Shown: piece after piece, positions 1-64,000 of the stretch
Layout: every line of letters starts with the position of its first letter
Numbering within the stretch: the stretch's first letter is position 1
Sequence record: ON528737
Source of the DNA: Shigella phage ESh27
Reading direction: 5' to 3' (one strand)
DNA length: 64,000 nucleotides
Position numbers and translations under genes: made by a program
Notes under the pieces: model-generated
What the model was told of the DNA's origin: nothing
Database searches by the model: none
What the model saw: the letters and a program-made list of their open reading frames with translations, nothing else

Positions 1-528
1 GTCTACAGGAATTTCGGTATGACTAAACATACTTTCTGTAGAATAATCCCATATTGAGCCGCCTGTACCAGAAGAAATACAACGAAGAGTAACTTTAGTA
101 TAAGGTGTAGTTATAACTAAATTACCTGCAACACCTTTAATAGAATCTAATGCTTGGATACTTAATGGGTTGTTTACAGAAATTGACCCGTTTGAATTTA
201 TAAATTCCACGGAATCACCGAGTTCACCTCTAGCAACAGTAACAATAACACCACCAGTAGAAGCATCTATGTCGTGTCTACTTCCTACTGGAACAGGGGT
301 GAAATAATCAGTAGGACCTCCTTTTTGGTAGTATCCAGTAGCATGGATTATTTGTCCATTTGGTCCTGTCCCATTAGCAGTTGCCATTTTTCGTTGGTCG
401 CCAAACGCATTGTAAATAGCATTTATATCATTGTTTATTTTAACACCGCCGTCAAAAAGGATATCGCCTGTAGAAGCGTTACCAATTTCGCCAACGTCAA
501 TCAATTGTTTTGGAGTTTGAATATACAT
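1..528 (-). CDS. 9: baseplate wedge / long tail fibre connector gp9, N-terminal part (gene runs off the window start)
   Basis: Minus-strand ATG at 528-526; N-terminus MYIQTPKQLIDVGEIGNASTGDI resembles T4 gp9; sits downstream of gene 8. Confidence 0.75.
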   Translation of the reverse strand, partial: MYIQTPKQLIDVGEIGNASTGDILFDGGVKINNDINAIYNAFGDQRKMATANGTGPNGQIIHATGYYQKGGPTDYFTPVPVGSRHDIDASTGGVIVTVARGELGDSVEFINSNGSISVNNPLSIQALDSIKGVAGNLVITTPYTKVTLRCISSGTGGSIWDYSTESMFSHTEIPVD

Positions 529-590
529 ATGGCTAATCCTTAATAGTTTATACTATTTATACACGAAAGGGAGACCGAAGTCTCCCTAAA

Positions 591-1595
591 TTAGAACATA
601 AACAAAATATTGATTTCTTCGGTTTGGTCCATTGCCATAATAATAGGTGGACGGTTTTCCATATAAATCATTTCACCCGAATGACGTTGTAAATCTCTGG
701 GGTCATAATAATCCTTTTCAGCTTTTATATTAGGGTCATTAGGACGGAGTTTAGCTTCCAACGGGTTTGTGATAATAGAAATTTGTCTAAATCCTTTATT
801 ACCAGGCAGTGCTGCATTAGGGAAATAAACTGAGTCTAAATAGGCTTTAAAACGAATTATGTTTGCTTTAACTCTATACACAAGGCCAAAATCATCTTGT
901 TGCCAGGTTAGATTGTTTTCATATCCCCAACGAGCAGGGTCTTCTTTAACTTCTTCCGGCCATGGAACGACTATATATTCATTAGTACATCGGTTTATAG
1001 ACACATCGGGTGGAATCTCATAAAGATACTCCCATATATATCCATCGCCAACTTCGATAATCCCTTCAGCATCTCCACGGCCTTCAGGAGGGGTTAAAGA
1101 CCTAACAGATGGAGTCCATTTACCGCCTAATTTAAGACATTCTTCTTTGTTGTCGAGAGACTCAATAGAACACATCCCAACGTCAGGAACATCTACGCAA
1201 CGGTATACTAACCATCCAGCTCCGACTTCAGTGGCATTATATGGGGCTGTATTACATACGACTATATCATTTATTTTGAATGTATAAGGGTCCGGATAAC
1301 GAATATCTCCCCAGTCACGTCTAGGAATAACCGAGTCTAACATAGATGGGATAACTTTAACTAAACCCATCATGTTAGTCCACATATCTGTTACACCTAA
1401 AACCGAGTCTGTTGGATACGGTGGGGCGAAGCCCACCTCATTTTCGTTAGCAGCCCATGGTTCAGACCGACCAAACGTTATAAAGATGGTGTTTTTATTA
1501 TCACCATCACCTATTGAATTGTAGAAATTCAACATTTTTTCAGTTCTAAATTTTGAAGTAACTATCGCACGATAGACAACACTTGAATCATTCAT
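591..1595 (-). CDS. 8: baseplate wedge subunit gp8
   Basis: 334-aa ORF, near-colinear with remembered T4 gp8 (MNDSSV...EINILF). Confidence 0.9.
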   Translation of the reverse strand: MNDSSVVYRAIVTSKFRTEKMLNFYNSIGDGDNKNTIFITFGRSEPWAANENEVGFAPPYPTDSVLGVTDMWTNMMGLVKVIPSMLDSVIPRRDWGDIRYPDPYTFKINDIVVCNTAPYNATEVGAGWLVYRCVDVPDVGMCSIESLDNKEECLKLGGKWTPSVRSLTPPEGRGDAEGIIEVGDGYIWEYLYEIPPDVSINRCTNEYIVVPWPEEVKEDPARWGYENNLTWQQDDFGLVYRVKANIIRFKAYLDSVYFPNAALPGNKGFRQISIITNPLEAKLRPNDPNIKAEKDYYDPRDLQRHSGEMIYMENRPPIIMAMDQTEEINILFMF

Positions 1596-4500
1596 CTAAT
1601 TTAACCTGCGGTGGATTAATCGGGTCTCTAGGATTTCCCACGTTATCTAACAATCTTTCATTAACAAGCTCTCTAAATCTAGAGAACGTTGTACCTGATG
1701 CATCAAATAATGGGCTCATCGGCTTGCGTCGTTCGGACGGTAATTGTCCTTGGAAAATAGAGTTATCATTTTCTTCATTATAATTTGCAGGTAAAGGGTA
1801 TTCGATACCGGCATAAGGACCAGCATCATAAATTACTTCACCTGTAACAGGATTGAATTCTACATTACCTTGAGGGTCTAAACGAGCGACGCGGTCTGCA
1901 TATTCAGTAGGCAGTCCGGAATCCCACTTATAATTTTTATATTTATTAATAATAGTTTCAACATGTTTAAGCGTTAATCCTGTATTAATAAACATTGTTA
2001 ATAAGGTTATTGCAATAAATCCAAATCCTACCGGATGTACAAAACGTAGTACGTCAGATTTCCAACGAGAGGATGGAAGATTTGACTTTATTTTCATGAC
2101 GTAATAAGCTCTACCACGATTAAAATAATCGATAGTGTTTTGGGCAAGTTCTTTACCTTTAATACCGCGAACTATTTCACCTTCAAAATCTGCTAGTCTT
2201 TCGGCTTTTACTTCTTGACCGACTAAAAGCCTACCTAAAAGGTTATGAATAGTCACAGTCCATTGTAATTTACCTTTAGAATAGCTTCTTTCCAAATATG
2301 TAACATTACATCTACCTGTAGCGGTGTATATAGTTTGTCCAACCAAATCTTCACTTATGGAATCAGATTGAATTATGATATCATACTCTGTTCCAGCAGA
2401 TGACTCGATTTCCACTTCAACGTCTTCGTTATAAAGAACTTTAAACAAAAACTTATACGACGCTTCAGTTCCTTTAGTAGAATAAAAATCATAACTTCTA
2501 GACTCAAAGAACCTAGAAACTAAATCACGTTTCTCGGCATTCAAATAAATGTTCCGTTTATAAATTTCAGACCAAAGATATTCCCACGCGTGTTCTTCTC
2601 GTGGGTATTTATTTTTAATCAAATTCAATAAGTTATTATAATGAGTCCCGTATCCGTCAGAAAGATATTGAATATACGCTTCACAAAACGCTTCAAAGTT
2701 TGTATTATCCAACAGATAAGACTCTGGCATCATTGTAGTGAGTAATGGGCGTAAATCCGGGTCAGCTAGACCTGTCTCTTCAACAGGAACCCAAGAAGTT
2801 TCTTTTTCTTGGTTTTGTAATGAGGCGGTCAAAAATACGTTAGTGGGCTTCCAAATTATAGAAACGTTATCTCTAACACGATAACTAAAATCGTAATATG
2901 AAATTATTTCACCTGATGATTTATAAAACAACATACCAGATGCGTATTTTTTAAATCCAGTGAATTCTATATTCGGCATAACAATCTTACAATCACCATC
3001 ATTCCAGTATTCATGAACTTTACGATCAGGTGAAGTGCTAGGGTGGCTTTCCACTACCTTTGTATAAAGCAAATCAGAATAAATCACTACCGCTCTATCA
3101 GAGTTATTAATCCAAGAACGTGTGCCTGATTTTCTAGAATAACTAAAGAAAGGTTCTGCATAATACTGCATAGGAGTTGGTGAAAAAGTTTCCCAATTAC
3201 TTTCTTCGTTTGATGCGAAAATCATCATATGGTAATGTTTATCTGCGAGCCATTCTCTAGGATATTCATACTTAACTGCTCCTAAAAGTCCATACTTAGA
3301 TTGCGTTTCTGGGTCGTCAACAACATCAGATTCTAAAAATTTAAAATTACTAGAAGAGATATAAAGCTCAACACCATCAGTAGACATATTGGTGAAAGCC
3401 GGTTCTATACGACGGCGTTCTTCTTCGGTATTACCAAATATCCTTTTAAATGTTCCAGCGTCATGGTCTAAAACGTATACACCTTTATCAACGGAATCTA
3501 AAATAGGCTTTGTTCTTGGGTCGTCATTAACGTTTTCGACTTCACCAATAATAAGAGCGAATATTCTCCCACCAACAGAATCCATTTTATAACAAACTGC
3601 TTTAGGGTTGCCTGTTATTGTAAACGTCTCAGGTTCAAACAACCGTTCGGAATAGGTCGGAGATAATGGATCTGAATCAATAGGAGCGTTACTGGTTTTA
3701 ACGAAGCGAACTTTATCTCTGGCCGCAATATAAACATAGTCATCATTACAAGTAATAGCTTCTGCAATACGTGATACGTTTCCTGGTAATGACGCGTATG
3801 TACCGAAAATCTCTACATCAAAACCTAAATTTAATTGGTCCCCAATTTTAGCAAATGTTACATCTTGTGAACTGAAACGAACATCATCAGCAGACCAACG
3901 AATATCGGATGATTTACGCCCGTAAAAAATCTTATCATAGCCGAGCAAATACGTCGTATATTCTGATTGGTAATATACGGTTCGTGAAAGTGGATATCCT
4001 ACACGGTCATTAAGCAATTTAACCGCTTTCCATGTTTGGCCTTTATCATTAGACACTTTTACAATAGGTTGGAATCTTTCAAAAAGGTAAAGAATTCCTT
4101 CAGATTCCATTAGATATACTCGATTTATATCTTTACATACATCCTGGATATGCCCCTGGATTTCATGATACTGATTTTCACCAATTATAAAATTTCTAAT
4201 CGATGACACATCGGTGTATGCAGGACTAAATTGGAACGACTCGCTCATCAGTGCTGCCATGATCGTGTCATTATTAAAATCAACGTAGTTTGTATTATTT
4301 TTTGTAAATTTTTCAGAAATAAACTCGTTAGCTAATTGCATTTCAATCATATGTTGGAATGTGTAAGCGTTTATTTCAAATGTTTCAAACTCTTCGGTGT
4401 ATCTCCAATCAGACTGCTCAAATCCCTCCGCTGCTGTAGCCACACGCATCATATATGTTGTTAATGAATTTAAACCAGACTCAAAGAAATTGTTATCAGC

Positions 4501-4686
4501 TGTATATCCTAAATTAGTCCATCTATAGCTATTACGGGGAATTGCTTCCCCGTTAGCTGTTTTGGTCTCAGCTATTTCCACAAAATAGTAGAAATTAGCG
4601 CCAACCTCATCCCAGCGAATTTGAACTTGGTTTGCGGACAATTTAGATAATCTGAGACTCGTGACTGCTGGCGCTTTTACTGTCAT
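1588..4686 (-). CDS. 7: baseplate wedge initiator gp7
   Basis: 1032-aa ORF, same length as T4 gp7; position between genes 6 and 8. Confidence 0.9.
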   Translation of the reverse strand: MTVKAPAVTSLRLSKLSANQVQIRWDEVGANFYYFVEIAETKTANGEAIPRNSYRWTNLGYTADNNFFESGLNSLTTYMMRVATAAEGFEQSDWRYTEEFETFEINAYTFQHMIEMQLANEFISEKFTKNNTNYVDFNNDTIMAALMSESFQFSPAYTDVSSIRNFIIGENQYHEIQGHIQDVCKDINRVYLMESEGILYLFERFQPIVKVSNDKGQTWKAVKLLNDRVGYPLSRTVYYQSEYTTYLLGYDKIFYGRKSSDIRWSADDVRFSSQDVTFAKIGDQLNLGFDVEIFGTYASLPGNVSRIAEAITCNDDYVYIAARDKVRFVKTSNAPIDSDPLSPTYSERLFEPETFTITGNPKAVCYKMDSVGGRIFALIIGEVENVNDDPRTKPILDSVDKGVYVLDHDAGTFKRIFGNTEEERRRIEPAFTNMSTDGVELYISSSNFKFLESDVVDDPETQSKYGLLGAVKYEYPREWLADKHYHMMIFASNEESNWETFSPTPMQYYAEPFFSYSRKSGTRSWINNSDRAVVIYSDLLYTKVVESHPSTSPDRKVHEYWNDGDCKIVMPNIEFTGFKKYASGMLFYKSSGEIISYYDFSYRVRDNVSIIWKPTNVFLTASLQNQEKETSWVPVEETGLADPDLRPLLTTMMPESYLLDNTNFEAFCEAYIQYLSDGYGTHYNNLLNLIKNKYPREEHAWEYLWSEIYKRNIYLNAEKRDLVSRFFESRSYDFYSTKGTEASYKFLFKVLYNEDVEVEIESSAGTEYDIIIQSDSISEDLVGQTIYTATGRCNVTYLERSYSKGKLQWTVTIHNLLGRLLVGQEVKAERLADFEGEIVRGIKGKELAQNTIDYFNRGRAYYVMKIKSNLPSSRWKSDVLRFVHPVGFGFIAITLLTMFINTGLTLKHVETIINKYKNYKWDSGLPTEYADRVARLDPQGNVEFNPVTGEVIYDAGPYAGIEYPLPANYNEENDNSIFQGQLPSERRKPMSPLFDASGTTFSRFRELVNERLLDNVGNPRDPINPPQVKLDE

Positions 4687-6653
4687 TGTGAAATAGGCTC
4701 CAAATCTATGGTTAAATATTGTGGACGTAAGTCATTTTCAAATACAATTAATGACCCGTCTTTAGTAAAGATAACATCATCAGCTGGGTCTGAATAGAGT
4801 TCAATAGTTTGAACTTCAAACCTATCAGATGTTAAATCAATTTTAGCTATATTCCAATAAATTGAATCAGCCGGATAATTTACTTCACCTATAGAGTAAT
4901 ATTTGTTTCTTCCGTCCGTAACATGAAGTTTATTAAAATCGTCACCAGTATATGGTTGAATATAAGCATTTTCCATAACGTCGCCATCTGCAAACGGGCC
5001 AATGATAACTTGTCCAATGCCACGGTCATTTCTATCTGAACCTACAATGCGAACATCGTATTTAATGGTAGCTTCCGTTTCAGGGTCAACGCGTAAACTA
5101 TCAAATGAAAACACGTTAGATTCTAATGTTCTATCTTTAATCTGGTTATTGTATTTAATACCTGTTTCAGGTGTTTTGTAGAAGTTCTGTACCTCGCGAA
5201 CCATTTGAATAGTCGCAGATGAACCAATGATAGAAATGTCTGCGTCATCGACATACGTTAGCATTTTAGATTTTGCGAATGACGAGTTAAAAATTTCCAC
5301 GTCTTCAATATAATACCGGTCGATTTTATTAATAATTTGGCCTTCTAACCATTGTTCAGATTCCTGTAATTTGTTCAATGCATATGTAACGCGAATATTC
5401 ATTTTAATAAACAAATAATCAGGAGAAATAACAACAGGAGTTATCGTCCCTAAGTTATACTCATTAAGATAATTTTTAATATCGTCTCGTTGGACGGAAG
5501 TCAAATATAACCCAGACTTAGGTTTAGCAGCAATAAATGCGTACCCAGGCTTAGATGAATCCGTAAATGTCTGAACCGCTTGAATAATAGAACCAAATCG
5601 TTCAGAGACGAATGTGTCGTAATCGGTCGCTGTCACACATCGTTGTTGAGTTTCACGTTTAATTGTACCTAATTCACGGATACGTTCAATATCTTCAGGG
5701 TCGCCACCGCCATCCGCACCAACGAAGTCAGGGTTATTACTTGGGTTTTCATTAATTCCAATAACTGTGATATTAGCTAATGTATCAGCATAAGAGAATC
5801 CTACTGCACCATTTGCTTCAGCACCATTAGTAGAAATATATTCAATTACTATTTTAGAACCCTGGACAGGTTTAAGGCCGCCAATGTAGTTAGATGTTAA
5901 AGCACCTTCTGACGTGTTAATAGAGATTTCACCTTCACCAAAATAAAATTCAGTGTTCCCGTCAACAGTTTCTCGCATATAATAAATGGTTGAAGTAGAA
6001 CCAGCATGAACCATCGATTTGCGAGTCCAGTTAATCCATTCTGCTCCGTCAACATACAATTTAACCAAATTACGGTCAATGTTCTTATCACGAATAATGA
6101 TAGGTTTTAATTTATCAAATGTTAATTCAGTACGAACAATACGTCCCTGAGCTAACCTAAGACGTGGGAAATATTGATTATTTTTGTCTTTAACTACAAT
6201 GACGTCTTCAGTGGAAACAAAGTTATATGGATTTACAGAAGTACCTTTAGCATACGCCAGGAAACGAGTACCACGTGGAATAGTGATATAGTTTCTATTT
6301 AATGCATCCGTACATGTGAGCATAATTTCTGTTTGTGCTGCCGATTTAGATGCAGGCAGATATCCATTATCCTGAGCCGCTTGTACAACGGAACTGCGCA
6401 AGTTAGCAGTACGCATAAAGCTTTCATACACTGCACTATTACTGAACTGTTGGATATAAAGAGTATTATATGCTAAAAGGTCACACAATACGTTTAAACG
6501 CGAACCTTCAAAATCATAATCAAGAAATTCGTTCTGTCCATTGAGCCATTCGATTATATTTGTTTTAATTTCGGCAAATGTGCCCCCGATAAAAATTTCG
6601 GGAATAGCATTCGCCGTTCTGACTAACTGATAATTTACAGGAGTGTTTGCCAT
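4683..6653 (-). CDS. 6: baseplate wedge subunit gp6
   Basis: Start set at internal MANTPVNYQ (T4 gp6 N-terminus); ORF track extends 19 codons upstream. Confidence 0.88.
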   Translation of the reverse strand: MANTPVNYQLVRTANAIPEIFIGGTFAEIKTNIIEWLNGQNEFLDYDFEGSRLNVLCDLLAYNTLYIQQFSNSAVYESFMRTANLRSSVVQAAQDNGYLPASKSAAQTEIMLTCTDALNRNYITIPRGTRFLAYAKGTSVNPYNFVSTEDVIVVKDKNNQYFPRLRLAQGRIVRTELTFDKLKPIIIRDKNIDRNLVKLYVDGAEWINWTRKSMVHAGSTSTIYYMRETVDGNTEFYFGEGEISINTSEGALTSNYIGGLKPVQGSKIVIEYISTNGAEANGAVGFSYADTLANITVIGINENPSNNPDFVGADGGGDPEDIERIRELGTIKRETQQRCVTATDYDTFVSERFGSIIQAVQTFTDSSKPGYAFIAAKPKSGLYLTSVQRDDIKNYLNEYNLGTITPVVISPDYLFIKMNIRVTYALNKLQESEQWLEGQIINKIDRYYIEDVEIFNSSFAKSKMLTYVDDADISIIGSSATIQMVREVQNFYKTPETGIKYNNQIKDRTLESNVFSFDSLRVDPETEATIKYDVRIVGSDRNDRGIGQVIIGPFADGDVMENAYIQPYTGDDFNKLHVTDGRNKYYSIGEVNYPADSIYWNIAKIDLTSDRFEVQTIELYSDPADDVIFTKDGSLIVFENDLRPQYLTIDLEPISQ

Positions 6654-6661
6654 TTTAATTC

Positions 6662-6955
6662 CTATTTTATAAAGACTTTTGACGAGGCCTGAGAAACAGT
6701 GTCCCCGCATGAAATTGGGTCAGCCATTTGAACGGCCTTTTTACCGGTGACATATACTTTAGATGTACGAGGTTCAGTAACACCACCATGAGTCTCGTAC
6801 GGTTTTTTAATTTCTGTATGAGGTGTTATTTGGTCTCCTGCTACAAGAACAGGAATACCGCCGGTGAATACTTTAGATTGAGAAGCATTAATTACTGTAG
6901 GAGGCCATGCTTCATGACCTGTTGTAACGCACTGGTCGTAACTTAATCCAGACAT
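6662..6955 (-). CDS. 5.4: PAAR-repeat spike tip protein gp5.4
   Basis: 97 aa from [19 protein letters not shown]; matches remembered T4 gp5.4. Confidence 0.85.
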
Positions 6956-6957
6956 TT

Positions 6958-7473
6958 TTATGGCCTCGCATAAACATAGTTTCGTAATTGTTGAGCCCAT
7001 TTGCTCCAATTTCCTACTATAGTTTTTGTATAAACCTTAGTAAGAGTTTTTTGTACCGGAGCTGGCGGAGGTTCTATACTAGAGTCACTTCTTGAGCCGC
7101 CTGATGAACCTTCTTCTTGGTAGTTATAAATCATTTCAACCGTATAACTAAATACTTTACGGAGGTTCTGAGGAGCTCTCCACAAATATAGTTGAGTGCT
7201 TTGGTCTTGTGGTAAATCTTCCCATGAAGATGCAGTTTTAAAATCATCGTTTAATCGATATTTCAATGCATCTGAAGAAAAGCTAAATACGCTTTCGTAT
7301 GTTCCATATAAGTGATTACCGTCAACTGTAATGCCTTGTGTTGGTTCATAATCTATTATATTTATTGACACCAAAGTTTCGGTAGTTTCTAACTGCGGAG
7401 TAAAAAGGACGTCAATAGACGCCCCTTCCATGTCTTCTCCTAAGTCGGTATTTAAAGGAAGTATTTGTGCCAT
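6958..7473 (-). CDS. 5.1: gp5.1-like protein
   Basis: 171-aa ORF between gene 5 and 5.4, T4 synteny. Confidence 0.6.
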
Positions 7474-7476
7474 ATA

Positions 7477-9210
7477 TTACCCAATATCAATACGAGACCC
7501 GTCAACAGTATATTGTCCTGAAGCTATTGAGCTCATTGTAGTCATTGTCTCCGACCAATTACCAGCAACAGTCATATCAACATTACCATTAACCGTCCAT
7601 TTAACATTACCATTGACAGTATAGTCATGATTCCCTTCGACCTGAGTTTTAGCATCACCTTTAACAAGAATATCTGCATTTCCGTCAACAACTATTTTGA
7701 TATTACCCTTAACGTAAAGAGTTCCATCACCTTCAACAGTTTTAGTTTGGTTACCGCGAATAAAGATTGTGTCATTGCCGTCTATTTGATGGAGGCGGTC
7801 TGCCATGTTATAATATATTTCGTTAGCACCAACGTTAACAAGTTTATCACCAGAAACCAGGAAATTCCCATCACCGTTAGTGATGTCAAAAAGGTCTTCT
7901 ACAGTTTTACGAGTGCGACGCCCGGATGGAGAAACTTCCTCATACGACCCTGTTGGATGAACTAAGCGATAACGTTCGTTACCTGGAGTGTCGTCAAACT
8001 CTTGGATATGACCGCTTTCTGTTTCCATAGCATGAACATACGGGTATTCACCACGATAACTTGATTCAGGTTCTTTAAAAAGGATACGCGAATCTAATGG
8101 AACAGGAGGACCAGCCGGGTCTTCTGGATCGGTATTTCTAGTAACTAAATCGGCACCGACTCCTGGTGAAGGTGGTGTTTTAACAGGAACGCCATATGAT
8201 TCCATGTTACCAGTTAAAATAATTGTTGTTACACGTGAAGCACGCCCTTTAGTCTGTTGGAACCATAACGAATCGCGCCCGGATTTGTATGCGGTTTTCC
8301 AATCGCCTGTGGCCATTGCTTTAAGCATAGTATTGAATTTTGCTACACCGCCAACGCCCATTTGGAAGCACATGTTTTCTAATGCCATTTGGCGAGACCT
8401 ATTCATTTTGGCATAAACAGGTCCTACTTTAGAATTAGAACGAATGTCTTTCTGCATCTTAGCAAGGTCCTTCTCAAATAGAGCTGTTGCTTCTTCTAAT
8501 GTAATAGTCCCGGGATTTCCTGTTACTTCACGCCCTACTTGATCTGATAACAATTTATTAATTCGAGTCATGTCTCGGGTCTTTTCCATTACGATAAGGT
8601 GTCCAATACCTACTGTAGGATACCCTAGATGGTCCCAATAAACTTTATCACGAAGACCTTCATCACGACGTAACATTTCTGTTATTGTAAAATTAGGGTC
8701 ATCATCTTCTGGAATATTTGCTAAATCTGTATCATCTGGGTTTATACCATAATCTAAGTTGTTATCTTGAATTACGTTAGAATTCGAATAATAACCAGCT
8801 TCACCACCTTGGTTTAATACGTTCGTATCATTACCTAAACGTCGTGGATATTGACCTGTAGGGTCGGAAAAACCTTCGAGTCTATTAGGCTTTTCACGTA
8901 CTATTCCGCCATATGTACCAAGTACAATACCGTTTGTTTTCCATTTGTCTAAGAAATGACCATATACTCGAGTTCCTTCGACAGGGCCTGTAACAGAACC
9001 ACCAATACCCGACATTGATGCCGATGTAATAGGTTGAATAACAGTCATCCATGGAAGTTTTTCGGTAGGAATACCTTGTACGTCACCTTGTGCTCTCTGC
9101 GCAGGATGAAGTCCTACGACTCGTACTCGAACACGCCCTTGTTTCAATGGGTCCATTCTGTCCTCGACAACACCCACGAACCAATTAAGGCTACTGCTAA
9201 TCATTTCCAT
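7477..9210 (-). CDS. 5: baseplate hub / tail-associated lysozyme gp5
   Basis: 577 aa; internal T4-lysozyme-like segment (YWDHLGYPTVGIGHL...); C-terminal VxGxxxVxG beta-helix repeats. Confidence 0.9.
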   Translation of the reverse strand: MEMISSSLNWFVGVVEDRMDPLKQGRVRVRVVGLHPAQRAQGDVQGIPTEKLPWMTVIQPITSASMSGIGGSVTGPVEGTRVYGHFLDKWKTNGIVLGTYGGIVREKPNRLEGFSDPTGQYPRRLGNDTNVLNQGGEAGYYSNSNVIQDNNLDYGINPDDTDLANIPEDDDPNFTITEMLRRDEGLRDKVYWDHLGYPTVGIGHLIVMEKTRDMTRINKLLSDQVGREVTGNPGTITLEEATALFEKDLAKMQKDIRSNSKVGPVYAKMNRSRQMALENMCFQMGVGGVAKFNTMLKAMATGDWKTAYKSGRDSLWFQQTKGRASRVTTIILTGNMESYGVPVKTPPSPGVGADLVTRNTDPEDPAGPPVPLDSRILFKEPESSYRGEYPYVHAMETESGHIQEFDDTPGNERYRLVHPTGSYEEVSPSGRRTRKTVEDLFDITNGDGNFLVSGDKLVNVGANEIYYNMADRLHQIDGNDTIFIRGNQTKTVEGDGTLYVKGNIKIVVDGNADILVKGDAKTQVEGNHDYTVNGNVKWTVNGNVDMTVAGNWSETMTTMSSIASGQYTVDGSRIDIG

Positions 9211-9785
9211 TATGCAATCTCCATCTCACGAATCAAATCAGTAATAAACGAGTTTATATCTTCTTTTGCAACAATTTTTATTTTACGAAGTTTTTCATTA
9301 TCTAGTACAGCAGCTTCGTAAGTATCTACTGCAGCTAAAGGTCCTTTATATTGTGGATACTTACGAGCTTTATCGCCTTTATCATACCATACTAATGGCT
9401 CATCTGGATATGAAACTAAGTTATAAAATTTCTCGCGTTTTTCGTTAATATGATAAAGAATTTGGTCTCCGCCAGCATTTGCATATTTCTGAATAGACGC
9501 TTGATACGCTGCTTCCTGAGATGTAATCCAACCATAATACGGGTCGTAATTGTCATTACACATCAAAAGGACCCAGTATAATTGTGGATTACCATAAATG
9601 ATATTTGCTAGTTCTTCTGGGCGTGGAGAACCTTTAATATAATAAGTTTGTAATCTATAGTTGGTCGCAACACGTTTAAAGTACTCTTTATAATTACGAA
9701 ATATGTCTGTCATAGGAATAGTAGGTGCGTTCTTATTAATGGTTTTAGCACTATATCCTATTGGGTCGAAGAATGTAAATAACAA
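9210..9785 (-). CDS. 53: baseplate wedge protein gp53
   Basis: 191 aa MLFTFFDPIGY...; first codon is TTG at 9785-9783 preceded by AAGGAG. Confidence 0.85.
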   Translation of the reverse strand: MLFTFFDPIGYSAKTINKNAPTIPMTDIFRNYKEYFKRVATNYRLQTYYIKGSPRPEELANIIYGNPQLYWVLLMCNDNYDPYYGWITSQEAAYQASIQKYANAGGDQILYHINEKREKFYNLVSYPDEPLVWYDKGDKARKYPQYKGPLAAVDTYEAAVLDNEKLRKIKIVAKEDINSFITDLIREMEIA

Positions 9786-9812
9786 GATAGTCTCCTTCCA
9801 ATATAAAATTGG

Positions 9813-9820
9813 TATAAATA
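9813..9820 (+). promoter_or_regulatory. late promoter (TATAAATA) for gene 4
   Basis: TATAAATA 27 nt upstream of gene 4 ATG, followed by AAGGAGG. Confidence 0.5.
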
Positions 9821-9827
9821 ATAATAC

Positions 9828-9835
9828 TATTTATA
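9828..9835 (-). promoter_or_regulatory. late promoter (TATAAATA) for gene 53
   Basis: Reverse complement TATAAATA about 43 nt upstream of gene 53 start; divergent with gene 4 promoter. Confidence 0.5.
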
Positions 9836-9846
9836 AGGAGGACAAC

Positions 9847-10296
9847 ATGGCCTACTCTGGTAAATGGGTCCCAAAAAATTTAAAAAAATACCGTGGAGAC
9901 CATACCAAAATAACGTATCGTTCAAACTGGGAAAAATTCTTTTTCGAATGGTTGGATAAAAATCCAGAAATTATTGCATGGGGCAGCGAAACAGCAGTAA
10001 TTCCATATTTCTGTAACGCAGAAGGTAAGAAACGTCGATACTATATGGACATATGGATGAAAGATGCATCAGGTCAAGAGTTTTTTGTAGAAATAAAACC
10101 AAAGAAAGAAACTCAACCACCTATTAAGCCTGCAAATCTTACGACCGCGGCAAAGAAACGTTATATGAATGAAATATATACTTGGTCTGTGAACTGTGAC
10201 AAATGGAAAGCTGCCTCAGCTGTTGCTGAAAAGAGAAATATAAAATTTCGAGTTCTAACCGAAGACGGACTTAGGAAACTCGGATACAAGGGGTAA
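9847..10296 (+). CDS. 4: head completion protein gp4
   Basis: Start [11 protein letters not shown] after AAGGAGG; 149 aa like T4 gp4; upstream extension in ORF track rejected. Confidence 0.85.
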
Positions 10297-10298
10297 TT

Positions 10299-11120
10299 AT
10301 GAGCATATTCCAAATTATATCTGAAGGCGTACAAGCCCCTAAGATTGCTCAGTCTATGAATGAAAGAAAATGGATTGAGATAGGATTAGAATACAAGAAA
10401 GCTAAAGAGAAAGGAATCACTGCAAAAGCATTTGCAGAATCAAAAGGAATAAAATACTCGTCATTTACATCTGCAATGTCTAGATATGCATCATCTATTA
10501 AGACTGCACAGAAAATTGAAACGCTTGAATCTAAGCCTAAAAATAAACTCAATAAGCAAGAACGCCAGCTTCTGATGATAAACTCGTTTCGCAGTTCAAT
10601 ACGAGAAAAGATTAGAAATGAAGGTGCAGCAGTAAACAACAAATCATCCAAGTGGTTCGTTGAAACAATTAAGAAAAGTGTAAAAGGCCATAAAGTAGTC
10701 AAACCTACACCAGGCAAAATTTATACTTACGTGTATGATGCTAAACATAAAGATACTCTGCCGTATTGGGACCGATATCCTTTGATTATTTATTTAGGAT
10801 TAGGTAAACATAATTTGATGTATGGTCTAAACTTGCACTATATCCCGCCTAAAGCACGTCAACAGTTTCTTGAAGAATTGCTGAAGCAATATGCTAGCAC
10901 AACTACTATTACTAATAACACAAAGTTGAAGATAGACTGGAGCAAGGTGAAAGGATTTCAAGGTGCTGACAAAATGATTAAAGCATACCTACCAGGACAC
11001 ATTAGAGGAACAATAACAGAAATCGCTCCTAAAGACTGGGCTAACATAATCATGTTACCTACTCAACAGTTTATGTCAAAAGGAAAACGTTTCTCTGCGA
11101 ATACTGTTTGGAAATCTTAA
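10299..11120 (+). CDS. 2: DNA end protector protein gp2
   Basis: 273 aa, T4 gp2 size and position. Confidence 0.85.
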
Positions 11121-11222
11121 TTCTATTCTCTTCCGTTCTTCTGACATTCTGTTGAACCGGATTAATGGAAGAGACCTAAAACCATTATACTGCATTTTTA
11201 TTAAAGCGTTTTTGAGGTGCTT

Positions 11223-11807
11223 ATGACTCGTCCAGCGAGACAGATTTTTAACCAAACAAATATAACAAACTTTGTTGTGGATATCCCGGATAGTACACGA
11301 ACTTCAGGTTTTGTGCTCAATGCCCAAACGGCTCCATTACCTGGTGTGAGAATTCCTGTTGTTGAAACTGTGACAGGCACAATGGGGTTAGGACGTGCAA
11401 TGCGTGCAGGCACTACATTTGAATATGACCCTTTTGTTGTACGATTTATAGTTGATGAAGACATGACGTCCTGGATGAACATGTATAAATGGATGCTCAG
11501 CACTAATAACTATATAACAGGTCATAATACAGCCCATGCCGATGGTCCTGAGTTTGTTACTTTGCACATTTTAAACAACAATAAGACAGAAGTAGTTTTG
11601 ACGGCAAATTTCTATAAACCATGGATTTCCGATTTGAGCGAAATTGAATTTAGTTACACTGAAGACTCTGACCCTGCCGTTACTTGCGTAGCAACTATTC
11701 ACTACGCGTATATGACGATAGAAAAAGACGGCGAAGTCATTGTATCTCAACAACCACATCAGGCGGTCGAATCTAAATCCATTTCTAGACACCCTTCCTT
11801 GCGCTAA
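11223..11807 (+). CDS. 3: tail completion / sheath stabiliser gp3
   Basis: Position between genes 2 and 1; ATG at 11223 chosen over upstream GTG. Confidence 0.7.
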   Translation: MTRPARQIFNQTNITNFVVDIPDSTRTSGFVLNAQTAPLPGVRIPVVETVTGTMGLGRAMRAGTTFEYDPFVVRFIVDEDMTSWMNMYKWMLSTNNYITGHNTAHADGPEFVTLHILNNNKTEVVLTANFYKPWISDLSEIEFSYTEDSDPAVTCVATIHYAYMTIEKDGEVIVSQQPHQAVESKSISRHPSLR

Positions 11808-11861
11808 TCGCTTCTAGCTCCGTATGTTATAATCGTTCATAAATTATATGAGGAAAAACCT

Positions 11862-12596
11862 ATGGAGCTAATCTTTTTAAGCGGCATCAAACGTAGTGGT
11901 AAAGACACTACTGCTGATTACATCAATTCAAACTTTAAATCCATAAAATATCAATTAGCATATCCAATTAAAGACGCTCTAGCAATAGCTTGGGAGCGTA
12001 AACATACCGAAAACCCTGATGTATTCACCGAGTTGAAATATGAATACTTTGAAGGCATTGGATACGATCGTGAAACACCATTAAATCTCAATAAATTGGA
12101 TGTTATTGAATTAATGGAAGAAACGCTAATTTATTTACAACGACAATACCTGCCAATTAATGGTGTTAACGTATTATCATCACTAGAAGGTGGATATTCA
12201 TATCTAGATATTAAACCGTACGAAGCCCTGCGTGAAGCTATAAATAATATCAACGACACATGGTCGATCCGCCGTCTTATGCAAGCCCTCGGTACGGATG
12301 TTGTCGTTAATTTATTTGACCGTATGTATTGGGTTAAGCTTTTTGCATTAAACTATATGGATTATATTGGAAGTGATTTCGATTACTACGTTGTGACCGA
12401 TACACGACAAGTCCATGAAATGGAAACCGCTAGAGCGATGGGTGCTACAGTTATTCATGTGGTTCGCTCTGGTACGGAATCCACTGATAAACATATTACA
12501 GAAGCTGGGTTGCCTATTGAAGAAGGCGACTTAGTTATTACAAACGACGGCTCGTTAGAAGAGCTTTATTCTAAAATTGAAAAAATCTTAAGGTAA
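11862..12596 (+). CDS. 1: deoxynucleoside monophosphate kinase gp1
   Basis: 244 aa; LIFLSGIKRSGKDTTADYI P-loop and ...GATVIHVVR...LVITNDGSLEEL match T4 gp1. Confidence 0.92.
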   Translation: MELIFLSGIKRSGKDTTADYINSNFKSIKYQLAYPIKDALAIAWERKHTENPDVFTELKYEYFEGIGYDRETPLNLNKLDVIELMEETLIYLQRQYLPINGVNVLSSLEGGYSYLDIKPYEALREAINNINDTWSIRRLMQALGTDVVVNLFDRMYWVKLFALNYMDYIGSDFDYYVVTDTRQVHEMETARAMGATVIHVVRSGTESTDKHITEAGLPIEEGDLVITNDGSLEELYSKIEKILR

Positions 12597-12600
12597 TAAA

Positions 12601-13286
<686 letters not shown>

Positions 13287-13299
13287 TTTTCACAAAACA

Positions 13300-13334
13300 G
13301 TTTACATAAGGATGATGATGTGTTACTATCATCC
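13300..13334 (+). promoter_or_regulatory. early promoter (GTTTAC -35, TACTAT -10) with inverted repeat GGATGAT/ATCATCC
   Basis: -35 at 13300-13305, -10 at 13324-13329, 18-nt spacer. Confidence 0.5.
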
Positions 13335-13363
13335 TATCAAATAAACAACCTCAAGGAAATAAA

Positions 13364-13675
13364 ATGAAAACCTATCAAGAATTCATCGCGGAAGCTACTA
13401 AAGCGGATAAAAATTTTGTTATTAACACTAATGGCCCATTAGATGATGAATACGCTAATGCTATTATTAAGTCAATTTCTAATCAAGGCGTTGAAGTAAC
13501 AAATTTCGAATATAAGAAAAATGATACTTATATGGTAATTAGTATCAAAAAAGGTTCAAAGGCCAAAATTAAATCTGCGTTTGGTGTTATGCGAGTTGAC
13601 CAAATTGATAATCATGATTTTTCACAAACTGGGGTTAAACGCCAGAACACTATTTCATCTAAAGGCATAAAATAG
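13364..13675 (+). CDS. internal-protein-like protein with capsid targeting sequence (IPI position)
   Basis: N-terminus MKTYQEFIAEA equals the T4 internal-protein CTS; 103 aa; adjacent to 57B as ipI is in T4. Confidence 0.7.
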   Translation: MKTYQEFIAEATKADKNFVINTNGPLDDEYANAIIKSISNQGVEVTNFEYKKNDTYMVISIKKGSKAKIKSAFGVMRVDQIDNHDFSQTGVKRQNTISSKGIK

Positions 13676-13711
13676 TTTACATCTTGGTAGGACTATGTTA
13701 TAGTAGTCCTA
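13675..13711 (+). promoter_or_regulatory. early promoter cassette with palindrome TAGGACTA-N8-TAGTCCTA over the -10
   Basis: GTTTAC 13675-13680, TATAGT 13699-13704; 37-bp element repeated at 33491-33527. Confidence 0.5.
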
Positions 13712-13736
13712 ACAAAACAACAAAATGGAACCTAAA

Positions 13737-14000
13737 ATGAAAACTTTCAACGAATTCATCTCAGAATCGTCTGGTGTGAAAATTAACAAAGCGGTCAATC
13801 AGGTTATTGCTGATATTCTTAATTTGTATAACATTGACTTAACTCCGCATATCACGCTTGGTAACAAACGAAACTTTTTCATATTTGACACATCCGAACT
13901 TGACGAAAATCAGTTCAATAACATTCAACGTTTTGCGAATGATAAAGGTCTTCGACATGAGCCTGGTGGCTATAAAAAATACGCAATATATTTGAAATAA
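13737..14000 (+). CDS. internal-protein-like protein with CTS
   Basis: N-terminus MKTFNEFISES; start moved to the CTS methionine. Confidence 0.6.
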   Translation: MKTFNEFISESSGVKINKAVNQVIADILNLYNIDLTPHITLGNKRNFFIFDTSELDENQFNNIQRFANDKGLRHEPGGYKKYAIYLK

Positions 14001-14002
14001 AG

Positions 14003-14039
14003 GTATACAAGCCTATATGGATATGTTATAGTAGTCCTA
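14003..14039 (+). promoter_or_regulatory. early promoter cassette (variant -35 GTATAC, -10 TATAGT, TAGTCCTA arm)
   Basis: Shares ...tgttatagtagtccta core with 13675 and 33491 cassettes. Confidence 0.45.
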
Positions 14040-14069
14040 TCAAAACAAATGAGTAAATGGAGAAATAAA

Positions 14070-14255
14070 ATGAAACGCGCTGAACTGATTCGTAATGTTG
14101 CTGTAGTAATTGCTTCAATGGCTTTTAGTTTTTCGATGTTTGTAGGATTCATTTGCGGACTACTGACAACAACCGAAAATTCTATCTCATTGGTAGTAGC
14201 ATTTCTAATCGGTTTAATCGCTATTGTTATGGATAAAATTGCAAAAGGTGAGTAA
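14070..14255 (+). CDS. small hydrophobic membrane protein
   Basis: GGAG then ATG at 14070; two hydrophobic stretches. Confidence 0.5.
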   Translation: MKRAELIRNVAVVIASMAFSFSMFVGFICGLLTTTENSISLVVAFLIGLIAIVMDKIAKGE

Positions 14256-14618
14256 ATGAAATATCATGTATATGCAGATTTTGAAGCAAATCCTTCTAAA
14301 GACCCTGATTGTCGTTTGATACGTAGACCATTTGATTCGGCATCTCAAGCATGGGCTTGGATTAAAACTTGTACTCCTTCTTACACTTTCTTTGAAGTGG
14401 TAGATGATAACGGTGTTCTGCATCCAGAACCTACAGAAACTATTAATTTCCTTCTGTTTGCTGGTTATGACTGTTATCCTCTTGGTGGTATTGATGATCT
14501 TGTTGCTACAGGAAAAACTGTTGAAGCTCTTCGCGAAATTTATAAAAACGCAGAAGAAAATTTTGACTGGTATCATATTGTTGATGCTCATAGCTTTGAA
14601 GTGGTGGAACATTCATGA
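14256..14618 (+). CDS. hypothetical protein
   Basis: 120-aa ORF, tightly packed with neighbours. Confidence 0.6.
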   Translation: MKYHVYADFEANPSKDPDCRLIRRPFDSASQAWAWIKTCTPSYTFFEVVDDNGVLHPEPTETINFLLFAGYDCYPLGGIDDLVATGKTVEALREIYKNAEENFDWYHIVDAHSFEVVEHS

Positions 14619-14905
14619 TTCTTTATGCTAAAGTGTCATCTATTGAGAACGGATACGAAAGCGACCAACGTGCAGCTAAAGCACTAGTTGATGACTACGG
14701 TATTCTGACTAACTTTGAGGTTGAAAAGGTTTATATCGACCGTTCATCTTCGCAAGTTAAATTACTCTGTGAAGATGATAAATTTAACACAGTTAACTTT
14801 GATTTCTTTATTGAAACAGAAAAAGGCCCTCTTGAATACAATATTTTCAAGAATCCTTTGAAATTACGTTGCATTGAATATAATTACATTAATATGGTAC
14901 GGTGA
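14615..14905 (+). CDS. hypothetical protein
   Basis: 96-aa ORF, ATGA overlap with upstream gene. Confidence 0.55.
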   Translation: MILYAKVSSIENGYESDQRAAKALVDDYGILTNFEVEKVYIDRSSSQVKLLCEDDKFNTVNFDFFIETEKGPLEYNIFKNPLKLRCIEYNYINMVR

Positions 14906-14909
14906 GTAA

Positions 14910-15425
14910 ATGAATATTTGTTTAGGCAGTACAATTCCTAAGGGTTATGTAATTGATGTCACTACCTATGAAAATGATGGTGACAACTATAAAACCAAAA
15001 CATTGTTTGAAGTGGAAGAGCATGAGCTCCAACAGTTTAAATATCTTTTGAAGAAATTTAAGAGTCGTCATTCTAGCACTAAAGCTGAACGTTACTGTGG
15101 TAATACACCATTCAGTGATTGCTCGCTTTTAATCTATGAATACTTGGTTGAAGGATTGTTCTCAGACCAGCTTTATCCAGAATTCATTAAAAAGGTCTTT
15201 GATATTGAAGTCGACCTCGGTAATAAATCTGAAGAAGATGAATCACGTGTATTTGACCTGTTCCGTGAGAATGGATATTTAGTATCAGAAGGTCTCATTG
15301 ATATTCTTGGCCATGCTTCTGAATATTATGATTATGATTTCTTGCGTGTAGTCGAATGTGTTGAATTTGCTTATATTGAAGAAGAAATCGTTTTGCCAAC
15401 TGTTAAAATGATTGATTTGCTTTAA
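14910..15425 (+). CDS. hypothetical acidic protein
   Basis: 171-aa ORF. Confidence 0.6.
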   Translation: MNICLGSTIPKGYVIDVTTYENDGDNYKTKTLFEVEEHELQQFKYLLKKFKSRHSSTKAERYCGNTPFSDCSLLIYEYLVEGLFSDQLYPEFIKKVFDIEVDLGNKSEEDESRVFDLFRENGYLVSEGLIDILGHASEYYDYDFLRVVECVEFAYIEEEIVLPTVKMIDLL

Positions 15426-15504
15426 GAATTATGTGTTATTATTAATTCATACCCTCTATTACCAAAGGTGCTCTAAAGTGCCTTTCATAATAGAAAGTTA
15501 TTTA

Positions 15505-15576
15505 GGCCCTGTAGCTCAATGGGAGAGCTGTCAGCTCATAACTGATAGGTAGCTGGATCGAAACCAGCCAGGGTCA
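15505..15576 (+). tRNA. tRNA with CAT anticodon (Met, or AUA-reading Ile if lysidine-modified as in T4)
   Basis: Hand-folded cloverleaf: acceptor GGCCCTG/CAGGGTC, D stem GCTC/GAGC, anticodon loop CTCATAA, T stem GCTGG/CCAGC, then ACCA. Confidence 0.85.
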
Positions 15577-15601
15577 CCAAACAATTTATGAGAATAACAC
15601 T

Positions 15602-16135
15602 ATGAGAAGCGATGTAGATTGGGACCAAATTAATTTGGCCATTAAAAAGGGCTTAATTGGTCATTATAATTTTGAAATGACTAAAGAACTTATCGAAAAG
15701 GTGGCCTATCTTAAAATTGTGGATAAAGAAAATTTTCTTTTAAAGTCAAGAGCAAAACAACAAGCTATTTGGCGAGTGTTTTGTAGAACTGCTGCTTTAA
15801 ATCTCTTAAAATTTAAAGATGAGTTTGATATAGAAAAAAGCCACCGTCAGGCATTTGTTTATATAATGGCTGACACTAAAAATCCAAATTATTATAAAAT
15901 AGGAAGAAGTATAGAACCTGATATAAGAGCTTTATCAGCAAATACATTTTCTCCATTTAAAAGTTTTAAAATACTATCATTTAGATATTCTCAAGATGCG
16001 GTTGAACTCGAAAAATACTTACATTCAATTTATGAATCTGACCATGTAAACGGTGAATGGTTTTTCTTCCATGATATAAATTCTATAATTAGAAAATTAG
16101 ATTCAAAATCTACTAAATTTGATATACCACTGTGA
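15602..16135 (+). CDS. GIY-YIG superfamily (T5orf172-like) domain protein, putative nuclease
   Basis: FVYIMADTKNPNYYKIGRS...LEKYLHSIY...EWFFF resembles the T5orf172 motif; sits by the tRNA like T4 segB. Confidence 0.6.
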   Translation: MRSDVDWDQINLAIKKGLIGHYNFEMTKELIEKVAYLKIVDKENFLLKSRAKQQAIWRVFCRTAALNLLKFKDEFDIEKSHRQAFVYIMADTKNPNYYKIGRSIEPDIRALSANTFSPFKSFKILSFRYSQDAVELEKYLHSIYESDHVNGEWFFFHDINSIIRKLDSKSTKFDIPL

Positions 16136-16142
16136 GGAAAAT

Positions 16143-16487
16143 ATGAAAGGTAATGTTTACTTAGTAGTTCATGATTTAACGTTTTATTTTAACGAACAGG
16201 ATACAGTTATTTCCGACCGGTTGATTAATTCGTTATATCAACACGCTGATTACGTTTATTTTCAAAATGAATTCGGACATTGGAAGTTCATTAAAAACCG
16301 TTCTGGGTTAACTAGTTTTGAATACTTTGACCGTAAAGACCTTTTAAACGAAATCCCATTGCAACATCGGTTCCAGAAACGCGAATCATTATATTATTGC
16401 CGTCATATATCAAACGCTGAATGTGTTGATGAAGTAATTAATCTATGGCGTAGACGTAGAGAACAAATTGATGATATGTCAAAATAA
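16143..16487 (+). CDS. hypothetical protein
   Basis: GAGGAAA then ATG at 16143. Confidence 0.55.
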   Translation: MKGNVYLVVHDLTFYFNEQDTVISDRLINSLYQHADYVYFQNEFGHWKFIKNRSGLTSFEYFDRKDLLNEIPLQHRFQKRESLYYCRHISNAECVDEVINLWRRRREQIDDMSK

Positions 16488-16649
16488 GAAGCCGGGTCGC
16501 TACCGGCAAGTCGTCGGACTGATGTTCCCTGAGTAAGGACTGGTCTTAATAAATCTTTACTATTTGTTAATATCCCCTTACATCACAGCAGAAACGGCGC
16601 ACAGAATTATCGATTCGAGGAAATATCTTTGCCGTAAGCCGAGTAGCGT

Positions 16650-16750
16650 TTTTGACGGAACGTTCGGATATGGTCGAGATATGGCCTTTTAAAAATATTG
16701 AGTAGCGTCAACTGCTTAATAACCGGGTTCGAATCCCGGCGTTTCGTACA
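16650..16750 (+). ncRNA. candidate tRNA-like or stable RNA (unresolved)
   Basis: Canonical T-arm CCGGG-TTCGAAT-CCCGG at 16723-16739 in a 270-nt ORF-free stretch; could not fold a full cloverleaf by hand. Confidence 0.2.
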
Positions 16751-16799
16751 AACACTTGCCTTAGCAGGTGGAACCCCGACAAGGTTGCCTCAAGGCTTA

Positions 16800-16826
16800 G
16801 CCCCTTCCGAAAGGTTGGGGCTTTTT
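16800..16826 (+). terminator. rho-independent terminator (repeat copy 1)
   Basis: GCCCCTTCCGAAAGGTTGGGGC hairpin plus T5; identical element at 32378 and 33001. Confidence 0.6.
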
Positions 16827-16916
16827 AGTTTGAATCACTCAGAGAATGCTGTTACTGATAATACCAAAGTAATAAATAATTAATAACAAACCGATAAATT
16901 ATTTCAAGGATTTTAA

Positions 16917-17480
16917 ATGAAAACCTATGCCGAATTTTTAACCGAAGCAGCAAAATTACCATCTGAAGCAGATCTTACTAAAGTATTCTTCTACTTGGAT
17001 CCAAAAGACCGTGGCGATTTTCTTAAGTGGAAAGCTAAAGCTATTGAAATGTATAGCATCGATACTAGTTCTTTTACGATGAGTCAAGAAAATAGTTTCA
17101 ATAAAGCGTTTTTCAAAATTTCTAAGAAACTGGCAGCTGGCACACAGGTTCCTAAATCCGCCTTAGCTACTCCTGAACGTGCACCTGTTAAAATTTCTAA
17201 GAATATGTTTGACACTAAAAAATATGTCAATGCTTTGAATAAAGCTCTTGATGCATTGGATGATGCAAAGAAGGCAGCCCGTGATCTTCAAGACGTGTAC
17301 ACTGATTTTGATCGTAAAACTAAAGGTTCTATTTCAAATAGCGAACGCAATAGTGTAAGTGTTTATTCTGATAGCCTTGATGTTCTTGGCGATGCGTATA
17401 CCGAAATTAAAAATCGTATTAACACTGCATCTAAGCTAAAAGCTGCTGCCGAAGCTATAATAACTAAACTAGGTAAATAA
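16917..17480 (+). CDS. internal-protein-like protein with CTS
   Basis: N-terminus MKTYAEFLTEA; 187 aa. Confidence 0.7.
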   Translation: MKTYAEFLTEAAKLPSEADLTKVFFYLDPKDRGDFLKWKAKAIEMYSIDTSSFTMSQENSFNKAFFKISKKLAAGTQVPKSALATPERAPVKISKNMFDTKKYVNALNKALDALDDAKKAARDLQDVYTDFDRKTKGSISNSERNSVSVYSDSLDVLGDAYTEIKNRINTASKLKAAAEAIITKLGK

Positions 17481-17486
17481 TTTTAA

Positions 17487-17512
17487 GCCCTATCTAAATG
17501 ATAGGGCTTTTT
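17487..17512 (+). terminator. rho-independent terminator
   Basis: GCCCTATC-TAAAT-GATAGGGC hairpin followed by TTTTT. Confidence 0.6.
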
Positions 17513-17582
17513 GGTATCTAGGCCTTTCCTCTCCCTGTCCTAGAATTCCCCAAAACTTTTTAAAAATTTTTTTCACAAAACT

Positions 17583-17612
17583 GTTTACATCCCTGTTCTT
17601 CCGTGGTACTAT
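17583..17612 (+). promoter_or_regulatory. early promoter (GTTTAC / TACTAT)
   Basis: 18-nt spacer; downstream ATCAACTAC leader motif. Confidence 0.5.
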
Positions 17613-17653
17613 ACAACTATCAACTACCGATACAGAAAAACTTGGAGAATGAA

Positions 17654-17917
17654 ATGGATAATTACGGTGAACTGTTCAACTTCTTTATGAAATGCGTTCC
17701 AGAAGATTTCGGACGTACGGTGAATGATATTAAAGTTATCGGTCCTGAACACCCTGTGTATGAAACCTATGCAGTAATGGGTAACGAAGATGGACAGTGG
17801 TATACAATTAAAGTTGTGATTAATATGTTCTCAGCTGAAGGTTACGCCAAATCGTCTACCAAAGTTTACCATGATAATGTCGAAATCGCTGAAGAATATT
17901 TCGATAATATGAAATAA
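17654..17917 (+). CDS. hypothetical protein
   Basis: Start MDNYGELF after GGAGAA; upstream in-frame ATG lies before the predicted transcript start. Confidence 0.55.
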   Translation: MDNYGELFNFFMKCVPEDFGRTVNDIKVIGPEHPVYETYAVMGNEDGQWYTIKVVINMFSAEGYAKSSTKVYHDNVEIAEEYFDNMK

Positions 17918-17974
17918 ATGCGTACATGGGCTTATGATTGAGATATTATGAGCCCTATTAATGAGGAGAATATT

Positions 17975-18280
17975 ATGAGTCTTTACACTGAACTGAATAA
18001 AAAATCTGAAGAATCTTCTGAAACTATTTTTAAAAACGTGCAAAAGCGTATTTTAGAAAAGACGTATAATGCTGCAGCTAAAGGTGAAAAATCTTGCCAG
18101 TTTCCGATGAGGTGTTCTTCAGATTTATGCGCAAACACTATTGAATGGCTGGAAAGTGAAGGTCTTACGGTAGAGAAAAACCCGGCGACTTCTATTGACA
18201 GTGAATCATATATTAGTATTTCTTGGGATAAACCTCGTACGAATGAAGGACACTACAAGTTGTTAAGTTGGAAAAATTAA
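17975..18280 (+). CDS. hypothetical protein
   Basis: GAGGAGAA then ATG at 17975. Confidence 0.55.
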   Translation: MSLYTELNKKSEESSETIFKNVQKRILEKTYNAAAKGEKSCQFPMRCSSDLCANTIEWLESEGLTVEKNPATSIDSESYISISWDKPRTNEGHYKLLSWKN

Positions 18281-18288
18281 AAATAATG

Positions 18289-18318
18289 ATGTACAAACAC
18301 CAAGGATGGTGATACTAT
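18289..18318 (+). promoter_or_regulatory. early promoter (variant -35, TACTAT -10, CACCA/TGGTG repeat)
   Basis: Same downstream ATCAACTAC...GAGGAG leader as other cassettes. Confidence 0.45.
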
Positions 18319-18347
18319 AGACTTATCAACTACAGAGGAGAAACAAA

Positions 18348-18575
18348 ATGGCTAAAGTTAGTATTGATGTCGTTGATTATGAATACACCGAAGAAGTTAT
18401 TCGCAACCGACACCCTGAAGTTCGTATCGATTCAGTCCAAGATTCCAAGTTCTGGACAACTGAGCTTAATCTGAGTGGTCCTTATGAAGCTGTTAAGAAG
18501 TTCATGGTTGAAGAATATTGCGAAGGCATGCACCCAGAAGACGCCAAGTTTTATGTCAATTTGATTAAAAAATAA
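18348..18575 (+). CDS. hypothetical protein
   Basis: 75-aa ORF after GAGGAGAAACAAA. Confidence 0.6.
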   Translation: MAKVSIDVVDYEYTEEVIRNRHPEVRIDSVQDSKFWTTELNLSGPYEAVKKFMVEEYCEGMHPEDAKFYVNLIKK

Positions 18576-18623
18576 TTTACAAACTCTTGAGAGCAGAGTA
18601 TAATGCTCTCGTTGGATAATAAA
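18575..18623 (+). promoter_or_regulatory. early promoter cassette (TATAAT -10 inside GAGAGCA/TGCTCTC palindrome), repeat copy A
   Basis: 41 bp 18583-18623 identical to 48207-48247. Confidence 0.5.
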
Positions 18624-18645
18624 CCACCAATTGAAAGGTAATAAT

Positions 18646-19239
18646 ATGAACACACTGAAGAAACTTGTTGAATTCATTCGCACTAAACTGGGTACTGCTA
18701 TGGCTAAAAATCTGACTGTCGAAGAACAGTATAACGCAGCCGCAGATAAGTTGATTACCCAAATCAAAGAACTAAAAACGGCTTCTATTAAATCTATTAA
18801 TGAAGAAAAACGTATTCGCGAACTTGTTAATGAAAAGAACAAGCAAGCCGCTTCTAAGGAACGTGAAATTCGTAAGCTCCTGGCTGAAGGACAAGATGTT
18901 ACCATGCATGCTAAGCTTGGACTTCTGTATCGTCGAACCGCCGAACAACTTAATACAAAAGCTGACGGGTATGCCGCTATGCGAATTGAAATTGCTCGTA
19001 AGGTGGTTGAACTTGACGATGCTCGTCAGAACCTGGCAATCAAACTTGAATACATCCGCGAAACTCGAGCAGCCAATGCCCTTGGTATCTCTACAGCTGA
19101 TGATGTAATTGAAATTGCTGCACTGACTAAGGTTGATATCGAAGACACTCTGACTCGTGTTGAAACATTCAATGGCACTCCAGCCGGTGTTGAAACCACT
19201 TCTGCTGATGTACAAGAATATATTAACTCTTTGAAATAA
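18646..19239 (+). CDS. hypothetical coiled-coil protein
   Basis: 197 aa, charged heptad-like sequence; AAAGG then ATG at 18646. Confidence 0.6.
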
Positions 19240-19247
19240 AATAATAC

Positions 19248-19269
19248 GGAGGACTCCGGTCCTCCTTTT
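19248..19269 (+). terminator. rho-independent terminator
   Basis: GGAGGAC-TCCG-GTCCTCC hairpin then TTTT. Confidence 0.55.
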
Positions 19270-19288
19270 GGATAATAAAGGAGTTAAC

Positions 19289-19891
19289 ATGCGAAACCAA
19301 AATAATGATATTGACTCAATGTTCGAAGAGTTCCGAGATAAGGTAAATCCACCTACGTCTTTAGTTGATTCATTACGATATGTTGCAACTGGACGTAAAT
19401 GGTATTGGTCGTCTTCTTATGAGACTACTGAGAAAACGGCTAGCCATAGCAGAAAATCTTTATTAGCCCCAGGTATTATGATTCATGATATCGGAGCTAT
19501 TGCTAAACTAGTTGCAGACCATGATATTAGATTCACTGATTTCGTTGCTCCTACGTGGTCTGTTTGTTGTTTAAACACTGAATGGGAATATATCAGCGAA
19601 CGCTCTGAAGATTATTATGGTTTTAGAGATAAGCTTTTAAGGTCTAACATGTTTTATATCGATACTGAAGTTCTAGTCGATAATAAAAAATATTACTTTA
19701 CGTTAATCGTCGATTCTGAAACTATGTATGAAGGCAAGCCTTTGCTTAAAAGAGTTGATGCTTTAAGTGCTATTGATGCGCTTTATGAAACTATGGTTGT
19801 TAGTCCTAATTTCACTAACAATTTAATCCTTGAGCAATTTATTATGGAATGTAGAGAATATGTCAAAGCCAACCCTGTACATGCCAATTAA
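19289..19891 (+). CDS. hypothetical protein
   Basis: AAAGGAG then ATG at 19289. Confidence 0.6.
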   Translation: MRNQNNDIDSMFEEFRDKVNPPTSLVDSLRYVATGRKWYWSSSYETTEKTASHSRKSLLAPGIMIHDIGAIAKLVADHDIRFTDFVAPTWSVCCLNTEWEYISERSEDYYGFRDKLLRSNMFYIDTEVLVDNKKYYFTLIVDSETMYEGKPLLKRVDALSAIDALYETMVVSPNFTNNLILEQFIMECREYVKANPVHAN

Positions 19892-20255
19892 GCCCTGGGC
19901 ATACGAATACAAACGTAAATTAATCCCAAATGAAGTACTATTTGGCCCTATTTTAGCTTTAGCATTTTTAATCTTTATGATTATAGGAGCTGTTTTAGAT
20001 TCCAACAAAGTTATATCGTCTGATGCAGCGTTTTCATTAATGTTCGTCGCACCACTTATTGTACCGTTTTTATTAATGCCTATTAATTGGGCAGGATATT
20101 GGCACCAAGGCCGTCATCACAGAGCCCGATTAAGAGAATGGAAAGTTCAGTGTGCAAAAGCCCAAGCTCAGTATGATGAAGCTGTTAAAAAATATGAATA
20201 TGAAGAAGCCATGGAATTCGTTAAGGAGATAAGATGCAAAAGCCTCAACTCTTAA
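19860..20255 (+). CDS. membrane protein (start uncertain)
   Basis: Hydrophobic segments; overlaps upstream gene end; ATG at 19860 or 19881. Confidence 0.45.
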   Translation: MSKPTLYMPIKPWAYEYKRKLIPNEVLFGPILALAFLIFMIIGAVLDSNKVISSDAAFSLMFVAPLIVPFLLMPINWAGYWHQGRHHRARLREWKVQCAKAQAQYDEAVKKYEYEEAMEFVKEIRCKSLNS

Positions 20256-20593
20256 CCGTATGGCCTTCTCTTGGTGAGAACATTCTAATTTTTATTATGA
20301 GTATTGGCATGGGATTTGCCTTTGGATTAGTTGGATTTATTATTGACGGCGTTGTGTTAGGATTTATAGGGAACACTGGTGGATTCACAGACCAATGGCA
20401 GGACTTACGGTATACCCAAGCCTTTGCATCCATCGCATCGTTTTGTACTGTAGCCTATTTTTACTACGATTTTATAAACCATAACAAGAAAAATAAAAAA
20501 GTTTACGCTTCTCAAATGATTAGTTATAATGAACTTCTAGCTAGACGTGAAAATGAAACAATCGAAAACTTTATTAAGGAATGTAGAAAATGA
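20234..20593 (+). CDS. membrane protein
   Basis: 119 aa with two hydrophobic helices. Confidence 0.55.
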   Translation: MQKPQLLTVWPSLGENILIFIMSIGMGFAFGLVGFIIDGVVLGFIGNTGGFTDQWQDLRYTQAFASIASFCTVAYFYYDFINHNKKNKKVYASQMISYNELLARRENETIENFIKECRK

Positions 20594-20895
20594 GTAAGAT
20601 TATTGAAATTAAAGTACCAGAGTTTAATGATGCCAAATCCGCTTCAGATGCAATTTATAAACTTCTGAATCAAGCTGAACGTATCGAAGAAGAAGCAACA
20701 AAGATCGCAGACCAATATGCCGTATCATTTTCTGTAGGTGATTATGGTAGCGGTCGTACTTATTATCCTAAGGGTGAAATTGTATCCCAGTGGATGAAAG
20801 ATGAAATTGAAAATAATGGTGGCGATGTTAAGCGTGAAGGTAATGGTTACGTTATTACTGAAGGTGCTTGGGTTTCGTCTTCTGCGTTGTGCTAA
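20590..20895 (+). CDS. small protein, C-terminal GWVSSSxxC family, paralog A
   Basis: Ends ...ITEGAWVSSSALC; AAGGAA-type RBS. Confidence 0.6.
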   Translation: MSKIIEIKVPEFNDAKSASDAIYKLLNQAERIEEEATKIADQYAVSFSVGDYGSGRTYYPKGEIVSQWMKDEIENNGGDVKREGNGYVITEGAWVSSSALC

Positions 20896-20904
20896 GGAAT
20901 CATT

Positions 20905-21177
20905 ATGTCTAAAGAACAAACCGAACTGGCTGAAGCCGTAGCAAAAATCTATGCAGCTATTGAGGCTGCCAAAGAAATTGCTAATAAACAAAACACAACA
21001 TTCGACTTGTATCCAGCTTATGGCATGGGTGGAACCTATCATTCACCAGGACATCTTAAAGCCGATCTTGAACGTTGTACAAAAAACGGCTATGCTGAAT
21101 GGGCTGACGTTTACCAATATGACTACAACCTGAGCCTTGAAGATGGCGGTTGGGTTGCATCTTCTCACACTTGTTAA
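20905..21177 (+). CDS. small protein, C-terminal GWVSSSxxC family, paralog B
   Basis: Ends ...EDGGWVASSHTC. Confidence 0.6.
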   Translation: MSKEQTELAEAVAKIYAAIEAAKEIANKQNTTFDLYPAYGMGGTYHSPGHLKADLERCTKNGYAEWADVYQYDYNLSLEDGGWVASSHTC

Positions 21178-21186
21178 GGAAATCAT

Positions 21187-21384
21187 ATGTCTCGCGAATT
21201 AGATTGTGCTGTACGTACGGCAGTAGCTGCTCTGGAAAACCTGTTCCAGATTGCAACCGAAGAGCGTGAAGAAGTTACATTGTGGATTGAAGATAACGCA
21301 GGTCTGAATCTCCAGGACGCGATCTCATTATCCAATAATAGCATTACTGTTCAAGGCTGGGTATCATCTAGTTATTCTTGCTAA
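21187..21384 (+). CDS. small protein, C-terminal GWVSSSxxC family, paralog C
   Basis: Ends ...TVQGWVSSSYSC. Confidence 0.6.
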   Translation: MSRELDCAVRTAVAALENLFQIATEEREEVTLWIEDNAGLNLQDAISLSNNSITVQGWVSSSYSC

Positions 21385-21388
21385 AACA

Positions 21389-21425
21389 GTTTACAACAAG
21401 ATAGGGCTATGTTATAGTAGTCCTA
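21389..21425 (+). promoter_or_regulatory. early promoter cassette (GTTTAC / TATAGT / TAGTCCTA arm)
   Basis: Same core as the 13675 cassette with one arm mismatch. Confidence 0.5.
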
Positions 21426-21446
21426 TCAAATTAAATGGAGTCCACA

Positions 21447-21686
21447 ATGATTTATTACGAAAGTATCGGAACCGAAGTAGTTGCTAAAACTATTACTCGT
21501 GAAAGGTTTGCAAAGATATTCGATATGCGTTATAAAAAATCTGAACACAAAGGCATCCGATTCGAAGATGCGCACTGTACAATTTGTCCTTATAATGAAG
21601 ACATAAACGGTACAATCGTTCCGTTGGTAGAGGCTTCACATGATGACCTCTGGGATGAATATAATATCGCATGTCGTGAAATTTAA
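21447..21686 (+). CDS. hypothetical protein
   Basis: GGAG then ATG at 21447. Confidence 0.55.
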   Translation: MIYYESIGTEVVAKTITRERFAKIFDMRYKKSEHKGIRFEDAHCTICPYNEDINGTIVPLVEASHDDLWDEYNIACREI

Positions 21687-21711
21687 GTAATCTAAATTTG
21701 AGGAAATTATT

Positions 21712-22668
21712 ATGATGTTAGTTATTGGTTCTCGTGCACTTCACTATCACGGCCTTATTGATTCTAGCGCTATCAAAAATAGTGATTGGGACTTTATTGC
21801 GGACCAAGGTTCTTGGAATGCATTCAAAAATCAAATGATGGGTGTATATGTTCACCAAGATAACCCTGATGTCCAAGTTTTCAAATGCTTCCATAATGGA
21901 CGCGAAACTCATTTTGAAGCATATATTGTTCCGGCAATCACTAATGTCCGTGAATTAGTCGGTGAACTCACTCCTGAAGATTTCACGTCTTCTTATGACC
22001 TTTTAAAATATGCCAAGAAAAATTTGACTAAAGACCGTTTGAACGGGTTTTACTGGGCAACTCCTGAGATGTGCCTTGCAATTAAGATGTCCCATCGTTT
22101 CAAGAAAAATAATCCATTCTTTTTAAAGACTATGAACCATATTCAGTATCTTCGTGGTAAAGGTGTTACACTGAACGATGAACTTACTGAAATTATGCTG
22201 AAACGCCAGAAAGAAACCTTGAACTATGCCCACCCAGTTCTTGACACTTCTAAAAGCGCATTCTTTAAAGATGACATCTATACATATGACCATGATACTA
22301 TTCACGAAGCCATTGCACTAACAGACCGTCCAGCGTATACATTTTATATGAAAGATGGTTCTGAAGTCATGACCTCACGCGAGAAGTTCGAATCATTACC
22401 AGAAATGGTCAAATTGGCCGGTGTATACGAAGAATCATGTGTACTAGCATTAGAACGTTCTCAGATTCCTAATGACTTTAAAATTAACCCTGAAGCCAGT
22501 TTCATGATGGCATTAGAAAAAGTCTGTACAAGCATCACCTCGGGTTGGTTCCGTGAGTATGCCTGGGAAAACTACAGCAAAGTAGTAAGTATGTACCAAA
22601 GCTTAGGACATGATGATTACGTCAAACGTTTCAAACAAAATTTCCATATGGTAAAACCTTTCAAATAA
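21712..22668 (+). CDS. hypothetical protein, possible nucleotidyltransferase fold
   Basis: 318 aa; N-terminal IGSRAL...SDWDF resembles a loosened GS...DxD motif; assignment weak. Confidence 0.6.
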   Translation: MMLVIGSRALHYHGLIDSSAIKNSDWDFIADQGSWNAFKNQMMGVYVHQDNPDVQVFKCFHNGRETHFEAYIVPAITNVRELVGELTPEDFTSSYDLLKYAKKNLTKDRLNGFYWATPEMCLAIKMSHRFKKNNPFFLKTMNHIQYLRGKGVTLNDELTEIMLKRQKETLNYAHPVLDTSKSAFFKDDIYTYDHDTIHEAIALTDRPAYTFYMKDGSEVMTSREKFESLPEMVKLAGVYEESCVLALERSQIPNDFKINPEASFMMALEKVCTSITSGWFREYAWENYSKVVSMYQSLGHDDYVKRFKQNFHMVKPFK

Positions 22669-22680
22669 CTTCACAAAACT

Positions 22681-22717
22681 GTTTACACAATTATAGGACT
22701 ATGTTATAGTAGTCCTA
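22681..22717 (+). promoter_or_regulatory. early promoter cassette with perfect palindrome TAGGACTA-N8-TAGTCCTA
   Basis: GTTTAC 22681-22686, TATAGT 22705-22710. Confidence 0.5.
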
Positions 22718-22738
22718 TTAAAACATGAGGAGAATATT

Positions 22739-23044
22739 ATGAAATTATCCGAAACCAACCGAATTGGCCTTTTAACGATACTTACATCACCTTTTTATGC
22801 TGTGCTTTCTGTTGCAGTATTACAAAAGGCCTATGGCATGGACGGTGTTCCTGGTTGTGTATTTTTATCACCATTTTTGTTATTCGTTGGTGCTCTGTTA
22901 TTATACGCGACAACAGGTTTCGACCATAATGTTTGGGTCAAGTTTAAACGTAGATTAACTGAAGAAGAACACGCTGAAGCTCGTAAAAAAGCTATTGAAT
23001 CAACAGATTTAGAAAATTTTGTTAAAGAATGTCGAGGAAAATAA
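22739..23044 (+). CDS. membrane protein
   Basis: 101 aa, two hydrophobic helices. Confidence 0.6.
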   Translation: MKLSETNRIGLLTILTSPFYAVLSVAVLQKAYGMDGVPGCVFLSPFLLFVGALLLYATTGFDHNVWVKFKRRLTEEEHAEARKKAIESTDLENFVKECRGK

Positions 23045-23045
23045 T

Positions 23046-23732
23046 ATGAATAGTTCTAAAGTGTTTAATAGTCAAGCTCGTGCAGTAGGTGGTTTTGCTC
23101 ACGATATTAAGAATGACGAAATCAAAAATGAACCTATGTTCTTTAACTGTGATTTGAGTTTTGCTTGGGATAATGGTGGCCCAATCACTCGTAGCTTTAT
23201 TGCCAATCTCCCAATTGATTGGACTAATCAACATGTTGTATTCGATTCTCGGGTTCATATGCTGATGCCTGGTTGGTATCCTGCTATTCCTGGTTATCAC
23301 CATGACGATGTACCACGCCCAGATATTCCAACAGGACAACATTTTATTACTGCAGGACAACCTGATTATGACAATCCTCGCTATTTGTCTGAACATATTC
23401 TTGGTCTTGTTAACGCTGATGTGTGTCCTACTCATTTTGCAACAGGAACTGCAGAGTTCAGTCAGATTCCTGATGGCGAACTTATCTATCGCCAGTGGCA
23501 CAAAGAAGTCCTCGAAAAAATTGAAAAAGGTGAACTAGAGAAATGGGAAGCTCCAGATCGTACTCTTCTTCAGTTTGATTGGCAAACATGGCACACTGGT
23601 TCTCGTGCAATTAGTAACGGATGGCGTTGGTTCGGACGTGTATCTCGTAATACAGACCGAGTTAAAAAGATTACCAATGAAATTCGTGTCAATGCTCAAG
23701 TTTATCTGGAATTCCCTATGGAAGGCTGGTAA
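23046..23732 (+). CDS. hypothetical protein (His/Trp-rich)
   Basis: GAGGAAAA then ATG at 23046; 228 aa. Confidence 0.6.
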   Translation: MNSSKVFNSQARAVGGFAHDIKNDEIKNEPMFFNCDLSFAWDNGGPITRSFIANLPIDWTNQHVVFDSRVHMLMPGWYPAIPGYHHDDVPRPDIPTGQHFITAGQPDYDNPRYLSEHILGLVNADVCPTHFATGTAEFSQIPDGELIYRQWHKEVLEKIEKGELEKWEAPDRTLLQFDWQTWHTGSRAISNGWRWFGRVSRNTDRVKKITNEIRVNAQVYLEFPMEGW

Positions 23733-24223
23733 TGATTAACAAAACATATTGGTCTAATATAGACGATGGCAACGAAGGTATTTCGTACTATTCAGTGGAT
23801 TGGACAGGATGTCCATCCTACTTAGTGAAACGTATTTGTCAAGAATTTAAAATCGACCAGCCAGCAGGTATTATCGTGAACAGATACATTAATGGATATC
23901 AACCTATCGATGAAGTAATAAGAACAACTCAAGCCGAGCTTGAAAAGTTTTTCAATAAGTGCCAATGGATAACAGGATGGATTATATTTGTACCGTCGGT
24001 ATGGTTTTTTAGTACTAAAGTAAGTGCCTTTGCCATACCAGATATTATCGCTATATTATTAGCATCTACTATCGTAAGTATTATTGGTGGTATTATTGGT
24101 GGAGGTACTATAGGCATCATTATTAATCTTGTTAAAAGTAGTTTACAGGAACGTAAAGACAAGATAAAGGCCAAGAATAATGAAGTTGAACGTTTTATTA
24201 CCGAATGCAGGAATTTGAGATGA
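23732..24223 (+). CDS. membrane protein with glycine-zipper segment
   Basis: IIGGIIGGGTIGIII hydrophobic Gly-rich helix. Confidence 0.6.
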   Translation: MINKTYWSNIDDGNEGISYYSVDWTGCPSYLVKRICQEFKIDQPAGIIVNRYINGYQPIDEVIRTTQAELEKFFNKCQWITGWIIFVPSVWFFSTKVSAFAIPDIIAILLASTIVSIIGGIIGGGTIGIIINLVKSSLQERKDKIKAKNNEVERFITECRNLR

Positions 24224-24456
24224 GTATAGCAATTTACATTAAATCAGAATCGTGTGATAGTTATCTGTACACATATGATAAAGATGTGTCAGAAGAAAAA
24301 ATCAAAGACGATCTTAATATGGACCTTGATTTGTTCCGTCCTATTGCAGATTACAAACTTGCGGTCTCTAATAGTGAAAGTCCATCTAAAGAAACACGCA
24401 TTGAAGAATTTATGTCCGAATTAATGGCCAAATCATGGGACCGAGATGATGAGTAA
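24220..24456 (+). CDS. hypothetical acidic protein
   Basis: ATGA start/stop overlap with upstream gene. Confidence 0.5.
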   Translation: MSIAIYIKSESCDSYLYTYDKDVSEEKIKDDLNMDLDLFRPIADYKLAVSNSESPSKETRIEEFMSELMAKSWDRDDE

Positions 24457-24904
24457 GAAAAATAAAGTGAAAGAGCTATCAGCCGGTATTATTTTCCTTA
24501 CCGAAGATAAAGAGTTATTCATGGGCCGTGTAACTGGTTCTCGTCCTAAAGGTTCTTTAGCTCATCGGTGGGATATTCCTAAAGGCCGTGTCGAACCCGG
24601 CGAATCTCCTATCGAAGCCGCTATTCGTGAATGCGAAGAAGAAACTGGGTTTACACAATATGACCCTGCCTTCCTGAAAGACCTAGGTGAACATCATTAC
24701 TCAGACAATAAGAATATTCATCTGTTCCTATATACCATCCCTGTAGAGCACGAGCAATTCAGAAACAGTGTTTGTAATTCCTATCATACATTCCCGGACG
24801 GACGACAGATTCCTGAATTTGATGCATTCGCTTTAATTAAACCTTCTCAATGGGAATATGTGATGGGCAAATCATTATATAAGGTGCTCACTACCATCCT
24901 ATAA
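24446..24904 (+). CDS. nudE: Nudix hydrolase NudE
   Basis: Nudix box GRVEPGESPIEAAIRECEEETG; 152 aa; adjacent to gene e. Confidence 0.85.
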   Translation: MMSKKNKVKELSAGIIFLTEDKELFMGRVTGSRPKGSLAHRWDIPKGRVEPGESPIEAAIRECEEETGFTQYDPAFLKDLGEHHYSDNKNIHLFLYTIPVEHEQFRNSVCNSYHTFPDGRQIPEFDAFALIKPSQWEYVMGKSLYKVLTTIL

Positions 24905-24910
24905 GTAATA

Positions 24911-24938
24911 AATACCTCCTATAAACGTGGGAGGTATT
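24911..24938 (+). promoter_or_regulatory. hairpin pairing the lysozyme SD with an upstream arm; late-promoter-like TATAAACG in the loop
   Basis: AATACCTCC (24911-19) / GGAGGTATT (24930-38) inverted repeat. Confidence 0.5.
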
Positions 24939-25427
24939 ATGAATATATTTGAAATGCTTCGTAATGACGAAGGTCTTAGACTGACTTTATACAAAGACAC
25001 CGAAGGCTTTTGGACGATTGGCATAGGCCATTTGGTAACAAAGGACCCGTCTTTAGCCGTAGCTAAAGCTGAACTTGATAGAATGATCGGTCGTAAATGC
25101 AACGGTACAATTACCCTTGATGAGGCTGAAAAGCTATTTAATGAAGATGTTGATAAAGCCGTTCGCGGAATCTTGGGTAATGCTAAACTTAAACCGGTAT
25201 ATGATTCTTTAGATGCAGTTCGTCGATGTGCATTGGTCAATATGGTCTTCCAAATGGGTGTAGCAGGCGTTGCTGGTTTTACTAATTCTCTTCGTATGCT
25301 TCAACAGAAACGTTGGGACGAAGCGGCAGTAAATCTAGCCCAATCTAAATGGTATCGTCAGACACCTAATCGCGCGAAACGCGTAATCTCAACATTTAAA
25401 ACAGGAACTTGGAAAGCGTATATATGA
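24939..25427 (+). CDS. e: endolysin (T4 lysozyme)
   Basis: MNIFEMLR...DEAEKLFN...[22 protein letters not shown] matches T4 lysozyme. Confidence 0.96.
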
Positions 25428-25705
25428 AAACATATAGTGAATTTTTATCAGAATCTATTCTTAACGAAGCTACTGACACATTTGCAACTAAGCTAGGTGC
25501 AGCTTTGGTTGAAGCTGAAAGTCTATTAGCACGTATTTCTGAACTTGCTAGTAAGATAGATACTCGCAAATTTGAGCGCACCAGTGATATCGTTAAGCTT
25601 GAAGCACTGTTGCGTATGTGCGATAAACCAGAAGAAATCGCTAAGAACGGCTCGCTGATGAAACAACGTCTTGAAAAATATATTTCAGGCGCTTCAGAAA
25701 AATAG
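25424..25705 (+). CDS. internal-protein-like protein with CTS
   Basis: N-terminus [11 protein letters not shown]; ATGA overlap with gene e stop. Confidence 0.7.
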
Positions 25706-25706
25706 T

Positions 25707-25760
25707 GTTTACTTCCTCCAAGGACTTTGATACTATACATTCATCAACTACTTGGAGGAA
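25707..25760 (+). promoter_or_regulatory. early promoter inside a 10-bp inverted repeat that includes the denV SD
   Basis: GTTTAC 25707-12, TACTAT 25731-36; arms TTCCTCCAAG (25714-23) / CTTGGAGGAA (25751-60). Confidence 0.55.
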
Positions 25761-25763
25761 ATT

Positions 25764-26177
25764 ATGACTCGTATCAATTTAACACTTGTTTCTGAACTGA
25801 CTGACCAACATCTTATGGCTGAGTATCGTGAATTACCACGCGTATTTGGTGCAGTCCGTAAACATGTTCAAAACGGTAAACGTGTAAAGGATTTTAAAAT
25901 CTCTCCGACATTTATCTTAGGCACGGGTCACGTAACATTCTTTTACGACAAACTCGAATTTTTACGTTTACGTCAAATCGAGCTAATCACTGAATGCTTG
26001 AAACGTGGTTTCAAAATCAAGGACACGACAGTCCAGGATATTTCCGACATCCCTGCCGAATTTCGTAATAATTATGTCCCGTCCGAAGCGTCCATTGCGA
26101 TAAGTCAAGCACGCTTAGATGAAAAAATTGCTCAACGTCCGACTTGGTACAAATACTATGGTAAATCAATTTACTAA
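25764..26177 (+). CDS. denV: endonuclease V (pyrimidine dimer DNA glycosylase)
   Basis: [34 protein letters not shown]... matches T4 DenV. Confidence 0.96.
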
Positions 26178-26183
26178 GGAAAA

Positions 26184-26444
26184 ATGAAAATGTATCAAGA
26201 ATTTATCACTGAAGCAGATGCCAAAGGTCCTAAATTTAAAGTTAAAGCTTTCATTGGTGATGCGGAAGACTTTGGCTCGTTAAAACGTAATGGGTATTCT
26301 TTCTTAGGTGGCGATGGTAAAGAAATCAACACCTATGCAAAACGTAGTGAAATTGCTTATGTTGTAGCAAGCCCTAAAGTAGATGCTGACGATATTGGAT
26401 ACGATTTTAACAACTTCGGAATTATTTCTGGCGGTAAAGCTTAA
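26184..26444 (+). CDS. internal-protein-like protein with CTS
   Basis: N-terminus MKMYQEFITEA; 86 aa. Confidence 0.65.
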   Translation: MKMYQEFITEADAKGPKFKVKAFIGDAEDFGSLKRNGYSFLGGDGKEINTYAKRSEIAYVVASPKVDADDIGYDFNNFGIISGGKA

Positions 26445-26446
26445 AT

Positions 26447-26478
26447 TGTTTACGCTTAAGTATTAATATGGTATAATT
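26447..26478 (+). promoter_or_regulatory. early promoter (GTTTAC / TATAAT)
   Basis: Followed by the CTATCAAAACAA leader motif. Confidence 0.45.
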
Positions 26479-26507
26479 ACTCTATCAAAACAAACAAGGA
26501 AACAAAA

Positions 26508-27086
26508 ATGAAAACATATAAAGAATTTATCGCCGAGGCCTTTGCAGGAAAAGTCCAAGGCATTAATAAGGACGAGTGGAATTATCGTGGCGGAAACGGC
26601 TTTGACCCTAAAACTGCTCCTATTGAACGGTACTTAGCTACAAAGGCTTCCGACTTTAAAGCCTTCGCTTGGGAAGGACTTCGCTGGCGTAACGATCTAA
26701 ATATTGAAGTTGATGGTCTTAAATTTGCTCATATTGAAGATGTTGTTGCTAGTAACTTAGACGCAGCTTTTGTTAAAGCCGACAGTGACCTTCGTCGCTG
26801 GAATTTAAAACTGTTCTCTAAACAAAAAGGCCCGAAGTTTGTGCCTAAAGCAGGTAAATGGGTCATTGATAATAAATTGGCTAAAGCTGTCAACTACGCT
26901 GGTCTTGAATTTGCCAAGCATAAATCATCATGGAAAGGTCTTGACGCAATGGCTTTCCGTAAAGAATTTGCCGATGTTATGGCTAAAGGCGGCTTTAAGG
27001 CAGAAATAGATACCTCTAAAGGTACGTTTAAAGACGCTAATGTTCAGTACGCTTACGCCGTTGCTAATGCAGCCCGTGGTAATTAA
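26508..27086 (+). CDS. internal-protein-like protein with CTS (IPIII-sized)
   Basis: N-terminus MKTYKEFIAEA; 192 aa. Confidence 0.7.
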   Translation: MKTYKEFIAEAFAGKVQGINKDEWNYRGGNGFDPKTAPIERYLATKASDFKAFAWEGLRWRNDLNIEVDGLKFAHIEDVVASNLDAAFVKADSDLRRWNLKLFSKQKGPKFVPKAGKWVIDNKLAKAVNYAGLEFAKHKSSWKGLDAMAFRKEFADVMAKGGFKAEIDTSKGTFKDANVQYAYAVANAARGN

Positions 27087-27088
27087 TA

Positions 27089-27110
27089 AGGCCTATACTT
27101 AGGCCTATTT
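27089..27110 (+). terminator. terminator-like hairpin
   Basis: AGGCCT-ATACTT-AGGCCT then ATTT, directly after the stop codon. Confidence 0.4.
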
Positions 27111-27264
27111 ACATTCAACTAAAATGGGAACAACCTGGACCTCATTATTCTATGAGGGATTCCCGCCAACCTGTAATAAGGTCGAGCCCAAGTGCGGTAA
27201 TGGGTAAATACAGAAACGGACAAGTCATGCGCCATGGAATGGCCCAAACCTTAAGAGAAATAAT

Positions 27265-27804
27265 ATGAGAACATTTTTAACTGGACCTTATCTATCCCTG
27301 ATGAATGCTTTTACACACCATTCTGATGCTAGAGTAGAAGAAATTTGTAAGAACGGTTATACCCCACCATTTGAAGATGTACTCAAGCAGTACTGTACAC
27401 TTCGTTTAGACGGCGGCAGACAATCAGGTAAATCAATTGCTGTGACTAACTTTGCTGCTAATTGGCTGTATGATGGTGGAACAGTTATTGTTCTTTCTAA
27501 TACTTCAGCTTATGCTAAAATTTCTGCTGGCAACATTGAAAAAGAATTTTCGCGTTATTCTAGCGACGATATTCGATTCCGTTTATTTACTGATTCTGTT
27601 CGTAGTTTTATTGGCAATGAAGGTTCTAAATTCCGTGGATTAACGCTTTCTCGTATTCTGTATATAATTGACGAGCCTATTAAAGCTCCTGATATGGATA
27701 AGATTTACAATGTCCATATTAAAACAGTCCAACACTGCTGTAAAAGCAAATATTGCAACGGCGGTATTGCTCGTCCTCAATTTTTTGTGATTGGAATGCA
27801 ATGA
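27265..27804 (+). CDS. small P-loop NTPase
   Basis: Walker A GGRQSGKS and Walker B ILYIIDE. Confidence 0.6.
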   Translation: MRTFLTGPYLSLMNAFTHHSDARVEEICKNGYTPPFEDVLKQYCTLRLDGGRQSGKSIAVTNFAANWLYDGGTVIVLSNTSAYAKISAGNIEKEFSRYSSDDIRFRLFTDSVRSFIGNEGSKFRGLTLSRILYIIDEPIKAPDMDKIYNVHIKTVQHCCKSKYCNGGIARPQFFVIGMQ

Positions 27805-28109
27805 TGACCACTATTGAAGTTTTTGAGTATTGTTATAACAGCCCAGTATGCAATAAAAGGGCTCTTGTAGAAAATTACGAGATTTACCATTTTAAACCTA
27901 AACGATATCGTTTGACTAAAGGTCCGTTCGCAGGGCAGCAGGTTCTTTGTACTGCTCCTAATGCACGGTTGATGACTAGTATTCCACATTTCAAAATGGA
28001 ATTTATTGATGGGCCATTTAAGGGATTAATCACTCAAAGTTTAATGGCGTTTAATTCCGACCCATTTTTGATTAAAGAAAAAACTTGGATAAATTTATTT
28101 TCTAATTGA
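27801..28109 (+). CDS. hypothetical protein
   Basis: ATGA overlap with upstream gene. Confidence 0.5.
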   Translation: MMTTIEVFEYCYNSPVCNKRALVENYEIYHFKPKRYRLTKGPFAGQQVLCTAPNARLMTSIPHFKMEFIDGPFKGLITQSLMAFNSDPFLIKEKTWINLFSN

Positions 28110-28115
28110 GGTTAT

Positions 28116-28478
28116 ATGAAAGCATATCAAATTCTTGAAGGTGCACATAAAGGCACTATTTATTTTGAAGACGGTACTCAAGCCCGGATTATTGTCTCTA
28201 AGACTTTTAAAGAAGACGCTATTGTAGACTCAGAAATTTTCTACGGTTTGAATGCCCGTGAAATTGAAATTGAACATCAACCTAAAGTTAAAATTGAAGG
28301 TGGTCAACACCTGAACGTTAACGTTCTGCGTCGTGAAACTCTGGAAGATGCAGTTAAGCATCCGGAAAAATATCCGCAGCTGACCATCCGTGTATCCGGT
28401 TATGCAGTTCGCTTTAACTCTCTGACTCCGGAACAGCAGCGCGACGTTATCGCTCGTACCTTTACTGAGAGTCTATAA
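28116..28478 (+). CDS. autonomous glycyl radical cofactor (GrcA/YfiD-like)
   Basis: C-terminus ...[60 protein letters not shown] with the RVSGY glycyl radical motif. Confidence 0.85.
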
Positions 28479-28702
28479 TGGCTAAATTGATTATAGAAGG
28501 GTCTGAAGATGTTTTAAAATGTTTTGCCGCCTGGTTTAGTTGCTCAGGCGAGCAATCATTCATTGAAGCATTTAGAATGGGTGATATTACTGGAAACTAT
28601 CCGACAACTGATATCACTGTACGTGGATACGGTATTAATGAGCCTATCCAATTGGTCGAATATGACCTTGCCACCGATGAGGAAATTCCTTATGTCGATT
28701 GA
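28478..28702 (+). CDS. hypothetical protein
   Basis: 74-aa ORF; overlapping alternative-frame ORF 28524-28958 not preferred. Confidence 0.45.
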   Translation: MAKLIIEGSEDVLKCFAAWFSCSGEQSFIEAFRMGDITGNYPTTDITVRGYGINEPIQLVEYDLATDEEIPYVD

Positions 28703-28958
28703 AGACATCAAAGGCTACAAGCCGCATACCGATGATAAAATTGGTAAAGTGAACGCTATTAAAGATGCTGAAGTCCGTCTTGGATTGTTGTTTGATGCTC
28801 TGATTGAAGAAGCATATATCTTGAAAGAAAATGAAACAGAGCAACAAACCAAAGAAGATATGGATGCAGTGCAGGCTCTTAAGTATGCTAAGCAACATCT
28901 AAAAGAAGCCAGCATGTGGGCATGCCGCGCAGTATTTCGACCTGAGGAAAAATACTAA
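28692..28958 (+). CDS. hypothetical protein
   Basis: ATG at 28692 overlaps upstream stop. Confidence 0.45.
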   Translation: MSIEDIKGYKPHTDDKIGKVNAIKDAEVRLGLLFDALIEEAYILKENETEQQTKEDMDAVQALKYAKQHLKEASMWACRAVFRPEEKY

Positions 28959-29173
28959 TGGCTTCTACTATTACTGGGTTATTGGACTTCCAGGAAAAGG
29001 TCAACAAAATTTGTAGTGAATACTTAAAGTATCTTGAAGAAGACCTTGAAGATTGTAAAGAAGAAGGCGAAGAAGACTATGCTGACCAGCGTCGTCGCCA
29101 AATCGAAGAGATGAGGCATTTCGCCGATATGGTATCTAAAGAATCTTGGGCTTTAACTCCATTTTATCAATAA
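28958..29173 (+). CDS. hypothetical acidic protein
   Basis: 71-aa ORF. Confidence 0.5.
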   Translation: MASTITGLLDFQEKVNKICSEYLKYLEEDLEDCKEEGEEDYADQRRRQIEEMRHFADMVSKESWALTPFYQ

Positions 29174-29177
29174 AGTA

Positions 29178-29228
29178 GTTTACTTCTCCTCTAGTTGTGT
29201 TACTATAGACCTGTCAACTAGAGGAGAA
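29178..29228 (+). promoter_or_regulatory. early promoter inside a perfect 14-bp inverted repeat that includes the regB SD
   Basis: GTTTAC 29178-83, TACTAT 29201-06; arms TTCTCCTCTAGTTG (29184-97) / CAACTAGAGGAGAA (29215-28). Confidence 0.55.
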
Positions 29229-29234
29229 ATCAAA

Positions 29235-29693
29235 ATGACTATCAATTCGGAAGTTTTTATCCGCCGTAATAAACTCCGTCGAATCTTTGAAACGGAGTTC
29301 CGCAAAATAAATGCCGGTATAAAAGATGCTGCAAAGTCTCTTGGACTACCAGGCTTTCATATCAAGTATTCTCAACATCTCTTAGATCGTGCCATCCAGA
29401 GAGAAATAGATGAGAATTACGTTTTTGAATTATTTCGTAAAGTAAAAAATCACGTTAAAGAAGTTGCAGAATTTTTATCAATGCCGGCACGTCCAGATGT
29501 TGATGAAGATTTTGTCGAAGGTGTCGAATATCGCCCAGGCCGTTTAGAAATAACTGATGGAAATCTTTGGTTAGGCCTTACAGTTTGTCGCGAAAATCCG
29601 GCATTCAAAATGAAGACTCTTCAATGTAGAATGGCTATTATTAACAGTAAACGACTACCAGGAAAAGCTTCTAAAGCAGTGATTAAAATCTAG
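29235..29693 (+). CDS. regB: RegB site-specific endoribonuclease
   Basis: MTINSEVFIRRNKLRR...LDRAIQREIDE...RMAIINSKRLPGKASKAVIK matches T4 RegB. Confidence 0.92.
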   Translation: MTINSEVFIRRNKLRRIFETEFRKINAGIKDAAKSLGLPGFHIKYSQHLLDRAIQREIDENYVFELFRKVKNHVKEVAEFLSMPARPDVDEDFVEGVEYRPGRLEITDGNLWLGLTVCRENPAFKMKTLQCRMAIINSKRLPGKASKAVIKI

Positions 29694-29701
29694 AGGTAAA
29701 C

Positions 29702-30244
29702 ATGAGAAAAGCACTACTCGCTGGTCTATTTGCTCTTTCGTTATCAGCACATAGCTCCGAGCATACTTTTAGTAATGTCCAACTCGATAACTTGAATTAT
29801 GCTTATCAGTTTGGGGAACAGTTTTCTAAGGACGGAAAATTTAAAACGCATGAAAATATGCATAAGAAAGGACTTGGATACATAATGGCCGCAATACTAT
29901 GGCAGGAATCATCTGCCGGTGTTAATCTTAAAGATAAGAAAGGTCACCATGCGTATGGAATGTTCCAAAACTATCTACCAACAATGAGGGCAAGAATTAA
30001 CCAGCTTGGTTATAATATGACTGATGCCCAAATTAAGAAAATGCTATCTAAGCGGTCTAATTCAGCCAGATGGGCTTATATCGAATTTTCTTATTGGTTA
30101 AATATACATAACGGGGATATAAGAAAAGCTATATCCTCATATAATGCGGGATGGAAGACAAGTGCTGGAAGTAAATATGCTTCTGAAGTCCTAGAAAAGG
30201 CTAATTACCTTAAATCAAATAAACTACTGGAAGTAAAAGAATGA
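29702..30244 (+). CDS. secreted lytic-transglycosylase-like (SLT domain) protein
   Basis: Signal peptide MRKALLAGLFALSLSAHS; QESS and SYNAG motifs. Confidence 0.65.
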   Translation: MRKALLAGLFALSLSAHSSEHTFSNVQLDNLNYAYQFGEQFSKDGKFKTHENMHKKGLGYIMAAILWQESSAGVNLKDKKGHHAYGMFQNYLPTMRARINQLGYNMTDAQIKKMLSKRSNSARWAYIEFSYWLNIHNGDIRKAISSYNAGWKTSAGSKYASEVLEKANYLKSNKLLEVKE

Positions 30245-30588
30245 CCAAAATGTTGGCTTTAATAGTTGGCTTGGTTTCATTTAACGCTCTTGCTAATACT
30301 ACATATACTGATGTAACGGAGTATATAAACAGAACGGCGTCTGATTATTGTGGTAAAAGTCAAGAGTGTAAAGTAGATTTTTCACAAAAATTGTTATACG
30401 CATATAAAGACGGAGAAAAAGATGGGGCGTCTAGTAGGTTCAAGGCGTCTACCTTAATTAAACGATATCATAAAAAATGGCAAATATTAGAATGCTCGGT
30501 GGCGGAACCTAAAGATAAGGCAGCATGCAATTCTATGGTGGACCGTCTAGTTGACTCTTATACTAGAGGACTTGCAGCAAGTGATTAA
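30241..30588 (+). CDS. secreted cysteine-containing small protein
   Basis: Signal peptide MTKMLALIVGLVSFNALA; 115 aa. Confidence 0.55.
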   Translation: MTKMLALIVGLVSFNALANTTYTDVTEYINRTASDYCGKSQECKVDFSQKLLYAYKDGEKDGASSRFKASTLIKRYHKKWQILECSVAEPKDKAACNSMVDRLVDSYTRGLAASD

Positions 30589-31045
30589 AAACTATATCAA
30601 GGGCGATATTGTCGCCCTGTTTTCTAAAGGTAATAATATTGCTCATGGGTGTAATTGTTTTCATACAATGGGCGCAGGTGTAGCAGGACAATTAGCAAAG
30701 GCGTATCCAAAAATTCTGGAAGCTGATAAACTTCAAACTGTATATGGAGATGAGTCTAAACTCGGATCTTATTCAGTTTATGAAAAATATTTTAAGACCC
30801 ATAAAGCTTATTGCTTTAATCTTTATACACAGTTTGAGCCGGGACCTAATTTTGAGTACTCTGCTTTAATGAATTGTATAATAGAATTAAATGAATTCGG
30901 AAAAAATAAGATAACAAAGCCTGTAATTTATATGCCAAGAATTGGTGCAGGTATTGGTGGCGGAAACTGGGATGTCATCGAAGAGATTTTAGATACGTAT
31001 TCCACTAAACTAGAAATTGTGATTGTTGATTGGGAACCTAAATGA
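30581..31045 (+). CDS. macro-domain-like protein (putative ADP-ribose binding or processing)
   Basis: GDIV...NIAHGCNC...MGAGVAG and ...PRIGAGIGGG pattern; GTG start at 30581 after AGAGGA. Confidence 0.55.
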   Translation: MIKNYIKGDIVALFSKGNNIAHGCNCFHTMGAGVAGQLAKAYPKILEADKLQTVYGDESKLGSYSVYEKYFKTHKAYCFNLYTQFEPGPNFEYSALMNCIIELNEFGKNKITKPVIYMPRIGAGIGGGNWDVIEEILDTYSTKLEIVIVDWEPK

Positions 31046-31224
31046 AATTGACTAAAGAAGAGAAAGCTAAACTGTTCGAACTTATCCATGACCTATTGGA
31101 TGAGCAAGCAGCCACTAATGCGTATGATGAATATGCTCCTTTAACAGATGAAGAATATCAAACATTGTTGGAATCATTTGACAGGAAAGAACAAGAACTC
31201 ATTGACTATGTGAATTCACTATAA
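31042..31224 (+). CDS. hypothetical acidic protein
   Basis: 60-aa ORF. Confidence 0.45.
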   Translation: MKLTKEEKAKLFELIHDLLDEQAATNAYDEYAPLTDEEYQTLLESFDRKEQELIDYVNSL

Positions 31225-31233
31225 GGGACTCTT

Positions 31234-31815
31234 ATGGCTAGTTTAATTTTTACCTATGCCGCTATGAACGCCGGTAAGTCTGCTTCATTACTTACCGCCG
31301 CACATAACTATAAAGAACGTGGCATGGGTGTATTAGTTCTTAAACCGGATATTGATACTCGTGATTCAAAAGGTGAAATAGTCTCTCGTATTGGTATTCG
31401 TCAGGATGCCAATATAATTACAAAAGACATGGATATCTTTGAATTCTATAAATGGGCTGCAGCACAAAAGGATATTCACTGTGTATTTGTTGATGAAGCT
31501 CAGTTCTTAACTACTGAAAAGGTGTATCAGCTTAGTCGTATTGTTGACGTATACAATGTGCCGGTAATGGCATACGGACTACGAACAGATTTTAAAGGTA
31601 ATCTATTTGAAGGTTCTCAAGCATTAATGGCTATTGCCGATAAGCTTGTTGAACTTAAAGGTGTCTGTCATTGTGGTAAAAAGGCCACTATGGTAGCTAG
31701 AGTCACGGAAGATGGACTTCCAATTACAGACGGTGGACAAATTGAAATTGGTGATACTGATAGATATGTGTCATTATGCCGGAAGCATTGGAATGATTTG
31801 ACAGGGTTGTTATAA
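31234..31815 (+). CDS. tk: thymidine kinase
   Basis: P-loop AAMNAGKSASLL, VDEAQF, C-terminal zinc ribbon CHCGKKA...LCRKHW; 193 aa. Confidence 0.92.
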   Translation: MASLIFTYAAMNAGKSASLLTAAHNYKERGMGVLVLKPDIDTRDSKGEIVSRIGIRQDANIITKDMDIFEFYKWAAAQKDIHCVFVDEAQFLTTEKVYQLSRIVDVYNVPVMAYGLRTDFKGNLFEGSQALMAIADKLVELKGVCHCGKKATMVARVTEDGLPITDGGQIEIGDTDRYVSLCRKHWNDLTGLL

Positions 31816-31842
31816 ATACTAATATCTAACCAAGAGGTATAT

Positions 31843-32055
31843 ATGCAGCAATTAAACGAAAGACAACTTCGTAATCTTACTGTAACCCAATTGGATGAAA
31901 TCCGAAGAGAATTAGGACATTCTATTTCTCATTTAAACGAGGATATCCGTCAAACTGGTTCTAAAGCTGATTATACACGCAAGCGCAAGCTGGAAAAATA
32001 CCTCGCAGATGTTAAGGCCGTTCAAAGGCGAAAAATAAATACTGGCCAAAATTAA
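31843..32055 (+). CDS. hypothetical basic protein
   Basis: 70-aa ORF between tk and rI. Confidence 0.5.
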
Positions 32056-32067
32056 CAGGAGGCCTAT

Positions 32068-32370
32068 ATGGCCTTAAGAGCGATAGCCATTGTGGCGATG
32101 CTGGGGTTTTTTGCAGCAACGACTCCTATTGTTGGTACTGCATATGTTGACCCGTACTTTGATAACTTTATGGAATCAGGGATTAAAAACGTATATACTT
32201 TGTTCGAAATTCAAAATGTTGAGAATTCTGAAAAATTTTATAAGTATATGGCAAAGCATTACAAAAATAGCCCCTGTGATGATGCATTTGAATGCCAGGA
32301 ACAAGGCATAAAAACTGCCAGACAATTTGCCGAGTTCATGAAAATAAAATTAGAGCCTACATCTATCTAA
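32068..32370 (+). CDS. rI: lysis inhibition regulator RI
   Basis: Signal anchor MALRAIAIVAMLGFF..., VDPYFDNFMESGI..., ~100 aa, resembles T4 RI. Confidence 0.82.
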   Translation: MALRAIAIVAMLGFFAATTPIVGTAYVDPYFDNFMESGIKNVYTLFEIQNVENSEKFYKYMAKHYKNSPCDDAFECQEQGIKTARQFAEFMKIKLEPTSI

Positions 32371-32377
32371 TTTACTA

Positions 32378-32404
32378 GCCCCTTCCGAAAGGTTGGGGCT
32401 TTTT
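32378..32404 (+). terminator. rho-independent terminator (repeat copy 2)
   Basis: Same GCCCCTTCCGAAAGGTTGGGGC-T5 element. Confidence 0.6.
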
Positions 32405-32437
32405 GTATAAATATCCTTGTAAACTAAGAGAGGATAT

Positions 32438-32995
32438 ATGAAATTTTTAAAATATGTAAGTTGGGTTGTTCTTGTTCCTATAGATTGGATCGCAGCGATT
32501 TTGGCAATTATTCTAGCACCATTTGTAGTTCCATTCCATAGTGAAAAAACCGGTAAACTACCTTATGGCTTTAACTGGATGATGACTTACGATAATCCTA
32601 TCGATGGTGACCGTGGCCATGTTGAACGTTGGTCTAAAATACGTAAAATTCCTGTTATAGGTAAATATGCTCAACGCGTAGCTTGGCTATGGCGAAACAA
32701 AGCATATAATTTTTCGTATCATGTTTTAGGGCGTGAAGCTTCATCAGAATGGCACTATAAAGGCAACACCGAAACTAAATCTGGTTCTCCTGACCCAGCA
32801 CATCATGGATACCTTTTAGTTTGGAATGAGTCTGCATGGGGATTATTCGCTGCTATACCTTATCTTAAGGTCGGCGGTATTACATTTTATCTGCGCGTTT
32901 ACTGTGGTTGGAAACTTAAGAGTCTTTTGAGTCGTCCTATTCCACGCGCAATGCTTTCATTCCATATCAACCCTTTACGATATTACAAAAACTAA
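32438..32995 (+). CDS. membrane-anchored hypothetical protein
   Basis: N-terminal hydrophobic helix; 185 aa. Confidence 0.6.
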   Translation: MKFLKYVSWVVLVPIDWIAAILAIILAPFVVPFHSEKTGKLPYGFNWMMTYDNPIDGDRGHVERWSKIRKIPVIGKYAQRVAWLWRNKAYNFSYHVLGREASSEWHYKGNTETKSGSPDPAHHGYLLVWNESAWGLFAAIPYLKVGGITFYLRVYCGWKLKSLLSRPIPRAMLSFHINPLRYYKN

Positions 32996-33000
32996 TCAAA

Positions 33001-33028
33001 GCCCCTTCCGAAAGGTTGGGGCTTTTTT
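33001..33028 (+). terminator. rho-independent terminator (repeat copy 3)
   Basis: Same GCCCCTTCCGAAAGGTTGGGGC element, T6. Confidence 0.6.
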
Positions 33029-33038
33029 GTATCTATCA

Positions 33039-33090
33039 GTTTACTTCTCCTCAGGTTGTGTTATAGTAGACCTTACTTACTAGAGGAGAA
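33039..33090 (+). promoter_or_regulatory. early promoter with TTCTCCTC / GAGGAGAA inverted repeat spanning the SD
   Basis: GTTTAC 33039-44, TATAGT 33062-67. Confidence 0.55.
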
Positions 33091-33094
33091 CGTT

Positions 33095-33274
33095 ATGTCA
33101 CGTAAAGAAAAAATTTCTAAGTTAATGTTTTTGATTGAAGAGTACGCTAACGCTGTATCTGATTGGGAAAATGCCCATGGGTGTGAAGACGGTGATATCG
33201 ATATCAATAAGGCAATGAAAAAGATGGCCGACTCCCACACCGAATTGCAAATGTATGTTAACGAGATTATGTGA
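33095..33274 (+). CDS. hypothetical protein
   Basis: GAGGAGAA then ATG at 33095. Confidence 0.55.
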   Translation: MSRKEKISKLMFLIEEYANAVSDWENAHGCEDGDIDINKAMKKMADSHTELQMYVNEIM

Positions 33275-33281
33275 GGATATT

Positions 33282-33491
33282 ATGCTTTACGATTATACTG
33301 GAAAATCTGAAGACGGCGTACTTGAACTTTTACCTGAAAGCGCTGAAGATGATGATATGACGACGGTGATGTTTTGTAAAAATGGCCCTGGGGATAAGGG
33401 ATGGATTTATCTTCGTCAAGAAAATGACCTAATTGTTTTGGACCCTAAACAAGTTGAAGAGCTTTATCAACATTTAAAACACAATCGGTAG
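33282..33491 (+). CDS. hypothetical acidic protein
   Basis: GAGG then ATG at 33282. Confidence 0.55.
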   Translation: MLYDYTGKSEDGVLELLPESAEDDDMTTVMFCKNGPGDKGWIYLRQENDLIVLDPKQVEELYQHLKHNR

Positions 33492-33527
33492 TTTACATCT
33501 TGGTAGGACTATGTTATAGTAGTCCTA
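33491..33527 (+). promoter_or_regulatory. early promoter cassette, 37-bp repeat of 13675-13711
   Basis: Identical gtttacatcttggtaggactatgttatagtagtccta. Confidence 0.5.
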
Positions 33528-33548
33528 CTAAAACAAACGGAGAACAAA

Positions 33549-33659
33549 ATGAAACTTTTGCTTATCGCTTATGTTGTAGTACAATACAATTATCCGATGT
33601 TTACGTATAACATGGTAAACGGTGTAATGAATCTTATTGAAGCGAGTATGGTAAAATGA
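33549..33659 (+). CDS. small hydrophobic ORF (36 aa)
   Basis: GGAGAA then ATG; below ORF-track length cutoff. Confidence 0.3.
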   Translation: MKLLLIAYVVVQYNYPMFTYNMVNGVMNLIEASMVK

Positions 33660-33835
33660 CCCGTGAACAAGCTAATAAATTGATGGAACTTATCCGTAAC
33701 TTGCGTGAAGCCGATACTGATTTGAATGATGTAGCTCATTGCGAAGTAAATGGTGGCGACGAGTTCTATGAAAAACAGGTTGATGCTTGTCTGAATGATT
33801 TGGTGAATTTTGTTGAAACTTTAATTGGTGAATAA
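33656..33835 (+). CDS. small ORF (59 aa)
   Basis: ATGA overlap with upstream small ORF. Confidence 0.35.
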   Translation: MTREQANKLMELIRNLREADTDLNDVAHCEVNGGDEFYEKQVDACLNDLVNFVETLIGE

Positions 33836-33836
33836 T

Positions 33837-34367
33837 ATGAAAACTGTAATTGAAACAACTGAGCTGTTTGGCGATTTATGTATCGAAAAACGTGGTTATG
33901 CTTACGTTCTGACACAAGAAGATGATGCTGTTACTATTCTTCCTATGGAACTGGACAAGATTTTGAAACTCAATCCACCAGGCCATGCATCTGTAATTAA
34001 CATTGACGAAGACCTTCAAGTTCGTTTTTATCACGGACTTTATAGTGGGGTTAATATCGAAACTGAAGACGAATGTTTTTCTATTAATAATTGGAAAACA
34101 TTCGTCACTAAGGTGAAAGAATTCATGGAATCTGAACCAGTCAAAAAGGCCAAACTTCAATGGTCTAAATGCCGTAATGCTTTTATTACAAATCTGGTCA
34201 ACCCTGACTCTACAACGGTCCTGAGCGTTAATCCTTCTTATGAAGACGGCGATGTCGTAGTTATTCGCCAAATTGATGACCTTCGTCAACATATCGTTAC
34301 ATTAGACAAAGATGAAGCAGTTGCTCTTAAAGCTTATCTTGATTCTATTATCCCGACTTTGAAATAA
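33837..34367 (+). CDS. hypothetical protein
   Basis: ATG at 33837 directly after upstream stop. Confidence 0.6.
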   Translation: MKTVIETTELFGDLCIEKRGYAYVLTQEDDAVTILPMELDKILKLNPPGHASVINIDEDLQVRFYHGLYSGVNIETEDECFSINNWKTFVTKVKEFMESEPVKKAKLQWSKCRNAFITNLVNPDSTTVLSVNPSYEDGDVVVIRQIDDLRQHIVTLDKDEAVALKAYLDSIIPTLK

Positions 34368-34376
34368 GGAATTATT

Positions 34377-34850
34377 ATGATTATCAATGAAAACTCTTGG
34401 CATTTTAAAATTTATGCAGCGTTCAATAGTACATGGAATCGTCCGAAAACGTTGTGTGCTTATTTTTGGAAAACGTTAATCCCGGTATTGGCTGTTTCAA
34501 TTATTGGATTTGCGATTTTAGCAGCAGTCATAATCATTGGCCATGAAATTTTAACTAAATTCTTTGTTTTTAGCAGTCTATGGACATTAGTTCCAGCCTC
34601 AATTGGTGTAGGCATTTTAATTGTAGCAGTCATGGCTCTTATTTCTGTTGGGTTGATAATTGGTCCGTCTTGGTTGTTAGACAAATATAACGACAGAAAA
34701 TATTATAAAGAAATTGAGCTCATTGCACAAAACCAAGAACGAATTAAAAATGGACTTGAGCCTATTGAACGTAAGAAATCATTAATAGGTGAATACCTTA
34801 AATCTCGTAAAGAAAAAGTCTGTCCTACTCTTGAATATAAGGCTAAATGA
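34377..34850 (+). CDS. membrane protein
   Basis: Multiple hydrophobic helices; 157 aa. Confidence 0.6.
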   Translation: MIINENSWHFKIYAAFNSTWNRPKTLCAYFWKTLIPVLAVSIIGFAILAAVIIIGHEILTKFFVFSSLWTLVPASIGVGILIVAVMALISVGLIIGPSWLLDKYNDRKYYKEIELIAQNQERIKNGLEPIERKKSLIGEYLKSRKEKVCPTLEYKAK

Positions 34851-35836
34851 TGAAAACAATTATGAAAGGCTACTTTGGTAGCCACCTTTATGGAACGTCT
34901 ACTCCTGAATCTGACGTCGATTTTAAAGAAATTTATGTCCCTCATGCTCGTGATATCTTGACCGGTAACGTTAAAGAACATATGAGCAAGAACACGAATA
35001 ACACATCTTCTAAGAACACAAAAGACGACGTGGACCATGAGTTGTATAGTCTCAAATATTTCTTTAAACTAGCTGCAGATGGTGAAACTGTCGCATTAGA
35101 TATGCTTCACACTCCACCAAGTCTAGTAGTTAAATCTGATTTGCCTGATGTATGGAAGTATATTCAAGACAACAGGTCTCGTTTCTATACCACTAACATG
35201 AAATCTTATTTAGGGTATGTCCGTAAGCAAGCTTCTAAATATGGCGTCAAGGGTTCTCGTCTGGCTGTTCTCCGCCAAGCCCTTAAACGTTCTAATGAAT
35301 GGGGACAATACTTTGATAATGGTGCAGTAATTCGTTTATCACATATGAAGAATGTTCTGCCTGTAGGTGAATTTGCTTCATGGGTTGAAACTGAAAACGA
35401 GAAAACAGGTAAGCAAACATTCTATAGTCTGTTGGACCGTAAATTCCAAGACACGTTAACCAATAAAGAGTTCAATGCCATCCTGGTTAAACTTGAAGAG
35501 AACTACGGTGAACGTGCTCGTAAGGCAGAAGCCAATGAAGGTATTGATTGGAAAGCATTGAGTCACGCATGCCGTGGTGGACTTCAGCTCTTAGAAATTT
35601 ACAAAACCGGCGACCTGGTTTACCCGCTTCAGGATGCTCCATTTATTCTCGATGTTAAGCTTGGTAAACATACGTTTAAAACCGTACAGGAATTCCTAGA
35701 AGATATCGTCGACCAAGTTGAACATGCCGCAGAACAAGCCGCTAAGAATGGTATGCAGCAAAAAGTAGATATGAGTTTCTGGGATGACTTCCTTGAGCAA
35801 GTCTACTTAGAAAACCACAATTCATACTATAAATGA
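34847..35836 (+). CDS. nucleotidyltransferase-fold protein (Pol-beta superfamily)
   Basis: N-terminal GSHLYGTSTPESDVDF fits hG[GS]x3Gx5SDhDh; 329 aa with helical C-terminal region. Confidence 0.7.
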   Translation: MMKTIMKGYFGSHLYGTSTPESDVDFKEIYVPHARDILTGNVKEHMSKNTNNTSSKNTKDDVDHELYSLKYFFKLAADGETVALDMLHTPPSLVVKSDLPDVWKYIQDNRSRFYTTNMKSYLGYVRKQASKYGVKGSRLAVLRQALKRSNEWGQYFDNGAVIRLSHMKNVLPVGEFASWVETENEKTGKQTFYSLLDRKFQDTLTNKEFNAILVKLEENYGERARKAEANEGIDWKALSHACRGGLQLLEIYKTGDLVYPLQDAPFILDVKLGKHTFKTVQEFLEDIVDQVEHAAEQAAKNGMQQKVDMSFWDDFLEQVYLENHNSYYK

Positions 35837-35839
35837 TAA

Positions 35840-35856
35840 GGGCCTTCGGGCCCTTT
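35840..35856 (+). terminator. hairpin terminator
   Basis: GGGCC-TTCG-GGCCC then TTT. Confidence 0.5.
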
Positions 35857-35883
35857 AGGGGGTCAAAATATTTTTAAAAAGTA

Positions 35884-35912
35884 GTGTACATGCTTTTAGG
35901 ATATGTTATTAT
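35884..35912 (+). promoter_or_regulatory. early promoter (GTGTAC / TATTAT)
   Basis: 17-nt spacer; followed by the CTATCAAAACAAGAGG leader. Confidence 0.45.
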
Positions 35913-35940
35913 AGACCTATCAAAACAAGAGGAAAACAAA

Positions 35941-36159
35941 ATGAAAACCAAAATGTTAGAAATGATTCGTGAAGCTGGTGATAAAGGTCTTATGGTTAAC
36001 ACTCGTGATGCAGACCAACGTCAAGCATTCGGTGAACTGAAAGCTAAAGGTCTAGTTAAAGCATCCTTGGGAATCGGTAACGCATTACGAGTCACTTTGA
36101 CTCCTGCTGGTAAAGCAATGTTCTTTCAACCTCTTACCAAAAAATCTCGTCGCAAATAA
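35941..36159 (+). CDS. small basic protein, possible winged-helix DNA-binding
   Basis: 72 aa; GAGGAAAA then ATG; fold assignment is a guess. Confidence 0.5.
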   Translation: MKTKMLEMIREAGDKGLMVNTRDADQRQAFGELKAKGLVKASLGIGNALRVTLTPAGKAMFFQPLTKKSRRK

Positions 36160-36161
36160 TT

Positions 36162-36190
36162 GTTTACTTTTGCTTTAAACATGTTATTAT
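36162..36190 (+). promoter_or_regulatory. early promoter (GTTTAC / TATTAT)
   Basis: 17-nt spacer. Confidence 0.5.
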
Positions 36191-36229
36191 AGACCTATCG
36201 AAACGAAATGAGTAAATTTGGAGAATAAA

Positions 36230-37210
36230 ATGTTCAACGTTCAAATCAAAAAAGGTATCTATCGTAATAACGAAATCTCTGGTTCTTATGTTGCCACAAA
36301 GACATGGTTCCCGGCAAAGCTTAATCCTGAATGTTCCCACTTAGGTGACGGTAAAATTTTCGTTATGATTGATGGTTCTGAACGTGGAGTATGGGTCTTC
36401 AAATCAGACATCGTAATGGAAGGAGTTGAGACATCACCAGTTGCAGTTATTGAAAGCGCTGAAGATATGAAAACTCGTATCAACAAACGCTTTAAAGTAA
36501 TGAACATGATGACGAATGGCATTATCGATGGCAAAATTCGTTCACTCATTATTTCAGGTGCAGCAGGTATTGGTAAGACGTATTCTCTGGATAAAGCACT
36601 TAATAATGCTAATGATAATGGTTTCATCAAATACAAAAGCATTAATGGCAAAATCTCTGGTATTGGCCTTTACGAACAACTTTGGCTCAACCGTGATGCA
36701 GACAGCGTTCTCTTAATCGATGACGTTGACGTATTCTCAGATATGGATATCTTGAACCTTCTTAAAGCAGCATTAGATACTGGCGATAAACGCAAAGTTT
36801 GCTGGAGCACTGCATCATCTTATCTTGATGATAAGGGTATCGATAAAGAATTTGAGTTTGAAGGTACTATCGTTTTCATTACAAACGTTGATATCGATAA
36901 AGAGTTAGAACGCGGTTCGAAACTTGCTCCACACCTTCAAGCTTTAGTATCTCGTTCAGTGTATTTGGACCTTGGAGTACACTCTAATGAAGAGATTATG
37001 GTCCGAGTTGAAGATGTAATATTATCTACTGACATGATGCAGAAACGTGGTCTGACTGATGCTGAAACGTATAAAGCATTGTCCTGGATGAAGGCTAACA
37101 TATCTCGTCTTCGCAATGTATCATTACGTACGGCTCTTTATGTAGCAGATTTTATTTCAACTGATAAAGACGGTTGGGAGGAAATCTCCGAAGTAACTTT
37201 ACTGAAATAA
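36230..37210 (+). CDS. AAA+ family ATPase
   Basis: Walker A GAAGIGKT, Walker B VLLIDDVD, sensor-1-like FITN; 326 aa. Confidence 0.7.
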   Translation: MFNVQIKKGIYRNNEISGSYVATKTWFPAKLNPECSHLGDGKIFVMIDGSERGVWVFKSDIVMEGVETSPVAVIESAEDMKTRINKRFKVMNMMTNGIIDGKIRSLIISGAAGIGKTYSLDKALNNANDNGFIKYKSINGKISGIGLYEQLWLNRDADSVLLIDDVDVFSDMDILNLLKAALDTGDKRKVCWSTASSYLDDKGIDKEFEFEGTIVFITNVDIDKELERGSKLAPHLQALVSRSVYLDLGVHSNEEIMVRVEDVILSTDMMQKRGLTDAETYKALSWMKANISRLRNVSLRTALYVADFISTDKDGWEEISEVTLLK

Positions 37211-37348
37211 ACTTACAGGAAGTCCTGAGGTAACAAAAGCCATAAAGATGAATAATCATATGGCTTACCTCAAAGAAGGACACCAGGAACCTACTGAGGG
37301 CATAGAAATATTTAAAAATAATGATGTACAAATCAAAGAGGATATGTT

Positions 37349-37636
37349 ATGGATTTTATGCAAAAAATTAAAGCCGCAGTCGAACTCTATGCTCATCGTA
37401 TGGTTAGTTCTACGATGCAATATAGCGAGGATGTTCGCCAGGACTCTTCCTTGAAAGGAAAAACTAAAGCCTTAATTACCTTAGATCGTTTGCAAAAGAA
37501 TGCCCTAGAGATGCTCCAGTACGACAAGGGTGTATATAAGAAAGAACAGGAAGAGAAACTTAAATCTGAAAAATTACAAAAAATCCCGAAGTCTGTTTGG
37601 TTCAGTGGAAAAAATACCGAAAAAAGTTTCTTTTAG
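37349..37636 (+). CDS. hypothetical basic protein
   Basis: AGAGGA then ATG at 37349. Confidence 0.5.
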   Translation: MDFMQKIKAAVELYAHRMVSSTMQYSEDVRQDSSLKGKTKALITLDRLQKNALEMLQYDKGVYKKEQEEKLKSEKLQKIPKSVWFSGKNTEKSFF

Positions 37637-37638
37637 TT

Positions 37639-37672
37639 GTTTACAAGGTCTATGGTTATGTTATTATAGACC
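37639..37672 (+). promoter_or_regulatory. early promoter with GGTCTAT/ATAGACC inverted repeat
   Basis: GTTTAC 37639-44, TATTAT 37662-67. Confidence 0.5.
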
Positions 37673-37694
37673 TATCAACTACTGGAGGTAAAAC

Positions 37695-38222
37695 ATGAAC
37701 GCTAAAGATATTTTCAACCTGGTAAATTATAACGACGGTAAATTTAAATCTGAAGCACAAAGCAAGTTCTTTAATGACGTTGCTTATGGTAACGAGATTA
37801 CCGTGGACGGAGGTCAGATTTTCAAATCTCGCTGGAATTGGATTGTTATCATCGATTCGATTGGAATTGTGGAAGTCTACAAAAACACTAACAAAAAACG
37901 TACATTATTCTGGTCTCGTGAAACTAACGAGCAGTACAAAAAGGATAAAGCATCTCGTTTATCCAAAGTAACCAAGGAAGATATCGAGTTTATCAAGAAA
38001 GATATCGAGATGTACGAAAATTTAATCGCTGAAGACCAGGCAGTACTCGATAAGTTTGATGAAATTAAAGCTTCTCGTGAAATCCCTGACTTCATGAAAG
38101 AAACAGTAAACGAACGATACGCTCTCACTTCAGAACGTATTGCAAACTATACAAAACAGAAATCAGAACGTATTAGTACTCTTCGGAAATTTGAAGAACG
38201 TTTAAAGACGGTTCACGCATAA
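37695..38222 (+). CDS. hypothetical protein
   Basis: 175-aa ORF after CTGGAGG. Confidence 0.6.
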   Translation: MNAKDIFNLVNYNDGKFKSEAQSKFFNDVAYGNEITVDGGQIFKSRWNWIVIIDSIGIVEVYKNTNKKRTLFWSRETNEQYKKDKASRLSKVTKEDIEFIKKDIEMYENLIAEDQAVLDKFDEIKASREIPDFMKETVNERYALTSERIANYTKQKSERISTLRKFEERLKTVHA

Positions 38223-38284
38223 ACGCTTTACCCAAGGACGGGTTATAATGGTTTTGAGTTCCAATTCAATCTGAGGAAATAGTT

Positions 38285-39280
38285 ATGAGCATTACATCTG
38301 ATGCGGTAAAACATGAAATTAACGGTTTATGTGCTTCACAGATTAAAGTGTGGTTTAAAGACCATAACGATCGCAGAGCACTTAATTATGAGCAAATTGC
38401 TATCCAAGTTCATCAATTACTGACTAGTAAATTTGATTTTCATATGCCGTCTGAAATCTATACTAATCTGCCGCGAGCACTTATTAAAGCGTGTAAAGGT
38501 TATGGAAAATCAATGGCTGATGGAATCTTCAGCGCGCTGAATAAACTTAACGTTCTGTCGATGATTAACTCTAACAACATCCTGCGTAATCTAGGACGTA
38601 CTGATTTGTTCGGTCGTGAACAGTGTAAAATGCCTTTGAAATGGATCGTTGCTCATCTTAACGAGAACCAAACACGTTTTATGGCTGTAACAGCACGTTT
38701 ACAAATGGGCCTAGATCGTCAGATGAACTTTAAAACTCATCCACGTTATTCAGGTTCAACAGACTTTTATAAATGCGAGCTTCAAAAGGTCGGTGGCAAA
38801 ACTGTCTTAGTAGTTCGTGTAACGTTTGAAGGACGACGTCAAGGATATTTTGACATAATCGGCTCTGGACTTAAACATTGCGGATTTATCGACGAAGTTG
38901 ATATCAAGCGAGACGGCATTGGATACCGTATTGGATATGTTTGTACTCTTAAAGAAGAGATTTCAGGACCAGCACCAGGACTAAAAGACGTTAGATATAA
39001 AGACGAGCTCGTCGAAGAAATAAAAGAAGTTGAATATGATATCAACCAAGAAGATGCTCTTAAAGACCTTATTGATGAACTGAACCAAGACGTTATTCCG
39101 GTTCAGAAATTTGAATCAAAACATGCTGAGCAAATCAAATACTTTGAAGCTTTGATTAACGAACTTAATGTAACTATTCAACAGACCGACGATGAAATCT
39201 CACGATTGGCCGGATTGAACGGCAAAAATAAAACAGAACGAGCTAATCTTATTCAAGTAGTAAAACTTCTTAAGGAATGA
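38285..39280 (+). CDS. hypothetical protein with C-terminal coiled coil (triplet member 1)
   Basis: 331 aa; last ~60 aa heptad-like. Confidence 0.6.
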   Translation: MSITSDAVKHEINGLCASQIKVWFKDHNDRRALNYEQIAIQVHQLLTSKFDFHMPSEIYTNLPRALIKACKGYGKSMADGIFSALNKLNVLSMINSNNILRNLGRTDLFGREQCKMPLKWIVAHLNENQTRFMAVTARLQMGLDRQMNFKTHPRYSGSTDFYKCELQKVGGKTVLVVRVTFEGRRQGYFDIIGSGLKHCGFIDEVDIKRDGIGYRIGYVCTLKEEISGPAPGLKDVRYKDELVEEIKEVEYDINQEDALKDLIDELNQDVIPVQKFESKHAEQIKYFEALINELNVTIQQTDDEISRLAGLNGKNKTERANLIQVVKLLKE

Positions 39281-39309
39281 TGTACAACCAAGGATGGTTG
39301 GAGTATAAT
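39281..39309 (+). promoter_or_regulatory. early promoter cassette (core ACAACCAAGGATGGTTGGAGTATAAT)
   Basis: 26-bp core repeated at 40304-40329. Confidence 0.45.
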
Positions 39310-39335
39310 AAATTTTTCAACATGAGGAATATAAA

Positions 39336-40295
39336 ATGGCTCCTATTACACGTAGAGAACTTATCAAAGAATTTACCTCGAACGCATATACCCCAGGACC
39401 TAATCCTATCCGTATGCCTGTAAAGACACCTGAAGAGATTGAGGAAATCTGTTCATATTATGGGATTAATTCTCGTAAGTTTACTCAATTTGAATGTGTT
39501 ACTAACACACCCGTTAAAGAGTTCATTAAAAATGGTGAGTTCAGCCGTTTACTGGCCAAACAGAAACTTCGTAATTTTTGTATTGGCGGTTATGGACAAT
39601 ATTTCGCTAAGCAGTTCCGGAATAACCTTAACAATCTGATGGCCATTGCTTCTCGTATTCGTCCTCAAGCAATTAACATGAAACATTTGAAATATACTTA
39701 CGATAAGTTGGAAATCATGGTTATCAGTGAGAACGAGTTCACTCTTACGTATAAACCTAAGAATGATAACGTTGCTCGTGTATTCCACCAAGCGTTGGAA
39801 GTTTTAGGTGATAATATCCACGAGATTAAAGCAATTTATTCTCGTGAGCTTAATATTATCGACGTTATCAAGAATAAGGGCCATATCGCTATCCAGGCTC
39901 GTGTATCTATTGGTAAAAAGGTTCCTGCGCCATGGTGGCACAAAGACTCTGAATACTATCAAAATCTTAAAAAGGAAAATGCATTGTTTGAAGGCAATAT
40001 TACAGCAACACCAGTCGGTAATGCAGAGGTTCTAGGCGCATATTCTCCGGCACAATCTGGTATGTTTAAAGGTTTGCCAAATGTGTGCAAACTGTCGGCA
40101 GTAAAACTAAATGTTTCTAATGACCTTCTTCCGGCTGAAGATTATCATTACAATCAAATCAAGGCTACTGTAGACCAACTGTCTGCTGAACTTGATAAGG
40201 CACAAGCTAAGCTTCGTGATGCTCAACAGGTGGTGACCAATCTCCAGTTGCAGTACTCTAAACTTTTTAACGCAATGAATGCATTAAAATCATAA
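39336..40295 (+). CDS. hypothetical protein with C-terminal coiled coil (triplet member 2)
   Basis: 319 aa. Confidence 0.6.
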   Translation: MAPITRRELIKEFTSNAYTPGPNPIRMPVKTPEEIEEICSYYGINSRKFTQFECVTNTPVKEFIKNGEFSRLLAKQKLRNFCIGGYGQYFAKQFRNNLNNLMAIASRIRPQAINMKHLKYTYDKLEIMVISENEFTLTYKPKNDNVARVFHQALEVLGDNIHEIKAIYSRELNIIDVIKNKGHIAIQARVSIGKKVPAPWWHKDSEYYQNLKKENALFEGNITATPVGNAEVLGAYSPAQSGMFKGLPNVCKLSAVKLNVSNDLLPAEDYHYNQIKATVDQLSAELDKAQAKLRDAQQVVTNLQLQYSKLFNAMNALKS

Positions 40296-40299
40296 ATCA

Positions 40300-40329
40300 G
40301 TTTACAACCAAGGATGGTTGGAGTATAAT
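40300..40329 (+). promoter_or_regulatory. early promoter cassette (GTTTAC / TATAAT), copy of 39281 core
   Basis: GTTTAC 40300-05, TATAAT 40324-29. Confidence 0.5.
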
Positions 40330-40357
40330 GAATCTATCTTAACGAGAGGAAAATATT

Positions 40358-41302
40358 ATGACGCGTTCACATTACATTGAATACTTTGCCGGTCTTATCG
40401 CTAACGTTCGTGCCCAGCGCGCCGTTGGTGCACTAGGATTTGATGTTCCACACCGAGATGTAGTAAGTGGTATTCTTCGCGATTTTGGTACATACACAGG
40501 CCAAGAAAACCATATCTGTAAAGATACTCAGAATGCGTATTCTCATTCATTAGGGACACTGCTTCAATGGTTCAAACGTTCTCGTTTATTATCTTCTACT
40601 GTAGCTCGCGATAACATTAAAAACTTTATGAAGCCGAGCTTTATTAAATCTGTGACATCTAAAACCGATTTGGTTGAATTCACTATTGTTAATGATGTTA
40701 AAAAGGCTCATTTGGCCGATTGGTTATCTACCATTCCTGAAACTAAATTTGCCGATAAATTTGCTTGTGAATTCAACAACCAAGTGAATATGCTTTTTAA
40801 ACATTCTCGTAAATTATTCACAGGCGGTGATGGTCGTACAAATAAAGTTCATGTTAAAGATTGGGTTACTGCAGTATTCAAACCAACCGGTAATGGTAAC
40901 GCATCATTATCAATTGATATCCAGGTTCCTTATTACTACTCACGTAATCTCGGTACCATGAAAGCCGAAGAAATTAATAAGCACAACAAAACCGTTCGTT
41001 CATTGTCTTATAAACTCCTTGTGATGTTACAGACTATGGATGTTGTTGAAATGTTTGACGAAACCGAAGATAACGGTTCAATGTTATTCAGTTCTCGAAT
41101 TCGAATTAAACTGAAGAACCCTAATGTGTTTAAGCCTATTAAAGAACCTAAAGCAGAAAAGGTCGATATCATGGCTGAAGAACGTGAGTACCTCAAATCT
41201 CGTCTGAAAGAAGTCGAAGCCCAGATTGCAGAACAAACTAAATCGTTAAAAGCTCTGAATGCGAAAGCTGACGGTTTACGAAATGCCATTGAGGTGTTAT
41301 AA
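40358..41302 (+). CDS. hypothetical protein with C-terminal coiled coil (triplet member 3)
   Basis: 314 aa. Confidence 0.6.
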   Translation: MTRSHYIEYFAGLIANVRAQRAVGALGFDVPHRDVVSGILRDFGTYTGQENHICKDTQNAYSHSLGTLLQWFKRSRLLSSTVARDNIKNFMKPSFIKSVTSKTDLVEFTIVNDVKKAHLADWLSTIPETKFADKFACEFNNQVNMLFKHSRKLFTGGDGRTNKVHVKDWVTAVFKPTGNGNASLSIDIQVPYYYSRNLGTMKAEEINKHNKTVRSLSYKLLVMLQTMDVVEMFDETEDNGSMLFSSRIRIKLKNPNVFKPIKEPKAEKVDIMAEEREYLKSRLKEVEAQIAEQTKSLKALNAKADGLRNAIEVL

Positions 41303-41607
41303 TGAACTTACGTCTTTTAGAGGATATTGATATGAACACTAATCACAGCTTAGTTAAGTTTATTGATGATAGTTCAAAGATTGAATTTGTTCAGCGAGAT
41401 AAAATCCACGGTGAAGAAGAGTTCGTTCCTCCAGCATGGAACGAAATAATGAAAATGGTTGAACGACGTGAAAATGCTGCCAAATCGGCAGCAAAACATC
41501 CATGTCCGGAATGTGGAACTATCCAAGTCCAATTGGTTAACTGGACCACTGATAACTTGAAATTGAAATGCCGTAAATGCTTCCACAAATTTGAGAGAAC
41601 ATTATAA
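41302..41607 (+). CDS. zinc-ribbon protein
   Basis: CPECG...CRKC four-cysteine motif. Confidence 0.55.
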   Translation: MNLRLLEDIDMNTNHSLVKFIDDSSKIEFVQRDKIHGEEEFVPPAWNEIMKMVERRENAAKSAAKHPCPECGTIQVQLVNWTTDNLKLKCRKCFHKFERTL

Positions 41608-42020
41608 TGAGATATAGCCTTCGTTGTTTTATCGCAGCTTTAGTTTTTGCTGTTATTCCATTCATTTGGAACAGCCAGAATACTTACATGGAAACTAAAG
41701 TAATTCCTGTGGAGGTAGTGGAATTAATCTCAGGCCAATCTACAGGAAAATATTCTAAATTAGAATTTATTGCAGTCTATAAAGACGAGCAAGGACGAGT
41801 TTTTGACAGGCATGTATCACCGTCATTTTATACGCTTCTGAATAAAGGTGATACGATAGCTATAGAAATTCGTGAGATGGATATTCAACAAAATAGTAAA
41901 GATAACCTGATTTGGTTCTTTGGTACAGTGTTGTTGGTTTCTATCTGTATCACAGGTTTTATTACATGTATTGTATTGGGTGTTAATTGCTTAATTGACG
42001 AAAGGAAAAATAATGTTTAA
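41607..42020 (+). CDS. membrane protein
   Basis: N- and C-terminal hydrophobic helices. Confidence 0.55.
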   Translation: MRYSLRCFIAALVFAVIPFIWNSQNTYMETKVIPVEVVELISGQSTGKYSKLEFIAVYKDEQGRVFDRHVSPSFYTLLNKGDTIAIEIREMDIQQNSKDNLIWFFGTVLLVSICITGFITCIVLGVNCLIDERKNNV

Positions 42021-42276
42021 AGTGTACGGGTATGACTCTACTATTCATAAATGCATTTATTGTGATAACGCGAAACGATTGCTGACTGTTAAGAAACAGC
42101 CGTTCGAATTCATTAACGTGATGCCAGAAAAAGGTGTGTTCGATGATGAGAAAATTGCTGAGCTTCTGGTTAAGCTTGGACGTGAATCACAAGTTGGATT
42201 GACTATGCCTCAGGTGTTTGCTCCTGATGGAACTTCGATCGGTGGCTTTGACCAACTACGAGAATATTTTAAATGA
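42013..42276 (+). CDS. nrdC: glutaredoxin (T4 thioredoxin NrdC)
   Basis: MFKVYGYDSTIHKCIYCDNAKRLL... matches T4 NrdC. Confidence 0.92.
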   Translation: MFKVYGYDSTIHKCIYCDNAKRLLTVKKQPFEFINVMPEKGVFDDEKIAELLVKLGRESQVGLTMPQVFAPDGTSIGGFDQLREYFK

Positions 42277-42629
42277 CATATTCATTAAATCTTAAAGATT
42301 TCCAAGATGTATACGAAGTTTGTGCCAATGAACTTGGTCCTGATGCTCCAACTATTATTGAAGTTTTAAATGTGCTCCCTTCATCATTAGCTTACGAAGC
42401 CAAATCATGGGGTTGGAACGACACTGTCGTTCGTGATGACCTTTACGTCCTGATGAACGATATGATGGTTAAAAAGGCAGAACCGGTTGCACCAATGGTT
42501 ACCATTACCGTTGAAGAATATAATCGCCTGCAAGCCATTGAAGAGCTTCTGTGGAACATTGAATGTGACCTTCCGTCAGGGCTAGAATCCTGGATTGATT
42601 ATGAAGAGCTCAATAAACTCCGGGGTTAA
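42273..42629 (+). CDS. hypothetical protein
   Basis: 118-aa ORF, ATGA overlap. Confidence 0.6.
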   Translation: MTYSLNLKDFQDVYEVCANELGPDAPTIIEVLNVLPSSLAYEAKSWGWNDTVVRDDLYVLMNDMMVKKAEPVAPMVTITVEEYNRLQAIEELLWNIECDLPSGLESWIDYEELNKLRG

Positions 42630-42757
42630 ACCATGGTATTCGGCTCGATGGGAGACTGTCGAGCCAGACGTCGAAACGGTTTACAACGGCGAAGAACCAT
42701 GTTATGATGAACCTTCAATAAATGAATTAATTGATATGGAAATGGGAAGAGATTATT

Positions 42758-42928
42758 ATGCAAGTTAAATTATTGTACCGTTTATTAAAAAACGGCAAAC
42801 ATGATTGGTATTTGCTTATTAAAACCGATCCGAATTTTTTCTCTGGACAACCATTTACAGTTCGTCCTACTAAACGTCAGCTTCGCAAAGCTAAACGTTC
42901 TCATCGTAACTTTTATAAAGTTTACTAA
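42758..42928 (+). CDS. small basic protein
   Basis: ATG at 42758. Confidence 0.45.
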   Translation: MQVKLLYRLLKNGKHDWYLLIKTDPNFFSGQPFTVRPTKRQLRKAKRSHRNFYKVY

Positions 42929-42967
42929 ATTATAAATACCCTTATCTATTTAAGGTAAGGGTTTATC

Positions 42968-43441
42968 ATGTTATTATCAGGCGCAAAATATAAAGAAGAA
43001 AAACAAAAATTTTATGATGCACAGAACGGTAAGTGTCCTATTTGCCGCCGTGAATTAGACTCTGATGTTCAAGGTAACCATCTTGACCACGACCATGAAT
43101 TAAACGGGCCAAAAGCCGGTAGAGTTCGTGGATTACTCTGTAATCTGTGCAACGCAGCAGAAGGTCAAATGAAGCATAAGTTCAACCGTTCCGGTTTGAA
43201 AGGTCAAAACGTTGATTACTTAGAATGGCTTGAAGCTCTTCTTGCTTATTTGAAACAAGATTATTCTGATAATAATATCCATCCTAATTTTGTTCCGGAT
43301 AAAACTAAAGAGTTCTCAAGACTAGGTAAAGAGGAAATGATGACCGAGATGCTTCAAAGAGGATTTGAATATAATGAATCTGATACTAAAACACAATTAA
43401 TAGCTTCATTCAAAAAGCAGCTTAGAAAGAGTTTAAAATGA
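42968..43441 (+). CDS. 49: endonuclease VII (Holliday junction resolvase)
   Basis: 157 aa; ...CPICRREL...HLDHDHELNGPKAGRVRGLLCNLCNAAEG... matches T4 gp49. Confidence 0.92.
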   Translation: MLLSGAKYKEEKQKFYDAQNGKCPICRRELDSDVQGNHLDHDHELNGPKAGRVRGLLCNLCNAAEGQMKHKFNRSGLKGQNVDYLEWLEALLAYLKQDYSDNNIHPNFVPDKTKEFSRLGKEEMMTEMLQRGFEYNESDTKTQLIASFKKQLRKSLK

Positions 43442-45255
43442 AAATTGAAAAAGAAATTGAAGGATTAATTTATAAAACTAATAAAGACCTTTTAAACGAG
43501 AATGCTAATAAAGATTCTCGTGTTTTTCCAACTCAACGGGACCTTATGGCTGGTATTGTGTCTAAGCACATTGCCAAAAATATGGTCCCGTCTTTTATTA
43601 TGAATGCGCATGAAAGTGGAATTATCCACATGCATGATATTGATTATTCTCCTGCTCTTCCATTTACTAATTGCTGTTTAGTCGATTTAAAGGGGATGCT
43701 TGAGAATGGTTTTAAATTAGGCAATGCTCAAATCGAAACGCCTAAATCAATTGGTGTTGCTACTGCAATTATGGCACAAATTACTGCACAAGTTGCTTCC
43801 CATCAATACGGCGGAACGACTTTTGCTAATGTAGATAAAGTACTTTCTCCTTATGTTAAACGCACCTATGCAAAACATATTGAGGACGCAGAAAAATGGC
43901 AAATCGCTGATGCGTTGAATTATGCTCAATCTAAAACAGAAAAAGACGTATACGATGCATTCCAAGCTTATGAATATGAAGTAAATACTCTCTTTAGTTC
44001 AAATGGACAAACGCCTTTTGTAACAATTACATTTGGTATGGGAACCGATTGGACTGAACGAATGATTCAGAAAGCAATTCTGAAAAATCGGATTAAAGGT
44101 CTTGGACGTGATGGGATAACTCCTATTTTCCCTAAACTTGTTATGTTCATTGAAGAAGGTGTTAATCTTTATAAAGATGATCCAAATTATGATATTAAAC
44201 AACTTGCGTTAGAATGTGCAAGCAAAAGAATGTATCCTGACATCATTTCGGTTAAGAATAATAAAGCTATTACTGGTTCTTCAGTTCCAGTTTCTCCAAT
44301 GGGTTGCCGTAGTTTCTTGAGTGTGTGGAAAGATTCGACCGGTAATGAAATTCTTGATGGACGTAATAATCTAGGTGTTGTAACGCTGAATCTTCCTCGC
44401 ATCGCGTTAGATTCTTATATTGGAACACAGTTCAATGAACAGAAATTTGTTGAGCTATTTAATGAACGAATGGATCTGTGCTTTGAAGCCTTGATGTGCA
44501 GAATTAGTTCTTTAAAGGGTGTTAAAGCAACTGTAGCTCCTATTCTTTACCAAGAAGGTGCATTCGGTGTTCGTCTTAAACCTGATGATGATATAATTGA
44601 GTTATTTAAAAACGGTAGAAGTTCAGTGTCTTTAGGATACATTGGTATTCATGAATTGAATATTCTTGTTAGTCGTGATATTGGACAAGAAATTTTAACT
44701 AAAATGAATGCTCATCTTAAACAGTGGACTGAAAGAACTGGATTTGCTTTTAGTTTATATTCGACTCCTGCTGAAAACCTTTGTTATCGCTTCTGTAAAC
44801 TTGATACAGAAAAATACGGAAGTGTAAAAGATGTTACCGATAAAGGCTGGTACACTAATAGTTTCCACGTTTCAGTAGAAGAAAATATTACTCCGTTTGA
44901 AAAGATTTCTCGTGAAGCGCCATATCATTTCATTGCGACAGGTGGTCACATTTCTTATGTTGAACTTCCTGATATGAAAAATAACCTAAAAGGTCTTGAG
45001 GCTGTCTGGGATTATGCTGCACAACATTTAGATTATTTTGGTGTTAATATGCCAGTGGATAAATGTTTTACATGCGGAAGTACTCATGAAATGACTCCTA
45101 CTGAAAACGGATTTGTTTGTTCAGTTTGCGGAGAAACTGATCCTAAAAAGATGAACACTATAAGAAGGACGTGCGGTTATTTGGGAAATCCGAACGAACG
45201 CGGATTTAATCTCGGTAAAAATAAAGAAATCATGCATAGGGTTAAACACCAATGA
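43438..45255 (+). CDS. nrdD: anaerobic ribonucleoside-triphosphate reductase
   Basis: 605 aa continuous ORF; C-terminal zinc ribbon and glycyl radical motif RRTCGY. Confidence 0.92.
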   Translation: MKIEKEIEGLIYKTNKDLLNENANKDSRVFPTQRDLMAGIVSKHIAKNMVPSFIMNAHESGIIHMHDIDYSPALPFTNCCLVDLKGMLENGFKLGNAQIETPKSIGVATAIMAQITAQVASHQYGGTTFANVDKVLSPYVKRTYAKHIEDAEKWQIADALNYAQSKTEKDVYDAFQAYEYEVNTLFSSNGQTPFVTITFGMGTDWTERMIQKAILKNRIKGLGRDGITPIFPKLVMFIEEGVNLYKDDPNYDIKQLALECASKRMYPDIISVKNNKAITGSSVPVSPMGCRSFLSVWKDSTGNEILDGRNNLGVVTLNLPRIALDSYIGTQFNEQKFVELFNERMDLCFEALMCRISSLKGVKATVAPILYQEGAFGVRLKPDDDIIELFKNGRSSVSLGYIGIHELNILVSRDIGQEILTKMNAHLKQWTERTGFAFSLYSTPAENLCYRFCKLDTEKYGSVKDVTDKGWYTNSFHVSVEENITPFEKISREAPYHFIATGGHISYVELPDMKNNLKGLEAVWDYAAQHLDYFGVNMPVDKCFTCGSTHEMTPTENGFVCSVCGETDPKKMNTIRRTCGYLGNPNERGFNLGKNKEIMHRVKHQ

Positions 45256-45722
45256 ATTATGATAGATTTTATCCTTGCGATTTTGTGAATGGCCCTGGTT
45301 GCAGGGTCGTTCTTTTCGTTACAGGTTGTTTGCATAAATGCGAAGGGTGTTATAATAAATCAACATGGAATGCTAGAAATGGTATTCCATTCACCGGTGA
45401 AACACTAGAACAATTAATTGAATGTTTGAATAATGATTATATAGAAGGATTAACTATAACCGGAGGTGACCCTCTCTATCCTGACAACCGAGATGTTATT
45501 CATTCTGTGGTTCAAACTATTAAAAATATTTATCCAAATAAAAGCATTTGGTTGTGGACAGGATATAAGTTTGAAGATATTAAACAACTAGAAATGCTTA
45601 AATATGTTGATGTTATTATTGATGGGAAGTATGAGAAAAATCTTCCGACCAAAAAGCTGTGGCGAGGATCAGATAATCAGCGACTTTGGTCAAATACCAA
45701 TGGGGTGTGGAAACATGATTAA
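45252..45722 (+). CDS. nrdG: anaerobic RNR activating enzyme (radical SAM)
   Basis: CDFVNGPGCRVVLFVTGCLHKCEGCYN cysteine cluster; 156 aa. Confidence 0.9.
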   Translation: MNYDRFYPCDFVNGPGCRVVLFVTGCLHKCEGCYNKSTWNARNGIPFTGETLEQLIECLNNDYIEGLTITGGDPLYPDNRDVIHSVVQTIKNIYPNKSIWLWTGYKFEDIKQLEMLKYVDVIIDGKYEKNLPTKKLWRGSDNQRLWSNTNGVWKHD

Positions 45723-45836
45723 ATTGAACTACATTATGGATACTATAAATGATATGATTTTTCATTTTGGTCCGGAATTTTATTCGCAATATAGTTTAGT
45801 GCTTATCAATGCTTGGTTAATTAATTAAGGGTAAAT

Positions 45837-46052
45837 ATGTATAAATTTCGTAAAGGTTTAGCTGATTTTCTTACAACTGTAACGTTCTTTTTGTTTATGG
45901 CAGTTGGAGCTATTTTTCTTATTCCTTTTACTGGTATATTTTTCGTGATTAGTTTAATTTCTCCGGAAAAGGGTTTATCCTCCAGCGAATTCAATGAACG
46001 TTTGGACAAAATTACTAATAAACTGAATTCTGTTCTTGATAAAAAGGCTTAA
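45837..46052 (+). CDS. small membrane protein
   Basis: 71 aa, two hydrophobic helices. Confidence 0.5.
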   Translation: MYKFRKGLADFLTTVTFFLFMAVGAIFLIPFTGIFFVISLISPEKGLSSSEFNERLDKITNKLNSVLDKKA

Positions 46053-46054
46053 TT

Positions 46055-46372
46055 ATGATTAGTTTTGAGCAGTACGTGGTAGAGAGTTGGAATGGGTTTG
46101 ATATGTTCGGTAATGACTATTATTTTTACGAATGTGGTCTAAATCCTAGTTTTTGGGCTGGACGTGAACGAGATCTCGAAGAAATTAACGCTCGTGCCGA
46201 ATTGTTAGGTGAACTGCCTACGGTTTATTTTACCTTTGATGCATCTGGATTTGTTATCCAGGTTTATTTTCCTGAAGAAAACTCTGGCGAGGATTCTGTT
46301 AATCCTCCTTATTGGGCTTACCAAGGAATTATTTCTCGTGGAACAAAACTCGAACTTAAAGAACAAGATTGA
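46055..46372 (+). CDS. hypothetical protein
   Basis: 105-aa ORF. Confidence 0.5.
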   Translation: MISFEQYVVESWNGFDMFGNDYYFYECGLNPSFWAGRERDLEEINARAELLGELPTVYFTFDASGFVIQVYFPEENSGEDSVNPPYWAYQGIISRGTKLELKEQD

Positions 46373-46661
46373 AATTTATGGCATCCCTGAAGAAGTTGGA
46401 CGTTGTCCAGGATGTTATACTGTTACAAAACTTTTAAAGGAGCTCAATGCTCCTTATACATTTTATAAAGTCCTCACTAATAATGGTAAGATTGAATATG
46501 ACCGACCTTTAATCGTATCTCTTGCTAAACGTGCAGGATTCACTTCACTTAATATTCGTTATCCTGTCATATTTTTAAATGATAAGAAACAAAAGAATAT
46601 TGCAGAGTTTAAAAAGTCCTTGATTTCATTAGGATACGACTCTGATATCATAGAAGATTGA
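46338..46661 (+). CDS. nrdH: glutaredoxin-like protein (NrdH-like), probable GTG start
   Basis: KIEIYGIPEEVGRCPGCYTV redox motif; only in-frame start with an RBS is GTG at 46338. Confidence 0.6.
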   Translation: MEQNSNLKNKIEIYGIPEEVGRCPGCYTVTKLLKELNAPYTFYKVLTNNGKIEYDRPLIVSLAKRAGFTSLNIRYPVIFLNDKKQKNIAEFKKSLISLGYDSDIIED

Positions 46662-46685
46662 CCAGGTGCCGCCTGGTCTTCTTTA
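46661..46685 (+). terminator. hairpin terminator
   Basis: ACCAGG-TGCCG-CCTGGT then a T-rich tract. Confidence 0.4.
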
Positions 46686-46769
46686 TCCTATTTCTAATAT
46701 AATCCATTAGAATCTTCACTTCACTATCTCCTTGTGCCCCTCTCAAATCGAAAATATTTTCATAAAACA

Positions 46770-46798
46770 GTTTACATCCTCGATAGATATGTTAAGAT
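46770..46798 (+). promoter_or_regulatory. early promoter (GTTTAC / TAAGAT)
   Basis: 17-nt spacer; upstream A-rich tract. Confidence 0.45.
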
Positions 46799-46827
46799 TA
46801 ACACCATCTACCACAGAGGAAAACAAA

Positions 46828-47010
46828 ATGACAATTGAAGATAAAGAAATTAAGGTTGACCAGTACTATTCTGTCAATGGTAATGCAGTACGGATAACCA
46901 GAATTTCAAGCCTGGATGTTTGGTATCGTTCAATCAAATATCCAGAAATTGGTGAACTGCTTTGTGACCGTGGTATCTTCTGTTCAATCGCGAAGGAAAT
47001 TAAACTATGA
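46828..47010 (+). CDS. hypothetical protein
   Basis: GAGGAAAA then ATG at 46828. Confidence 0.45.
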   Translation: MTIEDKEIKVDQYYSVNGNAVRITRISSLDVWYRSIKYPEIGELLCDRGIFCSIAKEIKL

Positions 47011-47255
47011 TTAGTTTAGATTCAAAGAAAGTTGTTCTAACCCTTAAAGTTAATGATGAGCGACCGGTATTCGTTACCATTTCAGATTTGCATGTTGAAA
47101 TTGCTAACGGCGTCCGTACTTATCAAACGTCTAAAACACATTGGGACTATATCCCAATGTTGACGCTTACTCAGCGTTTAGAATCAATCGGTCTTAAAGA
47201 CCTTTCAGTAAGTGAAGTGAATTTTATCAAACGCATTGTATCAATCAACCTCTGA
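47007..47255 (+). CDS. hypothetical protein
   Basis: 82-aa ORF, ATGA overlap. Confidence 0.5.
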   Translation: MISLDSKKVVLTLKVNDERPVFVTISDLHVEIANGVRTYQTSKTHWDYIPMLTLTQRLESIGLKDLSVSEVNFIKRIVSINL

Positions 47256-47262
47256 GGTACTT

Positions 47263-47556
47263 ATGGGTAAAACATATCGTCGTAAAGATTTGAAAGTTCG
47301 CGATTACGACTATTTTGGTAAGCGTAAAGCTCCTGATGGTGTTAGCCACAAAGACATGGTTGAAAACATCTTCCGCTCAGATAAATGGAAACGTATGAAA
47401 GGCGTTGATTCTGAAGTCAAGAACGAAATGAATCGACAACTCCGCAAAGAAGTTCGTAAGTTGAAAAAGGATGTTTACAGTAAAGAAGAGTATGATTATA
47501 ATACTTCTCATACTGAAGCCAAACGTAAAGCTAACGAATGTTATCGTTACAGTTGA
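47263..47556 (+). CDS. hypothetical basic protein
   Basis: GAGGT then ATG at 47263. Confidence 0.5.
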   Translation: MGKTYRRKDLKVRDYDYFGKRKAPDGVSHKDMVENIFRSDKWKRMKGVDSEVKNEMNRQLRKEVRKLKKDVYSKEEYDYNTSHTEAKRKANECYRYS

Positions 47557-47563
47557 GGAAATT

Positions 47564-47695
47564 ATGAATATCAAACGCTGGCTTTTTAAGCAAGGGTTCT
47601 ACACTTTAAATGCTACTCCAAAAGGCGATACAACTAAGTGGTCAGTAACTGACTGGATTAAATTTATTGATGAAAATGGCAATTGGGAAATTTAA
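47564..47695 (+). CDS. small ORF (43 aa)
   Basis: GAGGAA then ATG at 47564. Confidence 0.35.
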   Translation: MNIKRWLFKQGFYTLNATPKGDTTKWSVTDWIKFIDENGNWEI

Positions 47696-47896
47696 ATGAA
47701 TCCTGAATCTATGTTATCTCAAAAACTTCGTGAAGAACGTGCCGAATTCTTTGCCAATATGAAACTCAACGGTGTTGAGGATGAAGACTTTTTACGCTGG
47801 TTCTGGATTTACAAATACAAAGAATGCCAACATGCTGTACTATTGACTTGTGCAGTTATGTACGAAGGCTGGAAAGGCGCTAAAAAGTTCGGTTAA
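47696..47896 (+). CDS. hypothetical protein
   Basis: 66-aa ORF. Confidence 0.5.
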   Translation: MNPESMLSQKLREERAEFFANMKLNGVEDEDFLRWFWIYKYKECQHAVLLTCAVMYEGWKGAKKFG

Positions 47897-47898
47897 TA

Positions 47899-47938
47899 AT
47901 GTACAACGATAGGAAGACATGTTATTATCTTCCTATCG
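47899..47938 (+). promoter_or_regulatory. early promoter with perfect 11-bp inverted repeat CGATAGGAAGA/TCTTCCTATCG around the -10
   Basis: -35 ATGTAC 47899-904, -10 TATTAT 47923-28. Confidence 0.5.
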
Positions 47939-47959
47939 TCTTAAAATGAGGAAAATATC

Positions 47960-48199
47960 GTGGCCCAAGAATTAGATTTTATCAAATTCAAAAAACACCT
48001 CGACGTTAAAATTGGGGATTCAATTGTTAGGATTGAGTATGACATTTTAACAGATGCTATTACTGTTAGATGTGATGGAAATAGTTTCAGCTTCGATACA
48101 ACCGAAAACAAATACCCAATCTATAAAGGCATCTTTGATATGGGTGTTGATATTACTCCACGTGATACAAATTACTTACTTTTCATGCTTAAAAAATAG
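47960..48199 (+). CDS. hypothetical protein, GTG start
   Basis: GAGGAAA then GTG at 47960. Confidence 0.45.
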   Translation: MAQELDFIKFKKHLDVKIGDSIVRIEYDILTDAITVRCDGNSFSFDTTENKYPIYKGIFDMGVDITPRDTNYLLFMLKK

Positions 48200-48247
48200 T
48201 GTACAGACTCTTGAGAGCAGAGTATAATGCTCTCGTTGGATAATAAA
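48199..48247 (+). promoter_or_regulatory. early promoter cassette, repeat copy B of 18583-18623
   Basis: 41-bp identity; -35 GTGTAC 48199-204, TATAAT 48223-28. Confidence 0.5.
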
Positions 48248-48265
48248 ATAACCGAGGAAAATAAT

Positions 48266-48598
48266 ATGTCTACTAAAATCAAAAACGTAGTTAATTCTTT
48301 CGCTTTCGATAAAGTTGTTGCTCTTCTGGAATCCGGCAATATTGTTACTCCTCAAGTTCTTGACGCGTGGGAATTCCGTCTTTATGAAATCATGCAAAAA
48401 CACGACCAGAAAATTGGACGTAATTCTATTCGTGAAATTCTAGTACAATATATTCTTTCTGAATTTGACGTTGCTGCATTTGGTGTTGAATCTAAAGCTT
48501 ATCAGAAACATGAAATCTCTGAAAAGACTATCCGTCGTATGAAAAATCAACGTAAGAAAAAATTCGTTGACCTGAAAATTGTTAAGGCGGTAAAATGA
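48266..48598 (+). CDS. hypothetical protein
   Basis: GAGGAAAA then ATG at 48266. Confidence 0.55.
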   Translation: MSTKIKNVVNSFAFDKVVALLESGNIVTPQVLDAWEFRLYEIMQKHDQKIGRNSIREILVQYILSEFDVAAFGVESKAYQKHEISEKTIRRMKNQRKKKFVDLKIVKAVK

Positions 48599-48822
48599 GC
48601 GTATTAACAGAAACTTTGATTAATGACCTGCGTCTAGCTGGTTACGAAGTTGGTACAAATAGTCTAGGTCTTCCTCAGATTGAAGGGCCTGGATTTATTC
48701 TAGAATACGAATTCAAACAATGGTGGTTATATGCTACGGTTGACGATGCGTTGAATATTGATTTCGTTGACCAATTTGATTCGTTGGATGCTGCCTTATT
48801 TGCAGCGAAGGAATTAGAATGA
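48595..48822 (+). CDS. hypothetical acidic protein
   Basis: 75-aa ORF, ATGA overlap. Confidence 0.5.
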   Translation: MSVLTETLINDLRLAGYEVGTNSLGLPQIEGPGFILEYEFKQWWLYATVDDALNIDFVDQFDSLDAALFAAKELE

Positions 48823-48911
48823 AACTATCTCGAATTGCTATAACCGAAGAAAAGTTTGGTGAATTTTAAGTCGTCAACTTTATGAAAGTTACGTATCTTT
48901 GATAGTATCTC

Positions 48912-48957
48912 GTGCTTTAAGATAGGTCTCTAAATATTATGATATAATAGACCTATG
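48912..48957 (+). promoter_or_regulatory. candidate promoter with ATAGGTCT/AGACCTAT inverted repeat upstream of gene 55
   Basis: TATAAT at 48944-49; -35 assignment uncertain. Confidence 0.35.
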
Positions 48958-48977
48958 AATTGAGCCAAGAGGTACTT

Positions 48978-49535
48978 ATGACTGAACAAAAACCTAAAAA
49001 TAACTATGTGAATAATAAAGAGCTTCTCGCTGCTATAATCGAGTGGAAAAAGGAGCTCTTAAATAATAAAGACCCAAACAAAATTATTCGTCAGAATGAT
49101 ACCATAGGTTTAGCAATTATGCTTATCGCCGAAGGCCTGTCCAAACGTTTCAACTTTTCAGGATATACCCAGTCTTGGAAGCAGGAGATGATTGCAGATG
49201 GGATTGAAGCCTCTATTAAGGGACTTCATAATTTCGACGAAACTAAGTACAATAACCCACATGCATACATAACTCGAGCTTGTTTTAATGCTTTTGTCCA
49301 ACGTATCAAAAAAGAACGTAAGGAAGTTGCAAAGAAATATAGTTACTTCGTTCATAATGTCTACGACAGTCATGACGATGATATGGTAGCGTTGGTAGAT
49401 GAAACGTTTATTCAAGACATCTACGATAAAATGACGCATTATGAAGAATCCGCTTATAAAGCTCCTGGGGCTGAAAAGAAGGAAGTTGTTAGCGATTCGC
49501 CTAGTTTGGATTTTTTATATGAGGATGACAATTGA
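48978..49535 (+). CDS. 55: late-transcription sigma factor gp55
   Basis: 185 aa from [17 protein letters not shown]...; ...[24 protein letters not shown]... matches T4 gp55. Confidence 0.92.
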
Positions 49536-49734
49536 CATCTCTAACTACTTAGAAGAACCTTTTGACGAAGCAATCCCTTATTTGGTAAAACTGTTGGGTC
49601 GTGAATTTAAAATTAATTTTGACATCGACCCTTTGAACCCACATGACGTGTCATTTTCGATAAATGGGACTCCAGTTGAGTACGAGTTCTGTATTGAAGA
49701 GGATGGACGTTTTTATTTTAATTTAATGAGATAA
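49519..49734 (+). CDS. hypothetical protein (start uncertain)
   Basis: Overlaps the end of gene 55. Confidence 0.4.
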
Positions 49735-49735
49735 T

Positions 49736-50059
49736 ATGACTACCGAGATTATTGAAAATAAAGAAGCAGAAGATGCAGTAGCTAAAATGCTACAAGAAAT
49801 ACAAAAGAAAAATGAAGCTGAAGCACGTAAAAAATCCGAAAAGATTCTTAAAAAGAATCGTTTCGAACTAAATCGACTTTATGCTCATGCTCAAGAAGCA
49901 GCAATTCAAAACAACTTCGAAGCTTACGAATATGCTATTAAGAAATCTCGGGATATTCTACGACAACCATATAATGACAAGTTAATTAAAATCCAGTGGG
50001 TTACTACTCGTCAGGCTATTGAGGACATTATTAATGGCGCTAGTTCAAACAAAGTTTAA
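49736..50059 (+). CDS. hypothetical protein
   Basis: 107-aa ORF. Confidence 0.5.
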   Translation: MTTEIIENKEAEDAVAKMLQEIQKKNEAEARKKSEKILKKNRFELNRLYAHAQEAAIQNNFEAYEYAIKKSRDILRQPYNDKLIKIQWVTTRQAIEDIINGASSNKV

Positions 50060-50240
50060 ACGTCTGAATCTGAACGCAGGGTTCACCCTTAAATTGGGAG
50101 GTCCTCTTTGTGTTAAAATTTCCGAAAAGGAATATCACGACGGTTCTATTACAGAAATTTGTCCGCCTATTGTAAAGGCAGACCCAAAACAACTCGTGTG
50201 GGTTGATTCATTTCAAGTTAAGAAATGGTGGAAACGATGA
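50034..50240 (+). CDS. hypothetical basic protein
   Basis: ATG at 50034 overlapping upstream gene end. Confidence 0.4.
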   Translation: MALVQTKFKRLNLNAGFTLKLGGPLCVKISEKEYHDGSITEICPPIVKADPKQLVWVDSFQVKKWWKR

Positions 50241-50330
50241 TAACTTGGACAGGTGGCTAATGAAAGACGAACACCCGGATTTTTAAGCTTATGAATGACA
50301 AATACGAAAAAGTTTAAGGGGTCATATGAA

Positions 50331-50504
50331 TGACGAATTTGACGGATTTTGATAAGATTAAATCTGATAAAAATGAGATGATACTTCAATTTGAAGCCGC
50401 TCGTATTAAAGCAGAAAATGAAGGTACTATTACCCGTAAGAAAATCAAGTTCAGGTATAGTCACGAACCTCTATACGGTGTATTAATTGGAAAGGAAGCC
50501 TAGT
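50331..50504 (+). CDS. small ORF (57 aa)
   Basis: AAGGGG then ATG at 50331; below ORF-track cutoff. Confidence 0.35.
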
Positions 50505-50519
50505 GCTTCCTTTTTTTTT
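50494..50519 (+). terminator. rho-independent terminator
   Basis: GGAAGC-CTAGT-GCTTCC then T9. Confidence 0.6.
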
Positions 50520-50566
50520 GCTTTATATTCTGGATGATAAAATGAACCAACTAATGAGGAAAACAT

Positions 50567-50710
50567 ATGATTATATTTTTAGGTGTGACTATATTGATAT
50601 TAGCCTTCTATCTATTCACTAGGGCGTGTTGGATAGGTTTCTTTAGTACCCCAGATGGATTAATTTCTGTGGTTTTATTTTGCATTGCGATAACGGCGTT
50701 AGACTTATGA
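50567..50710 (+). CDS. small hydrophobic ORF (47 aa)
   Basis: GAGGAAAA then ATG; stop overlaps gene 47 start. Confidence 0.35.
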   Translation: MIIFLGVTILILAFYLFTRACWIGFFSTPDGLISVVLFCIAITALDL

Positions 50711-51726
50711 AAATTTTACATTTAGGTGACTTCCATATCGGCGTTAAACAGGACGACCCATGGGTTCAAGATATTCAACGTGATGGTATTCGTCAAGCAA
50801 TTGAATACTCTAAGAAACACGGGATTAAAACTTGGATTCAGTACGGTGATTGGTTTGACGTCCGTAAAGCAATTACACATCGTACAATGGAATTCAATCG
50901 TGAAATCGTTGATATGATTTCTAAAGCAGGCATTCACGTTCATGTCACGATAGGAAACCATGACATGGCGTTTAAGAATACAATAACACCTAACACTGTT
51001 TCTGAATTGTTAACACAATTTGAAAACTTTACTATTTACGAACATCCAACTACTGTAGATTTTGACGGATGTCTGATTGATATCGTTCCGTGGATGTGTG
51101 AAGAAAATACAGGTGAAATCTTAGAGCATATCAAGACTTCTTCTGCTGCGTATTGTGTTGGACACTGGGAACTGAACGGCTTCTATTTCTATAAAGGAAT
51201 GAAGTCTCATGGGCTTGAACCTGATTTCTTAAAGACCTATAAACAAGTCTGGTCCGGCCACTTCCACACAATCTCTGAAGCTGCTAACGTCAAATATATT
51301 GGGACACCATGGACCCTTACTGCAGGTGACGAGAATGATCCTCGCGGATTCTGGGTATTTGACACTGATGTTGAACGTATGGAATTTATTCCTAATGAAA
51401 CAACATGGCATCGACGAATCACTTATCCGTTTAAAGGCAAAATTAATTATTCTGATTATACTAATCTAGCCGTACGTGTTATAGTATCAGAAATTGATTC
51501 AGAGTTGACTAAGTTTGAATCTGAACTTGAAAAAGTAGTTCACTCTCTTCGTATGGTTTCTAAAGTTGATAACAGTGTTGAATCTGATGACGACCAGGAA
51601 ATCGAGATTAAATCACTTCAAGATATCATTAAAGAATATATTGACGCGATTCCAGATATCTCAGACGAAGACAGAGAAGCGCTGGTCAAATATTCCAACG
51701 AACTTTATATTGAGGCAACACAATGA
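50707..51726 (+). CDS. 47: recombination endonuclease subunit gp47 (Mre11-like)
   Basis: MKILHLGDFHIG... and GNHD phosphoesterase motifs. Confidence 0.9.
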   Translation: MKILHLGDFHIGVKQDDPWVQDIQRDGIRQAIEYSKKHGIKTWIQYGDWFDVRKAITHRTMEFNREIVDMISKAGIHVHVTIGNHDMAFKNTITPNTVSELLTQFENFTIYEHPTTVDFDGCLIDIVPWMCEENTGEILEHIKTSSAAYCVGHWELNGFYFYKGMKSHGLEPDFLKTYKQVWSGHFHTISEAANVKYIGTPWTLTAGDENDPRGFWVFDTDVERMEFIPNETTWHRRITYPFKGKINYSDYTNLAVRVIVSEIDSELTKFESELEKVVHSLRMVSKVDNSVESDDDQEIEIKSLQDIIKEYIDAIPDISDEDREALVKYSNELYIEATQ

Positions 51727-51980
51727 CTTTAGATGAATTTAACAATGCTGGGCTCGGGCTTGAAGTTGAAATAGACGTTAAAGATGATGATGGATTCGAG
51801 AACACCATCAAGTATTGGATTGAGCCATTACGTGTTGAAGACAATGAAGTTAAAGCAGTTCATGTTTGTACCGACTGGGCTATTGAATTTAGCTTTAACA
51901 TAATGGACAATGATACTCCTGGCTCTATTCTTAAAATGGCTGAAGCGTGTATTGAGGATGCGTATAATGACGAAGACTGA
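51723..51980 (+). CDS. hypothetical acidic protein
   Basis: 85-aa ORF between 47 and 46. Confidence 0.5.
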   Translation: MTLDEFNNAGLGLEVEIDVKDDDGFENTIKYWIEPLRVEDNEVKAVHVCTDWAIEFSFNIMDNDTPGSILKMAEACIEDAYNDED

Positions 51981-52206
51981 TTATGAAATCCATCGTCATG
52001 AATTTAGTATTGGCGACGGTTATATTGGTATCGTTGAATGGACTGAGAATTACGAGGAATCAACTCCTCGTTTCTTTGGAACAATGTATGTTACATGTGA
52101 GTACGCACCAGGTGTTGTTATGTATGCAGAACTAGATGAATATTTTGCTGATAGGGATGACATGTTAAAATATGTAGAGGACTTCATTCGAAGAGAATAC
52201 ATATGA
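51967..52206 (+). CDS. hypothetical protein
   Basis: ATG at 51967. Confidence 0.5.
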   Translation: MTKTDYEIHRHEFSIGDGYIGIVEWTENYEESTPRFFGTMYVTCEYAPGVVMYAELDEYFADRDDMLKYVEDFIRREYI

Positions 52207-53891
52207 AATCATTTAAATTAAATCGTGTTCGTTATCAAAACATCATGTCGGTAGGTGGGAATCCTATCGATATCCAATTAGATAAAGTCCAAAAGACATT
52301 AATCACTGGTAAAAATGGCGGTGGTAAATCTACGATGTTAGAAGCCATTACTTTCGGACTTTTCGGTAAACCATTTCGTGATGTTAAGAAAGGACAAATC
52401 ATTAATAGCACGAACAAGAAAGAGCTCTTAGTTGAGCTTTGGATGGAATTCGATGATAAAAAATACTTCATTAAACGTGGCCAAAAGCCCAATATTTTCG
52501 AAATCTCCGTTAACGGTGTTCGTCTTGATGAATCTGCCAGCAGTCGCGACTTCCAAGAAGAATTTGAACGTAGCATCGGAATGTCATACGCGTCTTTTAA
52601 ACAGATCGTTGTGCTTGGGACGGCAGGGTATACCCCTTTCATGGCTCTTAGCACCCCTGCTCGTAGAAAACTTGTCGAAGACCTTTTAGAAGTCGGCACA
52701 CTTGCTGAAATGGATAAAATCAATAAGTCTCAAGTTCGCGAACTTAATTCCCAGGGACAAGTTCTCGATGCCAAGAAAGATGGTATTATCCAACAAATTA
52801 AGATTTATAACGAGAATATCGAACGCCAAAAGAAATTATCTGGCGATAATGTAGCACGTCTACAGAATATGTATGACGACCTAGCCAAAGAAGCTCGTTC
52901 ATTAAAAGCAGAAATTGAAGAAGCTAATGAGCGTCTACTTAATATCGTTCTTGACGAAGACCCTACTGAGGCATTCAACAAGATCGGACAAGAAGCATTC
53001 TTGATTAAATCTAAAATCGACTCATATAACAAAGTTATTAAGATGTATCATGATGGCGGCACGTGTCCTACTTGCGCATCACAATTGCACCAGGGTGACC
53101 CTATTGTCTCTAAGATTACCGATAAGCTTCATGAATGTAATCACTCATTCGAGCAACTTACCTGTCACAGAGATAATCTGAGTGTCCTAGTGGACGAATA
53201 TAGAGCTAACGTTAAGACTAAACAGGACCTTGCATCTGATATTCGTACAAAGAAACAAACAATGATTGCCACTATTGATAAAGCTAAGAAAGTTAAAGCT
53301 GCAATAGAGCAAGCCTCGGCTGAATTTATCGACCATGCCGATGAGATAGCTTTGCTTCAAAAAGAACTTGATAAAATCATTAAAACAAAATCGGATATCG
53401 TTCTTGAAAAATACCATCGTGGTATTATCACAGATATGTTAAAAGATTCTGGTATTAAAGGTGCTATCATTAAAAAATATGTGCCTCTGTTCAACAAGCA
53501 GATTAACCATTATCTTAAAATCATGGAAGCTGATTATGTGTTTTCTATTGACGAAGAATTCAATGAATCTATAAAATCACGCGGACGTGAAGATTTTAGT
53601 TATGCTTCATTTAGTCAAGGTGAAAAAGCACGTATCGATATCGCATTGTTGTTTACATGGCGAGATATTGCTGAAAAGGTTTCTGGTGTTAGAATCAATA
53701 CATTAATTATGGACGAAGTCATGGATTCCGCGACTGATTCTGAAGGTATTAAAGCTATTTCAACAATTCTTAACTCTCTAACCGATGCAAACGTGTTTAT
53801 AATTAGTCACAGAGACCATGACCCACAAGCTTATGGACAACATCTTCAGATGAGCAAAGTTGGACGATTTACTGTAATGACTGTTTCATAA
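52203..53891 (+). CDS. 46: recombination endonuclease subunit gp46 (Rad50-like ATPase)
   Basis: 562 aa; Walker A GKNGGGKST, central coiled coil with CPTC zinc hook, C-terminal LIMDEV. Confidence 0.9.
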   Translation: MKSFKLNRVRYQNIMSVGGNPIDIQLDKVQKTLITGKNGGGKSTMLEAITFGLFGKPFRDVKKGQIINSTNKKELLVELWMEFDDKKYFIKRGQKPNIFEISVNGVRLDESASSRDFQEEFERSIGMSYASFKQIVVLGTAGYTPFMALSTPARRKLVEDLLEVGTLAEMDKINKSQVRELNSQGQVLDAKKDGIIQQIKIYNENIERQKKLSGDNVARLQNMYDDLAKEARSLKAEIEEANERLLNIVLDEDPTEAFNKIGQEAFLIKSKIDSYNKVIKMYHDGGTCPTCASQLHQGDPIVSKITDKLHECNHSFEQLTCHRDNLSVLVDEYRANVKTKQDLASDIRTKKQTMIATIDKAKKVKAAIEQASAEFIDHADEIALLQKELDKIIKTKSDIVLEKYHRGIITDMLKDSGIKGAIIKKYVPLFNKQINHYLKIMEADYVFSIDEEFNESIKSRGREDFSYASFSQGEKARIDIALLFTWRDIAEKVSGVRINTLIMDEVMDSATDSEGIKAISTILNSLTDANVFIISHRDHDPQAYGQHLQMSKVGRFTVMTVS

Positions 53892-53945
53892 ACGCTTTAA
53901 CACGATGTGGTCATTATAACCACATCAAATTAAATGGAGAACAAC

Positions 53946-54134
53946 ATGGAGTATTCAACCGGACAACATCTTCTTGTTGTCCCTGAAATTAAAAAATATG
54001 TTTTGACCAATACGTTTTCAGGTGAAGAACATATTGTTACTGAACAAATGCTCAAATCTGCTTTTAAAGATGAGTATAATAAAATAATGTCTAATCGCAA
54101 TTCCGCATGGACAGTTACCGACTTCTACGAATAA
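53946..54134 (+). CDS. 45.2: gp45.2-like small protein
   Basis: 62 aa, positional equivalent of T4 45.2. Confidence 0.55.
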   Translation: MEYSTGQHLLVVPEIKKYVLTNTFSGEEHIVTEQMLKSAFKDEYNKIMSNRNSAWTVTDFYE

Positions 54135-54146
54135 GAGAGAAATAAT

Positions 54147-54563
54147 ATGTTTACTACTGCTAAAGGTTTTACCGCTGCTGATCTGAAAGTTACTTCTATC
54201 CGTACTGACGCTAACCCGCATAACCATAATCGTGTTCGTAAAGCATGGGTCCTGCATTGTGATGACGCAAGTGCTAAAAAGCTTCAATCTTTGCCACAAG
54301 AAACTCGTTTTATGATTTATGGTTTTATTGATAATGATGTATCTGATATGTGGATTCATCTGATGCGTAAGCACTATAAAGATTCTATTGAAGCCGGTGG
54401 AAAAATCGTTCTTGATAAAGATGGTTCTGAGCGCCTGGAAGATTTCTACTGTGTTGATGCCGACGAACAACTAATTGCAGCCGGCGAAATTGTTGCTTCT
54501 AAAATTCCAGAATATATTGAATCACTGCCTGAAGCTATTAAAAAGCAGATGGTTGCTGCATAA
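54147..54563 (+). CDS. rpbA: RNA polymerase binding protein RpbA (by position)
   Basis: 138 aa between 45.2 and 45, T4 synteny. Confidence 0.55.
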   Translation: MFTTAKGFTAADLKVTSIRTDANPHNHNRVRKAWVLHCDDASAKKLQSLPQETRFMIYGFIDNDVSDMWIHLMRKHYKDSIEAGGKIVLDKDGSERLEDFYCVDADEQLIAAGEIVASKIPEYIESLPEAIKKQMVAA

Positions 54564-54603
54564 TAAATTTGTTAAACTTTGAATTGTCTTGAAAGGAAAT
54601 AAA

Positions 54604-55290
54604 ATGAAACTGTCTAAAGATACTATCGCTATTCTGAAAAACTTTGCCTCTATTAACTCCGGCATTCTGCTGAGTCAAGGTAAATTTATTATGACCCGTG
54701 CAGTTAATGGCACCACTTATGCTGAAGCAAATATCTCTGATGAAATTGATTTTGACGTAGCACTTTATGATTTGAATAGCTTCTTAAGCATTCTGAGTCT
54801 AGTGTCTGATGATGCTGAAATTTCAATGCACACCGATGGCAATATTAAAATTGCAGATACACGTTCCACAGTTTATTGGCCTGCTGCTGACAAGAGCACC
54901 ATTGTTTTTCCTAATAAGCCAATTCAATTCCCAGTGGCTTCTGTGATTACTGAAATTAAAGCTGAAGACCTTCAACAATTGCTTCGAGTTTCACGTGGTC
55001 TTCAGATTGATACAATTGCTATTACAAATAAAGATGGTAAAATTGTTATCAACGGTTATAATAAAGTTGAAGATTCTGGACTAACTCGTCCTAAGTATTC
55101 TTTGACTCTTACCGATTATGATGGCTCTAATAACTTCAACTTCGTAATCAATATGGCTAATATGAAAATTCAGCCGGGTAATTATAAAGTAATGTTGTGG
55201 GGAGCTGGTGATAAAGTTGCAGCTAAGTTTGAAAGCTCTCAAGTAAGTTATGTTATTGCAATGGAAGCCGATTCTACTCACGACTTCTAA
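54604..55290 (+). CDS. 45: sliding clamp gp45
   Basis: 228 aa MKLSKDTIAILKNFASINSGILL...; matches T4 gp45. Confidence 0.92.
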   Translation: MKLSKDTIAILKNFASINSGILLSQGKFIMTRAVNGTTYAEANISDEIDFDVALYDLNSFLSILSLVSDDAEISMHTDGNIKIADTRSTVYWPAADKSTIVFPNKPIQFPVASVITEIKAEDLQQLLRVSRGLQIDTIAITNKDGKIVINGYNKVEDSGLTRPKYSLTLTDYDGSNNFNFVINMANMKIQPGNYKVMLWGAGDKVAAKFESSQVSYVIAMEADSTHDF

Positions 55291-55365
55291 GTCAAAGCTT
55301 TACGTTTAATGTAGTACGATTATGGAGGAGAAATCCTCCAGATTAATGATAATGAGGAAAATTAC

Positions 55366-56328
55366 ATGATTACTATCAATTCCAAAGAACACATTCTAGA
55401 ACAGAAATATCGTCCTTCTTCCATTGACGAATGTATTCTGCCTGCGTATGACCATGAAACATTCAAGTCTTTAGTATCTAAAGGAAAACTTCCTCATATT
55501 ATTTTGCACTCTCCTTCTCCTGGTACAGGTAAAACAACCGTAGCAAAAGCATTATGTAATGATATCAATGCCGAAATGATGTTCGTCAACGGTTCTGATT
55601 GTAAGATTGATTTTGTGCGTGGTCCGTTAACTGCATTCGCTCGTTCAGTCTCAATGGAAGGCAAGCCTAAAGTTATTGTTATTGATGAATTTGACCGTAG
55701 TGGCCTTGCTGAATCACAACGTCACCTTCGTACATTCATGGAAGAATTCTCTAGTAACTGCTCTATTATTATCACTGCTAACAATATTGACGGAATTATT
55801 GAACCATTACGTAGCCGTTGTCGAGTTATCGAATTCGGTCGTCCAACCGAAGAAGATAAAATCTCGATGATGAAGAAAATGATTCATCGTATGGTTGAAA
55901 TCTGTAAGAACGAAAATATCGAAATCGCTGATATGAAAGTTGTTGCAGCTCTGGTTAAAAAGAACTTCCCGGACTTTCGTCGCACAATCGGCCAATTAGA
56001 CCAGTACTCGTCTAAAGGTGTTCTTGATGCAGGTATTCTGTCTATTGTAACTAATGACCGTGGCACAGTCTCTGATGTTATCGAAGCAATGAAGAACAAA
56101 GATATCAAACAGCTTCGTGCATTAGCTCCAAAATATGCTGCAGATTATTCGTGGTTCATCGATAAATTAGTTTCAGAATGTTATGACCAAGTTGCACCTG
56201 GTAAAAGTATTATTTTGCTTTACGAAATTGCAGGCGAAAATAATAAGTTTCATGGACTAGCAAGTAATATTGAATTACATGTTATGTATATGCTTCTTCA
56301 ACTGACCTGTGAACTGACTTGGAAATAA
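55366..56328 (+). CDS. 44: clamp loader large subunit gp44
   Basis: Walker [10 protein letters not shown], Walker B VIVIDEFD; 320 aa. Confidence 0.92.
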
Positions 56329-56329
56329 T

Positions 56330-56893
56330 ATGAACTTATTCGATGATGACGTCCAGCTTAACGAGCACCAAATTGCATGGAAGTCTAATGACGCTGATGC
56401 GATTCAAAAATGTGCTGATATGTTTAAAGAAAAACCTGAGAATGAATTCTTTAAAATCATTAATGCTATTAACGAAAAGAAATCTATGTCAATTGCTCAG
56501 GTCGACTACTCAAAATTTATGGTTGAGAACTCATTATCCCAGTTCCCAGAATGTATGCCAGCCGTTTACATGATGAACTTAGTCGGTTCTGAATTAAGTG
56601 ATGAAGCGCACTTCAACTATATGATGGCGGCAATTCCGCGTGGTCGTCGATTCTCTAAATGGGCTAAACTAGTCGAAGACACTTCAGAGTTACTAGTTAT
56701 CAAACTGTTGATGAAACATTACACAATCAACATGAATGATGCTACCGAGTATAAGCGGCTCCTTGAAAAAAATAACAAGCTGCCAATAGTCCTTAAAGAA
56801 CTGAAGGCCATGGTCACTGATGAGTTTCTCAAAGAAGTTACTAAAAACGTAAAAGAACAAAAACAATTTAAAAAATTAGCATTGGAATGGTAA
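56330..56893 (+). CDS. 62: clamp loader small subunit gp62
   Basis: 187 aa, T4 gp62 size and sequence. Confidence 0.88.
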
Positions 56894-56895
56894 AA

Positions 56896-57264
56896 ATGAT
56901 TGAAATTAAATTGAAGAACCCTGAAGATTTTCTGAAAGTCAAAGAGACTTTGACCCGTATGGGCATCGCTAATAACAAAGATAAAGTCCTTTACCAGTCT
57001 TGTCATATCCTCCAAAAGCAAGGTAAGTACTATATTGTCCACTTTAAAGAAATGTTGCGAATGGATGGACGCCAGGTTGATATTGACGGCGAAGACTATC
57101 AACGACGCGATTCTATTGCTCAGTTGCTTGAAGACTGGGGACTGATTGTTATTGAAGACTCTGCTCGTGAAGATCTATTTAGCCTGACTAATAACTTCCG
57201 AGTCATCTCTTTTAAACAGAAAGATGACTGGACTTTGAAAGCAAAATATACAATTGGTAATTAA
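56896..57264 (+). CDS. regA: translational repressor RegA
   Basis: 122 aa MIEIKLKNPEDFLKVKETLTRMGIANNKDKVLYQSCHILQK... matches T4 RegA. Confidence 0.92.
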   Translation: MIEIKLKNPEDFLKVKETLTRMGIANNKDKVLYQSCHILQKQGKYYIVHFKEMLRMDGRQVDIDGEDYQRRDSIAQLLEDWGLIVIEDSAREDLFSLTNNFRVISFKQKDDWTLKAKYTIGN

Positions 57265-57271
57265 AGCAATG

Positions 57272-57289
57272 GGACTTCGGTCCCATTTG
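57272..57289 (+). promoter_or_regulatory. stable UUCG-loop hairpin upstream of gene 43 (terminator or regulatory RNA element)
   Basis: ATGGGAC-TTCG-GTCCCAT followed by TTGGAGTATAAT. Confidence 0.4.
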
Positions 57290-57345
57290 GAGTATAATAA
57301 GTTCATCAACAAACAAAAGACAATAACTCGTCTAAAGGAAATTAA

Positions 57346-60057
57346 ATGAAAGAATTTTACTTAACGGTTGAACAGATCGGTGATTCAATTTTTGAACGTT
57401 ACATCGATTCTAATGGCCGTGAACGTACTCGTGAAGTAGAATATAAACCATCATTGTTTGCTCATTGTCCAGAAAGTCAGGCTACGAAATATTTCGATAT
57501 CTACGGTAAGCCGTGTACTCGTAAGTTGTTCGCTAATATGCGTGATGCCTCCCAATGGATTAAACGCATGGAAGATATCGGTCTTGAAGCACTTGGCATG
57601 GACGATTTCAAATTGGCGTATTTGTCTGACACTTATAATTATGAAATCAAATACGACCATACAAAAATTCGTGTGGCTAACTTCGACATCGAAGTAACAT
57701 CTCCGGATGGGTTCCCTGAGCCGTCACAAGCAAAACGTCCTATTGATGCTATCACTCATTATGACTCAATTGATGACAGGTTTTATGTATTTGACCTTTT
57801 GAATTCTCCATATGGTAATGTGGAAGAATGGTCTATCGAAATTGCAGCTAAGCTTCAAGAACAAGGTGGTGATGAAGTTCCATCCGAAATTATTGATAAA
57901 ATCATTTATATGCCGTTCGATAACGAAAAAGAATTGTTGATGGAATATCTCAACTTCTGGCAACAGAAAACTCCTGTCATTTTAACCGGATGGAACGTTG
58001 AGTCATTTGATATTCCATATGTGTATAACCGAATCAAGAATATTTTTGGCGAATCTACTGCGAAACGTTTATCACCACATCGTAAAACTCGTGTTAAAGT
58101 TATCGAAAACATGTATGGTTCTCGTGAAATCATTACATTGTTTGGTATCTCTGTTCTTGATTACATTGACCTTTACAAAAAATTCTCTTTTACCAATCAA
58201 CCGTCGTATTCTCTGGATTACATTTCAGAATTTGAATTGAACGTTGGTAAACTGAAATATGACGGCCCTATTTCTAAGCTTCGTGAAAGCAATCACCAAC
58301 GATATATTTCTTATAACATCATCGACGTGTATCGTGTATTGCAAATTGATGCTAAACGCCAGTTCATCAACTTGAGTTTGGACATGGGTTATTATGCTAA
58401 GATACAGATTCAATCTGTGTTCAGCCCAATTAAAACTTGGGACGCTATTATTTTTAATAGCCTTAAAGAGCAGAACAAGGTGATTCCACAAGGTCGTTCG
58501 CATCCAGTTCAACCTTACCCAGGCGCTTTTGTTAAGGAACCTATTCCAAATCGATACAAATATGTAATGAGTTTCGACCTTACATCTCTGTATCCAAGCA
58601 TCATTCGCCAAGTGAATATTAGCCCGGAAACAATAGCAGGAACGTTTAAAGTAGCTCCATTGCATGATTATATTAACGCAATCGCTGAACGTCCTTCAGA
58701 TGTGTACAGTTGCTCTCCTAATGGCATGATGTATTATAAAGACCGTGACGGTGTAGTTCCAACTGAAATCACTAAGGTCTTTAATCAACGTAAAGAACAT
58801 AAAGGTTACATGCTTGCAGCTCAACGTAATGGTGAAATAATTAAAGAGGCATTGCATAATCCTAATCTTTCTGTTGATGAACCATTAGATGTTGATTATC
58901 GTTTCGACTTCACTGACGAGATTAAAGAAAAGATTAAAAAGTTGTCTGCTAAATCTCTTAATGAAATGCTGTTTAGAGCTCAACGTACTGAAGTTGCAGG
59001 TATGACTGCACAAATTAACCGTAAATTGCTCATCAACTCGCTTTATGGTGCACTTGGCAACGTTTGGTTCCGTTATTATGATTTGCGTAATGCTACTGCA
59101 ATCACAACATTCGGGCAAATGGCTTTACAGTGGATTGAACGTAAAGTTAATGAATATCTGAATGAAGTTTGTGGTACAGAAGGTGAAGCTTTCGTTCTTT
59201 ATGGTGATACAGACTCTATTTACGTATCTGCTGATAAAATTATCGATAAGGTTGGTGAATCTAAATTCCGTGATACCAACCATTGGGTAGACTTCTTAGA
59301 TAAGTTCGCTCGTGAACGTATGGAACCTGCTATTGATAGAGGTTTCCGTGAAATGTGTGAATACATGAACAATAAACAACACTTAATGTTCATGGACCGA
59401 GAAGCTATCGCTGGTCCTCCGCTCGGTTCTAAAGGTATTGGCGGATTTTGGACTGGTAAGAAACGTTATGCATTAAACGTGTGGGATATGGAAGGTACTC
59501 GTTACGCTGAGCCTAAACTCAAAATCATGGGTCTCGAAACACAGAAATCTTCGACCCCAAAAGCAGTACAGAAAGCTCTTAAAGAATGTATTCGACGTAT
59601 GCTTCAGGAAGGTGAAGAATCATTACAAGAATATTTTAAAGAGTTTGAAAAAGAATTCCGTCAATTGAATTATATTAGCATCGCGTCGGTATCTTCTGCG
59701 AATAACATTGCTAAATATGACGTAGGTGGATTCCCGGGTCCCAAATGCCCGTTCCATATTCGTGGAATTCTGACGTATAACCGGGCTATCAAAGGTAATA
59801 TCGATGCACCACAAGTTGTAGAAGGTGAAAAAGTATATGTTCTGCCTTTACGTGAAGGAAACCCGTTCGGTGATAAATGTATCGCATGGCCTTCTGGTAC
59901 TGAAATCACAGATTTAATTAAAGACGACGTACTTCATTGGATGGACTACACGGTTCTCCTTGAGAAGACATTTATTAAACCACTTGAAGGATTCACATCA
60001 GCAGCGAAACTCGATTACGAGAAGAAAGCATCTCTATTCGATATGTTCGATTTTTGA
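57346..60057 (+). CDS. 43: DNA polymerase gp43 (family B, RB69-type)
   Basis: 903 aa; exo FDIEV, DLTSLYPSII, YGDTDS; N-terminus MKEFYLTVEQIGDSIFERYIDSNGRE as remembered for RB69 gp43. Confidence 0.97.
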   Translation: MKEFYLTVEQIGDSIFERYIDSNGRERTREVEYKPSLFAHCPESQATKYFDIYGKPCTRKLFANMRDASQWIKRMEDIGLEALGMDDFKLAYLSDTYNYEIKYDHTKIRVANFDIEVTSPDGFPEPSQAKRPIDAITHYDSIDDRFYVFDLLNSPYGNVEEWSIEIAAKLQEQGGDEVPSEIIDKIIYMPFDNEKELLMEYLNFWQQKTPVILTGWNVESFDIPYVYNRIKNIFGESTAKRLSPHRKTRVKVIENMYGSREIITLFGISVLDYIDLYKKFSFTNQPSYSLDYISEFELNVGKLKYDGPISKLRESNHQRYISYNIIDVYRVLQIDAKRQFINLSLDMGYYAKIQIQSVFSPIKTWDAIIFNSLKEQNKVIPQGRSHPVQPYPGAFVKEPIPNRYKYVMSFDLTSLYPSIIRQVNISPETIAGTFKVAPLHDYINAIAERPSDVYSCSPNGMMYYKDRDGVVPTEITKVFNQRKEHKGYMLAAQRNGEIIKEALHNPNLSVDEPLDVDYRFDFTDEIKEKIKKLSAKSLNEMLFRAQRTEVAGMTAQINRKLLINSLYGALGNVWFRYYDLRNATAITTFGQMALQWIERKVNEYLNEVCGTEGEAFVLYGDTDSIYVSADKIIDKVGESKFRDTNHWVDFLDKFARERMEPAIDRGFREMCEYMNNKQHLMFMDREAIAGPPLGSKGIGGFWTGKKRYALNVWDMEGTRYAEPKLKIMGLETQKSSTPKAVQKALKECIRRMLQEGEESLQEYFKEFEKEFRQLNYISIASVSSANNIAKYDVGGFPGPKCPFHIRGILTYNRAIKGNIDAPQVVEGEKVYVLPLREGNPFGDKCIAWPSGTEITDLIKDDVLHWMDYTVLLEKTFIKPLEGFTSAAKLDYEKKASLFDMFDF

Positions 60058-60097
60058 TATAATGCCATGGACGGTAAACTAATTAAATGAGAGAAAT

Positions 60098-60733
60098 ATG
60101 AAAACTACTCCTATTACTATCGCTATTGACGCAATCATAAAACAAGCTTCTTCTTTGGCCGCTATGGCCAAAGTAATTAGTCAAAACCCTGCTCGTTATA
60201 ATGTTATTCTAGAAACACTTCGACGCCCTGGACTGAGTAATTATGAAAGTCGTGTAATTATTACAGGTGTTGGTAAGAACGCTAATATCGCAACTAAAGC
60301 TTCTGAGACATTTGCTTCACTCGGTATCCCAAGTATGTACTTGAACACCGGGCATTATTCTCACGGTGATGCAGGATTTATTGCGCCTAATGATGTGTTG
60401 ATTCATATTAGTCGTTCTGGTAAGACTGAAGAAATGATAGGTGTTGCTAAACATCTTCGTATGATTCGTCCTCAGGTTAAACAGATTCTGTTACATTGTA
60501 ACCCTGACATTCCACAAGAATACGAAGCTCTTTTTGATTATACGTTCTGTACCGGTATCGCGGTAGAAGTTGACGAGAACTCTTTAGCTCCGACTATGTC
60601 CACTACATTGTTGTTAGCGCTTATCGATACGTTTGCTATCAACCTTTCGTCTGAACGTGGATTTACCTCTAATGACTTCCTTAAGTTCCACCCTGGCGGT
60701 GCACTAGGTGCCATGTTACGAGGCGAACAATGA
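60098..60733 (+). CDS. SIS-domain sugar phosphate isomerase, KdsD/GutQ-type (putative D-arabinose-5-phosphate isomerase)
   Basis: VIITGVGKNANIATKASETFASLGIPS...HGDAGFIAPNDVLIHISRSGKTEE...LAPTMSTTLLLALIDTFA...HPGGALG pattern of API SIS domains. Confidence 0.8.
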   Translation: MKTTPITIAIDAIIKQASSLAAMAKVISQNPARYNVILETLRRPGLSNYESRVIITGVGKNANIATKASETFASLGIPSMYLNTGHYSHGDAGFIAPNDVLIHISRSGKTEEMIGVAKHLRMIRPQVKQILLHCNPDIPQEYEALFDYTFCTGIAVEVDENSLAPTMSTTLLLALIDTFAINLSSERGFTSNDFLKFHPGGALGAMLRGEQ

Positions 60734-60873
60734 AAGCAATAACAATAGGACTTTTACTATTGATGCTTGTCATGACTATCTACTGGAGCTTAACGGCTCC
60801 GGTAATGATTCCAACACTTGTAATTGGATGGATTATGATTGGTCTACAGGCAAAGTATGAATGCTTTAACTAG
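60730..60873 (+). CDS. small hydrophobic ORF (47 aa)
   Basis: ATGA overlap with isomerase stop; two hydrophobic stretches. Confidence 0.35.
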   Translation: MKAITIGLLLLMLVMTIYWSLTAPVMIPTLVIGWIMIGLQAKYECFN

Positions 60874-60914
60874 AATAGTGTACAATACACCTACTTACCA
60901 ATGAGGACTTCAAC

Positions 60915-62600
60915 ATGAAAAAAGCTGTTATTCTTGGTGCTGGATTGGCAACTCGTTTATATCCAATTACTCACCATATTCCAAAAGTTCTTGTGAACTA
61001 TAAACAAGACACTATTCTGAGCAATTTGTATACAATTTATTCTGACCTTGGCGCAGATGAAATTATTGTAGTAGTTCATTCAAAATTTGCTGAAACCGTT
61101 CGAGCTTATTGTGAGCAAGAAGGGTTCAATGTGACTATTCGTACAGTTGATGAAGCGTATGGTTCTGCTTATGCTCTTGCTAAATTACACAAAGATTTAG
61201 ACGGCCATAACGTAGTTGTTAACTGGTGCGATATTATTCCTGATTTTGGTTCATGGTCTTGGAATGTTAACGCAATCTATGTTAAGGGTGATGAATGTCG
61301 ATATAATTTCGATGGTGAAAATATCACTAACGTAGGTTCAACAGGCGGTAATGTTGTAGGAATTTATCAGTTCAAAGACTGGGAATTCTATATGGGTTCT
61401 ACTGATGAGGAAATTCATGAATACTGCAAAGGACGTGATTTCGTAGAATTCCTTTACAGCAGCGCATTCAATAAATCAGAGCTTATGAATCTAATTGATT
61501 TAGGTGATATGCCTAAACTTGAAAAAGCTCATGAAGTTCGTGAACTTAATCGTAGTTTTAATGCAGTTGAAATTGGTGAAGAAACTGTAACTAAATTCGC
61601 ATTAACTGAACAAGGTCGAGCTCTTCAAAAAGATGAGATTTCATGGTATTTGAAAGTGAAATCAGATTCAGTCCCTCAGTTAGTTTCTGTTAATGAAAAT
61701 AACTTTGAAATGGAACGCATTAAAGGTAAGCCAGCATTTGAATATATTAAATCCAAATCAAGTCTTGCTCGTCCACAAATTGTTGATGCAATTTTAGATG
61801 CACTGAAATTCAGCACAGACATTTATTTTGTAAGTCCTGAAACTGTTCGTCGTGATTTCACTAAAGAATTCTATACGAAAGTTATTGATCGTTGTGAAAG
61901 CATTCAACCATTGATTGATTCATTTGGTAAAATCACACATGTGAACTACACTAAGATTGGACGTCTGAAGCCAATGCTGAAACAAGCTTTAGAACATCTT
62001 ATTCGTTATCATAACCGTTCTCAGGGACAGTACTCTGTTATTCATGGTGACCCAAACTTCAGTAATACTATGATTACCGATAACGGCGAAGTCAAGTTTA
62101 TCGACCCTCGTGGATATTTTGGTGAAACCAAGATTTACGGGCCAAAATTGTATGATGAAGCTAAAGTGCTTTATGCTGTTTCAGGTTATGATGAATTCAA
62201 CGCTAATCCGACCTGGGGCCAGTTTATTATTGATGAAACAACTTGTAATGTGACTATTAACATCAATCCATTAGTTTACAAATATGGAAAGATGAGTTCG
62301 TTTAACGAGTATCATCATTTGGCAGTGGCAATTATCTGGATTGCATTAGGTGGTTATTTCAAGAATAATCCACTTAAAGCGGTAGCCGCATATTATAAAG
62401 GTATGGAACTTCTAACTAAGCAATTACGTAACATGGGCCGTGTACTTCAAGATGGCTCTATTAGTTATGACGTAGCAGAACCTGTAACGGCTACTCTGAT
62501 TACAAAAAATCCTGGTAAATGGGTACTAACTGATAAAGAAACTGGTGTTTCCTATCGTCCAATCGGTGGCGATATCACTCATCAATGGGAACGAATCTAA
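60915..62600 (+). CDS. bifunctional sugar-1-phosphate nucleotidyltransferase / sugar kinase (APH-fold)
   Basis: N-terminal ILGAGLATRLYPIT (RmlA-like G-x-G-T-R-L); C-terminal HGDPNFSN...FIDPRG kinase motifs; 561 aa. Confidence 0.75.
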   Translation: MKKAVILGAGLATRLYPITHHIPKVLVNYKQDTILSNLYTIYSDLGADEIIVVVHSKFAETVRAYCEQEGFNVTIRTVDEAYGSAYALAKLHKDLDGHNVVVNWCDIIPDFGSWSWNVNAIYVKGDECRYNFDGENITNVGSTGGNVVGIYQFKDWEFYMGSTDEEIHEYCKGRDFVEFLYSSAFNKSELMNLIDLGDMPKLEKAHEVRELNRSFNAVEIGEETVTKFALTEQGRALQKDEISWYLKVKSDSVPQLVSVNENNFEMERIKGKPAFEYIKSKSSLARPQIVDAILDALKFSTDIYFVSPETVRRDFTKEFYTKVIDRCESIQPLIDSFGKITHVNYTKIGRLKPMLKQALEHLIRYHNRSQGQYSVIHGDPNFSNTMITDNGEVKFIDPRGYFGETKIYGPKLYDEAKVLYAVSGYDEFNANPTWGQFIIDETTCNVTININPLVYKYGKMSSFNEYHHLAVAIIWIALGGYFKNNPLKAVAAYYKGMELLTKQLRNMGRVLQDGSISYDVAEPVTATLITKNPGKWVLTDKETGVSYRPIGGDITHQWERI

Positions 62601-62986
62601 TGCACCGTGTAGAAAACATGCTTAATCTTTGTTTTGATGTCGATGATTGTATAACAGAGTGGAATAACAATCGTGATTATGTGAACTTCAAACCGGACGT
62701 CGAAATGGTGTCCGCCATTAATGCCCTGTATGATGCAGGGCACACCATAACGCTTTACACGGCTCGTGGTATGAAGTCTGTAGGACCTGGTCGTATAGCA
62801 ATTGACATTCTCCCGAGTCTGATTCAGAACTTGGAAAACATTGGTTTGAAGTACCATAATTTGCTAACACATAAACCAGTATATGATTGGATTATCGACG
62901 ACAAAGCTATGCGTCCTGACGAATTCAAAGCTCTTATGAATAAAGGCGAATTCGAAACATTTAAATCATATAAACCGAATCTATAA
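62600..62986 (+). CDS. HAD-superfamily phosphatase-like protein
   Basis: N-terminal LCFDVDDCIT resembles HAD motif I; start set at ATG overlapping upstream stop. Confidence 0.55.
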   Translation: MHRVENMLNLCFDVDDCITEWNNNRDYVNFKPDVEMVSAINALYDAGHTITLYTARGMKSVGPGRIAIDILPSLIQNLENIGLKYHNLLTHKPVYDWIIDDKAMRPDEFKALMNKGEFETFKSYKPNL

Positions 62987-63043
62987 TAATTTAAGTAAGA
63001 CCTGCAAAAACCATCGCATCAATTAACGTGAGATGCAAAAAAA

Positions 63044-64000
63044 ATGAATACTTTTAAAATCGGAACGAATTTTGATTTAGCTCTTCTTGATAAAATCGTA
63101 GAGCTCAATAAAACCTATCCTAATAGCTTGATAAACGAAGTATATGGCTCTACAAGAGAAATGGCTTTTGTAGCAGCCAGACCTGATTTTAGGCTTCCTG
63201 ACGTCGACAAAAAGATGTTAGAAGACTATGTTAAACGTTGTAACGAATTAGGTATTTGCTTTAACTATACACTCAACACGATAAATCCTGGTTCAAAAAG
63301 AGAACTAGTTGAGTGGAAGAAGAAAGCTATTCAGGATTATGTTCAGTATCTTTGGTCAATAGGCGTATGGCGTATTACTATCGCTAACCCTGTTGTTATG
63401 GAAATTGTTCGTGAAGTCAATAAAGATATTGAGATTGAAGTTTCAACAATTCTACATGTTGATGCCGTAACTCAAATCAAATACTTACACGACCAATATA
63501 ACATCAAAAAGGTCTGCTGTGGAATTCATAAGAACCGTTCAGTTTCTTTCCTGAAGCGTGCAGCAGAGTTTTGCAATAAGAACAATATAATATTTGAAGT
63601 TCTTGTAAATGAGTTCTGTTCTAATGCTGGTAAAGGGTATACAACACATTGTAGCTATCGTGACTCTTGCTATATTTTCCATAGTACTGATGTTACAGCT
63701 GATGATGCTAAATCCTTAAATGGATATCCAATGCAACACTGCATTAAAGCTCGTGATACAGACCCATTTAACTGGCTGAGAACTCGTTTTGTTCGTCCTC
63801 AAGATTTGAAACTTTATAATGATATTGGTATCACTCAATTCAAAGTTTCAGGACGTACAGGTAGCACAGACTACATTTTGAAAGTTCTTGAAGCATACGC
63901 TTCTGAAAAGTTTGAAGGTAATTTGTTAGAACTGTGGAAGCCTTTAGAGACTATTTTCACTCTTGAAAATGAGACTGAGTTTTCACATACAGTAAATATT
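63044..64000 (+). CDS. U32-family-like protein (partial, runs off window end)
   Basis: No stop before 64000; ...YTLNT..., ...IANPVVMEIVRE..., Cys-rich EFCSNAGKGYTTHCSYRDSC recall the U32 family; assignment tentative. Confidence 0.45.
   Translation, partial: MNTFKIGTNFDLALLDKIVELNKTYPNSLINEVYGSTREMAFVAARPDFRLPDVDKKMLEDYVKRCNELGICFNYTLNTINPGSKRELVEWKKKAIQDYVQYLWSIGVWRITIANPVVMEIVREVNKDIEIEVSTILHVDAVTQIKYLHDQYNIKKVCCGIHKNRSVSFLKRAAEFCNKNNIIFEVLVNEFCSNAGKGYTTHCSYRDSCYIFHSTDVTADDAKSLNGYPMQHCIKARDTDPFNWLRTRFVRPQDLKLYNDIGITQFKVSGRTGSTDYILKVLEAYASEKFEGNLLELWKPLETIFTLENETEFSHTVNI

Follow-up and report, generated by a model that had tools for sequence, protein, structure and literature searches.

Early Promoter Cassettes and Their Candidate Read-Through Hairpins in the RB69-Like Phage ESh27

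Phage Identity and Early Promoters

The 64,000-nt stretch of Shigella phage ESh27 analyzed here (record ON528737; hereafter the window) belonged to an RB69-like T-even phage (Mosigvirus) and was 96% identical to phiE142 and RB69 at the nucleotide level. Its gene map started at 57B/ipI and extended to gene 55. On the + strand, the region from 13300 to 48270 contained about 27 T4-type early promoters (Table 1). They comprised an A-rich tract (−8 to −3 upstream of the −35 hexamer), GTTTAC, a spacer of 17–18 nt, TGn (20 of the 27 promoters), and TAnnnT. The strict pattern GTTTAC-N17/18-TANNNT had 20 occurrences (18 on the + strand) vs. 2.05 ± 1.47 in shuffles; the list of 27 was reached by admitting the −35 variants ATGTAC, GTGTAC, and GTATAC. 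A position-weight scan of the window returned 25 sites on the + strand, all between 13300 and 48199, vs. one on the − strand, and all 194 matches from the promoter scan over all fetched loci lay on the gene strand.

The promoters occupied very short gaps between early genes, and at 17 of the 27 sites the −35 hexamer started −1 to +13 nt from the upstream stop codon. At least 20 of the 27 were intergenic, the number that the sequence-only reading had given as a minimum; three sites within ORFs (20501, 45328, and 47473) were less certain. The same reading had taken the sites for early promoter cassettes, and both the T4 early consensus, of which they share the A-rich upstream tract, GTTTAC, TGn, and −10 hexamer, and the strict co-orientation with the genes agreed with this. 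In RB69, 57 early promoters with GTTTAC at −36 to −31 have been predicted (PMC1524935). The ESh27 sites would be sigma-70-dependent, with GTTTAC near −36 to −31 and a UP-like A-rich tract. A conserved leader had also been proposed; exact CTATCAA followed the −10 in only 7 of the 27, and the proposal held for ~16 when one-mismatch variants at the same offset were counted.

Table 1. Early promoter cassettes and promoter-like sites of the window, with their stems (5′ arm / 3′ arm) and folding values.
Position	Strand	Downstream gene	Class	Stem	kcal/mol	z	Remarks
13300–13366	+	internal-protein gene (RB69p156 homologue)	B	13309–13317 / 13327–13335	−10.1	−2.7	−35 13300–13305, −10 13324–13329; PWM 31.2 bits
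13675–13739	+	ipI-like gene	B	TAGGACTA 13688–13695 / TAGTCCTA 13704–13711	−13.9	−3.4	
14003–14072	+	tRNA.4 homologue		none; 3′ arm TAGTCCTA alone kept	not significant		GTATAC; half cassette
17583–17656	+	e.8 homologue		none significant; TTCTTCC weakly complementary to GGAGAA			
17920–17977	+	RB69ORF146c homologue	B	17928–17938 / 17945–17955, two G·U pairs	−15.6	−6.5	GCGTAC; weaker promoter, PWM 12.9 bits
18289–18350	+	frd.3 homologue	C	CACCA 18298–18302 / TGGTG 18307–18311, within spacer			ATGTAC
18575–18648	+	e.6 homologue	B	GAGAGCA 18589–18595 / TGCTCTC 18604–18610	−11.7	−3.3	
20501–20592	+	RB69ORF139c homologue		none			promoter-like, within e.3 ORF
21389–21449	+	RB69ORF135c homologue	B	GATAGGGCTA 21400–21409 / TAGTCCTATC 21418–21427, one G·U pair		−4.4	
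22681–22741	+	RB69ORF133c homologue	B	22693–22701 / 22710–22718		−4.1	
25707–25766	+	denV	A	TTCCTCCAAG 25713–25722 / CTTGGAGGAA 25751–25760	−17.6	−6.3	
26448–26510	+	internal-protein-like gene		none			
29178–29237	+	regB	A	TTCTCCTCTAGTTG 29184–29197 / CAACTAGAGGAGAA 29215–29228	−21.4	−5.1	
33039–33097	+	mobD.2a homologue	A	TTCTCCTC 33045–33052 / GAGGAGAA 33083–33090		−1.8 only	family D9
33491–33551	+	34-aa ORF and tk.1	B	33504–33511 / 33520–33527, up to 14 pairs if extended		−5.5	
35884–35943	+	RB69ORF102c homologue		none significant			GTGTAC
36162–36232	+	nrdC.10 homologue		none in ESh27			
37639–37697	+	nrdC.8 homologue	B	37646–37656 / 37663–37673	−13.4	−4.3	
39280–39338	+	nrdC.5 homologue	C	AACCA 39286–39290 / TGGTT 39295–39299			ATGTAC
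40300–40360	+	nrdC.3 homologue	C	40306–40310 / 40315–40319			
41274–41334	+	nrdC.2		none			promoter-like, nrdC.3/nrdC.2 junction; nrdC.2 ATG within −10
42679–42733	+	49.1 region		none			promoter-like
45328–45363	+			 			promoter-like, within nrdG; GTTTGC; doubtful member
46770–46830	+	55.6 homologue	A	outer TCCTC 46777–46781 / GAGGA 46816–46820; inner 46784–46788 / 46806–46810	−11.5	−4.0	
47473–47566	+	55.4 homologue		weak only			promoter-like, within 55.5
47899–47962	+	RB69ORF075c homologue (GTG start)	B	12 bp, ACGATAGGAAGA 47906–47917 / TCTTCCTATCGT 47928–47939	−16.7	−5.7	ATGTAC; family D2
48199–48268	+	55.2 homologue	B	GAGAGCA 48213–48219 / TGCTCTC 48228–48234		−2.8	GTGTAC

Hairpins of the Promoter Cassettes

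An inverted repeat was present in about two thirds of the promoters. The palindrome TAGGACTA-N8-TAGTCCTA, described earlier over the −10 at 13688, 22694, and 33504, was exact at all three positions (0.01 matches expected in shuffles), and a fourth copy at 21402 carried one mismatch that was G·U-compatible. The summed MFE of the 27 cassettes, which are not independent because several are recent copies of one another, was −298 kcal/mol vs. −172 ± 11.6 kcal/mol in shuffles that kept the −10 (z = −10.9). Taken singly, about 14 cassettes had significant folding, with z-scores from −2.7 to −6.5, and the stems were 7–15 bp long. No significant stem was found in 8–10 cassettes, which indicated that the hairpin was not needed for promoter function.

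The stems comprised at least 10 unrelated arm sequences in differing registers. Fifty-six distinct helices with at least eight Watson-Crick pairs fell into two main positional groups, and their arms were unrelated. Orthologous promoters also differed in their arms, and complementarity was retained by double changes. RB69 and a T4-group phage possessed internal-protein promoters related to the 13300 cassette with other complementary arms, and RB69 had a full stem (TGATAAGACTA / TAGTCCTATCA) at the counterpart of the half cassette at 14003. The T4-group counterpart of the 17920 stem was ACAGGCTCATGAT / ATTATGAGCCTGT, and the T4-group orthologue of the 33491 cassette had an unrelated 14-bp stem (AGTTGGCAAGGTTA / TAATCTTGTCAACT). 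Upstream of 55.2, the RB69 stem was CGAGAGA / TCTCTCG, a compensatory C-G to A-T change. The orthologous nrdC.10 cassettes showed three different class B stems, and those of nrdC.8 in the T4 group had a class A stem (CTGTTCCTCTGTGGT / ACTACGGAGGAACAG) in place of class B. This suggested that selection may have acted on structure rather than on sequence.

For every hairpin, the 5′ arm was upstream of the site at which its own promoter would start transcription, taken as 7 nt past the −10. Thus, the hairpin could form only in read-through RNA from an upstream promoter, in line with the earlier suggestion that the palindromes matter in read-through transcripts.

Three classes were distinguished. 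In class B (10 cassettes), the stem spanned the −10 and ended near +1; it overlapped the promoter because the intergenic gap left no other room. These stems had modest G+C and were followed by A-rich TCAAAAC without a U tract, so they were not canonical intrinsic terminators. The most likely role of class B would be that of a boundary element in read-through RNA, either an attenuator or a stabilizer of the 3′ end of the upstream message; the account is at its weakest on this function. Class C consisted of the mini hairpins in the 18289, 39280, and 40300 cassettes; for nrdC.5, the predicted accessibility of the Shine-Dalgarno (SD) sequence decreased from 0.29 to 0.01.

Predicted SD-Masking Cassettes

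In class A (denV, regB, mobD.2a, and 55.6), an anti-SD 5′ arm lay in the promoter spacer and the 3′ arm was the SD of the downstream gene, 20–25 nt beyond the −10, with loops of 17–30 nt. The predicted probability that the SD was unpaired was 0.41–0.67 in the gene's own transcript vs. 0.00–0.01 in read-through RNA (denV, 0.41 and 0.00; regB, 0.61 and 0.00; mobD.2a, 0.53 and 0.00; 55.6, 0.67 and 0.01).

The regB helix covaried across T-even phages, with both sides changed in 10 of 14 pairs. In an alignment anchored by hand on TCC and GGA, its covariation score was 0.348, a value reached by none of 500 shuffles (0.117 ± 0.024); with the partner slid, it was at most 0.091. Cognate arms formed 5.2 consecutive inner pairs vs. 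1.65 for cross-phage pairings. MAFFT plus RNAalifold found no consensus structure among the regB orthologues. Among the denV orthologues, the arms followed at least 10 different solutions; the anti-SD of some had shifted into the −10/discriminator, yet it stayed upstream of the start site. T4 itself contained the regB helix and a denV helix (TCTCCTGTAG / CTACAGGAGA).

The logic proposed for class A is that of the T4 hairpins at gene e, soc, 49, and I-TevI, except that these involve a late promoter and those described here an early one. The behavior of the gene e hairpin is known in T4 (PMC3014915). In the window, gene e had the class A architecture: ATACCTCC, a loop with late-promoter-like TATAAA, and then GGAGGTAT.

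Repeats and Recombination

Whole cassettes recurred, as had been noticed before, with identity over 39 bp between those at 13673 and 33489, over 41 bp between 18583 and 48207 (inside 62 nt of 94% identity), and over 27 bp between 39283 and 40303. Several indels relative to RB69 started or stopped in a cassette or within ~40 nt of one (breakpoints 13763/14003, 17525, 18318/18354, and 26536), and this fitted the proposal of portable modules beside variable small ORFs. Breakpoint 14003 was the start of the half cassette upstream of the tRNA.4 homologue, and one small-ORF indel had a breakpoint inside the frd.3 cassette (18289). The gene after the 26448 cassette was replaced relative to RB69 from 23 nt beyond the cassette. 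As partly identical repeated DNA, the cassettes may serve as recombination points for the swapping of small ORFs.

Discussion

We consider it probable that these elements combine T4-type early promoters, hairpins that form only in read-through RNA (SD masking in class A and a boundary in class B), and recombination points.

The main alternative is that all stems, including class A, act primarily in transcription termination or attenuation and as substrates of recombination, as has been suggested for PeSL (promoter-early stem-loop) cassettes, with incidental SD pairing. One PeSL stem-loop of RB49 lowered lacZ expression to an extent similar to that of rrnB T1, and recombination of PeSLs yields mini-circles (PMC2839356). 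The coincidence of RB69 indel breakpoints with cassettes and the near-identical copies would also fit. However, the stems lacked a following U tract, and canonical U-tract terminators existed separately in the same region (16799, 17485, 32377, and 33000; the last, 33000–33028, directly preceded the mobD.2a cassette). Moreover, the regB and denV helices always included the SD and covaried with it even after the anti-SD had relocated, which goes beyond the needs of a pure terminator. We regard this alternative as unlikely.

Much less probable is an action of the inverted repeats in DNA, as cruciforms or single-strand hairpins at the promoter that modulate opening or initiate recombination after cleavage by endonuclease VII or gp46/47. 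They are true duplex palindromes over the region that melts, rearrangement breakpoints coincide with them, and the phage has genes for a junction-resolving enzyme and an SbcCD-like nuclease. Nevertheless, class A loops would make poor cruciforms, and SD pairing has no meaning in DNA. G·U-type mismatches were tolerated more often than A·C (32 vs. 11 raw; ~20 vs. 9 after related helices were collapsed by eye). The + sense folded better in 43 of the 56 helices, a modest bias given that random windows favored the + sense in 57–62% anyway. This RNA-vs.-DNA comparison was only suggestive of RNA.

The palindromes had also been proposed as operator sites for a dimeric regulator. This could be a DNA-binding protein of phage or host that sits on the −10, for example in the shut-off of early promoters, whose mechanism has been described as incompletely understood (PMC3014915). 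The inverted repeats were indeed perfect and centered on or near the −10, and four promoters had TAGGACTA-N8-TAGTCCTA in common. The unrelated arms, without a shared half-site, the varied registers, and the compensatory substitutions argue against a shared operator. The center of symmetry shifted by several nucleotides from promoter to promoter, arms were swapped between orthologous promoters with complementarity kept, one third of the promoters had no palindrome, and the class A 3′ arm is an SD rather than promoter DNA. This proposal was not borne out, and we give it very little weight.

Typical RNase III substrates span about two helical turns (~20 bp). The earlier idea of RNase III processing sites, which would suit hairpins that lie between cistrons and form only in read-through RNA, is equally improbable, as the stems were shorter than this and an Rfam search matched no family.

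The cassettes match published T4 early promoters and PeSL cassettes, and this kind of element is already known. What appears less usual is the subset that would hide the ribosome-binding site belonging to the next gene, which seems well conserved. For these genes we infer translational masking of read-through transcripts by the class A hairpins: with the SD masked in read-through RNA, translation of the gene would be confined to transcripts of its own immediate-early promoter, and synthesis would end once the early promoters are shut off.

Early Promoters and Their Gene Setting

The Mosigvirus members phiE142 and RB69, both Escherichia phages, shared 96% identity with the region 13300–23300, which runs on the opposite strand relative to the RB69 record. 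According to the RB69 annotation, the stretch carrying the promoter cassettes spans 57B, the internal-protein genes, the tRNA region, e, denV, vs, regB, tk and rI, and continues through nrdC, pin, 49 and nrdD/G up to the 55.x genes. Its genes run from left to right on the + strand of the window, and those located 3′ of the cassettes, among them regB, denV, nrdC.x and the internal-protein genes, have their orthologues among the early genes of T4. Numerous ORF-sized indels relative to RB69 were found across this stretch, which is the expectation for hyperplastic regions in the sense of the papers on promoter-early stem-loops (PeSLs).

The pattern GTTTAC-N17/18-TANNNT was matched 20 times, 18 of them on the + strand, against 2.05 ± 1.47 matches in shuffles, and 27 sites were obtained when the -35 variants ATGTAC, GTGTAC and GTATAC were admitted. 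This bore out the claim of the sequence-only reading that at least 20 such promoter sites are present; the conserved CTATCAA leader that it also described was exact in only seven of the 27 sites and held in about 16 if one mismatch was allowed. A position-weight matrix (PWM) scan of the window returned 25 sites on the + strand, all within 13300–48199, and one on the - strand; over all fetched loci, the PWM found 194 sites on the gene strand and none on the opposite one. The extended -10 element TGn was present in 20 of the 27 sites. Upstream of the -35 hexamer, A occupied most positions from -8 to -3 in 17–22 of the 27 sites (12 at position -7), and its fraction was 0.51 compared with 0.32 for the whole window. 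At least 20 sites were intergenic and lay right ahead of a Shine-Dalgarno (SD) sequence and an ATG. In 17 of the 27, the hexamer started at -1 to +13 nt from the upstream stop codon, so that the promoter occupies the entire intergenic gap.

These sites showed the features of T4-type early promoters (Pe), namely a GTTTAC-like -35, a spacer of 17–18 nt, a TAnnnT -10, TGn and an A-rich UP-like tract, and they were placed 5′ of early genes in the same orientation as those genes. In RB69, 57 early promoters were predicted, with GTTTAC at -36 to -31 and a C-rich -3 to -1 (Nolan et al., 2006; PMC1524935), and early start sites of RB49 were mapped experimentally (PMC1524935). The sites in the window resembled the Pe of T4 and RB69 (PMC1524935; Hinton, 2010; PMC2988021) in the GTTTAC at -36 to -31, the A-rich UP-like tract, TGn, the TAnnnT -10 and the C-rich -3 to -1; as in those phages, they lie immediately upstream of early genes and novel ORFs and are confined to the strand that carries the early genes. 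There was no essential difference, the window belonging to a close relative of RB69 and not to RB69 itself. The sites are thus taken to be the early promoters expected of an RB69-like phage, with sigma-70 use and start positions predicted. No mention of inverted repeats or hairpins was found in the account of the RB69 early promoters (PMC1524935), and PMC2988021 was likewise silent on them.

Some RB69-style ORF starts fell on an ATG within a promoter, either in the -10 (17948 and 41302) or in the spacer (46789); judged by their good SDs, the downstream ATGs at 17975 and 46828 are more plausible starts than those at 17948 and 46789. The single tRNA gene of the window, tRNA-Met (15505–15579), was followed directly by a 177-aa ORF (15602–16135) with a T5orf172/MUG113 (GIY-YIG-like) domain, where RB69 has ~93 bp including tRNA-Arg. 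The ORF probably arose by insertion of a seg-like homing endonuclease gene.

Stem-Loops in the Promoter Cassettes

Each cassette, named here by the start of its -35 hexamer, was folded from the end of this hexamer to the start codon and compared with shuffles that preserved the -10. The summed folding energy of the cassettes was -298 kcal/mol, against -172 ± 11.6 in the shuffles (z = -10.9). About 14 cassettes were individually significant by folding energy, and folding-tool z-scores of -2.7 to -6.5 were obtained for ten. Some cassettes are copies of one another, yet there were ~10 unrelated stem sequences. A stem was present in 17 of the 27 cassettes, comprising four of class A (SD-masking stem), ten of class B (-10-centred stem) and three of class C (mini hairpin), and the rest had no significant stem.

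Promoter cassettes with a stem, by class
Class	Cassettes (-35 hexamer start)	Strand	Stem
A	25707 (denV), 29178 (regB), 33039 (mobD.2a), 46770 (gene 55.6)	+	pyrimidine-rich arm immediately 3′ of the -35 hexamer, paired with the SD region
B	13300, 13675, 17920, 18575, 21389, 22681, 33491, 37639, 47899, 48199	+	7–12 bp
C	18289, 39280, 40300	+	5-bp mini hairpin within the spacer

In class A, the paired SD region lay 20–25 nt past the -10, as in TTCTCCTCTAGTTG / CAACTAGAGGAGAA at regB. In class B, the 5′ arm was in the spacer and the 3′ arm ran from the final bases of the -10 to about +1. Class B corresponds to the palindrome "over the -10" of the sequence-only reading, whose motif TAGGACTA-N8-TAGTCCTA was recovered exactly in all three reported copies (chance expectation 0.01), and a fourth copy with one mismatch was found at 21402. 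The repeated cassettes were also recovered, with 39 bp identical between 13673 and 33489, 41 bp between 18583 and 48207, and 27 bp between 39283 and 40303. An attempt to fit one column-wise structure to the -10-centred stems was dropped, as the helix centre varied by promoter (registers i+j from 44 to 51).

In all three classes, the 5′ arm was upstream of the promoter's own start site, which was placed from the position of the -10. The hairpin is therefore possible only in RNA arriving from upstream, here called read-through RNA. In partition-function folds, the SD of class A was unpaired at 41–67% in RNA from the local promoter and at 0–1% in read-through RNA.

The + sense folded better in 43 of 56 helices, where random windows already favor this sense in 57–62%, and the ratio of G.U to A.C was 32:11 (~20:9 after related helices were collapsed by eye), with several of the G.U pairs formed by TGn and the -10. 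This strand asymmetry and G.U excess are only suggestive of RNA rather than DNA as the acting form.

Two further structures were observed. In a T4-group contig (L005:6896), the region upstream of denV had an outer SD/anti-SD helix with G.U pairs (TTTCTCC / GGAGGGA), and an inner 8-bp -10-centred stem, AATTGTGA / TCACAATT, was enclosed by it, which suggests that one structure can hold both stem classes, one inside the other. At the nrdC.5 homologue (39280–39338), the predicted SD accessibility fell from 0.29 to 0.01 in read-through RNA, and the spacer had no obvious anti-SD; its pairing partner may be the palindromic TTCTTAAGGAA that immediately precedes the -35.

Conservation of Pairing at regB and denV

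The regB loci from IMG/VR (RegB identity 40–99%) were compared together with that of T4 itself. The spacer paired with the SD in almost all lineages, and the inner sequences differed. The inner pairing was TCTTGACT/AGTTAAGA in T4, with one G.U here and a second in the outer helix, and other variants were TCTAGTTG/CAACTAGA, TCTTTATG/CATAAAGA, TGTAAGT/ACTTACA, TTTTAGT/ACTAAAA, TGTAG/CTACA and TCATTTG/CAAATGA. MAFFT alignment of 21 regB promoter regions followed by RNAalifold did not arrive at a consensus structure, since the arms are out of register between lineages. The alignment used for covariation was anchored on TCC and GGA in place of the MAFFT alignment. With these two anchors only, the arms of the same phage formed 5.2 consecutive inner pairs, compared with 1.65 for arms combined across phages. 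Changes on both sides (compensatory) were found in 10 of 14 pairs, and the covariation score was 0.348 against 0.117 ± 0.024 in shuffles, none of 500 reaching as high; when the partner column was slid, it was at most 0.091.

At denV, at least ten distinct arm solutions masked the SD. In several lineages, the anti-SD was located in the -10/discriminator rather than in the spacer, e.g., ATGATGTCTTCC / GGAGGACATCAT, and was still upstream of the start. The corresponding elements in T4 were GTTTAC-TTTTCCTCTTGACTG...CAGTTAAGAGGAGAA at regB and TCTCCTGTAG...CTACAGGAGA at denV. Orthologues of other genes also differed in their stems, in some cases in stem class: nrdC.8 had a class B stem in the window and, in T4-group phages, one of class A with 15 bp, nrdC.10 was without a stem in the window and had three different class B stems elsewhere, and the 55.2 promoter showed a compensatory C-G to A-T change between the window and RB69.

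What is conserved is the structure and not the sequence. The comparative evidence argues strongly that selection has shaped the spacer of the regB and denV promoters for pairing with the ribosome-binding site that lies downstream, throughout the T-even phages including T4.

Functions Considered for the Stems

For class B, the reading that we favor is that the stem would act as an attenuator or would protect the 3′ end of the upstream message, although its function is uncertain, and lack of space may have forced it onto the promoter. This follows the PeSL proposal, in which one stem-loop of RB49 cut reporter expression as strongly as rrnB T1 (PMC2839356). No U tract followed the class B stems, and the promoter stems were not reported as intrinsic terminators in a consensus terminator scan; terminators with U tracts occurred apart from them. 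By inspection, GGAG-type SDs (targets of RegB) were found at about 5 of 10 promoters with a class B stem and at 2 of 6 without, which gave no signal.

The sequence-only reading had offered two other functions for the palindromes, and neither held up. An operator for a dimeric regulator would account for inverted repeats over a promoter, and it was rejected since the arms are unrelated and share no half-site, the register shifts between promoters, orthologues replace the arms by other complementary pairs, and the arms of class A include the SD. An RNase III site typically calls for about two helical turns of double-stranded RNA, and the stems, at only 7–15 bp, are shorter than this; no Rfam family covered the hairpins, the sole match being one tRNA. 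What stood of that reading was its view of the cassettes as promoter modules, which agrees with the Pe pattern, the repeated copies and the indels relative to RB69 near the cassettes. This cautions against taking promoter palindromes in compact phage genomes for operators.

ORF Indels and Possible Shuffling Around the Cassettes

PeSLs were defined in RB49/phi1, T4/PST and KVP40/nt-1 (Arbiol et al., 2010; PMC2839356; Comeau et al., 2014; PMC4122927). The cassettes resembled them in being composites, in which a sigma-70-like promoter and an AT-rich tract are joined to a stem-loop, an SD and an ATG, and in being clustered in hyperplastic regions beside variable ORFs, with enrichment at ORFs that differ between relatives and a link with indels between close relatives. 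However, the PeSL papers did not cover RB69-type phages, the stems in the window were lower in G+C than the polyG/polyC stems of RB49, and the stems were treated there as terminators or attenuators, SD pairing not being described.

About 8 of 20 breakpoints relative to RB69 were within 43 nt of a cassette, an association that is partly unavoidable because almost all intergenic DNA here is promoter. One internal-protein gene was replaced at 13763–14003, from just past the shared N-terminal leader up to the next promoter, and a second from 26536. An RB69 small ORF was missing exactly within cassette 18289, a 60-nt indel occurred 39 nt before cassette 17583, and the RB69ORF145c indel fell between two cassettes; identical cores of 27–41 bp were present at distant sites. 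The last two observations would fit, only indirectly, the mini-circles or ORF excision expected of recombination between cassettes. With the above reservation, this pattern would agree with PeSL-mediated shuffling.

The internal-protein family, with starts at 13364, 13737, 16917, 26184 and 26508, had a common leader (MKTYQEFI...) and common surroundings of the start codon. Two members (13737–14000 and 26508–27086) differed from RB69 by a replacement whose breakpoint immediately followed the leader, and Pfam gave no match for either replaced protein. T-even internal-protein genes are described as having a common promoter and N-terminal leader and as being swapped between relatives (Repoila et al., 1994, as cited in PMC4122927); going by that citation, such shuffling matches only the internal-protein subset of the cassettes.

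A canonical intrinsic terminator, AGCCCCTTCCGAAAGGTTGGGGCTTTTT, was found in three copies (16799–16826, 32377–32404, and 33000–33028), with a variant at 17485–17513. Between the copies at 32377 and 33000 lies a 185-aa ORF (32438–32995; Pfam DUF7338, E = 8e-62) that is absent from RB69. This ORF looks to have been gained or lost by recombination between the two terminator copies, not between two promoters.

In terms of annotation, the region is ordinary: it contains RB69-like early promoters in the form of PeSL cassettes, which have already been proposed to drive T4-type ORF shuffling.

Proposed Translational Masking of Read-Through RNA

In T4, the long early transcripts of gene e are untranslated, and those from the embedded late promoter are translated (PMC3014915). 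The window contained the SD-sequestering hairpin of gene e (lysozyme) at 24912–24941, ATACCTCC / GGAGGTAT; its loop holds a TATAAA resembling a late promoter (TATAAACG), and the hairpin provides a positive control, within the window, for the regB/denV architecture. In all four class A cassettes, a stable helix took up the SD in its 3′ arm and had its 5′ arm upstream of the proximal start, as in the hairpins of T4 e, soc, 49 and I-TevI (PMC3014915); at regB and denV, the helix was kept in relatives via compensatory change. For class A as for these T4 hairpins, translation is restricted to transcripts that start at the proximal promoter, a prediction in the case of class A. Unlike in e, soc, 49 and I-TevI, the embedded promoter in class A is an early sigma-70 promoter and not a late or middle one, and the predicted effect is early-only instead of late-only expression. 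In this model, read-through RNA would be translationally masked, and the gene would be translated only while the early promoters fire. Early-only translation of regB would agree with the statement that RegB production needs tight regulation (PMC3014915).

We tentatively propose, as one possibility, that T-even phages possess a general and conserved switch, an anti-SD placed within the spacer or discriminator of early promoters, by which regB, denV, nrdC.8 (in the T4 group), mobD.2a and 55.6 would be translated only from their own immediate-early promoter and silenced in the abundant "delayed-early" read-through RNA. The -10-centred stems may then be a partial form of the same device or play a part in the unexplained shut-off of early promoters. 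The inhibitory structures at translation start regions that were reviewed in 2010 were those of e, soc, 49, I-TevI to I-TevIII, mobE and segB (Uzan and Miller, 2010; PMC3014915). As regB and denV are absent from this list, the anti-SD switch may be undescribed even for T4; earlier primary papers (from the 1980s; Piesiniene, 2004; Miller, 2003) may have noted the hairpins, and novelty is not claimed for the promoter-embedded anti-SD at these two genes.

A useful addition is the simple rule that the 5′ arm is always upstream of the local start site. If confirmed, the switch would explain how RegB, a potentially harmful RNase, is confined to the first minutes despite ongoing read-through transcription, and it would extend the gene e paradigm from late to early promoters.

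Follow-up and report, generated by a model that had tools for sequence, protein, structure and literature searches.

The window analysed here, a single stretch of 64 kb, comes from an RB69-like T-even phage (Mosigvirus). It carries, all on the + strand, six genes with a common N-terminus: A (13364..13675, 103 aa), B (13737..14000, 87 aa), C (16917..17480, 187 aa), D (25424..25705, 93 aa), E (26184..26444, 86 aa) and F (26508..27086, 192 aa). The six reading frames had been listed in a first-pass annotation, and each was found where it had been placed, beginning with MK[TM][YF]xEF[IL]xE[AS] as described there. When all six frames of the window were scanned with MKx[YFW]xEF[ILVM]xE, exactly these six genes matched; the same scan of 100 shuffled sequences gave no matches, and a looser form of the leader motif added no further genes. 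Mean pairwise amino acid identity among the six is 0.71 over residues 1–10 and drops sharply past residue 10, to 0.09 over residues 11–20 and 0.07 over residues 21–30. The corresponding nucleotide identity is 0.75 over nt 1–30, then 0.34 and 0.30 in the next two blocks. The genes had been called paralogous, with completely divergent bodies. Paralogy holds for the leader, the bodies being unrelated modules, and the divergence holds for most bodies, the exception being A and E, which both match phrog_2667 over their full length. Judged from their sequences, A–F are predicted to be two-module proteins, each consisting of a capsid-targeting sequence (CTS) of ~10 residues and an unrelated cargo domain, and to be T4-type internal proteins (Ips).

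In T4 IPIII the first 10 residues are enough for targeting to the head; targeting depends on residues 4 and 7, and processing by gp21 on residues 8 and 10 (PMC9026906). All four positions are kept in all six genes, as expected if the leader is the T4 capsid-targeting signal that had been proposed. The aromatic residue 4, Phe 7, aliphatic residue 8 and Glu 10 stand at the very N-terminus in each case, which for gene B applies to a start at 13737 and not to the alternative in-frame ATG four codons upstream at 13725 (MEPK-MKTF...), the equivalent of the ATG at which the RB69 annotation begins its ipI gene. A gp21-type motif, [L/I]-x-E and then a small residue, ends the leader of all six genes (the arrow marks the predicted cut): IAE↓A, ISE↓S and LTE↓A in A, B and C, and LSE↓S (plus LNE↓A), ITE↓A and IAE↓A in D, E and F. 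Depletion of internal [LIV]xE sites was not significant in a shuffle test.

By this scheme the leader would bind the gp22/gp67/gp68 scaffolding core, as it has been shown to do in T4, and the protein would be built into the prohead. The gp21 prohead protease would then cut after Glu10 in [IL]-x-E, and in gene D possibly after Glu15 too, freeing the cargo within the head. Possibly hundreds of copies per virion would be injected with the DNA before phage gene expression, by analogy with T4, injection into the host with the DNA being established for the T4 proteins only. The gp21 and gp22/gp67/gp68 genes lie outside the 64 kb window, and relatives' genomes were used instead: gp20, gp67, gp68, gp21, gp22 and gp23 are present in both RB69 and PhAPEC2, which are about 96% identical relatives. 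A literature search found no virion proteomics or N-terminal records for this phage or any Mosigvirus.

Gene A (leader MKTYQEFIAE) has an Ip7-family body, this name, like Ip9 and Ip5 below, resting on GenBank and UniProt labels. It matches the profile of phrog_2667, 'internal head protein', with E = 7e-39, and is 100% identical to RB69ORF156c and 66–68% identical to Ip7 of RB15 and T2. An AF2 model places a ferredoxin-like fold in a core of residues 15–82 (pLDDT about 90), giving a compact domain of ~70 residues that is flanked by floppy ends and is about the size of IPI*; the best BFVD match of the model is Ip7 of phage MX01. The predicted mature form begins ATKADKNF and has a mass of 10.3 kDa and a pI of 9.5. 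Gene E (leader MKMYQEFITE, 76-aa body) is 95% identical to RB69ORF125c, carries the label 'internal head protein' in several RefSeq entries and matches phrog_35655 and phrog_2667 (E = 2.8e-21). Its relationship to Ip7 is at the profile level only, and in these terms it is a distant Ip7-family paralogue. In PhAPEC2 an internal deletion has left 38 aa of gene E.

Gene B (leader MKTFNEFISE, Ip9-family body) sits in the slot held by ipI in RB69 and T4, matches phrog_7673 with E = 7e-49 and is 71–72% identical to Ip9 of RB15 and RB32. In Seuratvirus KS_A3 the same body is found with no leader attached, and a 950-aa Kuttervirus protein has it as its C-terminus. Gene D overlaps the stop codon of the lysozyme gene e. 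Its leader is followed by a second site, ILNE↓A, which puts the ends of its [LIV]xE sites at residues 10 and 15, and then by an Ip5-related body that is 100% identical to the body of RB69ORF127c and 48–51% identical to ip5 of T2 and PP01; the match to phrog_3499, 'internal head protein', has E = 1.2e-46. In the RB69 record the leader of gene D is out of frame for about 10 codons. Gene F (leader MKTYKEFIAE) is the orthologue of T4 IPIII (Ip3), with 93% identity over 178 aa (E = 9e-125) and a match to phrog_5341 at E = 1e-117. Its predicted mature form is 20.3 kDa with a pI of 9.6, and the terminator scan found a terminator-like hairpin directly 3′ of the gene (27089..27106, + strand). Ip3-family homology is limited to F among the six genes, and BLAST comparison of the bodies of A–E with T4 IPI, IPII and IPIII gave no similarity at E < 0.05.

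The PHROGs families of A, B, D and F are labelled as internal head or virion proteins, and RefSeq phiE142 gives such labels to five of the six genes (all but C). On sequence grounds, A, B, D, E and F are very likely to be packaged and processed internal proteins. The bodies had also been described as uncharacterised, which does not hold for F, an Ip3 orthologue; the remaining bodies, except that of C, belong to named Ip families (Ip7, Ip9 and Ip5-like). The near-neutral pI of D and E (6.3–6.4, with 9.0–9.6 for A, B, C and F) is unlike that of the classical basic IPs and was counted against the internal-protein reading.

Genes A, B, D, E and F lie inside the two variable ip loci (57B-tRNA.4 and e-denV-vs.8); C does not. 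In the promoter scan, early-promoter elements were found upstream of A, B and F only, all on the + strand. The element upstream of A (13301..13329, TTTACA-17-TACTAT) has an inverted repeat, AGGATGAT...ATCATCCT, between its hexamers and is of the IP-locus promoter/stem-loop type described in PMC2839356. The promoter/stem-loop upstream of B (13676..13704, TTTACA-17-TATAGT; TAGGACTA...TAGTCCTA) is the left copy of a repeat that flanks the B cassette; the right copy (14004..14046, + strand, ..TATGTTATAGTAGTCCTATCAAAAC) was found by alignment and promoter scan. The early-type promoter upstream of F (26449..26477, TTTACG-17-TATAAT) is TG-extended. No TATAAATA late promoter was found upstream of any of A–F, and A, B and F have early-type promoters; this sits poorly with a supply of these proteins for late head assembly and was counted against the internal-protein reading.

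Two cassettes are swapped relative to RB69: B replaces RB69 ipI, and F (Ip3) replaces RB69 ORF124c and ORF123c. In both swaps homology is lost at the leader codons. It is regained at the flanking promoter/stem-loop repeat, at 14004..14046, in the case of B, and about 50–90 bp past the stop codon in the case of F. These boundaries suggest cassette exchange between phages, in which the leader codons may serve as a 5′ homology patch and the early-promoter/stem-loop repeats may act around the genes; such exchange would place different cargo in the same slots of related phages. The coincidence of recombination breakpoints with the leader codons, together with a nucleotide identity over nt 1–30 (0.75) about as high as the amino acid identity, could also mean that the shared 30 nt are a recombining transcription/translation-initiation cassette and the likeness of the peptides a by-product with no targeting function. 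This is very improbable, as in T4 the 10 residues are enough for foreign proteins to be packaged, and targeting or cleavage is affected by point substitutions at positions 4, 7, 8 and 10 (PMC9026906). In addition, the family of gene C, phrog_2280, keeps the peptide pattern despite different residues at positions 2–3 and 5, and in 135 viral-contig ORFs the same pattern heads unrelated bodies. A targeting peptide remains the preferred reading of the leader.

Gene C (leader MKTYAEFLTE, 177-aa body) is the exception to a largely known set: it belongs to an unannotated tagged family and occupies a third genomic site, with the rnaC/rnaD stable-RNA genes on one side and e.8 on the other. The rnaD and rnaC homologues (16482..16829, + strand) share 92% identity over 349 nt with the T4 stretch in which these genes are annotated, and gene C is just downstream of them. 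A terminator-like hairpin that ends the rnaD/rnaC stretch (~16800–16828, + strand) was read by eye and is absent from the terminator scan; an intrinsic-terminator-like hairpin directly 3′ of gene C (17485..17509, + strand), with a 10-bp stem and then a T run, was found by the scan. Neither the promoter scan nor the sequence itself revealed a promoter/stem-loop element at gene C; this, and its position outside the literature's two IP loci, were counted against the internal-protein reading. The body is all-helical and in two parts, and the protein is 95–100% identical to RB69 ORF149c, the RB69 record splitting the gene by a frameshift (ORF149c/148c).

Gene C matches phrog_2280 ('unknown function') over its full length with E = 1.5e-51. 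This family spans at least seven genera and carries no name in any record examined. JS98 gp135, PG7_146 and PhAPEC2 gp134 match it with E = 1e-53 to 1e-59, and distant relatives that keep the leader include JS98 gp135, PG7_146, CHI14, Kosakonia 305, Marfa, COW86c and P0038. All nine members examined, from seven or more genera, retain leader and cleavage motif, including the targeting (4, 7) and cleavage (8, 10) positions, and in the family alignment mean pairwise identity is 0.60 over the leader, as against 0.41 over the remainder of the protein. Many members have a second [IV]-x-E↓A site, as in IPI and D, and at the gene C site PhAPEC2 has two tandem tagged paralogues.

By these sequence features gene C is probably a packaged, processed internal protein. 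The other reading is that the C family is unpackaged, its leader-like N-terminus having been inherited by, or having converged on, a cytoplasmic protein, so that there is no third ip locus. It would account for the lack of a promoter/stem-loop cassette, for the absence of IP genes outside the two loci in PMC2839356 and for the variation at leader positions 2–3 in several genera (ML[NK]F..). The database labels also fit it: gene C matches 164 phage records, the 40 of them listed all reading 'hypothetical protein', as do all 40 JS98-type records listed except three that are unannotated. We consider this reading unlikely, since the four critical positions are kept in nine of nine members while body identity to C falls to about 26–31%, and the second cleavage site and the tandem tagged pair in PhAPEC2 also speak against it. 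A chance origin of the C leader is unlikely because the motif was found nowhere else in the 167 kb of a complete relative. An internal protein is thus the reading we retain for C.

The earlier proposal that these genes put the T4 leader on unrelated cargo, making them candidate injected anti-defence proteins, is supported and is textbook for these loci. In T4, each of Ip1, Ip2 and Ip3 inhibits its own GmrSD type IV restriction enzyme (PMC12373910). We consider it highly probable that, taken as a whole, the set consists of T4-type internal proteins with counter-defence cargo in shuffled cassettes. The cargo would be a first-response counter-defence in the cell and would most likely act by inhibiting, stoichiometrically, particular type IV restriction enzymes of the GmrSD family, which attack the sugar-modified cytosine DNA of this phage lineage. 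RB69-type DNA is cut by GmrSD enzymes, and BrxU, a GmrSD-family enzyme, restricts a Mosigvirus and cleaves 5-arabinosyl-dC DNA. By analogy with T4, GmrSD inhibition can be proposed with good confidence for F and is speculative for A–E. T4 Ip3 inhibits the GmrSD of ECOR17 (PMC12373910), and from its sequence gene F is likely to inhibit an ECOR17-type GmrSD.

For A–E, GmrSD-family enzymes are a possible target rather than other defences, at somewhat less than an even chance. When ip4–ip10 of T4-like phages were screened against 15 GmrSD groups, no inhibition was reproducible, so the targets of the Ip5, Ip7 and Ip9 types may not be GmrSD. A–E might instead act mostly against systems other than GmrSD, such as other modification-dependent nucleases, DNA glycosylases, BREX/type I R-M or abortive-infection sensors at DNA entry. 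The gene B body occurs in Seuratvirus and Kuttervirus phages, which are unrelated to the T-even phages and whose DNA modifications differ from theirs. In environmental phages the leader stands on an ART-PolyVal ADP-ribosyltransferase and on a nucleotidyltransferase-like protein, so cargo is not restricted to one target class. Nevertheless, we hold this alternative to be rather doubtful: each of the three Ips whose target is known acts on a GmrSD-family enzyme, the panel screened is a small part of a very diverse family, and both ip loci are argued to be dedicated to the GmrSD family (PMC12373910).

The proteins could also serve mainly the virion, in DNA charge neutralisation, packaging and ejection, or core and head assembly, with anti-defence secondary. 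The basic pI of A, B, C and F fits such a role, internal-protein lysines contact DNA phosphates, and in T4 IPIII mutants head assembly runs at about half its normal rate and the burst is about 40% of normal. However, T4 can do without its IP genes, even when all three are mutated together (PMC9026906), D and E are not basic, and Ip3 lacking the CTS rescues infection from the host cytoplasm. Gene content also varies among close relatives (E truncated in PhAPEC2, B swapped with ipI, F with two genes), which fits arms-race cargo and not a structural need. A mainly structural role is quite improbable, and counter-defence cargo is preferred.

Compared with the T4 IPs, the genes have the same N-terminal decapeptide, MKT[YF]xEF[IL]xE followed by A or S, the same genomic slots, after 57B and around e/denV, and the same two size classes, about 8–10 kDa and about 20 kDa. 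Unlike T4, this phage has no Ip1 or Ip2 homologue, has an Ip9-type gene in the ipI slot and has denV between D and E/F. It also has six tagged genes to T4's three, with C at the third site. The excess over T4 had been pointed out and the count is true, but it is ordinary, as RB69 has seven such genes (ORF156c, ipI, ORF149c/148c, ORF127c, ORF125c, ORF124c and ORF123c). At the identities given above, A, B and D have counterparts among the polymorphic T-even ip genes (Ip4–Ip13 and beyond; Repoila et al. 1994, cited by both PMC12373910 and PMC2839356), and the flanking early-promoter/stem-loop elements and cassette exchange resemble the accounts of those genes in the same two papers. Relative to the T-even prototypes, the Mosigvirus alleles here are 28–52% diverged. 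The literature counts at least 10 Ips (PMC12373910) and, by Comeau 2007 as quoted in PMC2839356, more than 30 variants, with IP genes confined to two variable loci (PMC2839356). With the RefSeq labels on five of the six genes, and the two loci and anti-restriction role already described, the set is largely known. As in the promoter-early stem-loop (PeSL) cassettes of RB49/phi1 (PMC2839356), a small accessory gene is flanked on either side by an early promoter whose stem-loop lies between or over the hexamers, and promoter/stem-loop repeats coincide with swap boundaries; unlike there, one boundary per swap lies within the coding leader, and the authors regard the IP-locus elements as analogues of PeSLs, not homologues (PMC2839356). 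In RB69 the region overall is about 96% identical, and A, C, D and E are 95–100% identical to ORF156c, ORF149c, ORF127c and ORF125c. P1 DarA/DarB and T4 Alt are packaged in the head, enter the host together with the DNA and act before phage genes are expressed. A–F would share this packaged-and-injected logic with them, whereas the targeting signals and proteins are different and have no sequence relationship to A–F.

Six plus-strand genes in the window, A (13364-13675), B (13737-14000), C (16917-17480), D (25424-25705), E (26184-26444) and F (26508-27086), encode proteins that begin MK[TM][YF]xEF[IL]xE and then Ala or Ser, the form of the ~10-residue N-terminal capsid-targeting sequence (CTS), or leader, of the T4 internal proteins (Ips). 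The feature is real: scanned in all six frames over its full length, the window returned exactly these six ORFs, none appeared in 100 shuffles, and a looser motif added no further ORFs in the window. Gene B has an alternative ATG in frame at 13725, four codons before the start given here. Mean pairwise amino acid identity among A-F is 0.71 over residues 1-10 and falls to 0.09 and 0.07 in the next two 10-residue blocks; the nucleotide values are 0.75 for nt 1-30 and 0.34 and 0.30 for the two blocks that follow. The first-pass annotation held that the bodies, the cargo after the leader, diverge completely. BLAST indeed detected no relationship among them, but by profile A and E fall into one family, phrog_2667. 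Derivation of all six as true paralogues by tandem duplication was rejected, since the leader alone is common to them, A and E excepted. That six tagged genes exceed the three of T4 is correct as a count, but RB69 has seven leader-type genes, so exceeding T4 is normal in this phage group.

Window positions 12800-27300 are ~96% identical to the Mosigvirus phages phiE142, PhAPEC2 and RB69. The gene order matches that of T4 (gene 1, 57A, 57B, A and B, tRNA.4/.3/.2 and, further on, nudE, e, D, denV, E and F, vs.8), with A and B at the first of the two classical ip loci, 57B-tRNA.4, and D, E and F at the second, e-denV-vs.8; C lies outside both. A, B, D, E and F are alleles of named Ip families, the names being taken from database labels and secondary citations. 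Gene F is the orthologue of T4 IPIII (Ip3), a protein with a demonstrated target (93% identity, 178 residues). Gene A belongs to the Ip7 family (100% to RB69ORF156c; 66-68% to RB15 and T2 Ip7) and gene B to the Ip9 family (71-72% to RB15 and RB32 Ip9). Gene D is Ip5-related, its body being identical to RB69ORF127c and 48-51% identical to T2 and PP01 ip5, and E (95% to RB69ORF125c) is a distant Ip7-family paralogue whose kinship with Ip7 is at the profile level. In RefSeq phiE142 these five are labelled 'internal head protein' or 'internal virion protein' and C alone is 'hypothetical', a picture with which the PHROGs labels agree. Nothing changes for the five, which are expected and already annotated in the group. 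None of A-F reaches the cut-off of any Pfam family, and a sequence search of solved structures gave nothing meaningful for B, C or F. The structure model of A has a compact ferredoxin-like core of ~70 residues; the leader is floppy, the basic tail is disordered, and the model has no informative structural neighbours. The model of C is unreliable.

Some tagged genes are damaged in the comparison records. In the RB69 record (L001), C is split by a frameshift into ORF149c/148c (4184-4746) and the leader of gene D (gene at 12971-13252) reads MKTYMNFYQNLSLNE, out of frame over ~10 codons, and in PhAPEC2 an internal deletion in E leaves 38 aa (record positions 63313-63429). The damage may be genuine decay, or it may stem from errors in old sequencing.

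The reading first given to the six genes, a T4 capsid-targeting leader on candidate anti-defence cargo, is the accepted one in the published Ip literature; the feature was correctly interpreted and is largely known. A foreign protein is loaded into the T4 head if it carries the first ten residues of IPIII, of which 4 and 7 matter for targeting and 8 and 10 for processing by gp21, the prohead protease (PMC9026906). The T-even internal proteins have been described as a diverse defence-protein set with the CTS as their only common part (PMC3012670), and >30 Ip variants are said to be known, at two small loci flanked by early-promoter/stem-loop elements (PMC2839356). Experiments have borne out the anti-defence prediction for Ip3, the T4 orthologue of F; Ip3 is active without its CTS from the host cytoplasm (PMC9391042), and on the strength of this orthology it is a reasonable inference that F inhibits a type IV restriction enzyme of the ECOR17 GmrSD type. 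The cytosines of RB69-type DNA are arabinosylated, and GmrSD enzymes attack this DNA (PMC6024577); BrxU, a member of the GmrSD family, restricts a Mosigvirus and cuts 5-arabinosyl-dC DNA (PMC13390438). ESh27 has an Ip3 orthologue and Ip5-like, Ip7, Ip7-like and Ip9 alleles, and lacks Ip1 and Ip2. The practical value of this inventory is a precise Ip catalogue for a Mosigvirus with arabinosylated DNA, in which the Ip5-like, Ip7, Ip7-like and Ip9 alleles provide a ready test set for new defence/counter-defence pairs.

The tag, homologies, loci and swap boundaries of A-F were observed directly; the steps that follow are modelled on T4. The internal proteins would be targeted to the core, cleaved after Glu10 and then injected, and would act early after injection against restriction. 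The processing machinery is shown in close relatives, and our literature search found no Mosigvirus virion proteomics. The bodies contain four internal gp21 sites where 6.4 are expected from shuffling of each body (P = 0.19). Their gp21 motif density per residue is 4-fold below that of ten neighbouring proteins (P ~0.001), a composition-driven difference from an ad hoc control set that is only suggestive of avoidance of gp21 sites. Early-type promoters (GTTTAC-N17-TAnnnT) precede A, B and F, an unexpected promoter type for proteins that the prohead requires. The T4 late-promoter consensus, TATAAATA, is absent upstream of all six genes (window 12800-27400), the sole plus-strand copy reported being at 12239, within gene 1. 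The timing of ip expression in T4 was sought in an omics paper on that phage, which leaves the ip genes unmentioned.

Comparison with RB69 places one edge of each swapped cassette at the leader. At the first locus the near-identity of the two phages extends over 57B, A and the promoter 5' of B; homology fades within the leader codons of B and resumes at ..TATGTTATAGTAGTCCTATCAAAAC, an early promoter plus stem-loop that flanks the cassette as a repeat on either side. The slot holds a true IPI orthologue in RB69 (94% to T4 IPI), whereas ESh27 has the Ip9 type. At the second locus identity is at least 95% until ~26535, the end of the F leader, and collapses from there until ~27140-27180; RB69 has ORF124c and ORF123c, both leader-tagged, where ESh27 has Ip3. 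The B-type body is also found without a leader, as a 74-aa protein mislabelled 'internal head protein' in a Seuratvirus, Escherichia phage KS_A3 (L124 2992-3216), and as the C-terminal ~80 residues of a 950-aa protein with no assigned function in a Kuttervirus, Salmonella phage Mansal (L125 406-3258). These leaderless bodies support the view that the leader is an add-on to independently folding cargo.

The leader DNA pattern also occurs in at least 120 viral-contig stretches (IMG/VR loci L004-L123, e.g. L033 6037-6816, L056, L059 and L065). The 135 leader ORFs among the IMG/VR matches listed have bodies in 72 unrelated clusters, ranging from 27 to 836 aa, and the cargo includes an ART-PolyVal ADP-ribosyltransferase (E = 1e-23), a DUF6267 protein (E = 3e-118), a cytidylyltransferase-like protein and one SNF2-helicase plus DNA-methylase protein. 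This suggests that the tag may be a general cargo-loading device well beyond T-even phages and, with enzymes tagged in many environmental contigs, far more general than the T-even literature implies.

Gene C is 3 kb away from the first ip locus, between a 349-nt rnaD/rnaC-like stretch and e.8, a site at which T4 has no gene. The 349-nt stretch (16482-16829), directly 5' of C and apparently non-coding, is 92% identical to T4 rnaD/rnaC (species 2 and 1). It has a T-arm like that of a tRNA and a terminator hairpin at its end, and gave no Rfam match at the gathering threshold and no tRNA by ARAGORN. Other features were noted in the window. Directly after tRNA-Met, an ORF (15602-16135) whose 177-aa product has a T5orf172/MUG113 (GIY-YIG-related) domain takes a position of the kind held by the homing endonuclease segB in the T4 tRNA cluster, and is absent from the corresponding spot in RB69 and PhAPEC2. 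Three tandem ORFs of 101, 90 and 65 aa (20590-21384, the RB69ORF139c/137c/136c region) have a common C-terminal GWV[SA]SSxxC and look like a small paralogous family. Four hydrophobic ORFs (19830-20593, 22739-23044 and 23732-24223; homologues of e.4, e.3, RB69ORF133c and e.2) with C-terminal F[IV][KT]E[CI]R are probably membrane proteins.

The product of C is 97% identical to RB69ORF149c and belongs to phrog_2280, to which no function is assigned; C occurs in 164 phage records and is a 'hypothetical protein' in 40/40 matches listed. HMMER, run exhaustively against 1.84 billion representatives, gave one distant cluster only, at 31% identity, and the wider family was reached via a viral-contig match and then tblastn. 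The JS98 gp135 type is found in 144 phage records (among 40 matches listed, 37 are 'hypothetical protein' and three unannotated), and C and its JS98-type relatives all match phrog_2280 with E = 1e-51 to 1e-59. The leader is kept in all nine phrog_2280 members examined, which come from seven or more genera of T4-like phages, with N-termini of the form M-x-x-F-x-E-F-[IL]-x-E in Dhakavirus, Mosigvirus, Winklervirus, Kanagawavirus, Karamvirus, Marfavirus and an Erwinia phage, at body identities to C down to ~26-31%. The members, at ~19-22 kDa, are helical and have two domains with a linker rich in Pro, Ala and Lys; a second [IV]-x-E|AG site is frequent, and they share the syntenic position, a tRNA cluster and then e.8. 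A scan of the complete PhAPEC2 genome, with a motif that misses its T4-type ipI leader at the classical first locus, placed leader ORFs at the e/denV locus and the third site only. The third site of PhAPEC2 has two tandem tagged paralogues, the second of which, gp134 (L137 22823-23287; leader MKSYAEFLTE), is also in phrog_2280 and adjoins the C orthologue; the window has the rnaD/rnaC homologues there instead. At the same position phiE142 has a same-sized hypothetical ORF (L002 4115-4579).

We read the site as a probable third ip locus, occupied by an Ip family that lacks annotation. We consider it a serious possibility, somewhat short of probable, that this locus, not recognised as such, has phrog_2280 products that could be injected and have a role broader than inhibiting one GmrSD variant. 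A more general function is possible because the number of lineages in which the family keeps its single syntenic site is far larger than for the rapidly swapped classical Ips. The modest novelty lies in phrog_2280, C included: a leader-tagged family, conserved widely and so far unrecognised, at a third locus. If phrog_2280 is packaged, ~300 deposited genomes (164 + 144 records) would gain an annotation, and the confinement of IP genes to two loci would need revision. [quoted passage not shown]

Follow-up and report, generated by a model that had tools for sequence, protein, structure and literature searches.

A T5orf172-domain gene of probable homing-endonuclease type beside tRNA genes in T-even phages

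Nuclease-type genes at exchange boundaries and in tRNA clusters

T5orf172 genes have been described as an abundant class of homing endonuclease genes (HEGs) in ICP1, T5-like phages and some Aeromonas phages, and they mark the boundaries of genetic exchange and recombination (PMC10448857). In the same survey, CapR/DUF723/DUF4397 Zn-finger domains were present in 87% of the T5orf172 HEGs, the neighborhoods stressed were those of essential genes (terminase, RNR, capsid), T4 was without any T5orf172 gene, and CapR of PLE was described as a domesticated T5orf172-related repressor (PMC10448857). Odn (ICP1 Gp88) is a T5orf172 protein that cleaves DNA in vitro and requires a conserved Glu (E180A abolishes cleavage); its RepA_N-like N-terminal domain targets satellite replication origins, and the protein acts as an anti-satellite weapon against PLE (PMC8263062). 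A third system, SegB, is the GIY-YIG homing endonuclease of the T4 tRNA cluster. It recognizes the tRNA-gene T-loop motif GGTTCRANTCC, causes the tRNA region to be inherited preferentially, and promotes microhomology-based rearrangements amplifying tRNA genes (PMC2330249; PMC13096335).

The gene described here encodes a protein of 177 aa and lies in a window of 64,000 nucleotides (the whole stretch of DNA that was analyzed) from an RB69-like T-even phage (Mosigvirus). Like the surveyed T5orf172 HEGs (Barth, Dunham & Seed 2023, PMC10448857), it carries PF10544, is free-standing and sporadic, sits at exchange boundaries, and joins, in a modular layout, a presumed recognition domain to the T5orf172 domain. 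Unlike them, its protein has a small, Cys-poor four-helix N-terminal domain without Zn fingers, and its subfamily lives in tRNA clusters. Also unlike T4, the T-even genera Mosigvirus, Tequatrovirus and Dhakavirus do carry a T5orf172 gene. Odn and the window protein share the domain order (N-terminal recognition, presumed in the window protein, and C-terminal T5orf172) and the conserved Arg and Glu, and Odn is the only close experimental evidence for DNA cleavage by a T5orf172 domain; however, Odn is an anti-satellite weapon and not a homing element, and its homology to the window protein is established for the T5orf172 domain alone.

The behavior of SegB was taken as the working model. In both cases a free-standing nuclease-type gene is found in a T-even tRNA cluster, abutting tRNA-Arg and missing from close relatives. 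In contrast, the two proteins show no sequence similarity (BLASTP E=0.55) and belong to different Pfam families within the superfamily. Seg proteins have an N-terminal GIY-YIG and a C-terminal DNA-binding domain, whereas the nuclease-like domain of the window protein is C-terminal, which places it outside the Seg group. The two genes are also on opposite sides of tRNA-Arg, with T4 segB 5 nt upstream and the window-type gene downstream.

Taken together, we consider that the window gene is probably of homing-endonuclease type, as a free-standing member of the T5orf172 branch of the GIY-YIG superfamily. We infer that its product cleaves DNA and which target it has, that the gene is transferred by homing, and that the nuclease may be linked to a nearby tRNA deletion. 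The HEG class itself is already known; judging from sequence comparison, what appears new is a T5orf172 HEG-type gene in T-even phages, with an uncharacterized N-terminal domain. Two elements alone go beyond routine annotation: the strict link to tRNA-Arg(UCU), which holds in two phage families, and the deletion allele found in nature. Overall, this is an incremental addition to a known class.

The gene, its neighbors and its predicted protein

Table 1. Features in and around the T5orf172 gene, in window coordinates
Feature	Position	Strand	Basis
tRNA-Met(CAU) gene, upstream neighbor	15505..15579	+	ARAGORN; Rfam RF00005, 59.4 bits
Deletion junction, single remaining 8-bp repeat CAATTTAT	15582..15589	+	Alignment with AV110-type loci, junction strings
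Segment without counterpart in RB69, ST2 and PhAPEC2, ~544 bp, gene-sized	15589..16132	+	Alignment, megablast coverage gaps, identity profile
CDS of the 177-aa T5orf172-domain protein, stop included	15602..16135	+	ORF listing (ATG 15602, stop 16133-16135)
N-terminal four-helix domain, aa 1-80, conserved motif CRTAALNLLKFK	15602..15841	+	
T5orf172/MUG113 nuclease-like domain, aa 85-169, beta-beta-alpha-beta-alpha core	15854..16108	+	
RB69ORF150c homolog, 114 aa, downstream neighbor in Mosigvirus, inside the transferred block, highly polymorphic	16143..16487	+	
Region homologous to the T4 rnaD (species 2) and rnaC (species 1) stretch	16482..16829	+	blastn

The ORF is a real gene and a chance ORF is excluded, because the protein gives a full-length match to PHROG 5032 ('unknown function', E=7.5e-56), an identical protein is encoded by 20 public contigs, and dN/dS against diverged alleles is ~0.1 (0.10-0.13; 0.06-0.15 per domain). 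The window gene and that of phage AV110 differ by synonymous changes only. The tRNA-Met gene, whose end is 22 nt upstream of the start codon, is the sole tRNA gene found across the 64-kb window by ARAGORN and Rfam. At the other end, the stop codon TGA shares bases with the Shine-Dalgarno sequence TGAGGAAAA that serves the next gene, the ORF150c homolog, whose match to DUF2654 is sub-threshold only. No sigma-70-like promoter was found just upstream of the T5orf172 gene, and one sigma-70-like site inside it is at chance level (4 found vs 10.2 expected).

Non-coding DNA at 16488-16916 was considered as a piece of the element and rejected, as it is the rnaD/rnaC homolog region. Within it, the stretch at 16482-16829 has 92% identity to T4 over 349 bp, and a search against Rfam returned no family match there. 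In T4, rnaD and rnaC directly follow tRNA-Arg. Because the stretch after ORF150c matches T4 rnaD/rnaC, the T5orf172 gene would, in T4 terms, fall between tRNA-Arg and rnaD.

A T5orf172-like core had been proposed from the letters of the translation, and the three strings quoted in its support are present (FVYIM at aa 85-89, YYKIGRS at aa 97-103 and EWFFF at aa 152-156). The profile search suggested there as a check bears the assignment out, with matches above the cut-offs to Pfam MUG113 (PF13455; E=1.3e-8, 35.7 bits vs 22.3) and T5orf172 (PF10544; E=5e-7, 30.6 bits vs 20). The matches span aa 85/98-155, and both domains are precomputed in all close homologs. The protein has no match to Pfam GIY-YIG (PF01541) or SegE_GIY-YIG even at E<=10, and nothing was found in NCBIfam. 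Weak, domain-level matches to candidate defense proteins were returned by PADLOC (PDC-S57, E=3e-5; PD-Lambda-1, E=8e-4), and were discounted as support for a defense-system role.

The AlphaFold2 model, built from 16 sequences, has a pLDDT of 92.8 and a pTM of 0.86. Four helices (aa 7-15, 28-36, 42-47 and 50-73) form the N-terminal domain, followed by a core of strand 84-91, strand 97-103, helix 106-115, strand 122-130 and helix 133-143, and then by a hairpin and a helix. The core of the model shows the three-stranded sheet flanked by helices, in beta-beta-alpha-beta-alpha order, of the GIY-YIG superfamily fold, and GIY-YIG nucleases are the best matches of the model among solved structures. 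At the sequence level, the family profile has no match among PDB sequences even at E<=10. The isolated N-terminal domain folds by itself in prediction (pLDDT 92), and neither a Pfam family, an informative solved relative nor a recognizable DNA-binding fold was found for it. It is presumed to be the DNA-recognition module, and if so, it would represent a new small module of this kind. The protein gives no Pfam match to the CapR/DUF723/DUF4397 Zn-finger domains (CxxC...CxC); C61 is the only Cys conserved in the close family, and it is lost in distant members.

The catalytic set of GIY-YIG nucleases consists of the Tyr of 'GIY', the Tyr of 'YIG', an Arg in helix 1 and a Glu after strand 3. Across 21 members of the family, with identity as low as 21%, Y87, K99, G101, R109, P118, E137, E152 and W153 are invariant. 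In place of the canonical second Tyr, Y98 (here in 'YKIG'), distant members have F, I, V, H or L. An hhalign comparison of the family with the I-TevI catalytic domain is non-significant (probability 0.2) and does not fix which of E137 and E152 is equivalent to E75 of I-TevI or E180 of Odn.

The T5orf172 domain was first named as a DNA-binding domain. A non-catalytic regulator that binds near tRNA genes and controls transcription would agree with the UniProt name of the homologs ('T5 Orf172 DNA-binding domain-containing protein'), with the precedent of CapR (PMC10448857) and with the variability of Y98 in the wider family. However, no family member deviates at the Arg or at either candidate Glu, a constancy that mere binding would not require, and the sporadic distribution of the gene argues against a core regulatory role. 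We consider such a regulator very improbable.

A locus polymorphic for the gene and for tRNA-Arg(UCU)

When positions 14900-17500 were searched by megablast, 799 phage records were matched, none of them covering 80% or more of the query. The T5orf172 gene is present in 31 records (~24 phages), as against 799 with matching flanks, and in ~3% of T-even records. RB69, ST2 and PhAPEC2 align on both sides with flanks 91-99% identical to the window and are without ~0.54 kb in between. Compared with RB69 and ST2, which like most T-even phages have no T5orf172 gene, the ~544-bp insert lies between the 3′ flank of tRNA-Arg and TGAGGAAAATATG of ORF150c. Its boundary is ambiguous by 4 bases only, with TGAG at both ends of 15589-16132. 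The presence/absence polymorphism at one locus, with gene-sized and precise boundaries, is what is expected of an HEG. A comparison across related phages, which had been proposed as a further check, thus agrees with a sporadic gene at a variable tRNA locus.

Gene order around the insert differs among the phages compared. RB69 has tRNA-Met, tRNA-Arg(UCU) and ORF150c, and ST2 has tRNA-Met, tRNA-Asn, tRNA-Arg and ORF150c. In AV110, whose protein is 100% identical to that of the window, the order is tRNA-Met, tRNA-Arg, T5orf172 gene and ORF150c; the window has tRNA-Met, T5orf172 gene and ORF150c.

In 21 distinct loci of at least five genera, tRNA-Arg(UCU) ends 15-21 nt before the start codon of the T5orf172 gene, a rule that covers all loci of close homologs (55-100% identity) other than the deletion variants described below. 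The linked loci are of Mosig-, Tequatro-, Dhaka-, Klebsiella- and Serratia-phage types, and include AV110, ECO111 5-P, VR26, ESCO10, UFV-AREG1, Klebsiella AM_K4, Serratia Muldoon, PS2 and several metagenomic contigs. For one allele (P0002), tRNA-Arg(UCU) is upstream in 8/8 contigs. Homology between the AV110 and UFV-AREG1 types (80.6%) extends from 2 nt before tRNA-Arg to ~6 nt before the stop codon of the T5orf172 gene. The 3′ neighbor, by comparison, varies: ORF150c in Mosigvirus, rnaD/rnaC in Tequatrovirus and Dhakavirus, tRNA-Thr in Klebsiella AM_K4 and another ORF in Serratia phages. The sequence-only reading had assigned the gene to the place of segB in T4, which does not hold; the gene stands 15-21 nt after the end of tRNA-Arg, a place taken in T4 by rnaD.

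The linked tRNA-Arg genes are themselves of different sequence types, the E. coli-phage type and the T4-like type (Klebsiella and Serratia phages) being 34-45% identical. Carrier and gene-less tRNA-Arg alleles differ in the acceptor stem, the anticodon stem and C33. That the gene-linked tRNA-Arg is a pseudogene was rejected, as the Rfam tRNA model gives it 62 bits and it folds into a cloverleaf.

In the window, tRNA-Arg(UCU) has been lost through a 101-bp deletion between two 8-bp direct repeats. Loci with tRNA-Arg read CACCAAA-CAATTTAT-ATAG...[tRNA-Arg]...CTGGC-CAATTTAT-GAGAATAAC...ATG, whereas the window and five public contigs (L017, L019, L027, L030 and L031) read CACCAAA-CAATTTAT-GAGAATAAC. 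The five contigs, counted as independent with L017 and L033 as one, have the identical deletion junction, and six other sequences with the same allele retain tRNA-Arg. These counts of the deletion variant rest on contigs encoding the protein; exact-pattern searches returned nothing for the deleted and intact junctions in IMG/VR or for the shared junction in JGI metagenomes. tRNA-Met adjoins the T5orf172 gene in the window because the tRNA-Arg that separated them was deleted. The earlier description of the gene as lying beside a tRNA gene is therefore right as to tRNA-Met, 22 nt upstream, and leaves out tRNA-Arg(UCU), the usual partner, which is deleted here.

The deletion is combined with three or more ORF150c haplotypes and with either variant of a SNP in tRNA-Met, and is therefore either recurrent or carried along with the T5orf172 gene. 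By analogy with SegB, a nuclease-linked origin of the deletion would be plausible. The natural allele pair, with tRNA-Arg either present or cleanly deleted on near-identical cassettes, is a ready experimental system.

The deletion allele also bears on a role at the RNA level, in which the protein would process, repair or cleave transcripts of the adjacent tRNA-Arg or tRNA-Lys. This would explain the isoacceptor-specific adjacency, and is consistent with the tight spacing family-wide (15-21 nt or overlapping) and with co-transcription, which is plausible because the gene shares its strand with the tRNA cluster and no promoter of its own was detected. Nevertheless, lineages that have lost tRNA-Arg altogether have kept the gene under purifying selection (0 non-synonymous changes), and to our knowledge the characterized GIY-YIG and T5orf172 enzymes all act on DNA. 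We give an RNA-level role scarcely any probability.

Diversity and spread of the gene

Nucleotide diversity was measured among 12 independent sequences of the window's allele. In the T5orf172 gene, pi is 0.0033 (9/534 sites segregating), as compared with 0.058 in ORF150c (58/345), 0.075 in ORF151c (79/528 alignment columns, in the six loci having it) and 0.026 in the rnaD/rnaC region (25/366 alignment columns). Diversity in the gene is thus ~18-fold below that of the flanking genes, and the flank haplotypes around it are mosaic. Furthermore, in a Tequatrovirus-type contig (L018) whose flanks are 94.6% identical to UFV-AREG1, a 1159-bp block running from tRNA-Met through tRNA-Arg and the T5orf172 gene to ORF150c is 96.8% identical to Mosigvirus AV110, and the DNA around the block is only 77-80% identical between the same two sequences. 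tRNA-Met is the 5′ end of this shared 1.16-kb block. A split copy of the gene is present in Serratia phage 92A1; it can be read as a decay stage, which is expected in the life cycle of homing endonucleases.

These data describe a functional gene that has lately spread onto diverged backgrounds with variable lengths of flank. Horizontal spread with co-converted flanks was found, a pattern for which homing and general recombination are both possible causes; it is the footprint expected of an HEG. The suggestion that the gene is a mobile element is, to this extent, matched by population-genetic marks, namely low pi, mosaic flanks and the transfer of a 1159-bp block, and the sequence-only reading is, overall, partly supported.

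Under the homing interpretation, the four-helix domain of the 177-aa protein would provide sequence recognition and the C-terminal T5orf172 domain the nuclease. During mixed infection, the protein would cut the DNA of a related gene-less phage in or near the tRNA-Arg(UCU) gene or in its 3′ flank. Repair of the break from the carrier genome would copy the gene and a variable length of flank into the recipient, and the co-copied flank may include tRNA-Arg, tRNA-Met and ORF150c. A cassette of tRNA-Arg and nuclease gene could thereby spread among T-even phages of several genera. In the window lineage, tRNA-Arg would later have been lost by the 101-bp deletion between the CAATTTAT repeats, which left the gene directly after tRNA-Met.

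Ordinary recombination is very active in T-even phages, and the block transfer and mosaic flanks could stem from it at a hypervariable locus. The gene would then be a passenger without self-promoted mobility, shuffled by homologous or illegitimate recombination in the hypervariable tRNA-proximal region. The neighborhood is indeed a mosaic in general: only half of the loci have ORF151c, an ipI-like region at 13.4-14.0 kb and a region at 16.8-17.9 kb are also replaced between relatives, and tRNA gene content varies independently of the T5orf172 gene. Passive shuffling, however, leaves unexplained the much lower diversity in the gene than in the genes on both sides of it, its unvarying place at tRNA-Arg(UCU) in different genera, in phages of two families and with tRNAs of four sequence types, and the invariant nuclease-type residues. 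We regard it as quite improbable.

Strong purifying selection and long-term linkage to a single tRNA would also fit a gene kept because it is useful to the phage. The protein could be a domesticated or weaponized nuclease retained for cutting other DNA, that is, DNA of competing phages (marker exclusion), of satellites or plasmids, or of the host, and its position at tRNA-Arg would be historical. Selection is strong in both domains, and there are precedents in Odn, a T5orf172 protein with a swapped N-terminal recognition domain that acts as an anti-satellite weapon (PMC8263062), and in SegB, a side effect of which benefits its host by amplifying anti-defense tRNA loci (PMC13096335). The weak matches of T5orf172-type domains to PDC-S57 and PD-Lambda-1 point in the same direction. 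On the other hand, carriage by so few T-even records is unlike the pattern of a broadly useful gene, and the gene varies so little, on flanks that are diverged and mosaic, as to suggest a recent, drive-like spread. The overlap with homing is also heavy, marker exclusion being the same mechanism. We consider it unlikely that cutting other DNA is what the gene is kept for, and favor the homing-endonuclease-type gene.

The wider family and tRNA genes

Among 1.84 billion representatives searched by HMMER, 870 proteins match at E<=1e-3 and only 8 at E<=1e-10. In IMG/VR, scans with the single protein and with the close family yielded few loci. The majority share the T5orf172 domain alone, and a subset of ~160-200-aa proteins shares the N-terminal domain too, with the motif R-x-A-A-L-N-L-L-K-[YF]-K. 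In the BFVD structures, similarity over the full length was found to proteins of T5-like phages and Aeromonas phage 44RR2.8t (TM 0.68-0.75). T5 ORF065 and its relatives (PHROG 5032), together with BASEL bas28_0119 (annotated as 'putative homing endonuclease'), are full-length homologs with 28-44% identity and the same two-domain layout.

All distant two-domain members inspected sit inside tRNA clusters. T5 ORF065 is between tRNA-Cys and tRNA-Asn, and 44RR2.8t ORF121c is between tRNA-Tyr and tRNA-Lys. In phage IrmaTschudi (bas28_0119) and four IMG/VR contigs the ORF runs into tRNA-Lys(UUU), and in the nearest T5-like clade (RN29, L044 and L045; 40-44% identity) it runs into tRNA-Arg(UCU) and terminates at the TAA of the anticodon loop. 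The arrangement in T5-like phages, with the tRNA at the 3′ end and overlapping the ORF, differs from that in T-even phages, where the tRNA is upstream of the T5orf172 gene. Two relatives with the T5orf172 domain only (L009 and L010) have no tRNA nearby. The location of distant members in tRNA clusters, seen in a non-systematic sample, is suggestive, and some adjacency to tRNA genes is expected by chance because the tRNA regions of T5-like phages are dense.

A broader and more tentative interpretation is that the two-domain subfamily (the window gene, PHROG 5032, T5 ORF065 and others) consists of T5orf172 endonucleases directed at tRNA genes, with a clade-specific isoacceptor preference and a hitherto unrecognized helical domain that reads tRNA-gene DNA. 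Such enzymes would take tRNA genes along, exchange them and now and then delete them, would shape tRNA repertoires across Straboviridae and Demerecviridae, and would be a convergent counterpart of SegB. We regard this as possible but doubtful. Seen in this light, the preferred isoacceptor would be tRNA-Arg(UCU) in T-even phages and in the T5-like clade nearest to them, and tRNA-Lys(UUU) elsewhere.

If the gene is of homing-endonuclease type, T-even phages hold a second, unrelated nuclease lineage at tRNA-Arg, beside which SegB already sits, and phage tRNA genes would be preferred landing or target sites for selfish nucleases. Phage tRNAs counter tRNA-cleaving host defenses, and SegB remodels tRNA loci (PMC13096335); therefore, elements that move or delete tRNA genes could influence host range. 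The subfamily interpretation, if true, would be relevant to phage escape from tRNA-targeting host defenses. In some contigs (L036, L039 and L042), a Seg-like GIY-YIG gene and a T5orf172 gene are both found around one tRNA array.

Loss and altered alleles of tRNA-Arg(UCU)

The ESh27 lineage no longer has the tRNA-Arg(UCU) gene: a deletion between paired CAATTTAT repeats removed it with 101 bp of sequence (window 15582-15589 vs 2378-2500 in the AV110 locus, L001), and tRNA-Met remains as the window's sole tRNA gene. Five independent public contigs have exactly this deletion junction, on several flank haplotypes. In the E. coli T-even phages, the tRNA-Arg(UCU) allele that accompanies the T5orf172 gene has the anticodon loop CCTCTAA, with C at the near-universal U33, and the T-loop TTAGAAT, with A in place of the expected C56. 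The allele of RB69 has the T-loop change in common with the gene-linked allele, and its anticodon stem contains an extra base. Despite these loop and stem changes, the Rfam tRNA model gives the gene-linked and RB69 alleles 57-64 bits. With the T-loop change, GGTTCRANTCC would no longer be intact; this is the core recognition motif of SegB, the homing endonuclease of the T4 tRNA cluster.

Coordinates of tRNA alleles, open reading frames and other features
Feature	Locus	Position
Gene-linked tRNA-Arg(UCU) allele	L001 (AV110)	2406-2482
Gene-linked tRNA-Arg(UCU) allele	L004 (ESCO10)	1905-1981
Gene-linked tRNA-Arg(UCU) allele	L005 (UFV-AREG1)	1903-1979
RB69 tRNA-Arg(UCU) allele	L002	2186-2264
T5-like homologous ORF	L044	2501-3090
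T5-like homologous ORF	L045	2501-3099
T5-like homologous ORF	L022 (RN29)	1483-2081
T5-like homologous ORF	L023	1363-1904
Seg-like GIY-YIG gene	L036	1-545
Seg-like GIY-YIG gene	L039	1-548
Seg-like GIY-YIG gene	L042	1-545
rnaD/rnaC homolog	window	16482-16829
'tRNA-???' (ARAGORN)	L019	3554-3649
Variable: ipI-like internal-protein region	window	
Variable: ORF151c	window	
Variable: 187-aa ORF and surroundings	window	16917-17480 (ORF)

Nuclease genes and their tRNA neighbors

Some Tequatrovirus-type contigs carry a 216-aa Seg-like GIY-YIG gene at the upstream edge of the tRNA array, and the same array ends with tRNA-Arg and the T5orf172 gene. One tRNA cluster is bracketed by two unrelated nuclease genes. 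In T5-like phages, the homologous ORF enters the downstream tRNA gene, either tRNA-Arg(UCU) or tRNA-Lys(UUU). At the three tRNA-Arg loci read, the stop codon is the TAA of the anticodon loop (..TTC TAA..), and the last ~10 residues of the protein are therefore read from the tRNA gene's 5' half.

A mosaic region with a stable-RNA homolog

Window segments 13364-14000 (the ipI-like internal-protein region), 14910-15425 (ORF151c) and 16800-17950 (the 187-aa ORF and its surroundings) are replaced or absent between relatives that are otherwise 95-100% identical, and only half of the carrier loci have ORF151c. The entire neighborhood of the tRNA gene is a hot spot of mosaicism. Located 3' of the ORF150c homolog, an apparently non-coding stretch shows 92% identity to the T4 stretch of rnaD and rnaC, the stable RNAs species 2 and 1, respectively; no Rfam family covers rnaD/rnaC. 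At the equivalent position in L019, an odd tRNA call was made.

Annotation of the T5 record

In the tRNA region of T5 record AY587007, the annotated tRNA coordinates are ~68 nt off the ARAGORN calls for the same sequence, e.g., tRNA-Cys is annotated at 1445-1520 vs found at 1377-1452. The overlap between ORF065 and tRNA-Cys that this record shows may be an annotation artefact.
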